This document shows positions 1-64,000 of a stretch of 64,000 nucleotides of DNA, one piece after another. The notes below the pieces were generated by a model. It had not been told where the DNA came from and did no database searches. It was given only the letters and a program-made list of their open reading frames with translations. Origin of the DNA: Ophelia neglecta (lineage: Eukaryota); NCBI GenBank assembly GCA_965285935.1, contig CBDIWN010000045.1, positions 1-64,000 on the forward strand, written 5' to 3'. Every line of letters begins with the position of its first letter. Within the stretch, counting starts at the first letter, position 1. Made by a program: the position numbers and the translations under genes.

Positions 1-250
1 GGGGGGGGCGGGGTGGGAGGGGGGGTAGGCCTGGGGGGGGTAGGGCTGGGGGGGTAGGGTTGGGGGGGGTAGGGCTGGGGGGGTGGGGGGGCTGGGTGGG
101 GGGGTAGGGCTGGGGGGGGGGCTGGGGGGGGGGGGAGCTGGGGCTAGGGATGGGGGTCGGGCTGGGGCTGTGGGACTGGGGCTGGAGGGGTGGGGCTGGA
201 GCCCTGGTTTGGGGCTGGGCGCTGGTTTGTGGCTGGGGCTGGGCTGGGAA
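1..250 (+). repeat. G-rich low-complexity repeat (GGGGCT/GGGTA), G-quadruplex-prone, intronic
   Basis: Dense G runs. Confidence 0.8.
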
Positions 251-563
251 GGGCGTGAGGAGAACCCCAAACACCTTTCTCCGTAGAAACATTTATTCTA
301 CAATCTCTGTTGCCCTTTCAGCAAGACAGCATATCTCCGCCCCTCCCTACACACCCACCCCAAACCCACGCCATCCCACCTTCCAGACCCACCTTTTTAA
401 GGTACGGGGACTAAGAATATAGTTTCCATACCAAATAGTTATGAAAGCTTAACTTAAATGTGTGTTTAAGTAAAGAAAAAGTTAAACACAACACTTTAAT
501 TTACTTATTTATTAGAGTTAACCGGTAAACCGAATCACTCACTACCTGTCTGATCTGTTTCAG

Positions 564-630
564 GGCGCCGCCGTATAAAAACGACAGTTCTGTGATGGGG
601 CTCTCCAAGGACGACAAGGGCAGCACTGCG
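564..630 (+). CDS. BMI1: PCGF2/4 (BMI1/Psc-like) gene 1, internal coding exon (linker within RAWUL region; xAPPYKNDSSVMGLSKDDKGSTA)
   Basis: tttcag acceptor at 563 and gt donor at 631. The 67-nt open frame ends in phase 0 and joins the next exon in frame. Position matches the short variable exon before the 'KRYLRCPAA' exon of BMI1. Sequence is not conserved, so confidence is lower. Confidence 0.6.
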
Positions 631-817
631 GTCGGTTTTCTCTTTACACTCTACCTGATCACACAAAAACCTTTCCAAATCATTTTGGTGTATTTTGCTA
701 AACTTTGAATTTGCCTATCCCCCAGTAGTAATAAAAATAAACAGTTTTATCTTAAAAATACAAAGTTATCCCACTTAGAAGGACATTCTTTGTTATTCTA
801 CCATCTTTGTCTGACAG

Positions 818-916
818 ACGGTTGACCGCCGATTCCTATTGTGTCCTGCCGCCCTAACAATAGGCAATCTCAAGAAATTCATCCGCCTCAAATTCGAACT
901 ACCTTCTGACTTCCAG
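818..916 (+). CDS. BMI1: PCGF2/4 gene 1, RAWUL exon (TVDRRFLLCPAALTIGNLKKFIRLKFELPSDFQ)
   Basis: cag/gtaaat boundaries, 99 nt. Translation aligns by eye to BMI1 '[31 protein letters not shown]'. Confidence 0.93.
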
Positions 917-1084
917 GTAAATATCTAGTGTATATATGTATATATATATATACATACATAGAGGGCAATAATAATGAATTTATCTCAATGTCAGTAAGAT
1001 GGAACAGAAACAGTTAATACAAACGACACACAAGAAGTAAAAAAACATGGAGAATGAAATCAACCACGTGACTCAGTCAAATGA

Positions 1085-1252
1085 CAGTAAAACCTGCCTT
1101 AAATACTACCTCTATATTCTGACCACCTGCCAATTCAGACCACTAGTATGAAGTACAGTTTCCATATTTAATGACCTGTCCAAACAGACCGCCTCAAAAA
1201 TAAGACCACCTCTACCCAGTCCTTGAGTGGTCTCAATTCACAGGTTTCACTG
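1085..1252. mobile_element. MITE family A (Tc1/mariner-pogo-type; TIR CAGTRAAACCTG)
   Basis: cagtaaaacctg...caggtttcactg+ta, with internal AGACCACC subrepeats shared with other copies. Confidence 0.85.
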
Positions 1253-1614
1253 TACATTATCACATATATGAAGGTTTTAAGGTAGCAAATGGTTGAAGCC
1301 TCAGTTAATGTTTATCAAGACATGACATTATACTCACAGCGGTGCCTAAATTAGCAGCCGACATTTGAGCATTTAAAGTCCTAACTTTTATTTATTTATT
1401 TATTTATTGAATTTCTTTACCCTGGGTAGCCCTATCAGTTTACAACTGTTATTCATAGGGGCCCAGCTTACAATGTACACGTGAAAGTATTATTAACAGT
1501 ATGTATATGTTCAGTATTTATAATATTTACAGTATATACAATAACTATGACCTTTGACCTAACTTTGACATCTATTTGACCTAATATTCCGCTTCCCTTC
1601 TATTTTCCATTAAG

Positions 1615-1695
1615 ATTGAAGTGTACCACTCAGACGAGAGCCTGAATGATGATTACACATTGATTGACGTGGCCTATATCTACGCGTGGAAACGG
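1615..1695 (+). CDS. BMI1: PCGF2/4 gene 1, RAWUL exon (IEVYHSDESLNDDYTLIDVAYIYAWKR)
   Basis: taag/gtaagc boundaries, 81 nt. Matches BMI1 '[27 protein letters not shown]'. Confidence 0.93.
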
Positions 1696-2705
1696 GTAAG
1701 CTTTGGCTATACTACTTACGAATATAATAGGTGTGAAGGGCGCATCCGGTTATCCAAAAGCTACCGTTACAACGTATTTTTCAAGTCATATTTGGGGTGG
1801 GAGGGGGGGGGGGAAGGGGTATTTCCGCCACTCGGGATCGGCCTTTAATTATACGTGAACTTGGAATTTAAGGTTTAGTTTCTTGTGAATGGGGATTCTA
1901 CAATTGATTCGGGATCAAAGATATCAATTTGCTGGGACAAGGGAATGTTTTGTTTAATTTCCCGTGACTAGGGAATCACTATTTCAATTTATCGAGAAGC
2001 GGGAAATACCTTCTTTCCTAATGGCATGAAAAATGCAGACTTTAAACATCCGTGATTCGGGATTTGCCCGTTTTTCAAACTGGGAACTGGGAACGGGGAC
2101 TTCCCCTCCCCCCACACCCCCCACCCCCACCCCCACCCCCAACCTCCCCTCATATTTGTAAAAGTTCGTTCAGAATCAGGTCATATATCCTTTTGAGGGC
2201 AAATCTCTGTGTAATTAATGCTTCAAAATTCACACTATAAATCAGCTAGCACGGTATACGCAGTTCTCCAACACTATTTTTTTATACCCTATGTAAACAC
2301 AACCATGTGCTCTTCTCTTTTCACTACGGCGTTGTTCATGAAAACACGTAGAAAAGTTCGCCAGAAATCTTATTATTGTCTTGTATATTGCCACCTAGCG
2401 GTAAACTAACGACCAGACTTGTGGCAAGAAGTCCAAATTTGTCCATTATTCGCCTTAAATCAGAAAATTCGGGGAAAAATACAAATGTTACTGAGTGCCT
2501 GGACTCGTTTCGTCACATTCAGCTAGAGATTGGATATCTAATTGCCCCTTAATTCCTATAACTGAAAAAATCGCTGATTAAATATCGATGTATTAAATTT
2601 AAAAAAGATAACATAGAAGCATAATTGTTAACATGTTGATAGGGAGTATAAATTTTTCCCACTTGTCGTGATCTTGTGTTACATGTTGCTACTTTCACAC
2701 ACCAG

Positions 2706-5700
2706 GTGGAGCCGCTGAAGTTATTTTATCGGGTAAGAAGGCCTGCCGATGATAAGTGTGAACTTCCGGTGCAGGTTACGACGCATGCGCCCTCAGAACC
2801 ATCGTCCGCCGGAAAGAGAAAACACGAGCCTGAGGTAACCCTGTCACATGACGTCAAGAGATCACGTGTAGAGATCCGCACAAACGAAAACGAGGCAAAA
2901 TATGACGTCATTGAGGAAGGCGGTGACGCTGACGCCAGTGCAGAGTCAAGTGACACCATCATTTATGATGGAAAGGATGTCGAGGGGAACCAAGACACGG
3001 ATCAGCCCGGTACGGACTGTCAGGGCGTCACCGAAACGCGGAGCACGGACCTTGATTCAGCGTCGAAAAACGGTGATGATTGTGAATATAAAATTAGCTT
3101 CAGGACGTTGGATGATAAGGAGGTAGAATCCGTAATCTGCAAGTCCGTGTTCACACGAACCGACACCGGCCCCATGGAGGACCAGACCGGACACGGTTGT
3201 TGTGATCAAGTTACAGAACAGTCGGCTGGTGTCGGAGCCACTGTGGTCAATGAGAGCCAAAACGCACCGAACCTGACTACAGGTGGCGAGGAGAACTCGA
3301 GCAGGGAGAGTGTCAGGCAAGACGCCCGCCTTCCAGAAACGATGGGCCCTAGTAACGAAGGAGAACCAAAAAATATATTTACAATAATGTCCAAGGTGCG
3401 GTCCATTGCGCCCAAGCCGGGAGCGGAGTCTATGGCGGTGATCCCGGCCGAGGGCACCGTGTGTCCTGCCCCGTCGCTCTCCTCCCCGGTCGAGCCGCTG
3501 CCATTCTCCCGCTCCCCCGTCACTAAACCTGTCCTCACCCAGAAGAGACAGGGTTCCCTGCCCCCGATCACTATCAGTAAGCGATGGATACCTAATCAGG
3601 TGACCGTGCCCAAGGCCAGGCCGGTTACCGCTCCCGCCTCCCAGCCCAAGGCTCCGGACCTCGGCAGCGGGGGTCGTTCTCCGGGGGCCAAGCCGGCCAG
3701 CCCGGCGAGGAAACTGCTCCTGACGGGGGGCAACAGGGCTGTGCCGAGCTCACTCGCTAACACCATCGGTAGAAGTGCTTCCAGCGCCAAACACGACAAA
3801 CCCGCGGGCCTGGCTAACCCCTCGGGCCGGCACCTGTCCGCTCCTAGCCCGAGTACCCGCCCGGGCCTGGGGGATACCGGCCGGTCTGGGTCCACCTCCC
3901 GGCAGGGCACCCGCGATGTCCACAACAAACACACCGGCGGGCCAGTGTCCAACACCTGGCATAGTAACCCACCGGACCAGGCTTCAGGTGGTAGCCACTC
4001 CGACACCTCACAACCTCCCGGCCCTGTGCCTCCTGCCCCCATATCGAAGTCCCCTGTCTCCATATCTAAGGCCCTCCTCCCTTTGTGTAAAGTAACCTAT
4101 CCCCGTAAACTGGCCCCAAAGGGCAGTCCTAACAACGGCCATTTACACAGATCCCCCACCAGGACCTCGTCAAGCGCGCCTAACCCCGTCGGGGCCGGCC
4201 GCGGCAAGGCGCTGCCATCTAACTCCGGGGGCTTGGGTAGGGGTTCGCCTAACTACCGGGGGCTGTCTCCCAAGTTGGCTATGAGGGCATTGGGTGCAAG
4301 GGCAGTGCCCAAGACACCCGCTCCCCAGGCCGTAGTCATTCCAAGCGGGCTTAAGACCTTCACGGTGCGGCCGGGCACCTTCACGTCTCTTCAAAACGGG
4401 AGTATCCCCCTGTGTACCATGGCCCCCGCCCAGGTCCTGGCCACCCTGAGCGGCTCCAGGGGCACGGTGGTCATCACCAGCGGGGTGAAGATCCAGACAC
4501 CCCCTTCATCACCTACCTCCCCCTCCAAAGTCCTCAACAACTCCCTTCCCACAGGCCTCTCGGCCGTCATAGACAAGCTCTCCTACAGGAGTTCTAAAAC
4601 GCTGTCCTTCAACCCAGCTGCCAAGGTCACCGCGCATGGCAACTCAGCAGCTAATATCACTGCGCATGCTCCGGACTGCGGCTGCTCTCGGTGCAGAAGA
4701 GATCATTCTTCGGTACCTTCCACTTCTGCTGCTAAAACATTACCACGGTCGAAAATTCCCGGTTCAGACTCTCCTGAGTGTCATTCACGGGGGCCGAAAT
4801 CCCCGGGTTCAGACTCCCGTGAGGGTCAGTCACGGGGGCCGAAATCTCCGGGGAGAGCTTCTCCCAAGGGCCAGTTACAACGGCCGAAATCTCCGGCATC
4901 AGTGTCGCCGGGGAGTAATAGGAAGTCTCCCCAAGTGGGCACCTGCCTCATACCACAGCTGGGAAGGTCAGCGGCGCCCCCTGGGAACAAGAGCATGCTC
5001 CCCTCCAATGTGACAGCCTCAGCTAACATAGCATCCGCCTGTATGGTCTACTCGGCGCCAGGGGGAGGCTCTGTTCCCGCCTCTGGTCACCCTGCTTCTC
5101 CCTCCGTTATGGACACAGCGCCCCTGGCGTTCACTTCTGTCATCAGCTGCGGTGGTGTCTCTCTCGAGTATCAAACCGACTCGCAGTCGCCTACCGTACC
5201 CCCCAGCCCCAGTCCCGTGGCCAGTAGCCATGGAGCCGGCAGTAGCTCGCATGACCTGACGCCCAGTCAAAGTCCAGCACCTGAATGTACTACCATAAGG
5301 TCCGAATCAACAAATAAACATGGGTACATCCCAATACCCAATATTCAAATCGAGGGAGTACCTAGTCAGTCTACAGATATCAATATACAGACGCCTATTC
5401 AAACCTCTACGACCCCTATACAATGTGCACCGACGATACCCTCGTCTTCACCCAAAACCCCCGAGGCTATGTCAACCTCTACATTAACTGGGCAGTCCGA
5501 ACAGACTCCAGTCCTTACACCATTTGATAGCACCTCCTCCCCTTTACAGATCTCCACAGATCCCCTCAGTCAGAGTCTAACCACCAATGCGGCAGTAGAA
5601 AACTCGCTAGGACAGAGCTGTGACTCGCGAACTGCCTTGGATCTTCCCCGTCACGGCCATAGCCCTAAACCAGACCCGTCATCTCAGCCACCTGAACACC

Positions 5701-8516
5701 CCCAGGGCACTCCTCCCGACAGCCACATAACAGTACAGGCTGTACCCTCGGTAGCAGCGGCTCCGCCCTTTAGCAAGACAGTTTGCCCACCAATCACAGT
5801 GGCAGACGCTGCTGAGTCGCCTGTCGTCATGACACCGCTTGCCACACCCCTTCCAGGGACAGACACTGTGGACCTGCCCGTTACTGTGACAGAACCAGTG
5901 GTTTCAACCATCGCCTGTACTGAGGCTATAGCCCCGCCCCAAGCCTCGACAGAGGATGTAGCTCCGCCTCTAGCAGTGACTCGTCCTTTAACTCCGCCTC
6001 TCATCGGGACACAGATATTATCCCTTCCTCTGTGTATGCCCCAGCCTATGATGCCTTCTCTCGCCACAACCCAGCCAATGGCGCCACCCATCTCTTTGCC
6101 ACATACAGTGGCCCCGCCCCTCAACGAGAAAAACAATATGGCCCCGGCCCTCCCTCAGCAGACTTTAACGCCTCTCCCCACTCTGACGCACCCTGCGGCC
6201 ACCGATAGCTCTTCCCACAATGTGCTTACACCCCAGACACCGGCGCATTTAATGACTGAAGTTAAGACATTGGTTTCGGACCAGATGACGTCATCCCAAG
6301 CCTCGTCACAAACTTTGCCTTTCCCTAGCACGCCCATGTCTGTGGCGTCACCGATTGGAGAGGGGTCTGTCATGCCTTCCTCGTTACACCACCCTAGCCC
6401 CGCAGAATCCAGTCAACCAGAGTCTGTCACTCCTTACCCCACCACAGTGGCGCCTCTCCCAGACCTCGCTGCTCATGTAGCGACCCCGGCCTCTGCTCCT
6501 TACCCCATCGCAGTGGCGTCTCGGCCCGACCTCGCTCCCCAGGTATCCCTCCCGGGCTCTGCTCCTTACCCCATCGCAGTGGCGTCTCTCCCCGACCTCG
6601 CTGCTCATGTATCTCCCCCGGCCTCTGCTCCTTACCCCATCACAGTGGCATCTCGCCCCGACCTCGCTCCCCAGGTATCGCTCGCTTCTCCATACCACCA
6701 GCACTCTGTCTCTTCACTTTCTCCAGCCCCAGCGCTCGCTCCCACAACAAACACAGTAGTACGCTTTGCCGCCCCGTCTCCCCCCACACACGTATCCCTC
6801 GCCGCCCCGTCTCCCCCCACACACGTGACCCTCGCCGCCCCGTCTCCCCCCACACACGTGACCCTCGCCGCCCCGTCTCACCCCACACACGTATCTCTCG
6901 CCGCCCCGTCTCACCCCACACACGTGACCCTCGCCGCCCCGTCTCACCCCACACACGTGACCCTCGCCGCCCCATCGAACCCCACACACGCACCCCTCTC
7001 TACATGTTCCCCCACACCACACCCACTGCAGTATTCTGCCGAAAACACGGGGCTTATCATGTTGGCCAATGTGGCCCAAGGTGCTGCCAAGTCGCTGACC
7101 TGCCCGACAATGTTTAGCCCGGGGTCTTTTCCCACGTCTCCCATCATTCCTGGTCCTCCAGCCCTATCCCCAACTCGGGCGACACCCTTCACCATGCCCG
7201 TGAATTCGGTCCTGCACCCGCCTTCTTCCTCGAGCTCTGAATCCTTCGCCCTGCCCGGGACGGCGGTGGTTACGGCCCCTCCGGCCGTATCTTCTGGCCT
7301 CTCAAGGACCTTCTCCAAGCCAATGACCTCCGTGGTGCATTGTCCCCCGGTCGTGTCCACTAGGCCGCCAGGGGTCGCTGCCATACAAATGGTACCTCCT
7401 AGCTTGCCTTTGAGACCCTTGGCACCCCGCCCCCTGGTGGTCACTCTGTCTCCCGCCGGTGGTTTGGTTGCCCCGCCCGTGATGGTTTCCAAGACATCAG
7501 TTGAGACCCAGACGCAGACCTCTGATAGCTTAGAGGATATCCAAACGAGGTACTCCACCACTCACCCAGCATCCCCTCACGCCCCCCTCCCCAACCGACG
7601 TCTGTCAAATCACAAAGACTCCTCCCCCTCACACCAGACCACGCCTCCTCCCGCCTCCAACCCCGCCCACTACAACACAAACTCCGGTAACTCACCTCTT
7701 TATCACACTAGCTCTTCCTCTGCCCCCCACACCACCCGCCACATCGCTACACACAGAAACCCTTCGCCCTTGGAGAGTAAATACTCGTTATCACCTCTCC
7801 CAAATGACGTCATCAACGAGCAGGAGCCACCAATCAAACGGCTTAAAATGATGTGTCACGGCATAGACGCTGAGCAGTCACGTGAGCCACCTTGTTCGGT
7901 CGCCAATCAACCTCATAGGTCCACACTTCCAACTGCTCAGCGACAGCAGGCCAACGGAAGTCACGCTTCCGGTGGCCGAGCGTCTGATCCTCGGAGCTTG
8001 ACGCTAGGAGGCGCCCCGGATAGGTTTTCTCCACCCTCCTCGCTTGTTAGTAACCAATCGCCCCTCCAGAGGCCGCCTCTGGGTATCCACGGCCCTCGCG
8101 GTCCGATGGTAGCCCCGGTTGTTGCCATGATATCACATAGCAACCATTCCCACGCCCTCAGCCCTACACCCCAGAAATCTGTCGTCGGTAGCTGCACCCA
8201 GTCACCCCATTCCCCGCTTAACACAGCCTCAATCCATATCAACTCGCCGCCATTCTCTCCGCTCGTCGCCCCAGGCAACAGTGGTCGCTATAACAACAAT
8301 GTGCGTCACGGAGTCGCCCGTCCTATTCAAAACAACAACAATAACAATAAACGAGACATTATCGGGGTCAACCAACCGGAGAGCACCCTGCTGGCCAACG
8401 GATATGACGCGCCTCTTGAACTGACCACCAAACGCAGCCGGGACCGCAAGAAAGAGGAAATGCAGGGGACGACAACAAACTCTCCTATTATCGCTCCTCC
8501 TCCTCTACGATCCTGA
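2706..8516 (+). CDS. BMI1: PCGF2/4 gene 1, terminal exon: end of RAWUL (VEPLKLFYRVR) plus ~1,930-aa low-complexity Psc-like C-terminal region
   Basis: cag acceptor at 2705, in frame with the previous exon. VEPLKLFYRVRRP corresponds to BMI1 NGPLPLKYRVRP. Uninterrupted 5,811-nt frame to TGA; P/S/T-rich. Confidence 0.92.
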   Translation: MEPLKLFYRVRRPADDKCELPVQVTTHAPSEPSSAGKRKHEPEVTLSHDVKRSRVEIRTNENEAKYDVIEEGGDADASAESSDTIIYDGKDVEGNQDTDQPGTDCQGVTETRSTDLDSASKNGDDCEYKISFRTLDDKEVESVICKSVFTRTDTGPMEDQTGHGCCDQVTEQSAGVGATVVNESQNAPNLTTGGEENSSRESVRQDARLPETMGPSNEGEPKNIFTIMSKVRSIAPKPGAESMAVIPAEGTVCPAPSLSSPVEPLPFSRSPVTKPVLTQKRQGSLPPITISKRWIPNQVTVPKARPVTAPASQPKAPDLGSGGRSPGAKPASPARKLLLTGGNRAVPSSLANTIGRSASSAKHDKPAGLANPSGRHLSAPSPSTRPGLGDTGRSGSTSRQGTRDVHNKHTGGPVSNTWHSNPPDQASGGSHSDTSQPPGPVPPAPISKSPVSISKALLPLCKVTYPRKLAPKGSPNNGHLHRSPTRTSSSAPNPVGAGRGKALPSNSGGLGRGSPNYRGLSPKLAMRALGARAVPKTPAPQAVVIPSGLKTFTVRPGTFTSLQNGSIPLCTMAPAQVLATLSGSRGTVVITSGVKIQTPPSSPTSPSKVLNNSLPTGLSAVIDKLSYRSSKTLSFNPAAKVTAHGNSAANITAHAPDCGCSRCRRDHSSVPSTSAAKTLPRSKIPGSDSPECHSRGPKSPGSDSREGQSRGPKSPGRASPKGQLQRPKSPASVSPGSNRKSPQVGTCLIPQLGRSAAPPGNKSMLPSNVTASANIASACMVYSAPGGGSVPASGHPASPSVMDTAPLAFTSVISCGGVSLEYQTDSQSPTVPPSPSPVASSHGAGSSSHDLTPSQSPAPECTTIRSESTNKHGYIPIPNIQIEGVPSQSTDINIQTPIQTSTTPIQCAPTIPSSSPKTPEAMSTSTLTGQSEQTPVLTPFDSTSSPLQISTDPLSQSLTTNAAVENSLGQSCDSRTALDLPRHGHSPKPDPSSQPPEHPQGTPPDSHITVQAVPSVAAAPPFSKTVCPPITVADAAESPVVMTPLATPLPGTDTVDLPVTVTEPVVSTIACTEAIAPPQASTEDVAPPLAVTRPLTPPLIGTQILSLPLCMPQPMMPSLATTQPMAPPISLPHTVAPPLNEKNNMAPALPQQTLTPLPTLTHPAATDSSSHNVLTPQTPAHLMTEVKTLVSDQMTSSQASSQTLPFPSTPMSVASPIGEGSVMPSSLHHPSPAESSQPESVTPYPTTVAPLPDLAAHVATPASAPYPIAVASRPDLAPQVSLPGSAPYPIAVASLPDLAAHVSPPASAPYPITVASRPDLAPQVSLASPYHQHSVSSLSPAPALAPTTNTVVRFAAPSPPTHVSLAAPSPPTHVTLAAPSPPTHVTLAAPSHPTHVSLAAPSHPTHVTLAAPSHPTHVTLAAPSNPTHAPLSTCSPTPHPLQYSAENTGLIMLANVAQGAAKSLTCPTMFSPGSFPTSPIIPGPPALSPTRATPFTMPVNSVLHPPSSSSSESFALPGTAVVTAPPAVSSGLSRTFSKPMTSVVHCPPVVSTRPPGVAAIQMVPPSLPLRPLAPRPLVVTLSPAGGLVAPPVMVSKTSVETQTQTSDSLEDIQTRYSTTHPASPHAPLPNRRLSNHKDSSPSHQTTPPPASNPAHYNTNSGNSPLYHTSSSSAPHTTRHIATHRNPSPLESKYSLSPLPNDVINEQEPPIKRLKMMCHGIDAEQSREPPCSVANQPHRSTLPTAQRQQANGSHASGGRASDPRSLTLGGAPDRFSPPSSLVSNQSPLQRPPLGIHGPRGPMVAPVVAMISHSNHSHALSPTPQKSVVGSCTQSPHSPLNTASIHINSPPFSPLVAPGNSGRYNNNVRHGVARPIQNNNNNNKRDIIGVNQPESTLLANGYDAPLELTTKRSRDRKKEEMQGTTTNSPIIAPPPLRS
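6432..6693 (+). repeat. Coding tandem repeat, 66-bp/22-aa unit x4 (PYPxxVAxxPDLAxxVxxPxSA), alternating A-B-A-B
   Basis: ccttacccc recurs at 6432, 6498, 6564 and 6630. Confidence 0.9.
6766..6990 (+). repeat. Coding tandem repeat, 33-bp/11-aa unit x~7 (AAPSxPTHV(S/T)L)
   Basis: Near-identical direct repeats in DNA and protein. Confidence 0.92.
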
Positions 8517-9574
8517 AAAAACTGAATGGGTCAATGCAATACGATTATCAACAAATAATATCTGAACAATGATTAATATCCGGAAAATAATAGTGGTACA
8601 GGGTACCCAGATGATATCTTTAATCTTATCAGGACTTTTATAGTTAGCCATTGTCACATTTTGCTTGGTTTCGCTTTGTTTATCTATGTTAGATTATATT
8701 AAATCATGAAGTCTCGTGAGAAGCCTGTAGACATTCATCACTACCATCATACCCCACTCTGTCTACTGGCTGATTGGCAAGGCCTCACCAAAGTAAGGAA
8801 TTATAAGGCTTTAGCTGTTTTAAGGCATATACTAGTTTACTATATAATTTTAATGCGCCATTGAAGATTTGATGCCGCTGGCTTGCTCGGTTTTACTTCC
8901 ATGTTACGTTGTTCAATGACTTTAAAAAAGGAGATTTAGTTTGATTTTTGTTACTAATTTTTGAGAATTCTTGAAGAATGGTTATTGATTTGATTGTTAA
9001 CAGCGATTTATTTTAATCGAGTGTATTGTGATGTGCCTGTTGTGATATCTAAGATGTAGGGATGACGTGAGAATGACTTGAACTTTAAACTGTGACCTTT
9101 GATCTGTGACCTCACTTTGTCACCTTGACCTCGAAATCAGCCATCCGTGTCGGTCTAGGGTAAAAGACAGTTTTTATATGTGTATTTAACCGAACAGGGC
9201 CTAGATTTAGAATTATGTCAAATATATTAATGTATGCAGAGCATATTCCTGTACATAGCTAAAATATATCGCTTTGAACTAGAAAATATCAAATATGCTT
9301 GAGATTTGGAATTCTAAGTGCCATGTTTGGGCAAACCTAGGAATTCTTCGTTTCTCCCTGACGCTCCAAGTGACGTCATATGTGTATATGTTGTCACGTG
9401 ACTTATGCATGTATCACGTGACGCTTTGCTACGGTTTTCTATGTAAGGGAGAATTTCTTTTATTTGGCCTCTTTACATGTTACCGCGGCTCACCTTATTA
9501 TTTTCCTTGGTGGCAAATTAACTCTCCGTTCTCGTGAATAATCGCTGTACCAATGAATGTACATCACCCATTGA

Positions 9575-9670
9575 TATTAATGTATAAGTAGTATTAATGT
9601 ATAAGTAGTATTAATGTATTAGTAGTATTAATGTATTAGTAGTATTAATGTATTAGTAGTATTAATGTAT
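9575..9670. repeat. 17-bp tandem repeat (attaatgtat(a/t)agtagt) x~5 in putative 3' UTR
   Basis: Direct repeats visible. Confidence 0.85.
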
Positions 9671-10412
9671 TTGTTTTTTCTTGATGTTGTTATATGATTT
9701 TGTTTGTACATGAGAGATTATTGACAATACGGAGAGATGGTTTGTGAATTCCAAGGGCCACTGGCGGGTGTAGGGTGTGGATGGGGGTGGGAAGAGGGGT
9801 ACGGGTGTCAGGACCCCCTTATTCCAGGTTCACTCTGGGAGGGGGTCTCCAGGCTGTGAGGTGGGTGTGCCTCCCATGGGATCTGGAAGTCTACATCCAA
9901 GATCCTCCTGTAGGTGGAGCCACCCACCTAGCACACACACCATGACAGAGAGTCCCCTCTGGGAGGGTCACCCATACCACACTCTGGCCGCGATAGGGGA
10001 CTCTAAGTGGGTCCACCCCTCCCCAACCCTCAGCATGATAGGGGACCCCCGCTCTGTGAGGGCGCCACTCATTCAACACAACCATATCCCCCTGTAGACG
10101 GAGCCACCCATCCCACACCCTCACAAGTTAAGACCCCTCCCCCAATCCCACACTCTCACCCAATGGAGCCCCCCCCCTCCCCCCGCTCCCCCACCCAACC
10201 CTCACACACCCTCCAGATAAAGGTAGAGCCTCGTTTTGACGTAGAATCTCGGTCAATGACCTAGATTATGCCTGTCTGACATGCAGCCACCTAATTTTTA
10301 AGTTGTCCTAAAACGAGCTGTATGATATATATACGAACTATGTGGTGCTTCGCTGACTATATATTGTATGTTTATCTTACTGTTATGTGGAGATCTTATG
10401 AAGGTCCATTCA

Positions 10413-10422
10413 AATAAATAAA
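10413..10422 (+). promoter_or_regulatory. Candidate polyadenylation signal (overlapping AATAAA x2) for gene 1
   Basis: caAATAAATAAAaag following a U-rich region downstream of the stop codon. Confidence 0.35.
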
Positions 10423-10702
10423 AAGTGCTACACTCGACGTTCTCTTGTCTCAATTCATACACTTTATCGCTTAGGGGCGGACTATTTAATAACTGAATAT
10501 TTTTAATTCTCCACTCACTAATTATAGATGTCATGCAAGGGTTTAAAATAGGAAGATTGACTTGCCAGGGAGCTGTGAGCGGCAAAAGTAAACCAATTGG
10601 CTATGTAGGTCTTAGTGTATGGCACAGACTTGGTCATTTAGTCACGGTCCCCACGTGTGACAGGGGGCTCAATGCCCTCTATAATATGTCAATGTACCAT
10701 TA

Positions 10703-10872
10703 CAGTGAAACCTGTGAATTACGACCAGCAAAGGGACGGGAAAATACCGGTCTGAATTCGAAGTTGGTCTGTTTAGACAGGTTATTAAACATTAAAAGGA
10801 TAAAACATGGTCCTCATATTAGTGTTAGTGTAGTGTTAAGACAAAGGAAATTACACCGAGTGGATTTTACCG
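10703..10872. mobile_element. MITE family A, degenerate copy
   Basis: ta+cagtgaaacctgtgaatt start with family internal sequence; decayed right end. Confidence 0.65.
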
Positions 10873-13372
10873 TGCGCTATGGGAGGTCTGTGGAAACCTG
10901 ACAGCAATACGCGCGTATAAAACCAAACACAACCGTCTTTCATGTTTTAATTTAGTCTAATATTTAGTCAAGAAATTTTGTCGTACCTAACGGCTTTTAA
11001 GTGTTTAAGTAAACGAATAATATCATCCCGTCACTTTTAAAGCTTCATACAACTTTATTTATTTATTCAAAGATCTTTATTCTGGGTGGTCCTTGCAGGC
11101 ATCACCTGCTCAAGGAACCCACTCTTTCTTATATAGGGGAGATTTCGACCTCGGCGCCACCTCGCGTCATTCATTTTTACACCCATGTAGTCAACAAAGA
11201 CTTATTAAGGTCGATTTTCTGAAAACAATAAAACCATAGTATGATAGCAGATGTACAGTGTACAGCTTCGCAATTACGTACAGTAGGCCAATGTGCATGT
11301 TGAGCAATTACCAAACTATAAGCCAGTCACGTGACTGAAAATTATCCGTACAGGTAATTGTTTTCACTAGTTTACCTATTACTTTTCGTTATTACCCGTA
11401 CAGTGTACGGTCCCCTACGGCGGAAATAATTGTCCATCGCGCTGAAAACGAAACACACCCCTAGTCGTCTCAATATAGAAGTCATGGTAACAATCAAAGG
11501 AACGTGGTTTAAAAAAATCACCGATCTCAGCCCCTGCCGCTATAACTCAGGTACCCCCCAACAATGCATAAGTTTAGACACATCCTGCGCAGTGGGTCTG
11601 CGCAGAGGGATATTGATTTTTATTTCCTCAAGTCTTATACGCCTCACTGTTATTACGACAAGTCATTGTTAAAATTGCACGTAACGTATTCTATAATTTA
11701 AACCATTATAAATTGCGAGGCAAACATGGCGGCACTAATTTGACGAAAAATGTCAAAACCTTTAATTATTTGGTTCTCATTCTCGAGAGTTTCGATTGCA
11801 TTTGTAGTGCAGACATACACAAAGGCGGCCGTCTGCTGTGGCTGACCTCTGACCTCTCTTGTATACTCTCGCCCTGTACGAGAGTTGGATTTCGGCGTTC
11901 CTCGCCAGATGTGACAGCTGTAGAAGTCTTGTCATAATGTATATCTCATGGGAGCCAGCCGCCTGACAGTGATACAGAACCCCTCCAGGCACATTTTACA
12001 CCCGGACGACTTTCAATGGCGGACTGTCAAGGGTCTTGCATTAAGAGATTGGGAAGGGGGGGGGGGTTTATAAGACAAGGTATTAACGGAGGTGGGGGGG
12101 GGGGGGGGTGTGCGTGTATAAGACAAGGTATTCACGGAGGGGGAGGGGGCTAAAAAAGACAATGTATTCACGTGAAGGAGACCAATTGTGTAGTGCTTTA
12201 ACGAATGCCTACCAAAGCAACATTTTTCATAAATATGCATTATTTAAACTAATTAAGAAACGTCATATGTGGGCAAATCAGTTAAAATCTATCTCATTGG
12301 TATTAATTGGTCATATGGAATGTGTGGGAGAAGTCAGCGTTTAGTGGGCCCTTCCCCTCCCCTGAACCCCCCTCAGCCCCCACCTGGCCCTCTCCCCCCC
12401 CCCCCCCCTCGCCCCCTACCTTGAGGGCCACCCATACACCGACTGTCCGCCTCTTCACGTGAAGACTTTTGTCCAGCCATTCCATTCAGTTCCTTGTGAT
12501 GTGGGACTATTCAGCTCGCCATTCCGCGGCACGCGAGCGCACAGATGGCGGTGCATCAGGCGGTAAATCTCTTGAATGCCGCCCGTTCTCGGGGTGAGAC
12601 GGGGGCGCCTGCGGCCGACCGCGGCTCACACCGACCTCAACAACCACCTGACTGGCCCTGAATGGACCACTGACAGGCGAGGTGAGAGGCTAGCCAGCCC
12701 CGACACAGCCACCTCGCACGTATCACATACACCTTTGTCAGTTTTTAATGAATCCATTACTGACATTGTATTGCCTTGAATTGGATGGGTTGACGAGAGA
12801 TACACTTGTCGTGGGCGGCCCAGCCTAACACATCGTGTTACCCGCTATCTCCAGCTCTCCATATGTCATCAGAGAAACTATCATCTGGTCGTCATGACAC
12901 CCTCCAATAACATCTATATAACCTAAATGACAACCTAATATTAGTGACTATCCAAATTATAGGCCTAAATCGTTGTGGCGCTCCGTCCAGCCCCTGCCAA
13001 GCCGCGGGTGACATCTTGTCTCGGTCGAGTCACATTTGTGTTAATATGGCACCTGCCGTACAAGTATTAATAGATAATGATTTAATGACAGTAATAATAA
13101 ATATTTGGATCCGCTTGGCACGGTTACAATATGGTTTCAGTACTGTTATATCACGGTAACAATATGTTTTATTTTAAATTTAATACAAATACAAGAGACC
13201 CATATAGTTACGGCGAATTGACATTAAAAAAATAGAAGGCAGTATTTAATTTTAAAATCCTAGGAGAGCGCAAACCTCCACACAAGTCCCCAGACTGTGG
13301 TAATAGTGTCTGAAGGCACGATATGAGACTCGAGGGTTTCATAATGCCACAAAGTAACAGCTTATTTACGGG

Positions 13373-14900
13373 AGGGCCCTGGGCCAGCTTGGTTTGAGAA
13401 GAAGAAGGGTTTGGAGAGAGCCAGCTTGGTTTGCGAAGGGCCGGCAGAGAGCCAGTTTGGTTTAAGAAGGGTGTGGAGAGGGCCAGTTTAGTTTAAGAAG
13501 GGCCTGGAGAGAGCTAACTTGGTATAAGAAGGGCCTGGAGAGAGCCAACTTGGTTTAAGAAGGGTCTGGAGAGAGCCAGCTTGGTTTAAGAAGGGCCTGG
13601 AGAGAGCTAACTTGGTATAAGAAGGGCCTGGAGAGAGCCAACTTGGTTTAAGAAGGGTCTGGAGAGAGCCAGCTTGGTTTAAGAAAGGCCGGGAAAGAGC
13701 CAGCTTGGTTTAAGAAGGGCCGGGAGAGAGCCAACTTGGTTTAAGACGGACCTGGGGAGAGCTAACTTGATTTAAGAAGGGCCGGCAGAGAGCCAGCTTG
13801 GTTTAAGAAGGGCCTGGAAAGAGCCATCTTGGTTTAAGAAGGGCTTGGAGAGAGCCAGCTTGGTTTAAGAAGGGCCGGGAGAGAGTCAGCTTGGTTTAAG
13901 AAGGGCCTGGAGAGAGCCAGCTTGGTTTAAGAAGGGCTTGGAGAGAGCCAGCTTGGTTTAAGAAGGGCCGGGAGAGAGTCAGCTTGGTTTAAGAAGGGCC
14001 GGGAGAGGGCCAACTTGGTTTAAGAAGGGCCAGGAGAGAGCCACCTTGGTTTAAGAAGGGCCGGGAGAGAGTCAGCTTGGTTTAAGAAGGGCCGGGAGAG
14101 GGCCAGCTAGGTTTAAGAAGGGCCTGGAGAGAGCTGGCTTGTTTTAAGAAGGGTCTGGAGAGAGCCACCTTGGTTTAAGAAGGGCCGGCAGAGTGCCAGC
14201 TTGGTTTAAGAAGGGCCTGAAGAGAGCCAGCTTGGTTTAAGAAGGGCCGGGAGAGAGCTAGCTTGGTTTAAGAAGGGCCTGGAGAGAGCCAGCTTGGTTT
14301 AAGAAGGGCCGGCAGAGAGCCAACTTGGTTTAAGAAGGGTCTGGAGAGAGCCAGCTTGGTTTAAGAAAGGCCGGGAAAGAGCCAGCTTGGTTTAAGAAGG
14401 GCCGGGAGAGAGCCAACTTGGTTTAAGAAGGGTCTGGAGAGAGCCAGCTTGGTTTAAGAAGGGTCTGGAGAGAGCCAGCTTGGTTTAAGAAGGGCCAGGA
14501 GAGAACCAGCTTGGTTTAAGAAGGGCCGGGAAAGAGCCAGCTTGGTTTAAGAAGGGCCGGGAGAGAGCCAACTTGGTTTAAGAAGGGCCTGGAGAGAGCC
14601 AGCTTGGTTTAAGAAGGGCCGGGAGAGAGCCAGCTTGGTTTAAGAAGGGCCGGGAGAGAGCCAGCTTGGTTTAAGAAGGGCCGGCAGAGAGCCAACTTGG
14701 TTTAAGAAAGGCCTGGAGAGAGCCATCTTGGTTAAAGAAGGGTCTGGAGAGAGCTGGCTTGGTTTAAGAAGGGCCAGGAGAGAGCCAGCTTGGTTTAAGA
14801 AGGGCCTAGAGAGCGCCAGCTTGGTTTAAGAAGGGCCTGGAGAGAGCCAGATTGGTTTGAGAAGGGTCTGGAGAGAGCCAGCTTGGTTTAAGAAGGGCCT
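13373..14900. repeat. Minisatellite, 31-bp unit (agagccagcttggtttaagaagggcc(t/g)ggag), ~49 copies
   Basis: Head-to-tail direct repeats without unique spacers. Confidence 0.97.
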
Positions 14901-15164
14901 CGGTCCAGCCAACTCGATGTTAGATGAGTAAACCGACATTTAATGCACTATATATGTAGAATTTAAAAGTGTACGTATAGCAATTACTTTATAATGCTTG
15001 TATAACTTAAAACATAATAATTGGCGAGCAAAATTAATTACGATAAATATTTAAGCGGTCTTTTAGGTTAATCATAATTTTACTAAAACTCATAATGACG
15101 CCGTGATAAGTAGATATGTGTATTTTATATAAAGGATCCGTTTGAATCAATCCCAGTTAGGTTA

Positions 15165-15888
15165 ACCAGGTCTGGGGCCTCTGTCCGGGACTCAAAACTC
15201 CGCCTCCCGGGGATGGTACCTCTCTCCGGGACTCTTTAACTCCCGGTGGTCTGTCTGGGGCCTTTTTGCGGGACTCCTCACTCCCCCCCCCCTCTCCACC
15301 CCCACCCCCGGTCTGTGGCTTCTTTCCGGGTCTCATAACTCCGCCCCCGAGTGGGACCTCTGTCAGGGACCCTTTAACTACGCCCCCGGGTCTGCCTTGG
15401 GCATCTGTCCGGGACTCATAACTCCGCCCCCGGGTCTGCCTTTGACCTCTGTCCGGGACTCATAACTCCGCCCCGGGTTTGTCTGAGACCTCTGTCCGGG
15501 ACTCTTTAACTCTGCCCCCGGGTCTGCCTGGGGCTTCTTTCCGGGTCTCATAACTCCGCCCCGGGTCTGTCCGGGACCTCTGTCCGGGACTCATAACTCC
15601 GCCCCGGGTCTGTCTGTGACCTCTGTCCGGGACTCATAACTCCGCCCCGGGTCTACCTGGGGCCTCTGTCCGAGACTCTTTAACTCCGCCCCCGGGTCTG
15701 TCCGGGAACTCTGTCCGGGTCTCTTTAACTCTGCCCCCGGGTCTGCCTGGGGCTTCTTTCCGGGACTCATAACTCCGCCCCGGGTCTACCTGGGGCCTCT
15801 GTCCGAGACTCTTTAACTCCGCCCCCGGGTCTGTCCGGGACCTCAGTCCGGGACTCTTTAACTCCGCCCCGGGTCTGTCCGGGACTCG
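15165..15888. repeat. Minisatellite, ~40-bp unit (ctctgtccgggactcataactccgccccgggtctg...)
   Basis: Direct repeats; most units contain a GC box (CCGCCCC). Confidence 0.93.
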
Positions 15889-16709
15889 CGGCGGACAAAG
15901 ACCTGACGGAGGCCAGATAATGGATATCTACTGTCAACAGGTCAGCTAATCACCGGTGGTAAGCCGTGATGCATGCCGGGATACTACAGTCAGCTGACTG
16001 GGGTCCAATAGAGAACGGGGTGACCTGACCCGGAAGCCCAGTTAGTGTATGTGGGCTGTAGGCATGCGGCAATTAACAATTCGTTTTCTATTCATCCACA
16101 TGTAAAAAATATACCACTAGTAAAGCACTTGACAGAAGTAATCCGACGAAACAGGTTTTCGTCAAGGGAAAAAATAATACCATTATTGTTTTTAGGGCCT
16201 GGAAGCTATCACTGCGGAAATAAACAATTTCAAACAGTGCATTAGTAGCGAGCAACGATCCCCAGCGGCATTTTATGTGGCTTGTGTTTTCCGTTTCTTT
16301 TTCGAGCAAGCCCATACGTCTTTTGGTGGATTCAATCAGCGAGCCTGCTGCGATAGTCCCGCCCTCGTTGTCGAGCGCTGTGACCCCTGACCCCGACCCA
16401 ATCCATCACTGAGCCTGGCAGCCCACAAAGCCTTTTATCAGACGACAGATAACTCACACAGCCTTCTCAGCGAATACAAAAAACATCGGAATGCGGCTGG
16501 CACACGGGCCTGCGATACAGCTACTGTGTCTCGAAGAACGGCCCGCTGGTTAAGAAAAACCACTCTCGAGATAGGCTCGGCTTGTACACCAGACCCAGAT
16601 TGTAAGGTCGATCTCGGGAATACTTAGCCGACAAAACGCTACAAAACATCCGCCTACAATTCATCATAACCAGACGTCGTTGGTGGAGGGGAAAATTTAA
16701 GGTGGAACA

Positions 16710-17030
16710 TGGAAATTACCGCTAGACTCTAAATAACAATGTTGTAACTGCTCTACGTTAGGGTAGCGGTGGGGGTGGCGGTGGGGAAGGCGGTGGTTGA
16801 TTAAATCACCGCTAGATCTTTAAATAACGCTAGTAAATGCCTGTTCTAGGGGTTGGGGTAAGGGGGTGGTTTATTAAATCAACGCTACGCCTTTACATAA
16901 CGCTGGTACATGCTGTTCCCGGGGGTAGGGGTGGGGGTGGGGGTGGGGTGGTTGATTAACGGTAGCACATGCTTGTTCTAAATTAAGGAAGGGTGGGGAT
17001 TTGTTAAATATTGGATAACACACAATATGC
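16710..17030. repeat. Diverged ~70-80-bp tandem repeat (attaaatcaccgctag...taaataacgct...G-tract)
   Basis: 3-4 imperfect copies. Confidence 0.55.
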
Positions 17031-17263
17031 CTGCTTGCTCTACTGTTGGGTGGGGGTTGGTAGGGGTTTGGTGGGGGGAGGAAGGATGGTGGGGTGTGGG
17101 GGGTTGGTGAGAGGTTGGTGGGTGTGGGGGGTTGGGGGGGGGGTGGGTTTGGTGGGGTGTGGGTGAGTTAACGATTACCCCAAAGTGTTATACAATAAAC
17201 TACTATAACAATAATAGACCTTTTCTCTAGACCAGTGTGTGTGCGGGAGTAAGGGAGTGTGGT

Positions 17264-18858
17264 GCCTACACCGTACAGCGAGGGACCTTTACGGGCCTAG
17301 CCTACACCGTACAGCGAGGGACCTTTACGGGCCTAGCCTACACCGTACAGCGAGGGACCTTTACGTGCCTAGCCTACACCGTACAGCGAGGGACCTTTAC
17401 GTGCCTAGCCTACACCGTACAGCGAGGGACCTTTACGGACCTAGCCTACACCGTACAGCGAGGGACCTTTACGGGCCTAGCCTACACCGTACAGCGAGGG
17501 ACCTTTACGGACCTAGCCTACACCGTACAGCGAGGGACCTTTACGGGCCTAGCCTACACCGTACAGAGAGGGACCTTTACGGGCCTAGCCTACACCGTAC
17601 AGCGAGGGACCTTTACGGACCTAGCCTACACCGTACAGCGAGGGACCTTTACGGACCTAGCCTACACCTTACAGAGAGGGACCTTTACGGGCCTAGCCTA
17701 CACCGTACAGCGAGGGACCTTTACGGGCCTAGCCTACACCGTACAGCGAGGGACCTTTACGGGCCTACACCGTACAGCGAGGGACCTTTACGGACCTAGC
17801 CTACACCGTACAGCGAGGGACCTTATCGGGCCTAGCCTACGCCGTACAGCGAGGGACCTTTACGGGCCTAGCCTACACCGTACAGCGAGGGACCTTATCG
17901 GGCCTAGCCTACACCGTACAGCGAGGGACCTTTACAGGCCTAGCCTACACCGTACAGCGAGGGACCTTTACGTGCCTAGCCTACACCGTACAGCGAGGGA
18001 CCTTTACGGGCCTAGCCTACACCGTACAGCGAGGGACCTTTACGGGCCTAGCCTACACCGTACAGCGAGGGACCTTAACGGGCCTAGCCTACACCGTACA
18101 GCGAGGGACCTTTACGGGCCTAGCCTACACCGTACAGCGAGGGACCTTTACGGGCCTACACCGTACAGCGAGGGACCTTTACGGACCTAGCCTACACCGT
18201 ACAGCGAGGGACCTTTACGTGCCTAGCCTACACCGTACAGAGAGGGACCTTTACGGGCCTAGCCTACACCGTACAGCGAGGGACCTTTACGGGCCTACAC
18301 CGTACAGCGAGGGACCTTTACGGGCCTAGCCTACAGCGTACAGCGAGGGACCTTTACGGGCCTAGCCTACACCGTACAGCGAGGGACCTTTACGGGCCTA
18401 GCCTACACCGTACAGCGAGGGACCTTTACGGGCCTAGCCTACAGCGTACAGCGAGGGACCTTTACGGGCGTACAGCGAGGGACCTTTACGGGCCTAGCCT
18501 ACACCGTACAGCGAGGGACCTTTACGGGCCTACACCGTACAGCGAGGGACCTTTTCGGGCCTAGCCTACACCGTACAGCGAGGGACCTTTTCGGGCCTAG
18601 CCTACACCGTACAGTGAGGGACCTTTACGGGCCTAGCCTACACCGTACAGCGAGGGACCTTTACGGGTCTAGCCTACACCGTACAGCGAGGGACCTTTAC
18701 GGGCCTAGCCTACACCGTACAGCGAGGGACCTTTACGGGCCTAGCCTACACCGTACAGCCGGGGACCTTTACGGGCCTAGCCTACACCGTACAGCGAGGG
18801 ACCTTTACGGGCCTAGCCTACACCGTACAGCGAGGGACCTTTAAGGGTCTAGCCTACA
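17264..18858. repeat. Minisatellite, 36-bp unit (cctacaccgtacagcgagggacctttacgggcctag), ~45 copies
   Basis: Highly homogeneous direct repeats with occasional 5-bp deletions. Confidence 0.97.
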
Positions 18859-19607
18859 TTGTACAGTGGGGCGTGTGAACCCCTTTTAAGTCTCGGTAGG
18901 CCTACTCTTTTGTTAAATGACATATGATAATTGTTAGGCCTGAACGACAGCCCGCCGGCCTTCACAGCGGAGATCGGCGATAAAATGAACAAATGAGTCG
19001 TATTTTACGTAGCCATCCCGGCGCGTTTTCGGGTTCTGGCGGTCTGCTTACAGGAGTAGCTGTTGTCATTCCTGGTACTGTTTACAGAACACAGCTCCCC
19101 GGCGGCTGGCGGCTCCTGCTTGGCTGATATTTCCTGGCTATTGATGCCAGCGGAGCCAGCAGCCAGCAGACGACTCAGCCCCAGCGTTCGTACTCAGACC
19201 GTTTGTACTCAGAGCGGGACTCGGAGCAACACACTCGATCATGGTTACTCGCCAGAGAAGCCAGGCTGCAAAAATCGATCTTGTTCGCCTAAATATAGCT
19301 CAGCCTATTTCTCGGTGTTGGTTGCCTTGGTAACGGTCTGACTCGGGAGGTGGATCGCCCCTGACAGCCAGTTGGCGCGGTGCCAGGTCGCCTTGTTTTC
19401 CTGATCTGAGCAGACGACATTGTCGGTCTGACGGTATTTGCTCTGAATGGCGGTTTACCCGGCATGCCCGGCAGGCGGCGGAGCATTACGCTGATTTACA
19501 GTCGGACTTGGGTTATAAATCACTCGCGGTGACGCAGAACGTATTCCTCTCGCCAAATAGCTCCATAACTCACCCGTAATTCACCTGGCCGTGGACTTAA
19601 TGGCCAC

Positions 19608-20900
19608 CGCCAGCCGGGGATCTAAGGGGGTCGCTCAGGGGTCGGGGCTCCGGGGTTCAGGGGCATCACTGGCCGGGATCTGAGGGGGTCGGTCAGGGGT
19701 CGGGGCTCCGGGGTACATGGGCATCACTGGCCGGGATCTGAGGGGGTCGCTCAGGGGTCAAGGCTCCGGGGTACAAGGCCATCACTGGCCGGGATCTGAG
19801 GGGGTCGGGGGCTCCGGGGTACAAGGCCATCACTGACCGAGATCTGAGGGGGTCGGGGGCTCCGGGGTACAAGGCCATCACTGGCCAGGATCTGAGGGGG
19901 TCGCTCAGGGGTCGGGGCTCCGGGGTACATGGCCATCACTGGCCGGGATCTGAGGGGGTCGGGGCTCCGGGGTACATGGGCATCACTGGCCGGGATCTGA
20001 GGGGGTCTGGGCTCCGGGGTACAAGGCCATCACTGGCCAGGATCTGAGGGGGTCGGGGCTCCGGGGTACAAGGCCATCACTGACCGAGATCTGAGGGGGT
20101 CGGGGCACCGGGGTACAAGGCCATCACTGGCCGGGATCTGAGGGGGTCGCTCAGGGGTCGGGGCTCCGGGGTACATGGGCATCACTGGCCAGGATCTGAG
20201 GGGGTCGGGGCACCGGGGTACAAGGCCATCACTGGCCGGGATCTGAGGGGGTCGGGGCTCCGGGGTACAAGGCCATCACTGGCCAGGATCTGAGGGGGTC
20301 GGGGCTCCGGGGTACAAGGCCATCACTGGCCGGGATCTGAGGGGGTCTGGGCTCCGGGGTACAAGGCCATCACTGGCCAGGATCTGAGGGGGTCGCTCAG
20401 GGGTCGGGGCTCCGGGGTACAAGGACATCACTGGCCGGAATCTGAGGGGGTCGCTCAGGGGTCGGGGCTCCGGGGTACATGGGCATCACTGGCCGGGAAT
20501 TGAGGGGGTCGCTCAGGGGTCGGGGCTCCGGGGTACATGGGCATCACTGGCCGGGATCTGAGGGGGTCGCTCAGGGGTCGGGGCTCCGGGGTACAAGGCC
20601 ATCACTGGCCGGGATCTGAGGGGGTCGGGGCTCCGGGGTACATGGGCATCAAAGGCCGGGATCTGAGGGGGTCGGTCAGGGGTCGGGGCTCCGGGGTACA
20701 AGGCCATCACTGGCCGGGATCTGAGGGGGTCGGGGCTCCGGGGTACATGGGCATCACAGGCCGGGATCTGAGGGGGTCGGGGCTCCGGGGTACAAGGCCA
20801 TCACTGGCCGAGATCTGAGGGGGTCGGTCAGGGGTCGGGGCTCCGGGGTACATAGGTATCACTGACCGGGATCTGAGGGGGTCGGGGCTCCGGGGTACAT
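19608..20900. repeat. Minisatellite with 47-bp and 58-bp unit variants (ggccgggatctgagggggtc[gctcaggggtc]ggggctccggggtacaaggccatcact)
   Basis: Direct repeats with interspersed long and short variants. Confidence 0.96.
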
Positions 20901-21589
20901 AAATAAAGGGCTGTTGAAAGTATAAAGTTCCTTTCTCTTGTGTGAATATATGGAGTCAAATACTGTAACGTAAGTGCCTCCGCTTATACATGCATATGTA
21001 GGCCTACAATCACGCATGAGTTGTCTCCATGATGTTAAGCTTGATGAAACTGCTCTGTAATTCATCCGGAAGATTTCCACGTAATTGGACAATTATTCTG
21101 GCTTCGATGTACCTAAGAAGTTGTGCTTTGTCAGTCACTAAGCGACAAGCAGCCTGCTGGTTAATGTATTGGCCCTCGTGTGTCACCAGCAGCTCTGGGG
21201 AGACCGTGGTTCTCATTGTATGTCTCGGTCGTGGCAAGGCCGAGAGCTGTCGCTCCCTTATCCTGCGTGTAGGTATCTCTAATATGACTCATGAAAAGCC
21301 AGCGGTATCGTCTGATGCTATTAATTAATGAATTAATGATAAATATCTTTGTTACCACCCCCCACCCCCCGCTCTCCCACTCAAGCGACCCACCCTCACC
21401 ATCCCCCATAGACAGGCAGCTGGTCACCCCAATAGACACGATGGGAGTTTTACAGAAACAGTACGTACTTGTTTATAACGAATGAAACTGAAACAGATCT
21501 GAACAACATCTCATGACTTTCTATGGCTTTCCTACATTTATCTATACACTAGCTTTGTTCATATATTTACTTTAATAGATTGAAGAGGG

Positions 21590-22092
21590 TGAGATGGTTA
21601 GAAGGTGGGGGCGGGGGTCCGAGGGTAGGGGTTGGGAGGTGGGGGCGGGGATGGGAGGGTAGGGGGGCAGAGGGTTGGAAGGTGGGGGCGGGGGTCCGAG
21701 GGTAGGGGTTGGGAGATGGGGGCGGGGATGGGAGGGTAGGGGGGCAGAGGGTTGGAAAGTGGGGGCGGGGATGGGAGGGGGTTGGGAGGTGGTAGCGGGG
21801 GTGGGGGGTGGGGGTGGCAGAGGGTTGAAAGGCGGGAGCGGGGGTCGGAGGGTAGGTGTTGGAAGGTGGGAACGGGGGTTGGGGGGGGGGGGGCTGGGAG
21901 GTTGAAGCGGGGATGGGAGGGTAAGGTGTTGGGTGGAGGGGGCGGGGTGAGAGGACATGCGGTTGGAAGGTTGGAGCGGGGATGGGGGGGGGGGCAGAGG
22001 GTTGGAAGGTGGGGGCGGGGATGGGAGGGTAGAGGGGGTGGGGGGGGGGGGGCAGAGGGTTGGAAGGTGGGGGCGGGGTTGGTAGGGTAGGG
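21590..22092 (+). repeat. G-rich degenerate tandem repeat (ggttggaaggtgggggcggggatgggagggta), G4-prone
   Basis: Repeated G tracts. Confidence 0.85.
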
Positions 22093-24238
22093 TAATGGTC
22101 CGCAGTACAGATCCTAACCTATAGCCTTGATCCTACCCACCCAATAGGAAGAAATCACATATCTCTGGGTTAACCAGGTAAAAAGAACAATTTTATTTTG
22201 GAATTGCTACACTATATCATGGCTGACTGATACCAGACTAATAAAATATGTACATGTACAAATATATTCACAATACTCTCTGCTACTTCTAAAGACTATA
22301 AACGTTGCTAAGAATATCATTTTTTATAGGACAATATTTATATGAGATAATAGGCTCCCGTGGTGGGGGGATCGAGAGACACCTTCAACTATTTTAGCAG
22401 CTGAGGACATCCAAATCACACCTTTGATAAGAACAAATGAGATTTAAAACACATTCACCTGGATAGGGGAAAATTTGCATAGGCCTATATCATTTGTTAT
22501 AGCTAATCTGGCAAAATCAAACGTGTTTATTGCTGAATTCATGGCTTGTTTCAGTGTCAAATTCACCAAAGTTGGCGGATTTTAAACACGAGGCTTAGAT
22601 AAAACAAACTATGCCGAAAATAGGAAATTATAATGATAATAATATTACTGTACACGTGAGGTAAGGAATGGGCGTCAGGGAAACACGTGCAGACACGTGC
22701 AGACACGTGTAAAATGGGCGTCAGGGAAACACGTGCAGACCCTTGGCTAGGTGGAAACTTATTAAATTTCCGAGCCATGTCTACGAAGATTTGATGACAA
22801 CTGATCCCTCGATTAGACACAACTGCCTTCCAAAACTACAAAACGAGCTCCCCTGGCGGCAGACTAGTGGCCGGAAAATGTGTCTGACAAGAAATATAAA
22901 ACATTACAAGTTAATGAATTGATCAGGTCGGTGGTGAAGGAAGCGCATGCGTGTTTAGAGGTCTCAGAGTGTACAGATCTTGACTTAGTTAAGATCACCT
23001 GAGAGTAATTCACCTAGCACTTAACAGGCAAGTCCTGGAAGAGTTATTATAAAACACTAACACGCACTGAAAAACTAACATTAAGTAAACCTAATGAATA
23101 TTGGAAAGTATTTAATATCACAGAGTTCACACACTCCAAACTGCCTTCAGTTAACAGAACATTTGCCAGATTTCGACTTTACCCCTGCACACACCGGTAT
23201 AATAGATGACACATGTAAAGATCCATGTTTGTCTAGAGTAAAGATATCTCCTGAACACGTCTGGTCTCCCGTGTATCTTCCTTTACTTACACATTTTAGT
23301 CAGAAAAACATCTGATTCATCCACCTAGAAGATTTTTTTTATAAAATAGAGCTCAATAACCGCTTACTTCTTACTATTATCCCCATGTAAATAGAAATAG
23401 ACAGTACAATAAACGATTAACTATACCCAACTTAAGACACTAAATGACCCACATGGTGTCTATGTGTCGTTAAGCCCCAAAAATGCAAATCCAAATCCAG
23501 TGTGCAGAGATCTTCTCTTCGTATAGCAGAGGTAGGGTTCCCTCGCGCCAACCAACTGCCAGTCAGACGTAGAGGACCCTCCCTCCCCCTCCCCCTCCCC
23601 CCCCCCCTCCCCCTGCTACAAACGGAACCATAGCTCGGACCGTAAACTTCATCATTGCAAGCCCATAAATAAAAAAATAAAGATATTTTAAAAGTAAAAA
23701 CCCGTACTTGACGTGCTGCGTGGTAGGATTATTTAATTAGTATCTTTATTCCTCCTCGGGGGAGAGTACTTTTACATGTAAAAGACAGAGAAAAATTAAA
23801 TGGACAAAAATACACCAGAAGAGAAGGAGAGGCACAAATTACAAAATGAAATACGAATTACAGGGATATGCATAAATAAGTTTAAATTTATCTACACGGG
23901 AAGCCAAACAATAGACTCCAAACCGAATGTGTAACAAGCTACACGCTATAGCCTGCACTTACTACGAGGCGACTGCATTTCCCATTTAGCGGCTACTAGG
24001 ATAACTGAACAAATAAAAATCATATAAAAAACCGCAGAGCTCAGAGTGTCGGTGTCAGTTACCTGGTATATATATAAGTGGATATTCTCGTCTTACCGCT
24101 CACGAGAGCCATGTCAACACTGTACGCGCTGCACGGTGTCCCGATGGGCACTGGCAAAACAAAAATTCAAAGTTGTAGTTGACAGGTACATGACAAACAC
24201 ACGTAAACCAATAGTGTCTACATAATGAAATGAACATA

Positions 24239-24416
24239 CAGTGAAACCTGTAAATTAAGACCACCAAAGGGACTGGAGAATACGGGTCTGATTTTGGAGG
24301 TGGTCTGTTTAGACAGGTTATTTAACATTGAAAGTATACAGCAACATCCTCATATTGGTGGTCTGTATTGACAGGTGGTCTGATTATAGAGGTTGTCTTT
24401 AAGGCAGGTTTCGCTG
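24239..24416. mobile_element. MITE family A, full copy flanked by TA
   Basis: ta|cagtgaaacctg...caggtttcgctg|ta. Confidence 0.9.
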
Positions 24417-24471
24417 TAGTAGTTAGAACAAGCTGTCATTTGACTGTATTTGTAGATATTCTATAACGTAT

Positions 24472-24866
24472 CAGGGGTCCCCAACGACTTGTCCCTATGA
24501 ATATCTGTTCTGATACCAATATCAGCTAGCCGGCAAAATAACTTGATAAAAACAGATCAGCTTATAAACTTCTTGGGTGGTTGGCATCAGATCATCTCCT
24601 AGAGACCACTAGATGGACCTGTATGTGGTGCCGGCCCTTGTACTGACCTAATCTAACTGTACAATGCACGGTATATGCTGCTCGGGAGCAGCGAAATACG
24701 CTACCGGCTGGTCTTAGACCTGGCAGCTGGCTGGAAAATAAAAACAGATTGTTGTTTTATACAAAACTAATTTGTAGCTGAAAAATAAAAAATAAATATA
24801 TATTTTACTTTTTTCTTCGACTTTTGGGTAATATGTTACATTTTAGTCGTTAATTGGGTACCCCTG
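24472..24866. mobile_element. Non-autonomous DNA transposon family C (hAT-like TIR CAGGGGTCCCCAA), copy 1
   Basis: caggggtccccaa...ttgggtacccctg ends. Interior homologous to 27558-27917 (shared catctcctagagaccactagatggacc). Confidence 0.8.
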
Positions 24867-25922
24867 AAGGTATGTTACTTATACGCTGAGGTCTCTAAAT
24901 AACAGGCACTTGAAAACTTACTGGGTTCCCCGTATAAAGGAAGTAAATAATTAAATATGGGTTGAATATTAATGTCTATTAACCTCCCCTTATCGGAGGG
25001 CCTGTTTTGTGGGTACAGGCATGCATACGGTATGAAAATCGATTGTATGGAATACGGAAGTGGGAGGCGAGATCGACAGAACACTCATCTTATTGGATTT
25101 TTCTACCGACTGAATTGGTAACAATATTGAACAGTAGATTATTAAGCTCCGAATGATTTTCGAATCATGTGTTTGTATATATCCGCGTCCTCGATATGGC
25201 CATTTCACCCCCACACTGCACCTTTATTATGTATCAATCCGTTTCGGAAATTCAATTTCACTGACACATTAAATGAATATTATGAAACATACGAATTGAG
25301 ACTCTCCATAGAGAGTATGGATCATAAACTACAAAACGATCTTCCCACCTTCCCAAAAGGGGCCAAGCATTTTACCCCCGGATTGCACATTTATAATGTA
25401 TAAATTCGTATCAGTAATTTAATGATAATGACACATTGAATGAATAATATGAAATATACGAATTGAGACTGTCATTAGGGCTGAAAAATACTGCATGATC
25501 TGATCATGGAGGTCTGTTTAAACAAAATTGTTTATTGAAAGTGTCCAGTAAGGTTTTCATTTTATTGATCTGGGTATAGGGCCGGTTTTAAAGGCAGAGT
25601 ACACACTATTGTATAGTCTGTACTGCTAATTGTAATGATAATTCGTACTCGACTTGCAGACTAGACCTAAGGTATAGCCCAGTAACCTGTAGGTGGTTGT
25701 CATAGAAACTAGCCGGAGGGAAACAGTTTCCGTTGTCTTTTTCTCTATAATAATTAAACTCAAATAAATATAAAATATTCATGTTTTCTATTTTGAAGAA
25801 AACAATATTTGGCCAATTTTACATGTAAAGTATTAATTTATTTGACCAGTTAAGATGTTACTATAGTAACGAATCTTTATAATCCTCCACAGAGAAGTGA
25901 TAGAATATAAAACAATTAAATA

Positions 25923-26101
25923 CAGTAATGCCTGTCTAATCAGGTCAGTCAAGGGACTGGAAAAAACAGACCACATTATGTAGTTGAACTTAATAGGCAG
26001 GTCAGGTAACACAGGCATAAATGGGGATCGGGGTATAATTTAGTGATCTTAGTGGGCAGGTGCCCTTATTACACAGGTGACCGAAAACACAGGTTTCACT
26101 G
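25923..26101. mobile_element. CAGT-ended MITE related to family A
   Basis: ta|cagtaatgcctgt...acaggtttcactg|ta. Confidence 0.7.
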
Positions 26102-26809
26102 TACTCGTATTGCTATCACATTTTCGGTCACCTGGCCGTTATCAAGACGTAAGACTGATCTGTAATCTACACCATGAGCAGCGAGATCACACAATCACTT
26201 ACATCTTAATGTCCTACTGTTTGATGGCAATAGAAATCTTTCATTGTTTTATATATTAATATAGTTTGTTTTTAATATTAATATAGTGTTAGGCTATTCA
26301 TTCAAGCAAGATAGTGAGAAAATAGATCTCAGGTTACTATATAGACACAAGCTTGTAACGCCAATATTGTGAATATTTTCGACCAGTGGAACCCTAATTC
26401 ATTATGAGACATTGGTAGAACAAACCCGATCAGGGATATAAACAAATATTTAATCCATAGGTGTATTTCTGATCCTCGGGATGGGCCTTTTTAATTTATC
26501 GTGATCCGAGAATTTAAGTTTTAATTTTTCTTGACTCCGGTGTAGACATAAAATAGTAAAATACGGGTTGAGTCTCGACTACAGTTGTTGGTCTAAACTC
26601 CTGAGAGTATTTCTGAAATGTTTCCAAGGCCGAAAACCGACGATTCGTTGTACCGGTTATAAGACAAAAATAGTGGTTGAAATGTCCATCAAATCAAACA
26701 AATAAAATATGAAAAGGATGCATGATTCTGACTAACGTTAATATTGGTTAATCATTATACACGACAGTCTGTTAGTAGCGAGTCTGCTTGTTCATATGTT
26801 TACCTACTA

Positions 26810-27189
26810 CAATGGTCCCTGCGATGTAGGGCCACCCCTCAATCCCAGGAAAAGTAGCCCTACACTGCAGGTGGCCCTTCAACGGAGGTACTTTACAATT
26901 GAAAAGATAGGACATGGATATTTCAAAAACTGTCCTGCCATCGCAGGTGGCCCTTCATCCGAGGGGCCCTACATCGCAGGGACCACTGTCCTGCCATCAT
27001 AGGTGGCCCTTCATTGGAGGGGCCCTACATCGCAGGGACCACTGTCCTGCCATCATAGGTGGCCCTTCATTGGAGGGGCCCTACATCGCAGGGACCACTG
27101 TCCTGCCATCATAGGTGGCCCTTCATCGAAGGGGCCCTACATCGCAGGCGGGCCTTCATCGGAGGGGCCCTACATCGCAGGGACCACTG
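26810..27189. mobile_element. MITE family B (TIR CAGTGGTCCCTGCGATGTAGGGCC) with tandem amplification of its right end
   Basis: ta|caatggtccctgcgatgtagggcc...ggccctacatcgcagggaccactg|ta. The 56-bp right end is repeated ~4x. Confidence 0.85.
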
Positions 27190-27199
27190 TATTATCATC

Positions 27200-27436
27200 G
27201 GGGCCGGTGGTTAAAAGATTCTTAGACTTGGACTTGAACTTTATTTCCATAGTTTCAGACATAGACTTGAACTTCTGACTTCAAATTAAATGACATAGAC
27301 TTAAGTGGGTTGTTTAAAGATTTTTAGGCTCAAGTCAAGTCTGATTTTAGACTTGGGATTTCTCAAGACAGCTTGATATGTGTCTTAGACTTCAGACTTT
27401 GACTTGAAATGGGTGCTGAAATATTTTAAACAACCG
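27200..27436. mobile_element. Possible MITE with AGACTT/AAGTC subrepeats
   Basis: cggtggttaaaa ... ttttaaacaaccg imperfect inverted ends; many (a/g)gactt motifs. Confidence 0.35.
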
Positions 27437-27557
27437 AATATGGTGTAAGTCCGAAAAAAGACTTACCCAAGTCAAAAAAGGGGCAAAGTTCAAATCTAGA
27501 ATTTAGACAATTTATGATTGCATCCCTGCTCTCTGGACTACTATCATAGATATAATT

Positions 27558-27917
27558 CGGGGCACCCAATGATCTGCCCTGATGAATATCTGTTCTGATG
27601 CCACTTTCAGCTGGCTGGCAAAATAACCTTATAAGAACAGATCAGCTGATAAATTTCTTGACTGGCTGCCATCAGACCATCTCCTAGAGACCACTAGATG
27701 GACCAGTCTGTGGTGGACACCCTTGTACTGACACAATGTAACTGTAGATGTACTGTATGTGCTGCTGTCTGTTCTTAGATCTGCCAGCTGGCTGGCAAAT
27801 AAAAACAGACTTGTTTTTTACAAAGCTTACTTTTAGCTAAAAAATAACAAATAAATAGATATCTACTTTTCTTATGGTTTGAGTCATATTACACATTTTA
27901 GTTATTGGGGACCCCTG
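27558..27917. mobile_element. Non-autonomous DNA transposon family C, copy 2
   Basis: Same orientation and interior as 24472-24866; ends ttggggacccctg. Confidence 0.8.
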
Positions 27918-29721
27918 ATAGTTTTTTTTCCAAAGAGACTATTGTATAAAACATCTAGTTGTATAGGTGTCTCTGTATATCTGTCATATAAACCTAATAT
28001 CTAATACATTTTCATATTTTCGGTGACTAAGAAACAATTATTAAGCCATTGTGTTCGTACGAGTCATGATCACCTTGTTTTTGCCACCAACAAGGCAGGT
28101 AGAATTCCTTCACCAAGGTTTTCTCGAAAAGAGGTGAAAAAGAGGTGACTACAGGGAGAATGACCCAGATATTTTTAAATAAAATCAAATGCCTATACTT
28201 TCTGTAAAAGATTGGCATCCATTAATCATTTTAAACTCTAGTTGAACATATTTTTGTTTTCATAATATAAATATGCAATATGTACACTTTTAGGGCTTGT
28301 ATATAGGGCCCAGTATTGTATTATCTATTAGTTCCTTATTTTGCCGCTAGTCCCGCCACTGTCTAGCGCCGTCATGGAGGGAGCCTGGGCTCATGGCTTG
28401 CAGCCTGCGAAGGCTGATGGTCTGGTATCGACGTTCTTTCATCGCAATTGCAGTATCGAGTGAAGTGCTGGTTACCGGGGTAACGAGACAAAGGGAGACA
28501 GACGGGTGGGAGCCAATCACACCCAGATCACGTGGACATCTCACAGAGATGGCTTGTAGGCAGATCTGACGATTCCTTGTTCTGCCTCCATTGACAGAAG
28601 CACGAAGACCGTCAGGCGGATGGCAGTCAGTTCTACCAAACCGAGGCTATTGACGCTGGTCGTCCGGCACGAGGAGGCTAACGACAGTCCACTGGAGGAA
28701 GGGGGGGGGGGTATACCCAGACCTGGGGGGGGGAGGGGCATTGTACCGGCATATATACAGGCCTGGGGTGTGTGCTATATACAGGCCTGGGGGGGGGGCA
28801 ATGTACAGGCCTGGGGGGGGGTGCTACATACAGACCTAGGGGGGGGGGGCTAAATACACACTAGAGAGGGAGTATATACAAGCTGGGGGGGGGGGGGGCA
28901 CTATACAGGCATATAGACAGACCTGGGGGGGGGAGGTATATTCAGGTTTGGGAGGCTATATTCACGAGGGAGCTTTGTAAGTATCAGTCTGGGTTAGCAC
29001 CCACAGTGAAAAAATACAGGTCTACATTAAAGTAAATTTAGAGGCTCGCCATCAGAAACACGCTCACGTGATTGTCAGACTCATTATGTGAGACACAGGC
29101 CTACATCCTGAAGTAGAGAGATCAGATCAGCCGATAGGACATTGTGGACTCAGTAAATAAGATAATTCTGGGCCTTCAATAGAGTTAACATGGGATAAAA
29201 TTTACTGAGATTAACTGAAGACGTGTTATGCGCATCACATCCGGTGCCTACCACCACTACGACGAGACTTAGGCTGCAAAGCTTCTGATTTTTGATAGCG
29301 AGTTACGATTTTATACATTTAACACTTTGAGTGCCAAGGGCCTCTAAAATCAGCTCTATTTTTTACCTAGTAGGCTATTCTGTATGTAAAAAAGCCCCCT
29401 AACACCATATCAGCTCCTATTCCACTGCAGGTTTGTTTTATATCATTGCTGAGGTCCTGCCCTCTAAGAAAATATATAGCTTTCAGATATTTAGTCGTCC
29501 ATGAACTCTTCATTGTTACAAACAGACATGAATCTTTGGGAATATTTTTAGTCTTTTAGTCTTGTGGCACTTTGCAGACTTTTAAAAGTCGACTCTTTAA
29601 CGACCGACGTTACGAGGAGATTCGAAACGTAATCAGCGAGACAAGGAGGCTCGTCTATTACAGGGGACCTATGTACTCCCACACACCATCCTGTCATAAC
29701 CCTCCTCCCCACTCCCTATAT

Positions 29722-29905
29722 TAATGTATTTATTTAAAATCTTGACCCTGGGACACACTGTCAGCGCTGCTGTTCTTCCCAGGGCCCAGCATTACATACA
29801 GGGACATGGTAACAAGACGGATATCATTAGGAGCAAATCAATCATAGGTAAAACTGAAAATCACAGCAATTAAAATTACAATATATGAATACAGGATTAT
29901 TATGA
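29722..29905 (-). mobile_element. Interspersed repeat with (TAAA)n-like tail, probable LINE/SINE 3' fragment
   Basis: ~185 bp homologous in inverted orientation to 40035-40218. Shorter related pieces at ~1385-1470 and ~11055-11120. Confidence 0.6.
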
Positions 29906-30886
29906 ACATTAATCACCTGCCTTTAAGTGGCCCGTATGTAACTGTATATAACAATCTAGTATCTAATACGCAACGGCGATAAAATAATACACTATAGGTC
30001 TACGCCAATCTCATAAAGCTTTTAAAAAATTATGATACGAAGTAATGTCCCGTAACTCCAGCGGCAAACCATTCCAAAGGTGTGGACCCTGGTCACACTT
30101 CACACTTCGCCGCTTTTACCCGGCCCTGTTAACTCCCGCTATGTCTTCCGTACATCCTTTACCCTCCCGGTGCCCCCTCTTGCCTCCCAGTGCCCCCTCT
30201 CCCCCCCTCCTCGCCCCTTTCTCCCCAGAAACCCCATTCTTTTCTCTTCTATGCCCACTACCCTTGGCTCTGAACCCCTCCGCTCTCCTTGCTCCCGTAA
30301 TTTACTCCTCCCCGAATCTTTTCCTGTACCCCTATGCCCTCTCCTCTCCTCCCTCCCTCCCCTCTCTCCACCCCCTGTCCCCCAGTCCCCTGACCCCGGA
30401 GTAATCTACTGTCACCTATCTGTTTATTTTCCTGCTGTCAGCCTGTGTCGTCTGGTCAGACAAAGCGGCTGTTTTACCGCTAATGGCTGCGTGTTGAACC
30501 TAATAGCCATTAGGGCGGAGAGCCAGTCCTCGGCCGAGGTTAGTGTACCGGGACAGAAGGCCCCCTGCCGGGTAATGTGCCCCTCCGCGGGGAGCCTGAC
30601 CTGGTCGAGTCGGACTGACCAATCCTCGGCCGCCGCGGTGGCTCCGGGGCCAGATGATTCCCCAGAGACACCGCGGGGTCCCCGGCCGAGGTAACCCGAC
30701 CCTGGCACAAACACTGAATCTCATAAACACATGCCATGTGGTGGGAATTAACCAGAGAGGCCCATGGTATCTGCGGTCTGACCGGGCAACCGCCCGCTGG
30801 TCACCAGCTCTCAGTCCTCAAACCAACTGGCCACAAACCAACTAGCACCATTCTCCGTGGGGCTACCCACGTCACTGTTTTCGCTT

Positions 30887-31015
30887 NNNNNNNNNNNNNN
30901 NNNNNNNNNNNNNNNNNNNNNNNNNNNNNNNNNNNNNNNNNNNNNNNNNNNNNNNNNNNNNNNNNNNNNNNNNNNNNNNNNNNNNNNNNNNNNNNNNNNN
31001 NNNNNNNNNNNNNNN
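30887..31015. other. Assembly gap (N run)
   Basis: N bases. Confidence 1.
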
Positions 31016-33703
31016 AATATCTATCTCCGAGCCCTTGAAGTTAGCCTTCTAATCAACTGATACATCGTGTAAGAGCAAGGGGACAGTACCACCGACAATG
31101 GTTCTAACTGTATGGGAGATCTTCCTCGGTATGTCCACAGAAAACGACCCGTTAACTGACACCCACACCGACAGGCCGGCCGAGTTCTGTATACCGAGAG
31201 ACGGGTTCATCGCGTCCGAAATCTGAAAATATCACAATCCTGGCTTACCATACACACAACAGTGTCAACACTGGGCCGGCTGACATTAACATAGAGGCCT
31301 ATATCACTATTAACAAAACCTGTGAAGAAATAACCTAGGCCGCTGAATGTTCAATTAGTTAAGTTTTATGTAATTTATTCACTGTTAAGTATATGTTTGC
31401 ATTGACTCATGTCATAAGGTAGCCCTCACGGTAGCGGATTAATGTTAAACCTCAGTGTGAGTCATCCTGACCAAAAAAATATATATCAAGTAGTCTTTCC
31501 TAAGTATTAGTCTAGTATGACATTATTTTCTATTTAACTATATTTGTTCCGATTGGTCTGAACTTAGTGATGTTATCTTTGATTAATCTGTTATTCCCAT
31601 CAATTTGATCAGTTTTTGTTGATAATATCCTGTGTGATATATTACTCCTGTTATAGAATTTACTAATAGAACGAATAGAAACATAGACATGTACTTAAAT
31701 ATATATTTGTCATATCATATATTCTGATAAATGACATGTACCTTCTTTCTCAAAAATCGAGAAATTTACACTGACAATGTGTATTCCTGATTATCATGAT
31801 ATTAATATGTTTTGTAATACTACATGTTGGCAATACAAGACGAATATTTATTTTTATTTTGAATGGATTTTAAGCATATTCTATGTTCCTTGGTCAAATA
31901 AACTAACTATTAACCAAACTAGACATTGACAATTGAAATAAAGACTCCAGGATGGACTAGACTACTGCTCATGGCCATATCTGTACAGCAGCAACATACC
32001 CCTCTGGGAATACAATGTTTACATGTCGGTGACACTGGCAGCACCAGAAATTTTCAATAACAAATGTGTGAGGAGGTTTATTAAATTTTATGAATTTCGT
32101 GGGTAGCTTTGAGCTTTTAAATATTAAATCTTGTTAGGATGTGAGAAAACTATATTTATTTATTACAAAATTTAATATTATCAAATAATTTGTCCAATTT
32201 ATAATGCTGAACGTAGGTGCTTACTTGCCAAACCACACAGTATAGAACCCTTGTAGATTAAATTCCAATTAATTGACTTATTTCCATGGAGATTCTTATT
32301 TCTTATTGAAAGGCACAGCCGCGATAATCACGTGGTCACTCATTACAGGTAGCCATGGCAACGGATCAAATACATATCTAATATTGATATGTCACTTTTA
32401 ACTTACAGTGAAAAAAAATCCATCTGCTGCTGAATTTAAATAAGCAAAGTTATTTTGGACGAGATATGCCATCCTTATCACTGTGTGTGTTTAAGTATTT
32501 GGTAAATTACAAATGGACGCTAGCTCTACAGTTTTTAGTGATGATAATTCGTCCTAGACTCACAGACTGGACCTGGTAGAAAATCTAAAATATAGCTGGA
32601 CCCAGAAATAAACAATTGTTCTCGTTTATTTTGGCGTGTTTGTTGCAATATTCAAATATTGTTTTCTTCAAAAATTCAAAAATGTTTCTTGTCACCAAAA
32701 GAAAGTTAAACTAATAAGAAATATAACAAAATGGAAAGTAATATTTGGTAACATTATATATAAATATTACGACAATCATAAAAGAAAGTGGGCACATGAG
32801 AAAAATAATAATAATATTTCCGTCCTCCGGTCCTAAGATATTGGTGAATTTTGTTCTCGGGGCCTTATTACCCTTGTGTTTTGAGCCCTGGACTTAACTG
32901 TCGGGGTCCTGATAATCTTACACATGCCGAGAGACGTAAGATAGACGATAAATGAAACATTGTTTAACCATGTCATCTTCCAGGCAGAGATTCATTGCAG
33001 TTGTAATAAAATCTATAGCCTGTAATATCTATAGTATACACTCGTATTAAAGATTACAATCTAGTAACACAAACCATGCCTGCACGGTTTGCTTCATTGT
33101 AAAAAAAAGTCTATTAATTTCATGATAATTAAGCGAACTATTTTTAAACACACATTCAATATTAAACATAGTTTCCCCGCGCAGCTCAATGAATTTTAAA
33201 CAGTCCCAGAAACGTGACTTTTCCTCCTCATAGACGCACATTACAGCCATGAGCACCTTTAATCGGCTGTTATCACATGATTTACGCGCTCCGTACCAGT
33301 CCCGTCGAGATCTCACCACGAGTATATTACAGATATGACAGCCCGAGTACAGGTAAATCATCACCATGGCAGCCTGGAGCACCTGTCGACTCGCCGGAGT
33401 GACGGGAGAGAGGCCTATAAATCTTCTACCCAGAGTACACCGCGACATATATCCCATCAACCCCCGCGCGGAGACATTCCCCGGGTCATAGATCATCTTT
33501 ATACAAACTAACTCGATATTATATAAATAAACCTACGATAATTACCTCGTAAATACTTCTCTGTCAGCCCCGTTCTTAGTCACGGGCCAGATTAGGGCTG
33601 GCGGGTCGAATTGTGGGTCGATTATTTACAATAAGAACACGGGCACGGCGCCGTGCATTGTGGGTCTACAGGGGATAGTACGGGCGATAAAATCACGTTG
33701 GAA

Positions 33704-34076
33704 CAGTGAAACCTGTGAATTGGGGCCAGCCAAGACATTGGAAAATGCTGGTATAATTCTGGAGGCGGTCTGTTTACACAGGTTAGGCACATTAAACTTT
33801 AAACGTGTACATGTACAGCATATATACAGTGAAACCTGCCATAAAGACCACCTCTATTTTCAGACCACCTGTCAATATAGACCACTAATATGAAGATCAT
33901 TATGTACACTTTTTGTGAGAAATAACCTGTGTAAAAAGACCACCACCATAATCAGACCTGTATTTTTCAGTTTCAGAGTGGTCTTAATTCCCAGGTTTCC
34001 CTGTAGTTTTCATACTAGTGGTCTGATTTGATAGGTGGTCTGATTATAAAGGTGGTCTTTAAGGCAGGTTTCACTG
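33704..34076. mobile_element. MITE family A containing a second family A copy (33827-34003) nested in opposite orientation
   Basis: Outer cagtgaaacctg...caggtttcactg is split by inner ta|cagtgaaacctg...caggtttccctg|ta. Confidence 0.85.
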
Positions 34077-34433
34077 AACGTACTATCGAGGCCCACGGAT
34101 GGGCTGTTAGAATATTCATAAAGCGATTACATTTAATGGCAGATGTTCTCAAGTGCAATGACATTTTATTTACAAAAATGCCGGGACATATTTTTATCCT
34201 AAGAGACCCTTGTACGCCGAGTGGATTGACTCACCCGTACTAAAGCACTACGCATGTGAGGGGACTACCATATCGTTATGTGTGTGCAAAGCGACAATAT
34301 TGGTTTGGATATAATCGCCAGATCGATATAGATATCACGCAGGGCAAGCTTTTTTATTTGGTATAGGCGATGAGATCATTACTGAACTATTTTGGTAATT
34401 TGGTTCATAAAACTCAAGTACAATGAAACCTGC

Positions 34434-34606
34434 NNNNNNNNNNNNNNNNNNNNNNNNNNNNNNNNNNNNNNNNNNNNNNNNNNNNNNNNNNNNNNNNNNN
34501 NNNNNNNNNNNNNNNNNNNNNNNNNNNNNNNNNNNNNNNNNNNNNNNNNNNNNNNNNNNNNNNNNNNNNNNNNNNNNNNNNNNNNNNNNNNNNNNNNNNN
34601 NNNNNN
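34434..34606. other. Assembly gap (N run), starting inside a MITE A terminus
   Basis: N bases preceded by tacaatgaaacctgc. Confidence 1.
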
Positions 34607-37600
34607 CACTCCCAGACAAAGCTCTCCTGATGACACACATCCGGGGATGGGTCTACGTGGGCACGCCATCGGGCACCCTCCCCGCGAATTAACTTCGTTC
34701 ACTTTGTTTTACCGGCTCCCACGCAACTGGAGGGACACTCAATTACGGGAGAAGTTAAGCCTATGAGAATTGATTTAACAAGACAATGGGTTCATTTGTC
34801 ACGTTTGTATTACTACGCGAGGCACAAAGAACTGATCATCCGAGGGAGGGTTTTCGCGTCTGTCGTCCTCAAACCGTCCAGACAATGGTGTGTAAACGGC
34901 AGGCTTTGGGAGCTGGCCCTAGAACACCCCTCTGACAACCGACCCCCTCCCCCCTCCCCCCTCCCCCCCACCCCCCGACACTCCTATAGTGGGGAAAATA
35001 AAAGCCATAGGTACATTTCCCACATGGATGAGCCACTTGAAGTCCGTTTCTTGTTTACTAACCGCCACATTTCCCTCTCCCTCTCCATGGTCCCATCATT
35101 GATCTCTCCCTTCCTCGGGTCGACCCTGTTACCACTTGTCTGATTTTACCCGAAATTAGATTAAAAATTATCGGCGGGCATGCATGCGTGACTGGCTTCA
35201 TAATTGTATAATAATTCCGAGTTAATATCGGTCCTAGTCAGACGGAGATCCGTATGAGCTGAGATAATCCATGCCCACCCTCGCCGCCCGCCCTCCCTCT
35301 CCATCTCACGGCTCATTAGGCCTGTTGTACCGCCGTCTGATATCTGAGCGCGCCACTCAGTCATTAAGTCTTATTGTCCGCGCGGGGCGTACTCCAATCA
35401 TAGCTAATTCTAGTCTTTCCCAAGCCTCTCCGTCCCTCTTTGTTCCCGCCGGAGACTCGGGCTGCCATATTCAAGCGGCCAGCCATCATATTCAAGCGGC
35501 CAGCCATATAATTCCAATTTTATTTTATATCAAACAGAAAAACACCCTTTCACTTCAGAGTCTCCACTTTATGCCTTAGAAAATTGACACCTTTAAAATA
35601 TAGGCCTTCATCGGATTCAATCATCTCACTTATCATACAGCACACCATTCACAAAAACAATAATTAAGACTTTATAGCTAGCCAATAGACCTAGCTAGAC
35701 CTAGCTAGTCTATATGAGCGATAATTAAGGGATCGTGGCTGTAAAATCTCCAATGCTATTTAAAATTATTAAACCAGAGGGGAACAAGAACAAAGGGGAT
35801 ATCGCTGTAGTTCAGGCCTAAGACTTGTCATATGGATATACATGTCCTGGACATAAACCTATCGTTAATGTTTAATAGATAGCAGGTAAATTACCTATAT
35901 GAATGGACCGTGCAGTGTGGTTTGAATGGTGGGGAGGCCTTGAGCCCTCTGTTCAGTTGTAAGCTTGATGGGAGGCCGAATTCTAATGTATTAGTTTTAC
36001 ATAACACCTTTAATTATTCCTGAATCTTTTCATTCAAGTCAGTGTCCGTTTAAATGTGTAAAGTTGTGTAGCGCTTTCCGCATTCTAAACCTTGACACAT
36101 GACCTGTCAAATACGTGTCGGTATCCACTACCTACCCACATGTATCGCCTGTAGGCACGTATAATATAGTAGGCAGGCCTAAACATAAATTGACATATAA
36201 ATTCAAATTTTAGTTCAAACGGGATACTTCAGGCAAACGGATACATTACCTAAGAAAGACATACAAAACACAAACAGATATTGAGACAGCCATGCTAAGG
36301 AGGGCCTTACAACGATATATTTATATATTTAGAACCCTAGTCCTCAACATAACATATTTACAAAAAGCCTGGACATATAAACAGTTGATAAAATAGTTAC
36401 ATCAAACACATCACGAGAATGTTACATGCAGTGTATACATATACAATACAAGCTAGAAATGTGACAAAAAAGACATTTAACATCAGTGTCTCTATAGGCC
36501 TATCTCATAAAGTTATGTAGCCTAGAAGGAAAGGTAAAAAAACATCGAAAGAAAAGAAAGTTGTACCTTCAGAGAGGGACTAGAAAAAAAAGAGGAAAAT
36601 TAGAAAAGGTGAAACACAAGAGATGAGAGTATAGATGTTTTAAAGCCTAGATGATCACCGTATATAACCTGACCACTCGATGTAGGGCGCTGTGTATTGG
36701 AGGAACGCCGTCTGTCTATTGTGTGATACGCAAACACAAGCATTTGAAGATGAAATTCTCTGTTGGTTTGATATGATTGAATGCACTGTTAGCAATCAAA
36801 TTCAAACTAAAGATTATCGCTTTTTAAACTTACCAGGGAAATTAATAATTGTATTCTCAACATATCGAATACTTGAGTCTATACTGATGAAATTCATGAA
36901 CTCTTGGCTAAGCCGGAACAGTTCGATAAACCTGATTAGAAAACGTGATTTGTGTTTTCAACCATATTCGATACAGTATAGGTGTGTCTGTGTTATGTGC
37001 TTAAAACAACTAATTTGAGTCAGTTTAAAAAAAATAAGAATCGGGTATTAATTCATCAATTTTATGGCATATCTATATAAATTGTGTTTATTAGTGGCAA
37101 TGGTTTCATAAAATCTACACGCTGAAATAATTGAACTTTAAAAATTGATAGCTGTGTGCACTGGGGGGACTTTCTTTTGTAAGCGGAGCTGTTTGTTACT
37201 ATAAAGTACGTCACAGTGATAAAATAATGTAATATTAATACACCCAAAGGCATTTATTAAAATAGATGCCAAACCCTGGAGGGCTTTTGTAGATGTGGCA
37301 TTTTATTTTAGATAAATATGTATACTGTAGAGATTCCTGTGTAGTTTGATAGCTTTCAGACACTAATTGCCCAGACTTTGCATATTGCCGAGCATGTTAA
37401 ATCAGGTTTTTCCGACGCCTTCAGCGTGCATATATTGTATGAACCGATACATAGGCCTAATCAAACGGCGAAATAAACGACACTGAATTTAAAACAAACT
37501 TCAAAGGATGGACGCTGGTATGAATGTCTGGCTACAAGTATCAAGCGGTTTGTTTCATTCCGAAATTCCATGTTAAAAGCCAGAGGGTGGCGGGCAGGGG

Positions 37601-38850
37601 GGGGGGGAGTGGGGGCTTGGCGGGGATAGGGGGTAGGGGTGGGGGGTGGGGTGGGGTGGGTGGGTGAGGATCGGTCTCCCCGGCTATCAGTCTACCCGGC
37701 CTATCGGTCTATCCGGTGAAGTTTAAATGTCGGGACACTGTAAATTTTCACCCTAAGAATTTTAACTATATGCTGAGGATATGTATGCAATGATTAATAA
37801 ATAATTAGTTGCTGCAAATTAAATTTCTGTGCTTGTGTTCTTCCTTGTTAAGTGTTTAATAGCCGAGTTGTACGCAGTGATATCTTCCCGCTGCACGTCC
37901 TGTATAATGGAGTCCATTAAAACCCGCCTATCGGGAGTATAATTATTGTTAATTAAGCAATCACCTTCCATTCTTCTTTCATTGTACGGGACTACAGCTC
38001 TGTATCAGTGTACGACAAACCTGACCTTATAATTAATGCCCACTCTTAGGGTGAACAGTGCACCTATTGTGGTCGGCGGATGTTTTTGTCCGTCAACTGG
38101 GCCTTTTTTCTCAAGTAAGGCACTTGAGAACGCTGTGAGGGGTCAAGTGTGTGACATTGTGACACACACCAAACACAATGAGATTTAATGTGACACAAGG
38201 GGTGAGTTTCTGGGATTGTTAAAAATGGTGGATTTAAATCATCAACCACTCGTCCATTTATAAGATCATGTCCGACCAGACGCGGGTTTGGGGGAAGTCT
38301 GTAGGGTGGGGGGGGGGGGGGGGGCAATTCTATCCATAATCGGTATGTGCCGTTTTGGGACGAAGTTTTCCATATAAACATTGGCCCGTTTTCCCATACA
38401 AGTCCCTAGACAAATGAATGTTTTTTTTCTGATACGTATGGGTATATAAATTTTTGCCCTTTCCAACGCGAAGGGAAATTGCCTCCGTCTAATGCGGTCC
38501 TCGTGTTCAATGCTTTCGTGGTGTCCATTACTATCCTTGCGTGTCTTAATATCTGGAGTACGCCACTCCGCAGCGATCACGCCGACCAGCCAGTTCACCG
38601 GTGTACTTTGTTTAATTACTATAAGGTTTTCATGGCGTCTCTTTTCCCCAGTGTACACCTTGATACAATCTCATGGGGGCGAGACCACGTTAAAGTCACC
38701 GTGCTAGGCACAGTTCTCAACAACTCAAGGTTGGATGCCATCTTGACATCTCCCAACTCCAGCTTGACAATGATCAAACGAAAATAAATCGACTATACAT
38801 AAACACGCGCGAATACGGCAGGAAAGAGCTCTGTAAAGAAAGATCTTAAA

Positions 38851-39058
38851 CAGTGGCGGATTTAGGGGGGGGGGGGGGCAGGGGGCTCGCCCCCCCCCTC
38901 CCCCCTTTGCCAAAAAGTGGGCCCGGACCAGGGCCTATTTCTGGACCCACGCAAGGTGGTTTCAGAGGGTTGGTAACGGGGACAATCCAGACATTGACCT
39001 TGGAAAATTTTGGCCCCCCCCCCCACCCCCCCTTCCTGAAATCCTGGATTCGCCACTG
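38851..39058. mobile_element. MITE family D (hAT-like TIR CAGTGGCGRAT, internal poly-G/poly-C)
   Basis: cagtggcggatttagg...cctggattcgccactg inverted ends; no clean TSD. Confidence 0.75.
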
Positions 39059-40034
39059 CCTTAATGTCGCTGTGTGTGTATAAAACAGTGTCCTGTTTAT
39101 ACCAAGGACGGGAGTGAGAAGTGTCCAATTAGAATATAATACCAATTAGAGGACGCGGCTGACAGAACAAGGTCAGGGTGAAGGATGACTTCAGAACGAG
39201 GCGGGTTAGTAATGGCTTCTGAATCGTACGCACGTCTGAAGTCAACGGCATGACCAATTGAGACGTGTTTGTATAGCTTCTGTTTATTTATTAAAATGTC
39301 AACACTGAGAGTTTTAGAGGGACGGATTTCAGGGGAAGGGGAGGGGGGGGGGAGGGGTGAGAGGGACCGGCGTTAGAGGGAAGGGAGTCAAGGAGATGGG
39401 CGTCTCGGAGACTGGATGTCAGAGAGACGGGGCCCAGCGCACAGGAGCAGGGGGACGAGAGGCAGGGAGACTGGGTGTGTGTGGGATGTGTGCCAACATG
39501 CCTCTAGGGGGGCGGGTGGGGTTGAGGGGAGGGGGAAGGACAGCCATCCCACATCCCCAAAGGAAACCCGACCCCCTATCTACATTTTTTGTCGTGCCGC
39601 ACGGAAAGTTCCACTGAGTATAAACAGTATGACCCTGTTCTCATATTGGGTTCAATACGACATGAAAGCCGCCCAGCTCGCCCTCGGCCAAAAAGATAAA
39701 ATGTCAAATATATACGGTAAGTGCTGTCCTTGAAAGGGAATGATAGACAGGTTTATGGTCGAGGTGGCCGGGCCAACATTGGGGAGGAAGAAACAGGCCA
39801 TGGACGAATAGGACGAGTCAAATAAACAGAGAAAAAGGCGAGAAACTAGCTACAGAAACCATCTTACCAATTCTCATTACTTCTTATCACAGTTTTAAAA
39901 GCTTTGAAGGCGTTTTTTGAGATTGGCGTAGGCCTATAGGCCTAGTGTATTATTTTATCGCCGTTGCGTATTAGATATTAGATTGTTATATACCGTTACA
40001 TACCTACTGGCCACTTAAAGGCATGGGATTAATT

Positions 40035-40218
40035 ATCATAATAATTCTGTATTCATATATTGTATTTTTATTACTGTGATTTTCAGTTTTACCTATGATT
40101 GATTTGCTCCTAATGATATCCGTCTTGTTACCATTTTCCTGTATGTAATGCTGGCCCCTGGGAACAACAGCAGCGCTAACAGGGTGTCCGAGGGATTTTA
40201 TATAAATCAAATAAATCA
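40035..40218 (+). mobile_element. Interspersed repeat, second copy of 29722-29905
   Basis: Reverse-complement match (e.g. tgattgatttgctcctaatgatatccgtcttgttacca). Confidence 0.6.
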
Positions 40219-41161
40219 AAATCGTCGGATATATTTGCCTACTCCCTATATCTAGGTGTTTTTCTTCGGCTACAAATTGGGATAAAAACTCGGCTGCGGC
40301 CTTTTTATACCGCCAATTAGTCTCCAAATTATCCCATAAATTGATATAACTTCTGCCAAACCGAGCCTGCCCTACAGGCCAAATCTCAGCATATCGAGAC
40401 ATTATTTCTTTGGAGCTCTGCATTTTCATAAATTATAGAAATATTCTTGAATTTTTCATTTAAAAAATAAATATTAATGACATTTCCGTCGTGTTTACCC
40501 GTCCGCACTTTCTTGGCGACAAAATGCTGTCACGTATTTTTAAGTAGCTCTGCTACAGTCGGCCACGGCGGGTTGTGGGTCAGTTTATCTCGTGAGACCA
40601 CTTCCTGGGATCAGCGTTGACAGTGATCTATGACCTGCTGACACGGGCCTGTTGACAGTAGCGAGTTGCTACTCTCCAAACCCCGATAACCGATAAAAAC
40701 CACGTGACCTATCATGAGAGACAGGCTGGCGGGAGCCAGGTGAAGGGACCAGTAATCTAATGGATTAATATCACTAAACTATTATAACAACCCCATCCAC
40801 GGGCCAATTTACTCAGTCACGTGACGGATAGGTGAATTATTTATCAAAGAGCTGGTTAAAATAATACATAATATAACACACCCAGGGATAATAACTAAAC
40901 AATTGTAACTAATACTGTTGAAGTGCATCAAATTTAATTCAATACCGCTCAGCCCCTCAGCCTGATAACTAAATTAGTGACATGAAAATCAGCGGGTCGG
41001 TCTAGTATAGAGCTATTGATAGGGCTAATAAAATATACTAGCTTTATATGAATGAAGGAATTAATTGACATATACAGGTACAGGTATTTTGAGACATTGG
41101 CGATGATATTATTATTAACAATGGCTAGACAGGCCGGAAGAAGGTCTCACTGAAATACTGG

Positions 41162-41455
41162 CCATAGGAAACCTCAGTCAAGTTGACTAAGCTAGCTTAT
41201 TCAATTTACTGTGTCCTATTTTCTAAATAAAAAGATAGTCACTGCTAGTCAAACGACTGGTAAAATTAGAGTCAAATGACTAGATTAAAAATAGTCAATT
41301 GACAAATGACTAGACTTAATAAAGTCAACTGACTCCTTCAATCTTAGTCGAGTGACCAGTCTGGGGGGATGAGGCTAGTAAATTGACTACCTTCTTCAGT
41401 CAATTGACTGTGAGTATTCTCTAAGGAAAACGAAGTCAATAGTCTAATGACTAGT
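41162..41455. repeat. Array of ~9 palindromic AGTCAANTGACT motifs with variable spacers; probable MITE
   Basis: agtcaagttgact, agtcaaacgact, agtcaaatgact, agtcaactgact, agtcaattgact etc.; imperfect inverted ends. Confidence 0.6.
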
Positions 41456-41489
41456 TTAGTTAGAATCAAGAAAATGGATATCCGATGTA

Positions 41490-41667
41490 CAGTGAAACCT
41501 GTAAATTGAGACCACCCAAGGGACTGGAAAATACTGGTCTCATTATAGAGGTGGCGTCTTTACACAAGTTATTTTACATTGAAAATGTACAGTATGGTCT
41601 TCATATAAGTGGTCTGAATTGACAGGTGGTCTTAAGATAGAGGAGGTCTTTAAGGCAGGTTCCACTG
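41490..41667. mobile_element. MITE family A, full copy flanked by TA
   Basis: ta|cagtgaaacctg...caggttccactg|ta. Confidence 0.9.
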
Positions 41668-43497
41668 TATAACAAATTGAAACAAATACAGGGTACTTAT
41701 AGCTAACCATTTATTCTCTTCTACAGAGAGATACCACACTTAGTATGAAAATAAAGAAAATACGCAATACATATTCATTTATTTGTCGTGGAGATGTGAG
41801 AAATAATATTGAACTAGGCAGAAGACTTATAGGTCATTCTTTTGCCCATGTGCAGTGTTGACTTATAAGGTGTTAGTATGGACAATTAGCTTGAAAACCT
41901 ACCAATTATTTGCACAACTTCTGTACGCAGGAAGAGAACAGATATAAATAATTTCATGTTTAATTTATTGTTAATATATAAGGGCTTATTTTCAAAATGT
42001 CAGTATGTGCTTTCCTCACATGAATGCTTAATACTGTACAACAAAAGGTATATTTGTTAAATTATATAAAAGAATCATTTTTCTATTTAAGATAGGCCAG
42101 TTCTTGTCGTGATAACACTGGAAGCTTGCGCCTCCCACGTGCTTGTGTATTATTCATTCGCACGAAGAACTGCCTTCATTAAACTTCTTTCTTGGGAGAA
42201 GTAAAACCCATAACGATAACTTTCGAATTCCAGCCAAGCTTCTATTTACGGAAATTAAAAATGAGAAAATAGCAGGTGACTGCGACTATGACAAGTAAGG
42301 ATCTGGTCGCCCCCTTATTATTATTCGTATATTCAATACATTTTTGTTACAGTTCACTCCTAATTCAAAATATCTTGTTTTTTTTGTGGTGAGCTGTTTA
42401 TCTGCTGGTAGTCTATAGTTAGACCTGCTCTGGTGTGTCTGGCTTCCCCTGGGGGCCGAGCCCCGTTGCCCCTTGAGATTGCATGACATTTTCTCGAGAA
42501 CCTTGGTGCCTTTTGGGGGGAAAGGACCCCCAATCATGGGGAGGATGCGGGATGGATGCCTCCGCCCAGGTTCAACAGGGACGTCATAAAAAATATTTGT
42601 GTACAACCTGAAATAGTTACCATAAAACCTCTTATAATTAACTCACCTAAAAATAATTAAATTTTACCCAGTATGCATTATAGCAAGCAGAATATAGATA
42701 TTTATATTATTTGGATTACTAAATTTTCATAGTCTCTATAGTATGTTGTTATGTAGGTGGGCTAATTATTGCAGAGAAAAAATTAATTAAGATTAAATCA
42801 AACTGTACTGCATGAATTCATACAAGATTCCCATTATTGCAGGCATTACCATGATATCTTAATCGATCGAAAGGGATTTTTTTTTTTTTTTAAAAGCATC
42901 AATAACAGTAATAATTCTGGGTTACTGCGAACAAATATATATATTTCCTGGTCATACACCATGAATGTCTTTGGATCGGACCTTCCTCGATCTGGGAAGG
43001 GGGGAGGGGGGGGGGGCTCTGACCCAAGCACTTCACCCTCACGGTACCCCATCTGGCTCTGGGACAGCTCGTGGTAGTCCAGGGGACTGGGTCCGGGAGC
43101 TGGGGTCCTGGGTTTCCCCTTCTATAGGCACTTAATTAATAACTCTTCATGGTGAGTGGTCAGTCTTGCCTCTGAACATCTGCATGGTGTCTATCCGCTC
43201 GTATTCTGCCGTTAAGTGAGTTAATAATATTTTAATTTATTTTCACATATTTGGTGTGAAATGAAAGTAAGCTAGTGATTTTTTCTAAAATGAAGCGTCT
43301 GCCAAAAAAGAAATTGCTGTGCGCTTACAATTTCATTAATTTCTCAAAGATTTGCTCCAAGTCAAACAAATTGTGTTTGAAAACACAAAGCAAAGGATAT
43401 AAAACAGAGGCGCCGCCATAATTAGACCATCACTGGACGATAGGCCTTCAATGTGAAATGGTGGGCATTAACCATCTGACGGCAGAGACCTGCGGAT

Positions 43498-43698
43498 GGC
43501 AGTGACCTGTTTACGGCAGTGACCTGTTTACGGCAGTGACCTGCTAACGGTAGTGACCTGCTGACGGCAGTGACCTGTTTACGGCAGTGACCTGTTTACG
43601 GCAATGACCTGTTTACGGCAGTGACCCGCTGACGGCAGTGGCCTGTTTACGGCAGTGACCTGTTTACGGCAGTGGCCTGTTTACGGCAGTGACCTGCT
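43498..43698. repeat. 17-bp tandem repeat (ggcagtgacctgtttac) x~12
   Basis: Direct repeats. Confidence 0.95.
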
Positions 43699-45677
43699 AT
43701 TAGCCGGTATACGTTATCTGTTTGTCAAAGATCTCCACCCATAGGTGTGACAATTATCTGCCGAAAATATAAAAATTGATTTGATATTTCGAACTGCATA
43801 GAACCCATGGAACCTTGTATGAACTAAGGCTTAGAATAGAAAGACTGAAACTCGTAATATGTTGACTGAGAGTTGTTTTAATAAATAACAATGGTCCATT
43901 CTTTTCAAAACAAACTCAATTTGCGAGCTATGTCTGAACGAAAACACTATTTGGCTTTCTAAATGTGGGTCTATCTATTCCGCCAGCCACCTGTCCTTTC
44001 GTCTATAGTCAATGTCCGGGGCCATTTCATGCCATTTTGTAATCTGGTAATTTGGGTGATTACCTAAATGTATGTTACATCAAAGAGACAACGAGCTTTG
44101 TGTCGTCCATTGTTAGCAAGCTCCATTAGCTCGTTACCGAGAGAGCCAGAGAAAAGTTATCTTTTAAATCAATCACTTCACTGCAGACACGTGTACTCGG
44201 GGGACACAGGGGCCCGGGGGACATGGGGGGCCGGCGATAGGGGAACATTGCGTGTGGTCCTGACGGACAGGCTCTCAAACAACTCATGACTCCCCAAGGT
44301 ATATACACATGTCAGCTGCCATATCAAACAAATTTGTATTCTCAAGTTTACTGTTCAACAAAATAATCAGTTCTGCTGTAATATAATATTTAACATTAAC
44401 GGTAATAATTAATTAAGACACAGTTGATCAAAATGTCAATAAATGATAGAAGTTAACTGTCCTGAGAACTTAAATGGCACCGACGATACAAAATATCCCA
44501 ACACTTATGGTTTCAGGGTATTAACTTGGTTTCACGATGAATGATTTTTCAGTTAAATCTTTGTTTGTGCGACGGAGTGAAAAACGCACCATTCGCTTAC
44601 CCAAGCCATTTAACTAATCTGTACAACTTGTCTAATCATTCATGCAGATTTAAAACTAACTGGTTGTATGTGATACAAATAAAGTCGACGGTATTTTTGC
44701 GCATAAAAAACATGTTGTAAGCAGACGATTTGATGTAAATTCAACTCAAAACAGGTTATTACTGCATTTTGATTTACTCGCTTTACTAGATGATAATTGT
44801 TTCTGCTGCATACACAAATCGGAACAGCGCCAGAGGATAACTGTGGAATAACATGGCAATTCGTGATCATATAGAAACCCTATATAAAAAGAATCGATAG
44901 TGTAATAGCTCTATTGGTCTATCTCTCCTGAAAATCCTTGAAATTTGATTCACATTTTGGTCAGGTTTAGCACAGACTAAATCTACCGTCATTAGTTTTT
45001 TTTTTTTTTTTTTTTTGAAAAATCATTTCTGATGCATATATACAATCTTTAATTTAGCAATATTCATATGGATATATATGCCAGTGCATGAATAGCCTGT
45101 ACCTCAACTAAACGACTTACTGGTAGATATAACGTAAGTTAATTAAGAAATGGGCCTAATTGGACATTTACGACTGTCTTCAGGCAGGAAACGTCTTTAA
45201 ATCCAAGCGCGAGCACTAAAAGTGGCCCCTATTTTTTATAGCACGACTTAAACACGTAAGAGTTGATATGTATTTGCAAGAAAGCCACTGTAATTATATC
45301 TAGGTTTGATGTACCTCCGGCTTGACGTGGTAATTTGGGGCCTTCTAAATTATGTATAATTGTCAGTGTAAGAACCCAGTGTGTGCACTGACTGTGAAGA
45401 AGCTCCATTAATTGATGTCATATTTAATTTGTATGTGTCTGTGTGCTTTCTCATAAACTGTAAAGTATCGAACAAAAAAAGGTTATGTCTATAGAGTTTT
45501 GTTCTTCAATGTATTTGATATGCATGTTTTTATCATAGTATAGCGCGAGCAGCAAAAACACGTGGCCTGCTGGGAGAAAGACGACATTATGTATAAAACG
45601 TTAACAAAAACACAATCTATTGACACCAAATTTATTTATGATAGGGCTCAATTTATGACAAAAATGACACAGTAAAT

Positions 45678-45847
45678 NNNNNNNNNNNNNNNNNNNNNNN
45701 NNNNNNNNNNNNNNNNNNNNNNNNNNNNNNNNNNNNNNNNNNNNNNNNNNNNNNNNNNNNNNNNNNNNNNNNNNNNNNNNNNNNNNNNNNNNNNNNNNNN
45801 NNNNNNNNNNNNNNNNNNNNNNNNNNNNNNNNNNNNNNNNNNNNNNN
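45678..45847. other. Assembly gap (N run)
   Basis: N bases. Confidence 1.
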
Positions 45848-46594
45848 ACGCTTTAAAAATCATTATTTCCTTTACTACTTTCGGCAGCATTCTGTCTTCG
45901 CAAAAGGCTGCATACACAATGGTAGCATAAATATAGAACCACGGACTGTGACAATAACAGAAAGTATTCGTAATCTGCAGACATTATTTCTGAGCTGAAT
46001 TGGGTTTCCCTTGCCATTATACCTGAAACTGAAATCAGAAATTCCGCTAAGAGGTTAAATGTAAAACTGAACTACATTCTTATTTAAGATTTGGTATCTC
46101 GTGCGTAGAGTCAGCCTTGAAAAGAACAAAAAATTACTGCTGATTAATTATAAATAAAACCACGTCCGGTCGGCGTGGTTTCAGGTGTCCTCGCGAGGCT
46201 TAGTTCGTGTCGCTGCAATTCTTTCTACGGCAGATACCTCGTTCGGTTGCCAAGGAAACGTAATTCACGAGTAATTGAGAAGCGGCGTGGTGTGTGTAGA
46301 GAGAGGAAGTCGAGTAGCAGGCGTGTATGATCGAGCGGGGATCAGGTCGGTGGGCGAGACATCGTCAGCGAGTGATAATGAGGGACTATCGTGTCTGGCC
46401 GGCACTTACCAGCACGCTGACACCTGAGGCTGGCACAATTATGACAATAAGAGGTTTTAATATGAGTGGCCAACCAATTAACACCAAGTCTAGCGGCTTA
46501 ATTTGTATTCTAGGCGCGGAGAATATTAGTTCTTTTACTGTCAGATATCACAGTTACCTGTTTTAAGCTAATTTCAGAACGAAAAGTGCACGTA

Positions 46595-46843
46595 CAGTGA
46601 AACCTGCCTTAACGACCACCTCTTTAATAAGACCACCTGCCAATTCAAATCACTAATCTAAGGACCGTGCTGTATTCTTCCGATAATATTAATTGCTTAA
46701 TAACCTGTCTAATCAGACCACCTCCAAAATCAGACCAGTATTTTCCAGTCCCTTCGGTGGTCTTAATTCACAGGTTTTACTGTACGTGCACTTTAAGACA
46801 GGTGGTCTTATTAAAGAGGTGGTCGTTAAGGCAGGTTTCACTG
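46595..46843. mobile_element. MITE family A (46595-46782) plus inverted duplication of its left end
   Basis: TIRs with TA flanks; 46799-46843 is the reverse complement of 46595-46639. Confidence 0.85.
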
Positions 46844-49199
46844 TATATCTTAATTAAAGTCCTAGGCCTCCTGCTAAGTCACTCGGCGTGCTGCCATCAA
46901 TATCTTGGCTGTTCTTCCGCTAGAAGTATTTCGTACACCTGCGCTTGTATACGCTGTCAATAGACTTAACTAAATCATTCCATCTGATTTCGAAGCACGG
47001 GCTCTCTGGTATATCTTTGTTTTCATTTGTTAAGAGTGTTGAATACAATGAAGGGAATGGGACTTTGACCAGCCTATTTCAATCGCTATTCGGCTCGGTG
47101 CTTTGTCAGAAGTTGGTTTGCGGATCGTTTGAGGACAAGACAAACATAGTTGATGGTGTATTGTTGTGGAGAGGCTTACTGGTGGCAGGGACCACGGGAG
47201 TGATAGCCAGCTCGGCCTGAGAGTGTCTTACATCTCCCAGGATGTAAGGGACAATAGACAGGAAGATCTAGGCGAGATGCTGAGAGCCCGGGGAAGGCTA
47301 TTCCAGCCCACTGCCCCCGGACAAAGCCGTGGAAAGCCGGAGACAATACCCGGGTAGCCTCTCACAGCCCGGGAGAAAACGCCCCCTGCCGAGACAACTG
47401 TTTAACTAGCTCTCATCTCTCACTTCAAACGACAACACAATATTCCGCCCTCGAGATTCCGTCGAGATTCGCTGTTTTTCTGCCGTGGAGTGGTATCCTA
47501 GACGGCCCGAGTGCCTGCGGACGACTTAGCCGGGTCTCTCCTCTCGGAGACTCTCTGTCCCGGGGCCTCTATTGTCCCTTATTATTCGCTTCAAAGTGGG
47601 TGCTGTCATGCGATGCGATAAACATTAGTTTAGGCTAGTTTACAGTTCGCTCACGTCTTGATAATGTCAGGCCTATAAAACACGTCCTAAAACATCTTCT
47701 CAACGACCACGCTCACACAACAACTCCATATATAATAGTTGTCCTCACGTAACTGTATTAATTAATTCAAATTGCCTAACGCTGGGTCGAAGCTTGCTCG
47801 GCTGTGGATGTGACAAGACTATCTTGTCGTGTAAGGGTAACCTACACCCCTCTCTCCGGGAGTATCCCGCCCCCAGGAATTCGCTCTGGCTGGCTCTGAT
47901 ACCGCATCAATCCTGATAAAGACGGGATAAAGACGGGATAAAGAGGGGATAAAGCGATCCCACACGGACTCATCTCCCCGGTGATATGGCTGCTCTCGTT
48001 TGATCACCATCTCCCAGCAAAACCTCGCTCTTTAAAGTTCTAACTCGCGGGATTCACAATATTAATGTGATATCTTTTCATAAACAAACTCGGTCTAATC
48101 TACGCCTGCGATAAGCCATGGTCATTCTCCGGCGAGCTCCTTCACGCCTCACTGAATTCAAAACTCATTAGATTCAAATCCTTACAGTTTGACATTTCCC
48201 AATAACCGTCAGTGGAACGAGACAGTAACAAAATGTAATATCGAATCGAGCTCAATTCAAATCACAGATAAATAAATATTCTTCAAATATTAACCTATTT
48301 CTAAATGTCACACATGGCACGTTTTCCAATTTTCTCACAAAACCGGAGTAATATGTGCGGAGGGCCAGATGGTTGACAGTTTGAAGTTAAATCGAATTAA
48401 CCGTATTCTACAATAGCCAATCATATTATAGAAAAGCTAGCCGCTGTACAAACATAGCCAATGGAATCTAATATAATCGGCTCACACGGGGGTTAGACTG
48501 GGAGTTGACTGGGGAGGGGGAAAACGGGACAATGGCTTTGTAAGGTGCTAGTGTCACGTGACAGGGTCTAATAACGTGGCCTGTCGATGTCGTAACAACG
48601 TGACGCACGGCAGATCGCCCGAGAATACATCACTATATACGAGTTACCCACAGCCGGAGTCAAATCACGTGGGATTTAATGAATATTCGTCTGTCCGCCG
48701 GTTTTAAACAGCTTCAAAACTAGTAAAAATCGGCCGACATCGCCTGCCCGGGTACCGGTGATGTCCCTGCCAAATTTACGATGAACAGTCTACACAATGG
48801 CAAATCGAAAAATTCAATAGGGCGCTGAAGTCCACACTTCATATCTCCATAAAAAATAAATGAGTTTTTCTTAAGCTTTGTTTATCAAACTTACGCCTAG
48901 CGTGTGTGTGCCCGATGAAAATATAAGCGGCTAGTATTTTTTAAATTGTATAGTTCGACCACGATTTGCAGTCTTGTGGAGTGTGTTTACTATTAAATTG
49001 GGACGTTTATCACCACAATTCGGGCGCCAGCCTAACCGAATATCAACGTTCACACGATGCATTAATTAAAGCAAGTCAGTAATTGCGATACAGTCGACCG
49101 GGCGGCGTTACCATGACGACGAGCAGATGACCCGTCTTCTGCAGATCCAATGCGTTCGGCTGCGCCGTGTTCGTTAGACGTTTATCAAAGGCAGGCCGA

Positions 49200-49617
49200 G
49201 GTTAATTGAAATTATCTCCGGCCAATCAGGGCTCAGATCCAGCCCACGTGACCAAAGACCAGTTAACGATGAATTCTCAACCCCGACAGTTTTGAGGAGT
49301 AAAATTCGCCCTTTTCCTGACAAACAGATGAATTCTGGGTGACAAATACAGGTTAGTACCTATTCTTGCTACAGACCCAGTATATTTTCGTAGGCAGAGC
49401 GCTCCCAGTCGGATAACAAGGCATTTGTTTACAACCTACACTCCGGCACTCCACAACTAATTAACATGCAGCCACAGTGTGGATTCAAGATGGCTGAACG
49501 TAGGAAGCTATGGCTCATCGTCCGAAGAAATCACGAAAATTGGATTGTTTAGCGTCTTCGCAGCCGTTTGATATTCAGTGTAAAGACCGATGAATGGTTT
49601 TCGTACAAGATGTAAGT
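49200..49617 (+). promoter_or_regulatory. Candidate promoter / non-coding first exon of PCGF gene 2
   Basis: CpG-rich region with GCCAATCA (~49222), CACGTG (~49245), YY1-like CAAGATGGC (~49487) and a GTAAGT donor at 49612. The first coding exon has an acceptor upstream of its ATG, so a 5' exon is expected somewhere upstream. Confidence 0.3.
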
Positions 49618-52600
49618 ATTTATTATCGTTTAGCGCACCGTTTTACGCGGTATTGGGTTGCAGATTTGACGGCAGTAACTGCGGTTTGCGGTCGGCCAGA
49701 GAGCTGTCAATGTGGTTGATCTCGGCACTGTATGCGGGTGTACGTGTGTGCTAGGAGTACGTGTATAGAACTAACCACTTCAACAGCAAGCTATTGTGTG
49801 TATTTATATACGAGACTTGGGTTAATACGGAGAGAGCGGGCTAGGCCTGCTGGCCAAACTATATCTTATATTAAATATAAATCTTTAGCTGTAGCAGGGA
49901 GGCGATGAATGTGTTAATTTGACGATCGGCTAGGTCGTTAACCCTTTGATCTCGGAGTTGACTGCCAGTGTTATCTCCCTCCTTCAAGGAGTTAACCCTC
50001 CCCCACGGAACTCCAGATGTCTTCATACGCCAAGACGAGATAAGATACCCGATCATGTTCACACATTACTGAACTCAGTGAACCACCGGCGGTGATTTGA
50101 CAATTTAAAGTAAAACTTGTTTTTTACGCAGTTTATTTTATGTATTTGGGACACCGTCAGACGAATTCGGATTGGTCTGAAGCAATACACAAATCTACCG
50201 AGCTGTCAATTTTCAATTTAAATTTGCCAACCGGGAGTTGGCAGTTTTAAATAATTAGGTTTGTTTATTGTTTCGGAGCTCCATATGTCGCCTGCGGCGC
50301 CTGTTTGCTATAATAGCTGTCAGGATCATGGGAGGGTGGTTTTGGCGGGAAAGTGGGATCAAAATGTCGGCAGGTGACCTAGTAACTGGGTAGATGGGCG
50401 GTCGGCGATGTGACAAGGACAAAAGAGCGAACGGACCTCGGATCTTCAGCCCGCCGGACATAGCACTGTTTATTCACTTGATTAAACGTGACAAGTCCGC
50501 CGTGGTCAGTTGTAAAGCCAGGAGACATGCGAGTTTGGGTATCTTCCCCGTACATTGTCGAGCCCGGTGGGGTACCTTCACGCGAGGTTTTCTTACAGGG
50601 CGACCAGCCAGCGCGATAGGGGTCCACCCGACAGCCACTCGCTGGAAAACCAAGGAAACACACCACCCATATAATACACAATCAAGTGTATATACCTAAA
50701 CGACAACAAGTCCAGTTTATAGCCCCTGCTAGTGGTGTCGTTAGGACCTCCTGGTTTTGTTTGTTCAAAGCCTACAGCCAGTATTTGATTTGATCTGTTC
50801 TTCTGTCAGATCCGAATCACGTTTTAAAATGGTAACCTCAACAATTTACATGTACAATGGCCGGTTCTGGTAACCTTCAAAGCGGAACTTAGTGTAGCTG
50901 ATATAGGCCTATAATAGGAATATTTAGTACCGATAGGTTTATTGTTCACATTTCACATAATATGGTTGCCCCTGATACGTGGATGGCGTACGGAGGTGTT
51001 GAATGTCAGCATTAGAGGCGGAAGTGCATGGTGGCTTGCGACACGATCAGGGAAGTGGGGCTATCCACAGTTCAAATCTCGAGCCTTCGGTAATAATATC
51101 AGCTCTCTCAGCCCTACAGACCTACACGGACCAACGAGTAGAATATTATACAGACGTGAAACTTCCTCGGTCGGTTTTCGAGGGATTTTACATTAAAAGA
51201 AACTCGTGCTTAAATATACGTGTCAGCTAATTGTAAGATATTCTTATATAACTGTTAGAGCTACGTAGGCCTATTAGCAGCTATTTTGCATAGGGGCCTA
51301 TGTGTGTGGACATATGGTCAGAGGCCTCCTCGTGGTAGGCCTACCGACGACAGAAACCCCTGAGGTAGAGATCTCGAGCTGACATCCCATGTGTTGTTCC
51401 TTGTACTGTACTGGGTTTTTCCATGTTCTAAGTAGCCAGGGCTCAATGACTCTACCTACTCAACTGAGCAGAAGTCCAAGCTCGGTCTAATCTTCGTGTT
51501 CATACGCTAGGCAAGTCTGTTATCACTCTCGTAGTCCAGGCAGAAGATTATCAAAGGATTGTCTGATGATTTCGTACAGTAGATTTAGGCCGGTTGAGCA
51601 ATGGGCTTGCCTTTGGGTCAAAAGATGAGATACCCTCTTCCACCCTGTCTGCTCAGGGTAAGCTCCCCCGCCCCACTCCCCGAGGGAGTGTGGATGATAA
51701 CCCCTGGCGGGATGGTTAAGATTACCCACCCTCGGGGCCCTATGAACGCTGATAACCCCTGGCGGAGATAGTCGGCGCGACTCGCCCTAGGGTACCCTAG
51801 AGACTATATAGAGACAGTATTTGATGACAGATAACACGTCTATCTCCGAGATCTGTCCAATCTTAAAATCTTCTATAAACACATATAATCTCATGTCTCA
51901 GATCAGAACCGAGCTCATATTTGGTGAGAGCCCTGTAAGATGTCTATGACATAGAATCTCGCCCTGCATATCAGTACTCTCGGGTTGTTGTATTCTATTG
52001 GGCTGTGTAAACTGTTATCACCCATCAGATCCTCTATCCGTGCATAACACAACCCTGTTCATACCCTCCCCCCTTCCTACACCATCCTCCACCTCATACC
52101 TCGCCCCCTCAGACCCCATACACCCCCTCAGGCGGGTTAAATGCCCCTCTTTGTATACAGATCACGCTGACCCCCGATTTTACTCCTCCAAATTACCCCC
52201 CACCCCGCCCCTTTAGAGGGTGTTGTAGATCTCGTTTCTCGAAATGTCTCTATACCCTATCACCGGACCCCTCCCGCGGGGATTACGTCATCGACTAGTG
52301 ATCGCCGCATTTGTGTAAACACCCATATTACGTCACCATGGTAACGAGTTTGATATAGGTGACATATTTATCTGGCCTTAATAAACTTAATAAACAGTGG
52401 TTTGACACGACCAAGCTGTGCATTGTACGGAGCTAAGTGTCATTGTACATGGGTTTAAATGTCACTAAATAGACAGTTTGTTATTTATAACCAGACAGAC
52501 GGTGATTGTATAGGGCTGTACGGTGGCCTGGGTAGCCGGGGTGTGGACCAGTTCACTCTATTTTACAGGTCAGAGCATCTTAACATAGGTATCTCCAGAA

Positions 52601-55514
52601 ATATTAGTCACCTCATCGATAACAGTCAAGATTGAAAGTCATAGCTATATCTAAAGTTCACACTGTTTATAAAATCTCTTGTATTGAACCCACGGTTTTA
52701 ATAGGCCTTGTAACCTTTAATACGTAAAATAAATACGCCCACTGCCCGTCATTTAGTGACTAATGAGTGTATATTGTCATGTGACACGCCACCCGCCTGA
52801 CTCGATGGAGGTGTATACTTTATTAAAGTGTGCCTCCACTCCATCCCCCGTCCATTAACTGGACAGGTGCCGTAAGCACCCCTTACCCCCCTCCCCTCTC
52901 CCCCGACGTAACCCGCCCGGTCTTTTACATTCCTGTCATTATCGCAGGCTGCCTTGTCCAACCCCCAATCTTCTGTCTGCCATTTGTAATCAGCCTCACA
53001 GGTAGAACAGTGGGACGCTTATTAATTTAAAATCCGGCTATTTATCTTTAATTAACGCCGGGATTTCGGCCGAACACCGCCCTTGTGTTGTCCCTGTCTA
53101 GAGAGTAGGTGTGAACCCCCATCTCCGTGTGCTCGGAATGTGTCTAAGTAGCTTAAATAAACACAAGCCCAGAACCTGGATAATGGTACATACTTGATAC
53201 CTCGTAGATGGATTATATTCTGGGGCGGCCATCTTGCCAGGCCTATAATTATTATACATGTATTTATTTGAAGGGCGTAGTTCAGCGCTCAGGGTTATGG
53301 ACCTGCTCAACACCTTATCACGCCTGACGTTTTGGTGTTGACGAGTTAGTTTGCTCACGACCGGATCACACCAATGGCTTTGAGTACAAGTTAATTACAG
53401 AAAGACGAGATCGTTAAAATTATTACCTACAGTGCAGCCCGCCTCCCCGCGTATTGTAGTGGCACAGGATCTGTGCAGTTTAACCCGACTTGATCCTACC
53501 GTATTCTGATATCTCTGTGTCATGCTGCAAGATTAATAATAGACAACTTTAAAAACATCTTGTCTTAACCCTGAACATGGCTGGTTCACCCAGGCGACTG
53601 AGTCAGTATATTTATTTTCTTATTTTTGTACCTTCAACAAAGTATTTACAGTCGGTATACATGCGTAGGTCTAGTCAAGAAGGTAAAAGAGAGGTACGAA
53701 GAAAAAAATACACCAACCCATCGCTTGCGGCTATCTCGTCGCCTATATCACTTAAAAGACTTCTGAAATCAGACAGAATCACGTTCCTTAAAAACCAGGG
53801 ATTATTGGTCTCATTTTATCATGAAGACCGCCAAACATGGCCTCTCTGTCTTCGTGTTTTATCGTTCTAACATTGGGCCTAGGGCTCCTGCCGTTTAAGG
53901 CCTTGGTCCACGGTTCGAACCGCGACCCGTGTCTATTGGCGGCCACGACCTGAGCGTATTGATGTGGGTAGTGTGTGTGAGAGAGGAGGGGTGTTGTGGG
54001 GTGAGATGGGCTTAGGCGAGAACCCGGGGTCAACAGGCTTACCATCTCTATCAAAAGCTCCAGAGATCTGGTAGCAGGAGGCTTTGGGTCCACCCCGGGG
54101 GCGGATCATTTTTGTTCTCACCCTACTAGACTATATTTGTCGGGCCCTACGATACTGGGGGAGCCTGGCGGTTTATCCTGACCTGGCCTCAATCCGGCCG
54201 CTGCCTGGGCTATCACGACATAGAGGCCATAAGTCACTGTCAGGAGTGACACACCAAACACTCGCCTCTCTGACACGTCGCTGTCTCCGCGAGTTACTCG
54301 CGACGAGGTGGGCCTAATGAGAGTTACCCAAAATTCCATGTATGGCCTTCTGAGAACTACCCAGAATGCAAGGCACGACCTAATAAGAGTTACCCAAGAT
54401 GCAATCTATGGCCATATGAGAGTTACCAATGACTCGATAAGCATAGCAATATTAGGCTATCAGCTCGAGGACGAGAAGTTAACGAGACACCCTAGTAAGC
54501 CTATTCTATAGTAAGTCCCCGAAGAAGTCGACAAGAAAGGGTCCCTCCAAGGGTTCTCGTCAGCGAATAATGTCTACTGGCTTTTTAGGACGAGTTAGTT
54601 TTGTTATTGAATATCTTGGTAAGCGTTTTTAGCCCAAATGTGTAATATTAGAATGCAACTGATGGACATGGCGTGCATTGTAAAGATAGTCTCTCTCCCT
54701 GGCAACTGTGTGCTTCAATACGCATGCGCCATTTGAGATGGGATTAGGCCAATACATCAAGTAGACCTGATTAATGTCTGGCAGCTGTCCGCGGACCGCG
54801 GCCTTCGTGTTATTGTCCAACGAGTAATTGGTCAGATTGGTCAATCACCATAGTGGTCAGACCGCTATAGTGACCCCAGACGACTTTTGTTCAGACGCTG
54901 TGACGTGGGCGTGTGACGTACACCACGCCCTCGTTCATCTACAGCCTGCGTCAAATGAATGAAAAACAATGTTAGCTTGCGCAACTTTGACGGAGTCAAT
55001 TATTGTAATGGCCCCATTGAAGGTTGGAGAGTAAGTAGTATTTAGCCGAGAAGCGTGTTGCATGTTAACGCTAGATTATAGTCAGGGGGACTGTGGTTTC
55101 CCGTGGGATCCGAATGATTAAAGCATGCCACCTGTCTAGATGCCTTCAGTAGGTCCAAAAGAGCAAGAAAAGTTTTGGTGGCAAATTCTGAGGGGTGTAA
55201 GAGGGCGGCCATCTTGGTTTTTCAAAATGGCCGCCATTTGTATACGATTTTCACATATAACTCAGGTTGTGAACATGCTATGAGGCTAATATTGGTGGCA
55301 ATACCAATGTTTGCAACACCAAGGAGTCCAAAAAACATGGATTGACATTGCTAGGGTAAAACGGAAGGCTGGCAGCCATCTTGTTTTTCAAAATGGCCGC
55401 CATTTGAATATGTTTTTCACCTATAACTCGAGTACAGGACAAATTATGTCATTTCTAAAATAGTAAGCATGATAAATGAGAGAATTGATTCTTAAAAAAA
55501 TGATGATTATGATT

Positions 55515-55547
<33 letters not shown>

Positions 55548-55623
55548 ATGGTGGTGGTGGTAATGGTAATGACTGCATATATTGTTTTATTTTTCAGGGC
55601 TGATTGGTCTACCACAGTATAAC

Positions 55624-56110
55624 ATGGCTAACTTCGAACCCCCTTCTGCAAAAGTGCCGAGGCAAGATACTGACTTTCACCTCTGCTTCATATGCCAAAA
55701 AGACACATCCGAACGTCTAGTTGAGAAACCTTCTACCCATGGCAAAGTTTTGGAATGCATCAGAGAGCTGGCAACCTACGGCGATGGAAATTTTCCTGAA
55801 ATCAACAGGAGAGTAGGTGACGCTTCTGTAGAATCCATAGCCTCACAAGGTGCAACTTGGCATAGAAGCTGCCAACAGGACACTTGTCATTCATCAAGGC
55901 GTAAAAGGGCAAAAATACGATATGAACAGTTATTAGCACAGAGAAAACAATCTCACTCTGAGACTCTACTTGAGGGCGAAATTCTCACAATGTCTAATCT
56001 ACACCAAGCGTATGTGGATATTCGGTCAGCGAATTACGTCAAGAAGCCAGACTGTGTCCGGAAAAAGGTCAAAGATCTTATTGAAAATGAGATTCCCGGT
56101 GTAGAGTTTC
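55624..56110 (+). pseudogene. Truncated, internally deleted transposase N-terminus (left arm): MANFEPPSAK...CFICQK...WHRSC...SHS/ETLLEG...GVEFH
   Basis: ORF track 55582-56256. Lacks the segment present in the right arm and runs into the inverted copy. Confidence 0.75.
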
Positions 56111-56855
56111 ATACACCATTAGACATTGTGAGAATTTCGCCCTCAAGTAGAGTCTCTTCCACCAGACTTATAAATTCAATGTCAGCTGCAATTTCATTTG
56201 CTACATTGTCTGTTGGTGTTTCAGATGATTTACGGCGGAGAACATTGGTTACATGAGTGGTCCAACACTTGTTGTGATATCGAATATCAATAGCATGTGC
56301 ATCTTTGGGGTTTATAGCAGTGCTGAGCTTCACACGGAAGTTGTCATTGTTACTCATTTCAATGGCTGAATGAAGATGCCATCCAGCAGCATCAGTCCGT
56401 ACTTTAGATAGTGGATGGCGATAAGAACCTTCTTTCTCACAAAAGAAGCAGACATCACTGTCATATGGTTTCGACTGAGACCGTGTAAAATTGGTGGCAG
56501 CAGGCAAAGGAATTGGTGCAGAGTGAGATTGTTTTCTCTGTGCTAATAACTGTTCTTATCGTATTTTTGCCCTTTTACGCCTTGATGAATGACAAGTGTC
56601 CTGTTGGCAGCTTCTATGCCAAGTTGCACCTTGTGAGGCTATGGATTCTACAGAAGCGTCACCTACTCTCCTGTTGATTTCAGGAAAATTTCCATCGCCG
56701 TAGGTTGCCAGCTCTCTGATGCATTCCAAAACTTTGCCATGGGTAGAAGGTTTCTCAACTAGACGTTCGGATGTGTCTTTTTGGCATATGAAGCAGAGGT
56801 GAAAGTCAGTATCTTGCCTCGGCACTTTTGCAGAAGGGGGTTCGAAGTTAGCCAT
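56109..56855 (-). pseudogene. Truncated transposase N-terminus (right arm) with one premature stop (TAT>TAA at 56556-58); CxxC...WHxxC and CFFC...DAHAIDIRYHNKC modules
   Basis: ORFs 56556-56897 and 56109-56507 are in one frame, separated by a single TAA where the left arm has TAT. Confidence 0.78.
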
Positions 56856-56917
56856 GTTATACTGTGGTAGACCAATCAGCCCTGAAAAATAAAACAATAT
56901 ATGCAGTCATTACCATT

Positions 56918-56970
<53 letters not shown>

Positions 56971-57421
56971 AATCATCATTTTTTTAAGAATCAATTCTCT
57001 CATTTATCATGCTTACTATTTTAGAAATGACATAATTTGTCCTGTACTCGAGTTATAGGTGAAAAACATATTCAAATGGCGGCCATTTTGAAAAACAAGA
57101 TGGCTGCCAGCCTTCCGTTTTACCCTAGCAATGTCAATCCATGTTTTTTGGACTCCTTGGTGTTGCAAACATTGGTATTGCCACCAATATTAGCCTCATA
57201 GCATGTTCACAACCTGAGTTATATGTGAAAATCGTATACAAATGGCGGCCATTTTGAAAAACCAAGATGGCCGCCCTCTTACACCCCTCAGAATTTGCCA
57301 CCAAAACTTTTCTTGCTCTTTGGGACCTACTGAAGGTATCTAAATAGGTGGCATGCTTTAATCATTCGGATCTCACGGGAAATCATATTGAACCACAGTC
57401 CCCCTGACTATTATAGGCTCT

Positions 57422-57592
57422 TGTAAACCTTGGAATTGAGACCACTCAAGGGACTGGAAAGTGGTGGTCAAACTTTGGAGGTGGTCTGTTTGGTCAGGTT
57501 ATTTCACCTTGAAGGTACTCAGTATGCTTTTCATATTGGTGGTCTGAATTGACAAGTGACCCGGATCTAGAGGTGGTCTTTACGGCAGGTCA
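57422..57592. mobile_element. MITE family A, degenerate copy
   Basis: Family interior (gagaccactcaagggactgg...gaggtggtcttta). Confidence 0.65.
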
Positions 57593-58939
57593 CATGTCGA
57601 TGGGTTTCTGCCTGAAATCCATGAACAATTGATGGCAAGCAATATTAGAGGTGTGCAAGGGTTAACAATTTATCCAGCTAGGCAAAGTGGTTCTCTTATT
57701 TTCCTGTGCACCTACATTATTACATTGCTGTAATTTCAGACCACCTCTTTATTCGGGCCACACATCTAAAGACCACACTGTATACCTTAAATGTAAAATC
57801 TGTCTAAAAACACCACCTTCAAAAGCAGACCAGTATTTAGCAGTCCCTAAGATGGTCTTAATTTCAAAGTTTCTCTCTGTCTCTAAAACCTAGCGAGCTA
57901 ATGAAATAAGCTTGCCCAAGGAACTGACTCTAAGCGTGACCATCCATGTTATATACCCCAATTAGAGACCCATGTTGGGGCAAACCTACTCGATGAGTCC
58001 ACTATGACGTAGGGATTAAAACGACAAGTCTGACTGCCCTTGAACGCAAATCCCACGTATATTGCGTCGCAGCCTTTTTACCCCTAGTTTTCGTGGCTCA
58101 AACCGCGTACTTATTTCGTGATTCCTTTGACGTATGCGAGTACTCGCGGGTGTACGAAGAAACTCGAGTTCGAATCAACAAATTATTCACACGAAGTAAA
58201 CAGTAATTTTCTCCGGTGACAAGTGGTCTCGTTCAACTGATTCGAGAGGCTGCGAGATTGGAAAAACGCCAAAAAAATAACTTTATAGCTTTGAACAGTT
58301 AGCTATCGCTTATTCAGCAAGGTAGGCCTAATATAGTCATGGGTCATATTCTCACGGTGAATCATCGAAATTAGTGTACAAACAGCACCTCAGAAAGCTT
58401 TTTATTCTTGGCTTATTGGTTATTAGGTTATTTGGAAAAACCACGTGCTACGTGTAGGCATGGTGACGTGCAGACTACGCGCCTGTTTTACCAACTAGCC
58501 GTTTGGTCGGGGTGACATGACGGTCACGTGATCGCGACTTGAAAGCCCAGGCTGTGCGCTATAAGCAGACGTAGTAGATACTGTTGTGCAATCTTCAGCA
58601 CATATTTCGTTTTTTAACAGACAGAGGAGATGCCAGGAATGATCTAAGGCTGATACTCCGTACTGTGCATACTAAACAAAGCCTTTATATCTGAGTTTTC
58701 GGCGGGATGTAAGACAAGCCATTCTGGTGAGTGGTGAGTCTGTCTCACAGGGATCTACGTATTTCTGTATCAATACACGATGTTTACCGCGCCCTACATC
58801 AATGGGTATATAATTCAAGGCTGACCACTGATTATAGATCAGAGGGCCAATGAGTATATCGAGACTGACCATAGGCTGGATATTCATACGCCTCGCACGA
58901 TATTGGATAAAGGCAATTTAGTATTTGGGTGTTAACAAG

Positions 58940-59232
58940 TATGTTTTTGTCATTGTTGATTATTTATTTGTTGTTTAGTGTTTGTATACACTTTTGGCCG
59001 TGATGTAGGTGACCCGTCTTAGGGTGTCCCAGTTACACCCAAACCTGACCCCTGTTCTCTCAGCCCGGGGGGGGGGGGGGGGTCTGTACTTACATTTGTT
59101 GTATTATTATTGTTGTTGTTTACTGTTTACTTACTTGTTTGTGTTTGTTTACAGTTTGGCCTTGGGGTGTCCCAGTTACACCTCAACCTGACCCCTGTAC
59201 TCTCAGCCCGGGGGGGGGGGGGGGGGGGGGCT
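58940..59232 (+). pseudogene. Two degenerate tandem copies of the acceptor and 5' part of the first coding exon of gene 2
   Basis: ttggccgtgatgtaggtgacccgtcttagggtgtcccagttacacccaaacctgacc resembles the real ttggccgtgatgtataaggtgacacggctcagggtgcccgagcttcacccaaacctgacc. Confidence 0.8.
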
Positions 59233-59307
59233 GTATTAACTGTCGTTGTGTTTTTGTTGATGTTGTTGTTTACTTACTTGTTTGTGTTTGTTTCCAGTTT
59301 GGCCGTG

Positions 59308-59419
59308 ATGTATAAGGTGACACGGCTCAGGGTGCCCGAGCTTCACCCAAACCTGACCTGTACTCTCTGCGGGGGGTATCTGGTGGACGCCACAACCATA
59401 GTAGAGTGTCTCCACTCAT
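59308..59419 (+). CDS. BMI1: PCGF2/4 (BMI1/Psc-like) gene 2, first coding exon ([37 protein letters not shown])
   Basis: Acceptor at 59297, ATG at 59308, gtaagt donor. Matches BMI1 '[38 protein letters not shown]'. Confidence 0.95.
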
Positions 59420-59564
59420 GTAAGTATAGTACACCATAGAAGGCCTATACCGAACAAGGTACAATAGACTCCTGTCTTGTTATACCGTGCAGTCAATAGC
59501 CCTGCTTGCTGGGCGGATTTAAACAGTGTTCAAAATTACAGATTCTGCCCTGTATAGGCCTAAT

Positions 59565-59830
59565 CTTCCCTAAAGGCCTGTTCTGTCATATAGGCCTGTT
59601 CTGTCCTATAGGCCTAGTCAGCCCTATAGGCCCAGTCAGCCTATAGTCCTAATCTGTGCTATAGCCCTAGTCATCCCTATCTGCCTAGTCAGCCCCATAG
59701 GCCTAGTCATCCCTATAGCCCAAGTCAGCCCTATAGGCCTAGTCAGCCCTATAGGCCTAGTCAGCCCTATCTGCCTAGTCAGCCCCATAGGCCTAGTCAG
59801 CCCTATAGGCCTAGTCAGCCCTATAGGCCC
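59565..59830. repeat. 18-bp tandem repeat (ataggcctagtcagccct), intronic
   Basis: Direct repeats. Confidence 0.9.
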
Positions 59831-60384
59831 ATTTCAATAATAAAACAGTATAAACATTTTTAATTCATTATGTCATCATCAAACATGGTTTTTTTTAAAG
59901 CTCTTTAGAACAATAAAAAATGAAGTGTAACAGCTCATGTAAAAATATACGGTAGGCGTTCAGTGAAATCCTTACAGTGTTGGATGGAACATTATAATAC
60001 TTGTTTAACTCTGAGAAAAAAAGGATTGTAAATTATGAGAACAGCTGTGCTATTGATGTTAGCAGACATTGTCTACAAATTAGTTAATGTATTGAAAATA
60101 TGAAGTTGTAAATATATAAAGTTGTAGACACATAGTTGGAAAAATAAGAAGTTTTAAAAATGAAGTTGTAAAAATATGAAAAAATATGTAAAAAAAAAAT
60201 GTGTAAAAAATGTGTAACTAATATAAAGTTGTAAAAATATTGTGAAAATATGAAGTTGTGAAAATTTAAATAAGTCATTAATAATAAATTATGGGTGTAT
60301 TCAAACTGCAAATATAATTTCAATAGAAACAATGTTAATTAAAAAAACATTTGTATGTTATCACGATGTTTTATTATATATATA

Positions 60385-60487
60385 CAGTGATGCCTGTGAT
60401 GTAGGGCCACCCCTAAATCCCAGGAAATGTGGCCCTACACTGCAGGTGGCCCTCCATCGGAGGGGCCCTACATCGCAGGGACCACTA
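60385..60487. mobile_element. MITE family B, short internally deleted copy
   Basis: ta|cagtgatgcctgtgatgtagggcc...ggccctacatcgcagggaccact. Confidence 0.8.
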
Positions 60488-60627
60488 TATACAGCCATTG
60501 ATGTATAAACATGTGTTTGTCTGAATATTTATTCGTCAATTCAATCGAACAATATTTGTCGCACCTGGTTATTTATTATTAAATATTTCTATAGATCTTT
60601 AAGTTTAATGTTTATGTAACCTTGCAG

Positions 60628-60724
60628 TTTGCCGATCATGTATTGTCCGATACTTCGATCTCCACAACACGTGTCCGAAGTGTAACACCCAGGTCCACAA
60701 GACCCGGCCGCTTCTCAACATCAG
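60628..60724 (+). CDS. BMI1: PCGF2/4 gene 2, RING exon ([33 protein letters not shown])
   Basis: ttgcag/gtgaga boundaries, 97 nt. Completes the C3HC4 RING; matches BMI1 '[33 protein letters not shown]'. Confidence 0.95.
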
Positions 60725-61000
60725 GTGAGATATACACTTCTCAACTTTAATAATATAAATAATACTCAACTTTATTAATATATCAGGTGAGATATACAGT
60801 ACTCAACTATTAATAATATATCAGGTGAGATATACACTTCTCAACTTTATTAATATATCAGGTGAAATATACAGTACTCAATGATTAATAATATATCAGG
60901 TGAGATATACAGTACTCAACTTTAATAATATAACAGGTGAGATATACAGTACTCAACTTTAATAATATATCAGGTGAAATATGCAGTTCTCAATGATTAA
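60718..61000 (+). repeat. ~37-bp tandem repeat containing the splice donor (atatatcaggtgagatatacagtactcaactttaata)
   Basis: caggtga at 60722, 60784, 60822, 60859, 60897, 60934 and 60971. Confidence 0.9.
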
Positions 61001-61015
61001 ACCAATTATCGGTCA

Positions 61016-61175
61016 GATTAGCCTCGATCTGGGATCTGATTAGCCTCATCTGGGATCTGATTAGCCTCATCTGATAAGCCTCGATCTGGGATCTGATTAG
61101 CCTCGATCTGGGATCTGATGAGCCTCAATCTGGGATCTGATTAGCCTCGATCTGGGATCTGATTAGCCTCAATCC
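61016..61175. repeat. ~22-bp tandem repeat (gattagcctcgatctgggatct)
   Basis: Direct repeats. Confidence 0.9.
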
Positions 61176-61998
61176 GGAATATGAATTGAGCTGAAGTCCT
61201 GTTCTGGTTGCCCGGGAAGGGACAAACCCTACACCAGAGCCGCCAGTCGGGGTCGAAGAGAACTTAACTCTCGTTATAGATATTGATCCCCTGACACAGG
61301 CAGGCTCCAGACAAACACTCTTAGTCATTCTCCATCATGCAACAATCTCGATTGCAATAAATCGGAACCGCGCAGTTTCTTATCAACAGAATAACTTGTT
61401 AAGAAATGCCTTTAAGGACACGTACATGGGATTTTTAGATTCCCATCGTGTCTGTATACGATAGGGTATAAACGCTGTCATGTCAGGATGTGTATAATCC
61501 TTCCCATCGTGTCTATATACGGTGGAGGTAAGGGCACTGCCATGTCGTGTGCGCTGCTCATGTTGGTGCCCTAAGCTTTGGAGCCGCCTTGATGTAAAAC
61601 GAGCTCGATGACCTTCAAGTATATAGCACTGGTTCAGGAAATGGACATGTTGTTTTGTAAAGAACCATCTCTTTTGATGGATTCGCTCCTTTTAAAAACC
61701 GCACGGCCTTAAACAAAAACAGAAGACTGTTTGTTTTACGTTTGTATAGAACCAGCGTCACCTGTTTGGCTGACTGGGCTGTGTGTCGGAATCCGGAATA
61801 TTCCTAGTTTAGAAATGGAGGGCAAGAGCTTGATTTTCCACTCATTCTTCTTGGGGTAGAATGTCCGCCCTCCCCTTTGGCGGGACACTTTGTGGGGGCC
61901 CTAATTAACCATACCTTGATCGTTTAACGAGAAGTGATGTTTGCTCTCCGTCTTTACCTTTGTTGACATGACAACTGACTGGTGTTTATTTATTCCAG

Positions 61999-62054
61999 AC
62001 CGGACAAAACGCTTCAGGACTTGGTCTACAAGCTAATACCGGGGCTCTTCAAAG
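61999..62054 (+). CDS. BMI1: PCGF2/4 gene 2, exon (PDKTLQDLVYKLIPGLFK)
   Basis: ttccag/gtaggt boundaries, 56 nt. Matches BMI1 'SDKTLQDIVYKLVPGLFK'. Confidence 0.95.
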
Positions 62055-62734
62055 GTAGGTCCACTCTCGATTGTTGTGTAAACCGATTGCCCGATTAGTA
62101 TAGACATTACGTCAGTCACGTGACACTCAGCCCACCTCCTTGGCACCAATTAAACGAGACAGTTTAAACGACCGCTACAATGAAGTGGAATTAACGTTAA
62201 ATATGGTTGATGTCATTTTCAAAGGGAGCCAAGTACCCCTGGTAGGCAGCCCCCCCCCCCTCCCCTGCCGGACAACGCACCCCTGACTCCTCTCTCTCCA
62301 CCACAATACTCAGATATAATAACTGAGGCAGTAGACTTTGCATAAGATCTAAAGTAAAATAAAGTCTAACGACAAATAAAATATTCCTTTTTTGCTTGGC
62401 AAACAACCTTTCCTCGCCCCTGTCCCTCCCACCGCCTTTCGGGTCTCGCCCCTCCCAGCCTCACAGCTTAACCCCCCCCCCCCCTAGCACCCATCGCCTT
62501 CCGCGCCTCACCCCCTCCCACCGCCTTCCGGGTCTCACCCCTCCCTGCCTCACGGCTTTAACCCTCCCCCCCCCCGCACCCACCGCGTTCCGCCTCACCC
62601 CCTCCCCCAGCCCGACGGATTTAACCCTCCCTCCCCCCGCACCCACCGCCTTCCTCGCCCCTCCCTCTCCCACCGCATTCCTCGCCCCTCCCTCTCCCAG
62701 CCCGACGGATTTAACCCTTTGCCTTATATTTCAG

Positions 62735-62782
62735 AGGAGATGAGACGAAGACGGGCGTATTATAAAGACAACCCCGAAGCCA
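62735..62782 (+). CDS. BMI1: PCGF2/4 gene 2, exon (EEMRRRRAYYKDNPEA); the gene presumably continues beyond the window
   Basis: tttcag/gtaagt boundaries, 48 nt. Matches BMI1 'NEMKRRRDFYAAHP'. Confidence 0.92.
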
Positions 62783-62883
62783 GTAAGTATTCTTACCTAA
62801 TATCTTTCTCCGTGATTTGTGCCTGTCACTTCAGACAGTCTGGGTCTGTTGGACACGTGACCACAGGCTCCCTAGTATAGTTA

Positions 62884-63057
62884 CAGTGAAACCTGCCATA
62901 AAGACCACCTCTATATTAAGACCACCTGTCAATTCAGACCACTCATATGAATACCATACTGTACACTATCAATGTAGAAAAACCGTGTAAACAGACCACC
63001 TCTGATGAGACCAGTAATTTTCAGTCCCTCGGGTGGTCTCAATTCACAGGTTTCACT
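62884..63057. mobile_element. MITE family A
   Basis: ta|cagtgaaacctg...caggtttcact. Confidence 0.88.
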
Positions 63058-63397
63058 TTATTTCCGCCCCTTCTGCAACACAAGATTCTACTGTTGGGCT
63101 AAAATCTCTACTCTTGCCCAAGAATTTTCTCGGACAGGAAAATTTCCCGCGTTCTTTTTCATCGTCTGTCACTGACATGGAATTACTAGCTTGGCTAAAA
63201 TCGGGCTAGAGGGCGCTACTGTCTATGGCCTATAAACCCGGAGTATATCGCAGTGTTATTACACACTAGCATTTCTCTCATTAATTGGAGCAAGTTAGTG
63301 TAGGGGAAATTACGGGCTGCTAGAGTCGGGGCCTGGAACAGAACACAGATATCATGCAGCCCTTTTTTTTGCGATCGGTTCCTTTTCTCGACTTTCC

Positions 63398-63548
63398 TCT
63401 CAATCCCAGGAAAAGTGGCCCTACATAGCAGTTGGCCCTTCATCGGAGGTACTTAGACATGGAAAAGATAGGACATAGGAATTAAAAAACTGTCCTGCCA
63501 TCGCAGGTGGCTCATCATCGGAGGGGCCCTACATCACAGGGACCGCTG
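63398..63548. mobile_element. MITE family B, left-truncated copy
   Basis: ctcaatcccaggaaaagtggccctac...ggccctacatcacagggaccgctg matches 26810-26990. Confidence 0.8.
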
Positions 63549-63876
63549 TTTTACTGCCCGTACAGTGTGCTCTCTGGTACTGTAAAGATGGCCCCGCCAC
63601 AGCGATCCTTGTAGGGTACAATTTACTCTCCCTATCCTTTTAATGATTTCTTAAATGTTTATTTATATGAACTCTTGTGTCTATAATATCTGGTAAATAT
63701 GTGCACCATATAGATTTAAATTTGACGAATGAAGCGAGTCTCATTCTGAATCAGAGGCTACATCACCGCCTTCCTCACAGCCTCGAATTGAGGGGCGGGC
63801 GAGTCTGTTTATTATTTTAGACCCCCTCTATGTACACGCAACGTCAGAGGAGCGATAGAAATGATTCATATATATA

Positions 63877-64000
63877 TAGTGAAACCTGCCTTAAAGACCA
63901 CCTCTATAATCAGACCACCTGTCAATTCAGACCACTGATATGAGGATCATGCTGTATACCTTCAATGTTAAATAACCTGTCTAAACAGACCACTCCCAAA
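63877..64000. mobile_element. MITE family A, cut by the window end
   Basis: tagtgaaacctgccttaaagaccacc. Confidence 0.85.

Follow-up and report, generated by a model that had tools for sequence, protein, structure and literature searches.

In Drosophila, the PCGF2/4 paralogs Psc and Su(z)2, both with long disordered C-terminal regions, are genomic neighbors. The C-terminal region of Psc is about 1150 aa, and a YKLVPGL patch is conserved between Psc and its mammalian homologues, according to the available part of one report (10.1101/2020.06.02.130492). In the accessible portion of a comparative survey (Gahan, Rentzsch and Schnitzler 2020, bioRxiv 10.1101/2020.03.18.997064), PCGF2/4 duplicates are lineage-specific, the annelid Capitella teleta has 8 PCGF genes, and the cluster described is anthozoan PCGF5/3/6, not PCGF2/4. 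Lineage-specific PCGF2/4 duplication, Psc-like long tails and a high annelid PCGF count have already been described.

We analyzed a window (the whole stretch of 64,000 nt) from Ophelia neglecta, corresponding to positions 1–64000 of C53, an unplaced scaffold of 153,451 bp. With a probability of roughly 0.85, the window contains parts of two different canonical PCGF2/4 (BMI1/MEL18/Psc) genes, arranged in a head-to-tail array and belonging to an eight-gene family. As in Drosophila Psc/Su(z)2, clustered head-to-tail paralogs carry RING and RAWUL followed by a very long low-complexity tail (here 470–1936 aa), the tails are not alignable between paralogs, and the YKLVPGL patch is retained. Unlike the two fly genes, the family comprises eight genes in three clusters, and minisatellites fill the spacing, which amounts to tens of kb. 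Vertebrate BMI1 (PCGF4)/MEL18 (PCGF2) was the best match of every conserved exon, and gene E of the family starts with 'MHRTTRLKITDLN'; however, BMI-1 at full length, as held by its structure-bank chain, has 326 aa, whereas the genes described here add 470–1936 aa after RAWUL. Compared with the 8 PCGF genes given for C. teleta in the accessible text, this genome has 8 PCGF2/4-class genes and 3 other PCGF genes.

Gene A and gene B on the scaffold

All eight exons of the original prediction were present on the + strand where it had placed them, with GT donors and AG acceptors, except that exon R1 begins with ATG. The exon sizes quoted there as 112/97/56 are those of RING exons and 99/81 those of RAWUL exons. 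The left part of the window is the 3' half of a PCGF2/4 gene (gene A), in which a linker exon is followed by two exons for RAWUL and by a terminal exon of 5.8 kb. The linker before RAWUL, W1 (564–630, 67 nt, phase 2 to 0), has AG/GT borders and an open frame, and was placed by phase and position alone. W2 (818–916, 99 nt) encodes the first RAWUL half (Pfam RAWUL positions 1–27, E 2.7e-6); its best solved-structure match was BMI-1 residues 160–190, and no other PCGF matched. W3 (1615–1695, 81 nt) encodes the second half (Pfam RAWUL positions 31–56) and matched BMI-1 residues 191–217, again BMI-1 only. The terminal exon (2706–8516, 5811 nt) carries the RAWUL end 'VEPLKLFYRV' and a 1936-aa tail in an uninterrupted frame with the stop codon TGA. 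Neither a Pfam match in this exon nor relatives of 1065–3388 aa for the exon or its tail were found. Window position 1 is also C53 position 1; therefore, there is no upstream sequence to inspect, and gene A is cut off because the scaffold begins inside it.

Gene B begins at the right end of the window with four RING-half exons from 59308, and the rest lies beyond the window in gap-free C53 sequence. R1 (59308–59419, + strand, 112 nt from the ATG) encodes the first RING half and aligned with BMI-1 residues 1–37, scoring about 50–60 bits against BMI-1 versus 35 for PCGF6, 35 for PCGF1 and 30 for PCGF5. Unlike the other exons, which follow AG acceptors directly, R1 starts at an ATG 12 nt past an AG (59294–59295), which suggests an upstream non-coding exon of gene B. 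Two degenerate tandem copies of a 143-nt unit, comprising the intron end and the first ~60 nt of R1, occupy 59018–59304 on the + strand, each ending in a poly-G run; a 17-residue pseudo-copy was also noted upstream of R1 at 59009–59059. R2 (60628–60724, + strand, 97 nt) encodes the second RING half and 'HKTRPLLNI' and matched BMI-1 residues 39–69 by a small margin (38.7 bits versus 36.3 for PCGF6). The Pfam RING (C3HC4) halves in R1 and R2 covered positions 1–20 and 23–40, and all eight zinc ligands are intact (R1 'C..C...C.H', R2 'C..C...C..C'). R3 (61999–62054, + strand, 56 nt) encodes the 'PDKTLQDLVYKLIPGLFK' patch and R4 (62735–62782, + strand, 48 nt) encodes 'EMRRRRAYYKDNPEA' and ends in phase 1; both have splice borders and an open frame.

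A RAWUL, which the original prediction had suggested looking for downstream of position 64000, was found there, as gene B W2, W3 and tail with no N in between. Exon M1 ('EEKISLTLQHYN', 'ISL..'; C53:64665–64776, + strand), outside the window, runs from phase 1 to 2 and fits the phase of R4. The best candidate for a phase 2-to-0 linker exon within 64777–66269 was 65209–65263. W2 (C53:66270–66368) and W3 (C53:67288–67368), both on the + strand, matched Pfam RAWUL positions 1–27 and 32–56, respectively, and the tail exon begins at C53 68310 on the + strand and encodes a 1061-aa tail; RAWUL and tail together span 66.3–71.5 kb and are N-free.

All four window exons compared (R1, R2, W2 and W3) had BMI-1 as the best solved-structure match, and the RAWUL exons matched BMI-1 only among the solved structures. 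W2 and W3 of gene A, gene B and a further gene on the scaffold, gene C, all matched the RAWUL family PF16207; single exons fell below the Pfam cut-off for the whole domain, since each encodes just a part of it. Judged exon by exon, the window genes thus appear closer to PCGF2/4 than to PCGF1, 3, 5 or 6. In the conserved exons, they were 60–78% identical to annotated long PCGF2/4 proteins of molluscs, annelids and arthropods, which include those of Littorina saxatilis (XP_070210919, 2070 aa), Plakobranchus (GFO24472, 2093 aa), Mercenaria ('suppressor 2 of zeste-like', 1272 aa), Paralvinella (KAK2161044, 869 aa) and Cherax (2125 aa). Two such proteins of Batillaria attramentaria map to a single 853-kb contig, their locus tags differing by two, and probably represent a tandem PCGF2/4 pair as well.

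Three assembly gaps had been described between the two halves, and N runs were indeed present at 30887–31015, 34434–34606 and 45678–45847, the first neither filled nor bridged. All three are intergenic, lying between the gene A stop (8516) and the gene B ATG (59308); therefore, no exon or intron of either gene is touched. The 1-kb flanks of each gap had no 14-mer in common, so that continuity across the gaps is not demonstrable, and the adjacency, order, orientation and '51 kb' spacing of genes A and B rest on scaffolding. The absence of a recognizable gene between the halves, as first reported, held within the scope covered: 67 open frames of at least 90 aa lie between 8.6 and 59 kb, and the 13 longest that are non-repetitive gave no Pfam match; an Rfam search found nothing.

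An assembler could in principle have mis-ordered a single gene, such that the right RING exons and the left RAWUL and tail exons belong together. The halves in the window do not overlap, three gaps separate them and the scaffold opens with the left one, all of which would suit this explanation. However, N-free sequence just downstream provides gene B with a middle exon, RAWUL exons and a tail of its own, its RAWUL exons are just 55–63% identical to those of gene A, and the two tails have only a 14-aa motif in common. Exon 62735–62782 need not join exon 564–630, since the in-phase 'EEKISLTLQHYN' exon follows it. We consider a single mis-ordered gene highly improbable, as it is contradicted by gene B's own N-free middle, RAWUL and tail exons. 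The original prediction had favored two separate head-to-tail PCGF2/4 paralogs, and this reading withstood each of the refuting conditions set there, namely exon joining, copy number and allelism.

Members of the family and their divergence

The search of the genome returned 13 R2 matches, 8 of which were BMI1-class, and 8 W2 matches, all BMI1-class. More than one RING and RAWUL of this class is therefore present, with eight copies of each exon type. The genome's three PCGF genes outside this class showed only 40–55% identity. Gene C lies on the + strand of C53 at 90.8–106.4 kb, with R1 at 90846, R2 at 97755, R3 at 99621, R4 at 100482, W2 at 103017, W3 at 103276 and a 562-aa tail from 104763; its RAWUL Pfam match resembled that of gene B. 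Genes D and E are arranged head to tail on C2, and three more members (F, G and H) lie on C1. The N-free stretch 45848–119270 of C53 contains genes B and C entire on the same strand, so that these paralogs are tandem in continuous sequence; they are the only such case on C53, as the adjacency of A and B crosses the three gaps. The proposal of a tandem paralog pair was accordingly right as to paralogy and not as to a pair, given at least three genes on C53 and eight in the genome.

We compared five older copies, namely A/X (the gene A entry), B, C, D and E. Identity in the conserved exons was 79/122 for A/X–B, 96/152 for B–C and 100/158 for B–E, and among the older copies pS was 0.67–0.93 and pN 0.16–0.28. 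The saturated synonymous sites and low pN indicate that A to E are old paralogs under purifying selection on their domains. For F, G and H, dS was 0.17–0.35 and dN/dS 0.03–0.10; G and H were identical at 150/152 residues, with a dS of 0.17.

Allelic haplotigs or assembly duplicates would be another source of similar copies, with C53 and C183, a 15.4-kb contig carrying an orphan RING half, representing uncollapsed alternative haplotypes of the C2 locus. Both are unplaced, and the two genes on C2 are similar and likewise follow each other head to tail. Nevertheless, each query exon had a single 100% match in the genome, and between alleles no more than a few percent difference is expected, whereas protein identity among A/X to E, including that to the C2 genes, was 61–74% with synonymous sites saturated. 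For A to E, this contradicts allelism, and we regard haplotigs as scarcely credible.

No RING half for gene A was found on C53. The orphan half on C183 has R2–R4, and neither R1 nor the 'ISL' exon was found in its 15.4 kb; it could be the missing 5' part of gene A. Alternatively, gene A may be a true 5'-truncated remnant with RAWUL and tail and no RING, either decaying or used RING-less. There is no RING exon upstream because there is nothing upstream, and the sole unpaired RING half lacks R1, ends in a minisatellite and does not overlap C53. On the other hand, the frame runs unbroken through 1936 codons, AG/GT borders are retained throughout the four exons, a C-terminal motif is identical to that of gene E at 21 of 23 residues, and the pN to gene E (0.158) is the lowest of all pairs. 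In addition, RING and RAWUL halves tally (8 vs 8) only if C183 pairs with gene A. A truncated remnant is therefore quite improbable in our view. We favor an intact gene split by the assembly: the locus marks assembly breakage, with one gene divided between the scaffold start and, probably, the 15-kb orphan contig.

The exon-wise tree gave no support to the deep nodes that bear on the relation to the Drosophila Psc/Su(z)2 duplication. The duplication of this family was probably separate from that in the fly, since PCGF2/4 duplicates are called lineage-specific in the accessible portion of Gahan et al.

Tails and the C-terminal motif

The tails after RAWUL were 1936 (A), 1061 (B), 562 (C), about 1520 (D) and 1048 aa (E), and about 470–490 aa in F, G and H. 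They are P/S/T-rich, their disorder was judged from composition, and no Pfam domain was found in them. The low-complexity gene A tail contains 15% P and 14% S, with 75% disorder-promoting residues by composition, an acidic block at residues 61–180 and a 540-aa basic block at residues 241–780 with a net charge of about +51. Tandem repeats of 33 nt and of 66 nt occur in it as well. Net charge per 100 aa was +5.3 for B, +9.3 for C, +8.6 for D, +1.2 for A and −0.3 for E. The charge criterion for a Psc-type C-terminal region is reportedly a high net positive charge (attributed to Beh et al., 2012). Taken as a whole, the A and E tails are not strongly basic, which makes compaction in the manner of Psc a less obvious role for these two.

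The sole block common to the A, B and E tails is a conserved C-terminal motif, LANGYDAPLELTTKRSRDRK in gene A (8391–8459, + strand). This motif, NGYDAPLELTTK, also occurs in P0078, a 1023-aa protein and the only one with it among the relatives compared. Its core 'PLELT' presumably fits the PxDLS-type CtBP-docking pattern; other invertebrate PCGF2/4 proteins have related end motifs, P0027 ending with 'PLDLS' and those of Littorina and Plakobranchus with 'MPLDYS'. We regard NGYDAPLELTTK as a small new lead.

The genes may be real and their tails not Psc-like, being instead fast-evolving spacers with a few short docking motifs or largely neutral, minisatellite-driven low-complexity expansions. 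Consistent with this, the tails have no alignable sequence in common save one or two short motifs, tail A contains tandem repeats, and the net charge of A and E is nearly neutral. However, an open tail of at least 470 aa was kept in all eight paralogs, the tails of B, C and D are strongly basic, and that of A includes its long basic block. Psc-like repressive C-terminal regions are furthermore described in PCGF2/4 of several invertebrates, as far as the accessible text shows (10.1101/2020.03.18.997064). We consider tails of this non-Psc-like kind somewhat unlikely.

Possible canonical PRC1 variants in Ophelia neglecta

Expression, complex formation and tail function are features of the family that we only infer. 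No RNA run was found to contain the stretch, and the reads placed on it were short DNA contigs from one sample. Each paralog would use its RING to pair with RING1, yielding the core of the H2A ubiquitin ligase, and its RAWUL domain to dock Polyhomeotic in the way BMI1 and Psc do. The tail, disordered and evolving fast, may act like the Psc C-terminal region in DNA or chromatin binding and compaction. As alternative, mutually exclusive subunits, the paralogs could then give rise to several canonical PRC1 variants. A more specific version, in which the paralogs are non-redundant and form distinct canonical PRC1 variants with a division of labor between their tails, the strongly basic ones (B, C and D) compacting chromatin like Psc and those that retain NGYDAPLELTTK (the near-neutral A and E, with B) possibly docking CtBP, is distinctly doubtful at present.

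Vertebrate PRC1 recruits CtBP through CBX4. If motifs of the NGYDAPLELTTK type bind CtBP, the PCGF tail would be the route by which PRC1 of invertebrates recruits this corepressor, a parallel to the compaction function, which reportedly moved from Psc to CBX2. The eight-gene family is a larger example of a duplication pattern known in other animals, and specialists are likely to meet it with interest more than surprise because this kind of event is already in the literature. PCGF subunits decide which kind of PRC1 forms, and eight canonical long-tailed genes under purifying selection constitute a natural experiment in the diversification of canonical PRC1 outside vertebrates, and likewise in the role of the disordered Psc-type tail.

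Exon structure of the two BMI1-class genes

Gene A, the left-hand half in the window, and gene B, the right-hand half, both lie on the plus strand with AG/GT exon borders. The exons of gene A are at 564-630 (linker, W1), 818-916 and 1615-1695 (RAWUL, W2 and W3) and 2706-8516, the last of which is a single 1936-codon open frame without a Pfam domain that encodes the tail. Within the window, gene B has the RING-half exons R1-R4 at 59308-59419, 60628-60724, 61999-62054 and 62735-62782. Exon-by-exon Pfam comparison placed a C3HC4 RING split between R1 and R2 and a RAWUL domain split between W2 and W3. Against all solved structures, BMI-1 was the best match of R1, R2, W2 and W3 (residues 1-37, 39-69, 160-190 and 191-217, respectively); R1 scored about 50-60 bits to BMI-1 versus 35 to PCGF6, 35 to PCGF1 and 30 to PCGF5, and the W2 and W3 exons had structure matches to BMI-1 only. 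The left and right exon sets named in the original prediction were all present, with BMI1-like RING and RAWUL halves.

Searches of the whole assembly with single exons showed that the halves belong to two genes, not one. One W2 match fell 3.5 kb beyond the right-hand RING exons, at C53:66273-66365, and the RAWUL sought beyond position 64000 proved to be gene B's own (W2 at C53:66270-66368, profile positions 1-27; W3 at C53:67288-67368, profile positions 32-56). The middle "ISL" exon of gene B, M1, lies at C53:64665-64776 (112 nt, peptide ending in EEKISLTLQHYN), and its entry phase agrees with the phase in which R4 ends at 62782; the terminal exon, beginning at C53:68310, encodes 1061 aa. For a short linker exon (phase 2 to 0) that would correspond to 564-630 of gene A, the best candidate is 65209-65263. 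The RAWUL exons of gene B were only 55% and 63% identical to those of gene A, and a 14-residue motif was the sole stretch common to the two tails. The "ISL" exon was recovered by regular-expression search in gene C only and was found in gene B by reading three frames; when the introns from R4 to W2 were compared among paralogs by tblastx in search of middle exons, the only matches were a SINE-like repeat and G-rich repeats.

DNA reads over C53:60000-65500 gave short contigs in three runs of one sample, with a word depth of about 8-28 in the unique parts, including R3, R4 and M1. Repeats broke every one of these contigs, none spanned the stretch from R4 into M1, and two of the three runs left the R2 bin nearly empty; the contigs add no independent support and say nothing on expression. 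The RNA runs searched for the window stretch gave no match.

Two repeats lie beside the RING exons of gene B. At 59018-59304, directly upstream of the intact R1, a 143-nt unit made up of the intron end and the first ~60 nt of the first coding exon occurs as two degenerate copies in tandem, each ending in a long poly-G run; either the sequence was triplicated locally or the assembly stuttered. Right after R2, at 60763-60993, a 37-nt minisatellite repeats the exon end and splice donor (CAGGTGAGATATAC). A like repeat occupies the same intron position in the gene on the separate contig C183 (L030 6027-6137), with "HKTRPLLDI" twice.

Scaffold gaps and a candidate 5' half of gene A

The window corresponds to C53:1-64000 on the plus strand; C53 itself, 153,451 bp long, is one of the unplaced scaffolds in an assembly of 762 Mb and 223 contigs. 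It is the scaffold start, not the window edge, that cuts gene A, and position 1 has no upstream sequence in the assembly. The N runs at 30887-31015, 34434-34606 and 45678-45847 all fall between the gene A stop at 8516 and the gene B ATG at 59308, and a further run lies at 119271-119370. The exons and introns of both genes are untouched by the three window gaps; therefore, the reading frame across the gaps is not at issue. The 1-kb flanks of each window gap share no 14-mer, so continuity across the gaps cannot be shown. Gene A is on the first contig of C53 (1-30886), and genes B and C are on the fourth (45848-119270). The gaps have a limited but real consequence, namely that the order, orientation and 51-kb spacing of A and B rest on the scaffolding. 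Were the first contig to be inverted, the RING half of gene A would have to be in 31016-45677; tblastn found no RING exon there, and the present orientation is at least self-consistent.

A candidate for that RING half is the 15,378-bp contig C183, which carries R2, R3 and R4 of a gene running off its low-coordinate end. Three motif patterns found no R1 on C183, nor was an "ISL" exon found on it; its last 1.8 kb are minisatellite. This half would be the 5' half of gene A, and only if it is do the RING and RAWUL counts of the assembly pair one to one. C53 opens in a G-rich 14-15-nt repeat (1-200), and C183 has a ~47-nt minisatellite plus a (GA)n run at its end (L030 1-1700); these end repeats probably explain the assembly break inside gene A.

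Much of the DNA separating A and B consists of large minisatellite arrays (13402-14900, 17264-18866, 19617-20899 and 21592-22088), with units of 31 nt x 48 and 36 nt x 45 as well as 47-58-nt and G-rich units. Short interspersed repeats at about 1795-2100 and 62880-63560 had 4818 and 7311 first-look candidates in the genome at 84-93% identity, and are also carried by introns of genes C and D. A host gene among the intergenic open frames was rejected, with a Pfam match in 0 of 13 tested. At 55573-56555, two opposite-strand open frames (227 and 148 aa) overlap, with "LLEGEILTMSN" in both at the overlap; neither matched Pfam.

An eight-gene PCGF2/4 family

Across the assembly, we counted eight R2 and eight W2 exons of the BMI1 class, which excludes a genome with a single RING and a single RAWUL of this class. 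Gene C follows on C53 on the same strand as B (R1 90846, R2 97755, R3 99621, R4 100482, W2 103017, W3 103276 and a 562-aa tail from 104763). On the minus strand of C2, gene D (R1 7,841,565; tail about 1520 aa) and gene E (R1 7,766,656; tail 1048 aa) stand head to tail. Genes F, G and H, whose tails measure about 470-490 aa, are on C1 at 130.61, 131.39 and 131.61 Mb; C1 also carries, at other positions, three PCGF genes that are more distantly related. The original prediction of a tandem paralog pair held in that A and B are separate genes, placed in tandem by the scaffolding; with gene C, the array exceeds a pair. The evidence supports the reading that the window halves come from two different paralogs, neighbours in a tandem PCGF2/4 array of which one member was broken by the assembly.

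R2 and R3 are fused, with the intron absent and 3 nt between the matches, in genes D (L037 668-814, C2:7840668-7840814), F, G and H (L038-L040); genes B, C and E keep the R2/R3 intron, as does the gene on C183.

All searches ran one exon at a time, and the counts behind the identities, the dN/dS values and the tree were summed over separate exon alignments. Over the conserved exons, identity was 61-74% among A (taken with C183) to E, 57-63% between these and F, G and H, and 94-99% within F, G and H. Nei-Gojobori counts over 117-158 codons gave pS of 0.67-0.93, which is saturated, and pN of 0.16-0.28 for A to E, and dS of 0.17-0.35 and dN/dS of 0.03-0.10 for F, G and H. With such identity and saturated pS, A to E are not allelic haplotigs. 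A to E are old and F, G and H younger paralogs, and purifying selection acts on their domains.

Searching 1.84 billion representative proteins with R1 of gene B yielded 768 matches at E <= 0.001. Long relatives among the best 150 were from Littorina saxatilis (2070 aa), Plakobranchus ocellatus (2093 aa, "polycomb complex protein bmi-1"), Cherax quadricarinatus (2125 aa), Mercenaria mercenaria (1272 aa, "suppressor 2 of zeste-like"), Pinctada imbricata (1132 aa), Paralvinella palmiformis (869 aa), Tachypleus tridentatus (960 aa) and Thrips palmi (998 aa, "Psc-like"). P0078 (1023 aa) was identical to gene E at 123 of 158 positions, with the same NGYDAPLELTTK motif at its end, and the Paralvinella protein was closest to gene C (112/152). 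Two partial PCGF2/4 proteins of the gastropod Batillaria attramentaria, P0085 and P0125, have tags BaRGS_00028856 and BaRGS_00028858; being two tags apart on one 853-kb contig suggests a tandem pair.

The exon-wise tree (31 rows, 161 columns, 200 bootstraps) took 21 of the 48 outside proteins in which each of the six exons had an equivalent; most of the other 27 were vertebrate-sized (300-600 aa). It did not include o41 of the window genome, which had no RAWUL exon match. Only F/G/H, a gastropod group and Pinctada + P0031 (58%, a weak bivalve-plus-other pair) reached at least 50% support, and none of A to E grouped with outside proteins at that level. The pairings E + P0078, C + Paralvinella and D + Mercenaria are suggestions only.

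Tails, C-terminal motif and known systems

The tails are P/S/T-rich with internal tandem repeats (units of 66 nt and 33 nt in gene A) and are not alignable to one another. Net charge per 100 residues was +1.2 in A, +5.3 in B, +9.3 in C, +8.6 in D and -0.3 in E. Along tail A, residues 61-180 form an acidic block and residues 241-780 a basic one (about +51), and a long part is neutral. LANGYDAPLELTTK(R/K) ends the tails of A, B and E, and a weaker "PI(K/R).LK..C(H/N)GI" block is present in tails A and E. No protein of 1065-3388 aa matched tail A at E <= 0.001, and for the final 61 residues of tail B there were only three word-sharing candidates, none at E <= 0.01. PxDLS-like motifs occur at or near the C-terminus of other invertebrate PCGF2/4 proteins (P0027, P0041, P0099, P0122, P0124 and P0128), for example "GPLDLSTSHRH" (P0027), "ALDLTLSHRH" (Tachypleus) and "MPLDYS" (Littorina, Plakobranchus and two other proteins); they are reminiscent of the "APLELTTK" found here.

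DNA binding and chromatin compaction are reported for the C-terminal region of Psc, an IDR of about 1150 aa, and the YKLVPGL patch is reported as conserved (10.1101/2020.06.02.130492). Psc-like repressive C-terminal regions are reported for PCGF2/4 of several invertebrates (10.1101/2020.03.18.997064, citing Beh et al. 2012 as its reference 80). Neither a PCGF2/4 tandem cluster in a lophotrochozoan nor a PxDLS-like motif in a PCGF tail is described in the accessible portions of the literature searched (including PMC10638273, PMC12509984 and 10.1101/2020.03.18.997064); the per-species tables of Gahan et al. may bear on copy number. We infer expression, complex formation and tail function of the paralogs. 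Lineage-specific PCGF2/4 duplicates, including Psc/Su(z)2 and PCGF2/BMI1, are reported by Gahan et al. (2020, 10.1101/2020.03.18.997064). Because PCGF2/4 duplication is therefore an already known kind of event, the novelty of the array in Ophelia neglecta is modest.

Follow-up and report, generated by a model that had tools for sequence, protein, structure and literature searches.

A mobile fold-back derivative of an Academ-type transposon in Ophelia neglecta, probably formed by a template switch inside a terminal inverted repeat

The window analysed here, a stretch of 64,000 nucleotides of Ophelia neglecta DNA (GCA_965285935.1 CBDIWN010000045.1:1-64000), carries a palindromic element in which the beginning of one transposase gene stands on both arms. 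The locus raises the question of whether such an element is a real and mobile transposon, and by which route it was formed. The fold-back is real: it is 2,332 bp long (window 55079-57410), starts with TAG and finishes with CTA, is flanked by a TTA duplication on both sides (55076-55078 and 57411-57413), and has near-identical inverted arms. The arms at 55094-55960 and 56519-57385 are 867 nt each and 99% complementary. When they were aligned in full, the TAGTCAGGGGG terminus, an (ATG)n tract, a ttttcag motif, and the MANFEPPSAK start were common to both. In the left arm, 363 bp are missing in frame (SHS/ETLL) and the reading continues to GVEFHTP; the right arm has a TAT>TAA change at window 56556 and ends at TMSN. 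The initial annotation had already described the TTA flanks, the shared arm components, the in-frame deletion with the longer 3' reach of the left arm, and the stop and end of the right arm, and all of these were found again. The perfect 39-nt inverted pair (55960-55998 and 56118-56156), described there as a second small inverted pair, is present as well, but it is the stump of the same long arm and not a separate pair. Absent from that annotation was the difference between the two tips, a 10-bp indel and five substitutions within the first 89 bp. The features are as follows, with parental positions taken from the full-length copy L021 (G000:C9:64440741-64446653, contig C9, 5,913 bp).

55076..55078, left target-site duplication, TTA
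55079..55157, plus strand, 'short' tip, from the parent 3' TIR; 10 bp shorter at parent 19-28, with 3'-type alleles at parent 38, 66, 68, 74, and 89
55158..55410, plus strand, 253-bp stretch, the same in both parental TIRs (parent 90-342)
55411..55959, plus strand, parent 5' subterminal DNA, including transposase codons 1-112
55500-55550, plus strand, (ATG)n tract
ending at 55597, plus strand, ttttcag motif
55624, plus strand, transposase start
55624..56256, plus strand, putative 210-codon frame: truncated transposase N-terminus that reads across the junction into antisense DNA
55959..55960, plus strand, junction of the 363-bp in-frame deletion (parent 892-1254, codons 113-233)
55960..55998, plus strand, 39-bp stump of the left arm, pairing with 56118-56156
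55999..56117, plus strand, unpaired central loop (parent about 1294-1412), oriented like the short tip
56118, fold-back junction with 1-bp microhomology (A), identical in seven copies
56118..57410, minus strand, right arm with the 'long' tip: bases 1-1293 of the parent, its true 5' end
56556..56855, minus strand, putative 99-codon truncated transposase frame
57411..57413, right target-site duplication, TTA

The TIR also contains repeated AAAATGGCCGCCAT words, located at window 55203-55240 and 55373-55406 and again in mirror image on the right arm, which we take to resemble the YY1 consensus; similar words occur in other Academ-like TIRs of the genome.

The frame of the parent L021 begins at the same MANF and spans 1,485 codons, and a shifted C-terminal piece follows, as an 8-bp frameshift near the C-terminus sets the Cys-rich tail apart. 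The bases missing there are present in L032 and on contigs of all four compared sequencing runs. The search for an autonomous parent thus gave a full-length element, but not an intact reading frame, and because this sole full-length copy is frameshifted, the mobilising copy is absent from the assembly. The parent interior is whole at this one place only in the genome. The normal parental TIR is only about 342 bp long and contains no coding DNA, which disposes of the concern that parental TIRs might already hold the coding segment.

According to structure models, the parent is predicted to encode an Academ-type DDE transposase with a nuclease of the XPG/Exo1 fold. Residues 1176-1481 were modelled with pLDDT 92, and the best Foldseek match was human Exo1 (E 2.2e-5), followed by XRN, T5 FEN, and FEN1. 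The nuclease residues D1179, D1222, E1318, E1319, D1321, D1345, D1347, and D1403 are invariant in all 20 aligned proteins. An RNase H-like DDE core has modest support: its model reached pLDDT 86, Foldseek gave no match at E<=0.001 (best Hermes, 0.18), and in VIA-align Hermes led with Z 8.3 (273 aligned, rmsd 7.8), ahead of RAG1 (5.7) and Transib (5.0). The catalytic candidates D491, D679, and E930, as well as two N-terminal C2-H-C modules, are invariant in 20/20 aligned proteins. Pfam recognised TCR/CXC in the frameshifted C-terminal piece with E 0.00093, under the curated cut-off, and eight of the 20 aligned proteins match this piece. Pfam gave nothing usable on the arm peptides. In a protein search, 72 relatives were found, the best 63% identical over full length and none of them near-identical; a metagenome scan gave 18 distant loci, 35-59% identical in the best segment, and sequence searches of the PDB revealed no relative. 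Academ elements have TAG…CTA termini, a nuclease labelled XPG, and a C-terminal cysteine-rich domain. An RNase H-like DDE core is described for the Academ transposase (PMC5751038), and PMC10045372 gives for AcademX a 3- or 4-bp target-site duplication and a nuclease, not a helicase, beside the transposase. The parent is like that lineage in its 3-bp duplication, its nuclease of the XPG/Exo1 fold, and the lack of a helicase, and fits an AcademX-like element, an assignment made by described features and not by comparison with Repbase/Dfam entries. The Academ label given from the window alone therefore agrees with the duplication, the TAG…CTA ends, and the predicted nuclease and DDE core of the parent. 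Several other Academ-like families are present in the genome (L079-L090), 26-36% identical in the core, some with open frames of more than 1,400 codons and with TIRs of 150-1,150 bp.

By DNA search, 95 matches were obtained in the genome of the window. The 20-nt terminus has 33 exact matches in the 762-Mb genome (the reversed control has 0), which correspond to 15 two-ended copies and three single ends at 18 loci; such an exact pattern would miss older, diverged copies. These 18 loci comprise one full-length copy, nine fold-backs, four simple deletion copies, two copies with foreign interior, and two single ends. The fold-backs are those of the window, L022-L026, L028, L030, and L031, with L026 cut by a contig end. 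Every two-ended copy has TAG…CTA termini, and all except L036 (14/15) have at their flanks a 3-bp duplication whose sequence varies from copy to copy; the ends are therefore TAG…CTA, and TTA is the duplication in the window. A TA duplication with GTCAG ends, offered earlier as another reading, is contradicted by the same copies, all of which begin with TAG inside a variable 3-bp duplication (14/15). A or T stands at both the first and the last base of the duplication in 12 of 14 cases.

The central junction of the window copy (parent 1413/1292, 1 bp of microhomology) is found in seven copies in total, window included, on contigs C1 (twice), C2, C8, C9, C53, and C60. Their flanks differ, and the six that are two-ended have each its own 3-bp duplication. 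Seven copies of one junction at unrelated sites with their own duplications mean that the fold-back transposed as a unit, as had been proposed for the window copy. A different junction is present in L030 (parent 1682/1463, 4 bp of microhomology) and another in L031 (parent 1605/about 1426, 1 bp); the three types may be of separate origins, or may be separate central deletions of one longer founder. The loop of 120 bp continues the long-tip arm in four copies (L022, L025, L026, and L028) and the short-tip arm in three (window, L023, and L024), and its presence in both orientations indicates that exchange between inverted arms does occur in the family. No shared substitutions set the three loop-flipped copies apart, and these may go back to one flip or to several. 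In the search for an empty site, the left flank matched itself alone in the assembly (single-copy), the right flank matched an abundant different repeat, and an empty allele was not found. The right flank (window 57425-57800, 62876-63053, and 63869-64000) is a copy of this other short repeat, with 2,948 candidates genome-wide.

Three further loci are described here as they stand. At L027, two deletion copies of 2,206 bp (1548-3753 and 4565-6770) are 100% identical and separated by 811 bp; each is set in a duplication of its own (AAC and TAA), and the pair represents a very recent local hop. L035 1561-3982 (G000:C2:51834760-51837181) is a Pack-type copy with 3' subterminal DNA at both ends, a GCA duplication, and about 1.6 kb of foreign interior. 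In L036 1520-4520 (G000:C8:38369719-38372719), foreign DNA of 2.3 kb lies between two TIRs whose alleles are mosaic, and there is no duplication; its interior gave no match to the transposase of the family.

The origin of the fold-back can be followed on its tips. The 5' and 3' TIRs of the parent differ at 19-28 (the 10-bp indel), 38, 66, 68, 74, and 89; the next 253 bp (90-342) are the same in both, and the two diverge after 343. As these are fixed markers, each tip is assignable to its end of origin. In the parent and in all four simple deletion copies, each tip stays on its own side, the long one next to 5' DNA and the short one next to 3' DNA. The right arm in the window is the parent's true 5' end, and the left arm starts with the 3'-type allele at all six sites and continues as 5' DNA, so the element does not consist of two left ends, as the initial annotation had it. 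All eight two-ended fold-backs have one arm with a short tip on 5' DNA, and one long and one short tip are retained in 15/15 two-ended copies. In the fold-back form, parent 343-1292 is repeated in inverse orientation on both arms. L035 is the reciprocal product, with a long, 5'-type tip joined to 3' subterminal DNA.

Most probably, the TIRs were extended from about 340 bp to about 1.29 kb by a template switch inside the TIR during repair, followed by end joining. Repair synthesis would have begun from the right end of the parent and, after 89 bases or more, would have switched to the left TIR inside the identical stretch (parent 90-342) and copied about 1.3-1.4 kb of left-end DNA, and the copied strand would have been end-joined to the true left arm. 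The founder's switch from 3'-end to 5'-end sequence would thus fall somewhere within 55158..55410 of the window copy, a finer position being beyond resolution. The switch might have taken place while a gap left by excision was repaired, or while a break in the 3' part was mended; the data agree with ectopic recombination as well as with gap repair. The product would keep one long and one short tip and could be moved in trans by the transposase of the family, later exchange between the near-identical arms would flip the loop, and the 363-bp one-sided deletion would be a later, palindrome-stabilising event. L035, the reciprocal product, supports the switch, as do the junction microhomologies, which measure 1, 4, and 1 bp in the three types.

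Two other routes start from different events. A crossover between the TIRs could invert the interior, and recombination or end joining with a normal copy could then make the fold-back; the loop in both orientations among the seven same-junction copies (4 vs 3) and the mosaic TIR alleles of L036 agree with such a crossover, but no interior-inverted copy is present among the 18 loci, and two rare events would be required where one switch suffices, which makes this route unlikely. Somewhat less probable again is the model of the initial annotation, in which the DNA between two head-to-head insertions of the parent was lost, with two left ends remaining. Local hops such as that of the identical L027 copies do occur, and a head-to-head model is in print for mariner, where PMC4678618 offers it for Rpmar49. 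It predicts two long tips, however, which were seen in none of the eight two-ended fold-backs, and otherwise it would need a prior interior-inverted copy, again none among the 18 loci. The tip markers thus exclude a simple fusion of two copies and favour a switch inside the TIR.

Sequencing reads were also compared with the parent. Run X1 has the organism label of the best-holding runs and is possibly the sample behind the assembly. Its contigs terminate exactly at L021 6042 and 6162, the two junction coordinates, and its summed depth is 27 in the single-copy interior and rises across the junction coordinates from 66 to 303 (loop) and 484 (arms). Laid against the parent L021, these contig ends and depths fit many fold-back copies; among the listed records of run X1, no contig or joint bridges the fold-back junction. 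Palindromes are prone to assembly and read artefacts, and the window is on a small contig (C53), but an artefact of assembly or of long-read folding is hardly credible when the same junction recurs on six contigs with different flanks, each of the six two-ended copies is set in a duplication of its own, fixed alleles which a read folding back could not create tell one arm from the other, and contig breaks and depth in run X1 agree with real fold-backs.

Two lesions are private to the window copy, the 363-bp deletion (parent 892-1254) and the TAT>TAA change (parent 855, codon 100). The deletion takes out the second conserved C2-H-C module, and the stop on the right arm precedes the same module, so the arms are not complementary. 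Both lack everything after codon 286 of about 1,600, and neither reaches the catalytic core (residues 491-930); the earlier description of complementary lesions is thus not upheld. The deletion ends 39 bp short of the loop, and the small inner inverted pair left by it is the remnant of the original 1.29-kb arms. In the simplest reading, the deletion arose after insertion. Asymmetric deletions are believed to stabilise palindromes (PMC8701086), and the one-sided central deletions of four of the nine fold-backs resemble them.

A probable first coding exon of a RING gene (window 59305-59436, plus strand; Pfam zf-C3HC4 E 0.016), presumably of the Polycomb PCGF/BMI1-like family, lies 1.9 kb downstream of the fold-back in the orientation of its left arm. 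At the other side of the window (2652-8516, plus strand), there is an open frame of 1,954 codons, Pro/Ser-rich and probably a single very long exon. Its start resembles, as we assume, the end of a PCGF RAWUL domain; Pfam found nothing in this frame.

Among known systems, the Goblin MITE of Ozma in Aedes aegypti was given the model preferred here, a template switch between TIRs during gap repair, then end joining (PMC3814204). Goblin likewise has the subterminal DNA of one end on both sides in unequal lengths; it is unlike the present element in its 54-bp TIRs, 3' derivation, and 6-bp microhomology, whereas the Academ fold-backs have 1.29-kb arms with 246-286 transposase codons and TIR alleles that mark the origin of each tip. 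Galileo 2RT of Drosophila mojavensis (TIR1-F1-F1-TIR2) has also recruited internal DNA into a longer TIR, mostly from the 5' side, but it belongs to the P superfamily, has a 7-bp duplication, and its recruited DNA is non-coding spacer (PMC3573991). The models proposed for Galileo 2RT (PMC3573991) and for Mu homomorphs (PMC10401008) are close to the switch preferred here. Mariner MITEs are similar as amplified, non-autonomous elements having long TIRs with transposase DNA and further central deletions (PMC4161770, PMC4678618). In some sublineages the 3' part was replaced by the 5' part, an origin called 'elusive' (PMC4161770). A dimer of two copies was proposed in the work on Rpmar17 and Rpmar49, and for Rpmar17 descent from one longer founder by separate central deletions was argued (PMC4678618); in the Academ fold-backs, the tip alleles speak against a simple dimer. 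Mu killer of maize has about 1.3 kb of the transposase 5' part duplicated and inverted, with two TIRA ends at one locus and silencing demonstrated (PMC3440606), in contrast to the Academ fold-backs, which are multicopy and have one 3'-derived tip in 8/8 two-ended cases. The likeness to Mu killer is structural only. No fold-back Academ was found in a literature search that did not include the primary Academ papers. The initial annotation took the element to show how fold-backs arise; the route to them is already described in other superfamilies. The element is a real, mobile, non-autonomous derivative, with extended TIRs, of a young AcademX-like transposon, and its markers are unusually clear. 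Elsewhere, the origin of long-armed derivatives of DNA transposons was argued from breakpoints alone (called elusive in PMC4161770).

The long and short tips in 15/15 copies fit, but do not prove, a requirement of Academ for unlike ends, as a switch is far likelier in 253 identical bases than in the first 18. In other families of the genome (12 loci), L079/L088 and L081/L082 showed an offset of 9 bp in about the outermost 45 bp, and L083, L085, and L087 none near the tip; tips are undefined, or no TIR is in view, in L080, L084, L086, L089, and L090. With an offset in two families and none in three, the long/short rule is not universal. Of the sampled words, 0.43-0.92 are present in each of twenty runs from 15 studies; these runs bear 11 organism labels, apart from a sediment metagenome and a run that has no label. 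Runs X4, X5, and X8, of three other labels, carry the parent nearly end to end over L021:2100-6960, a length of 4,861 bp in which they differ from it by 33, about 36, and about 41 substitutions (about 99.2-99.3% identity); most differences are common to these runs, and depth does not rise over the arms. Such identity suggests a possible recent horizontal spread of the parent between species, or close kinship of the hosts.

More tentatively, and with doubt prevailing, a newly arrived Academ, near-identical across many marine organisms, might have spawned mobile fold-backs resembling Mu killer, now half of the family, that silence it via long hairpin RNA, and the constant long and short tips, despite loss of other right-end DNA, might be a natural test of a transposase that pairs unlike ends, as RAG does. 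The leads are three: a possible need of Academ for a long end paired with a short one, a possible shutdown of the family by hairpin RNA from the fold-backs, and a possible recent passage of the parent from one species to another. As the family has few members and is very young, founder, amplification, loop flipping, and central decay are visible in it side by side.
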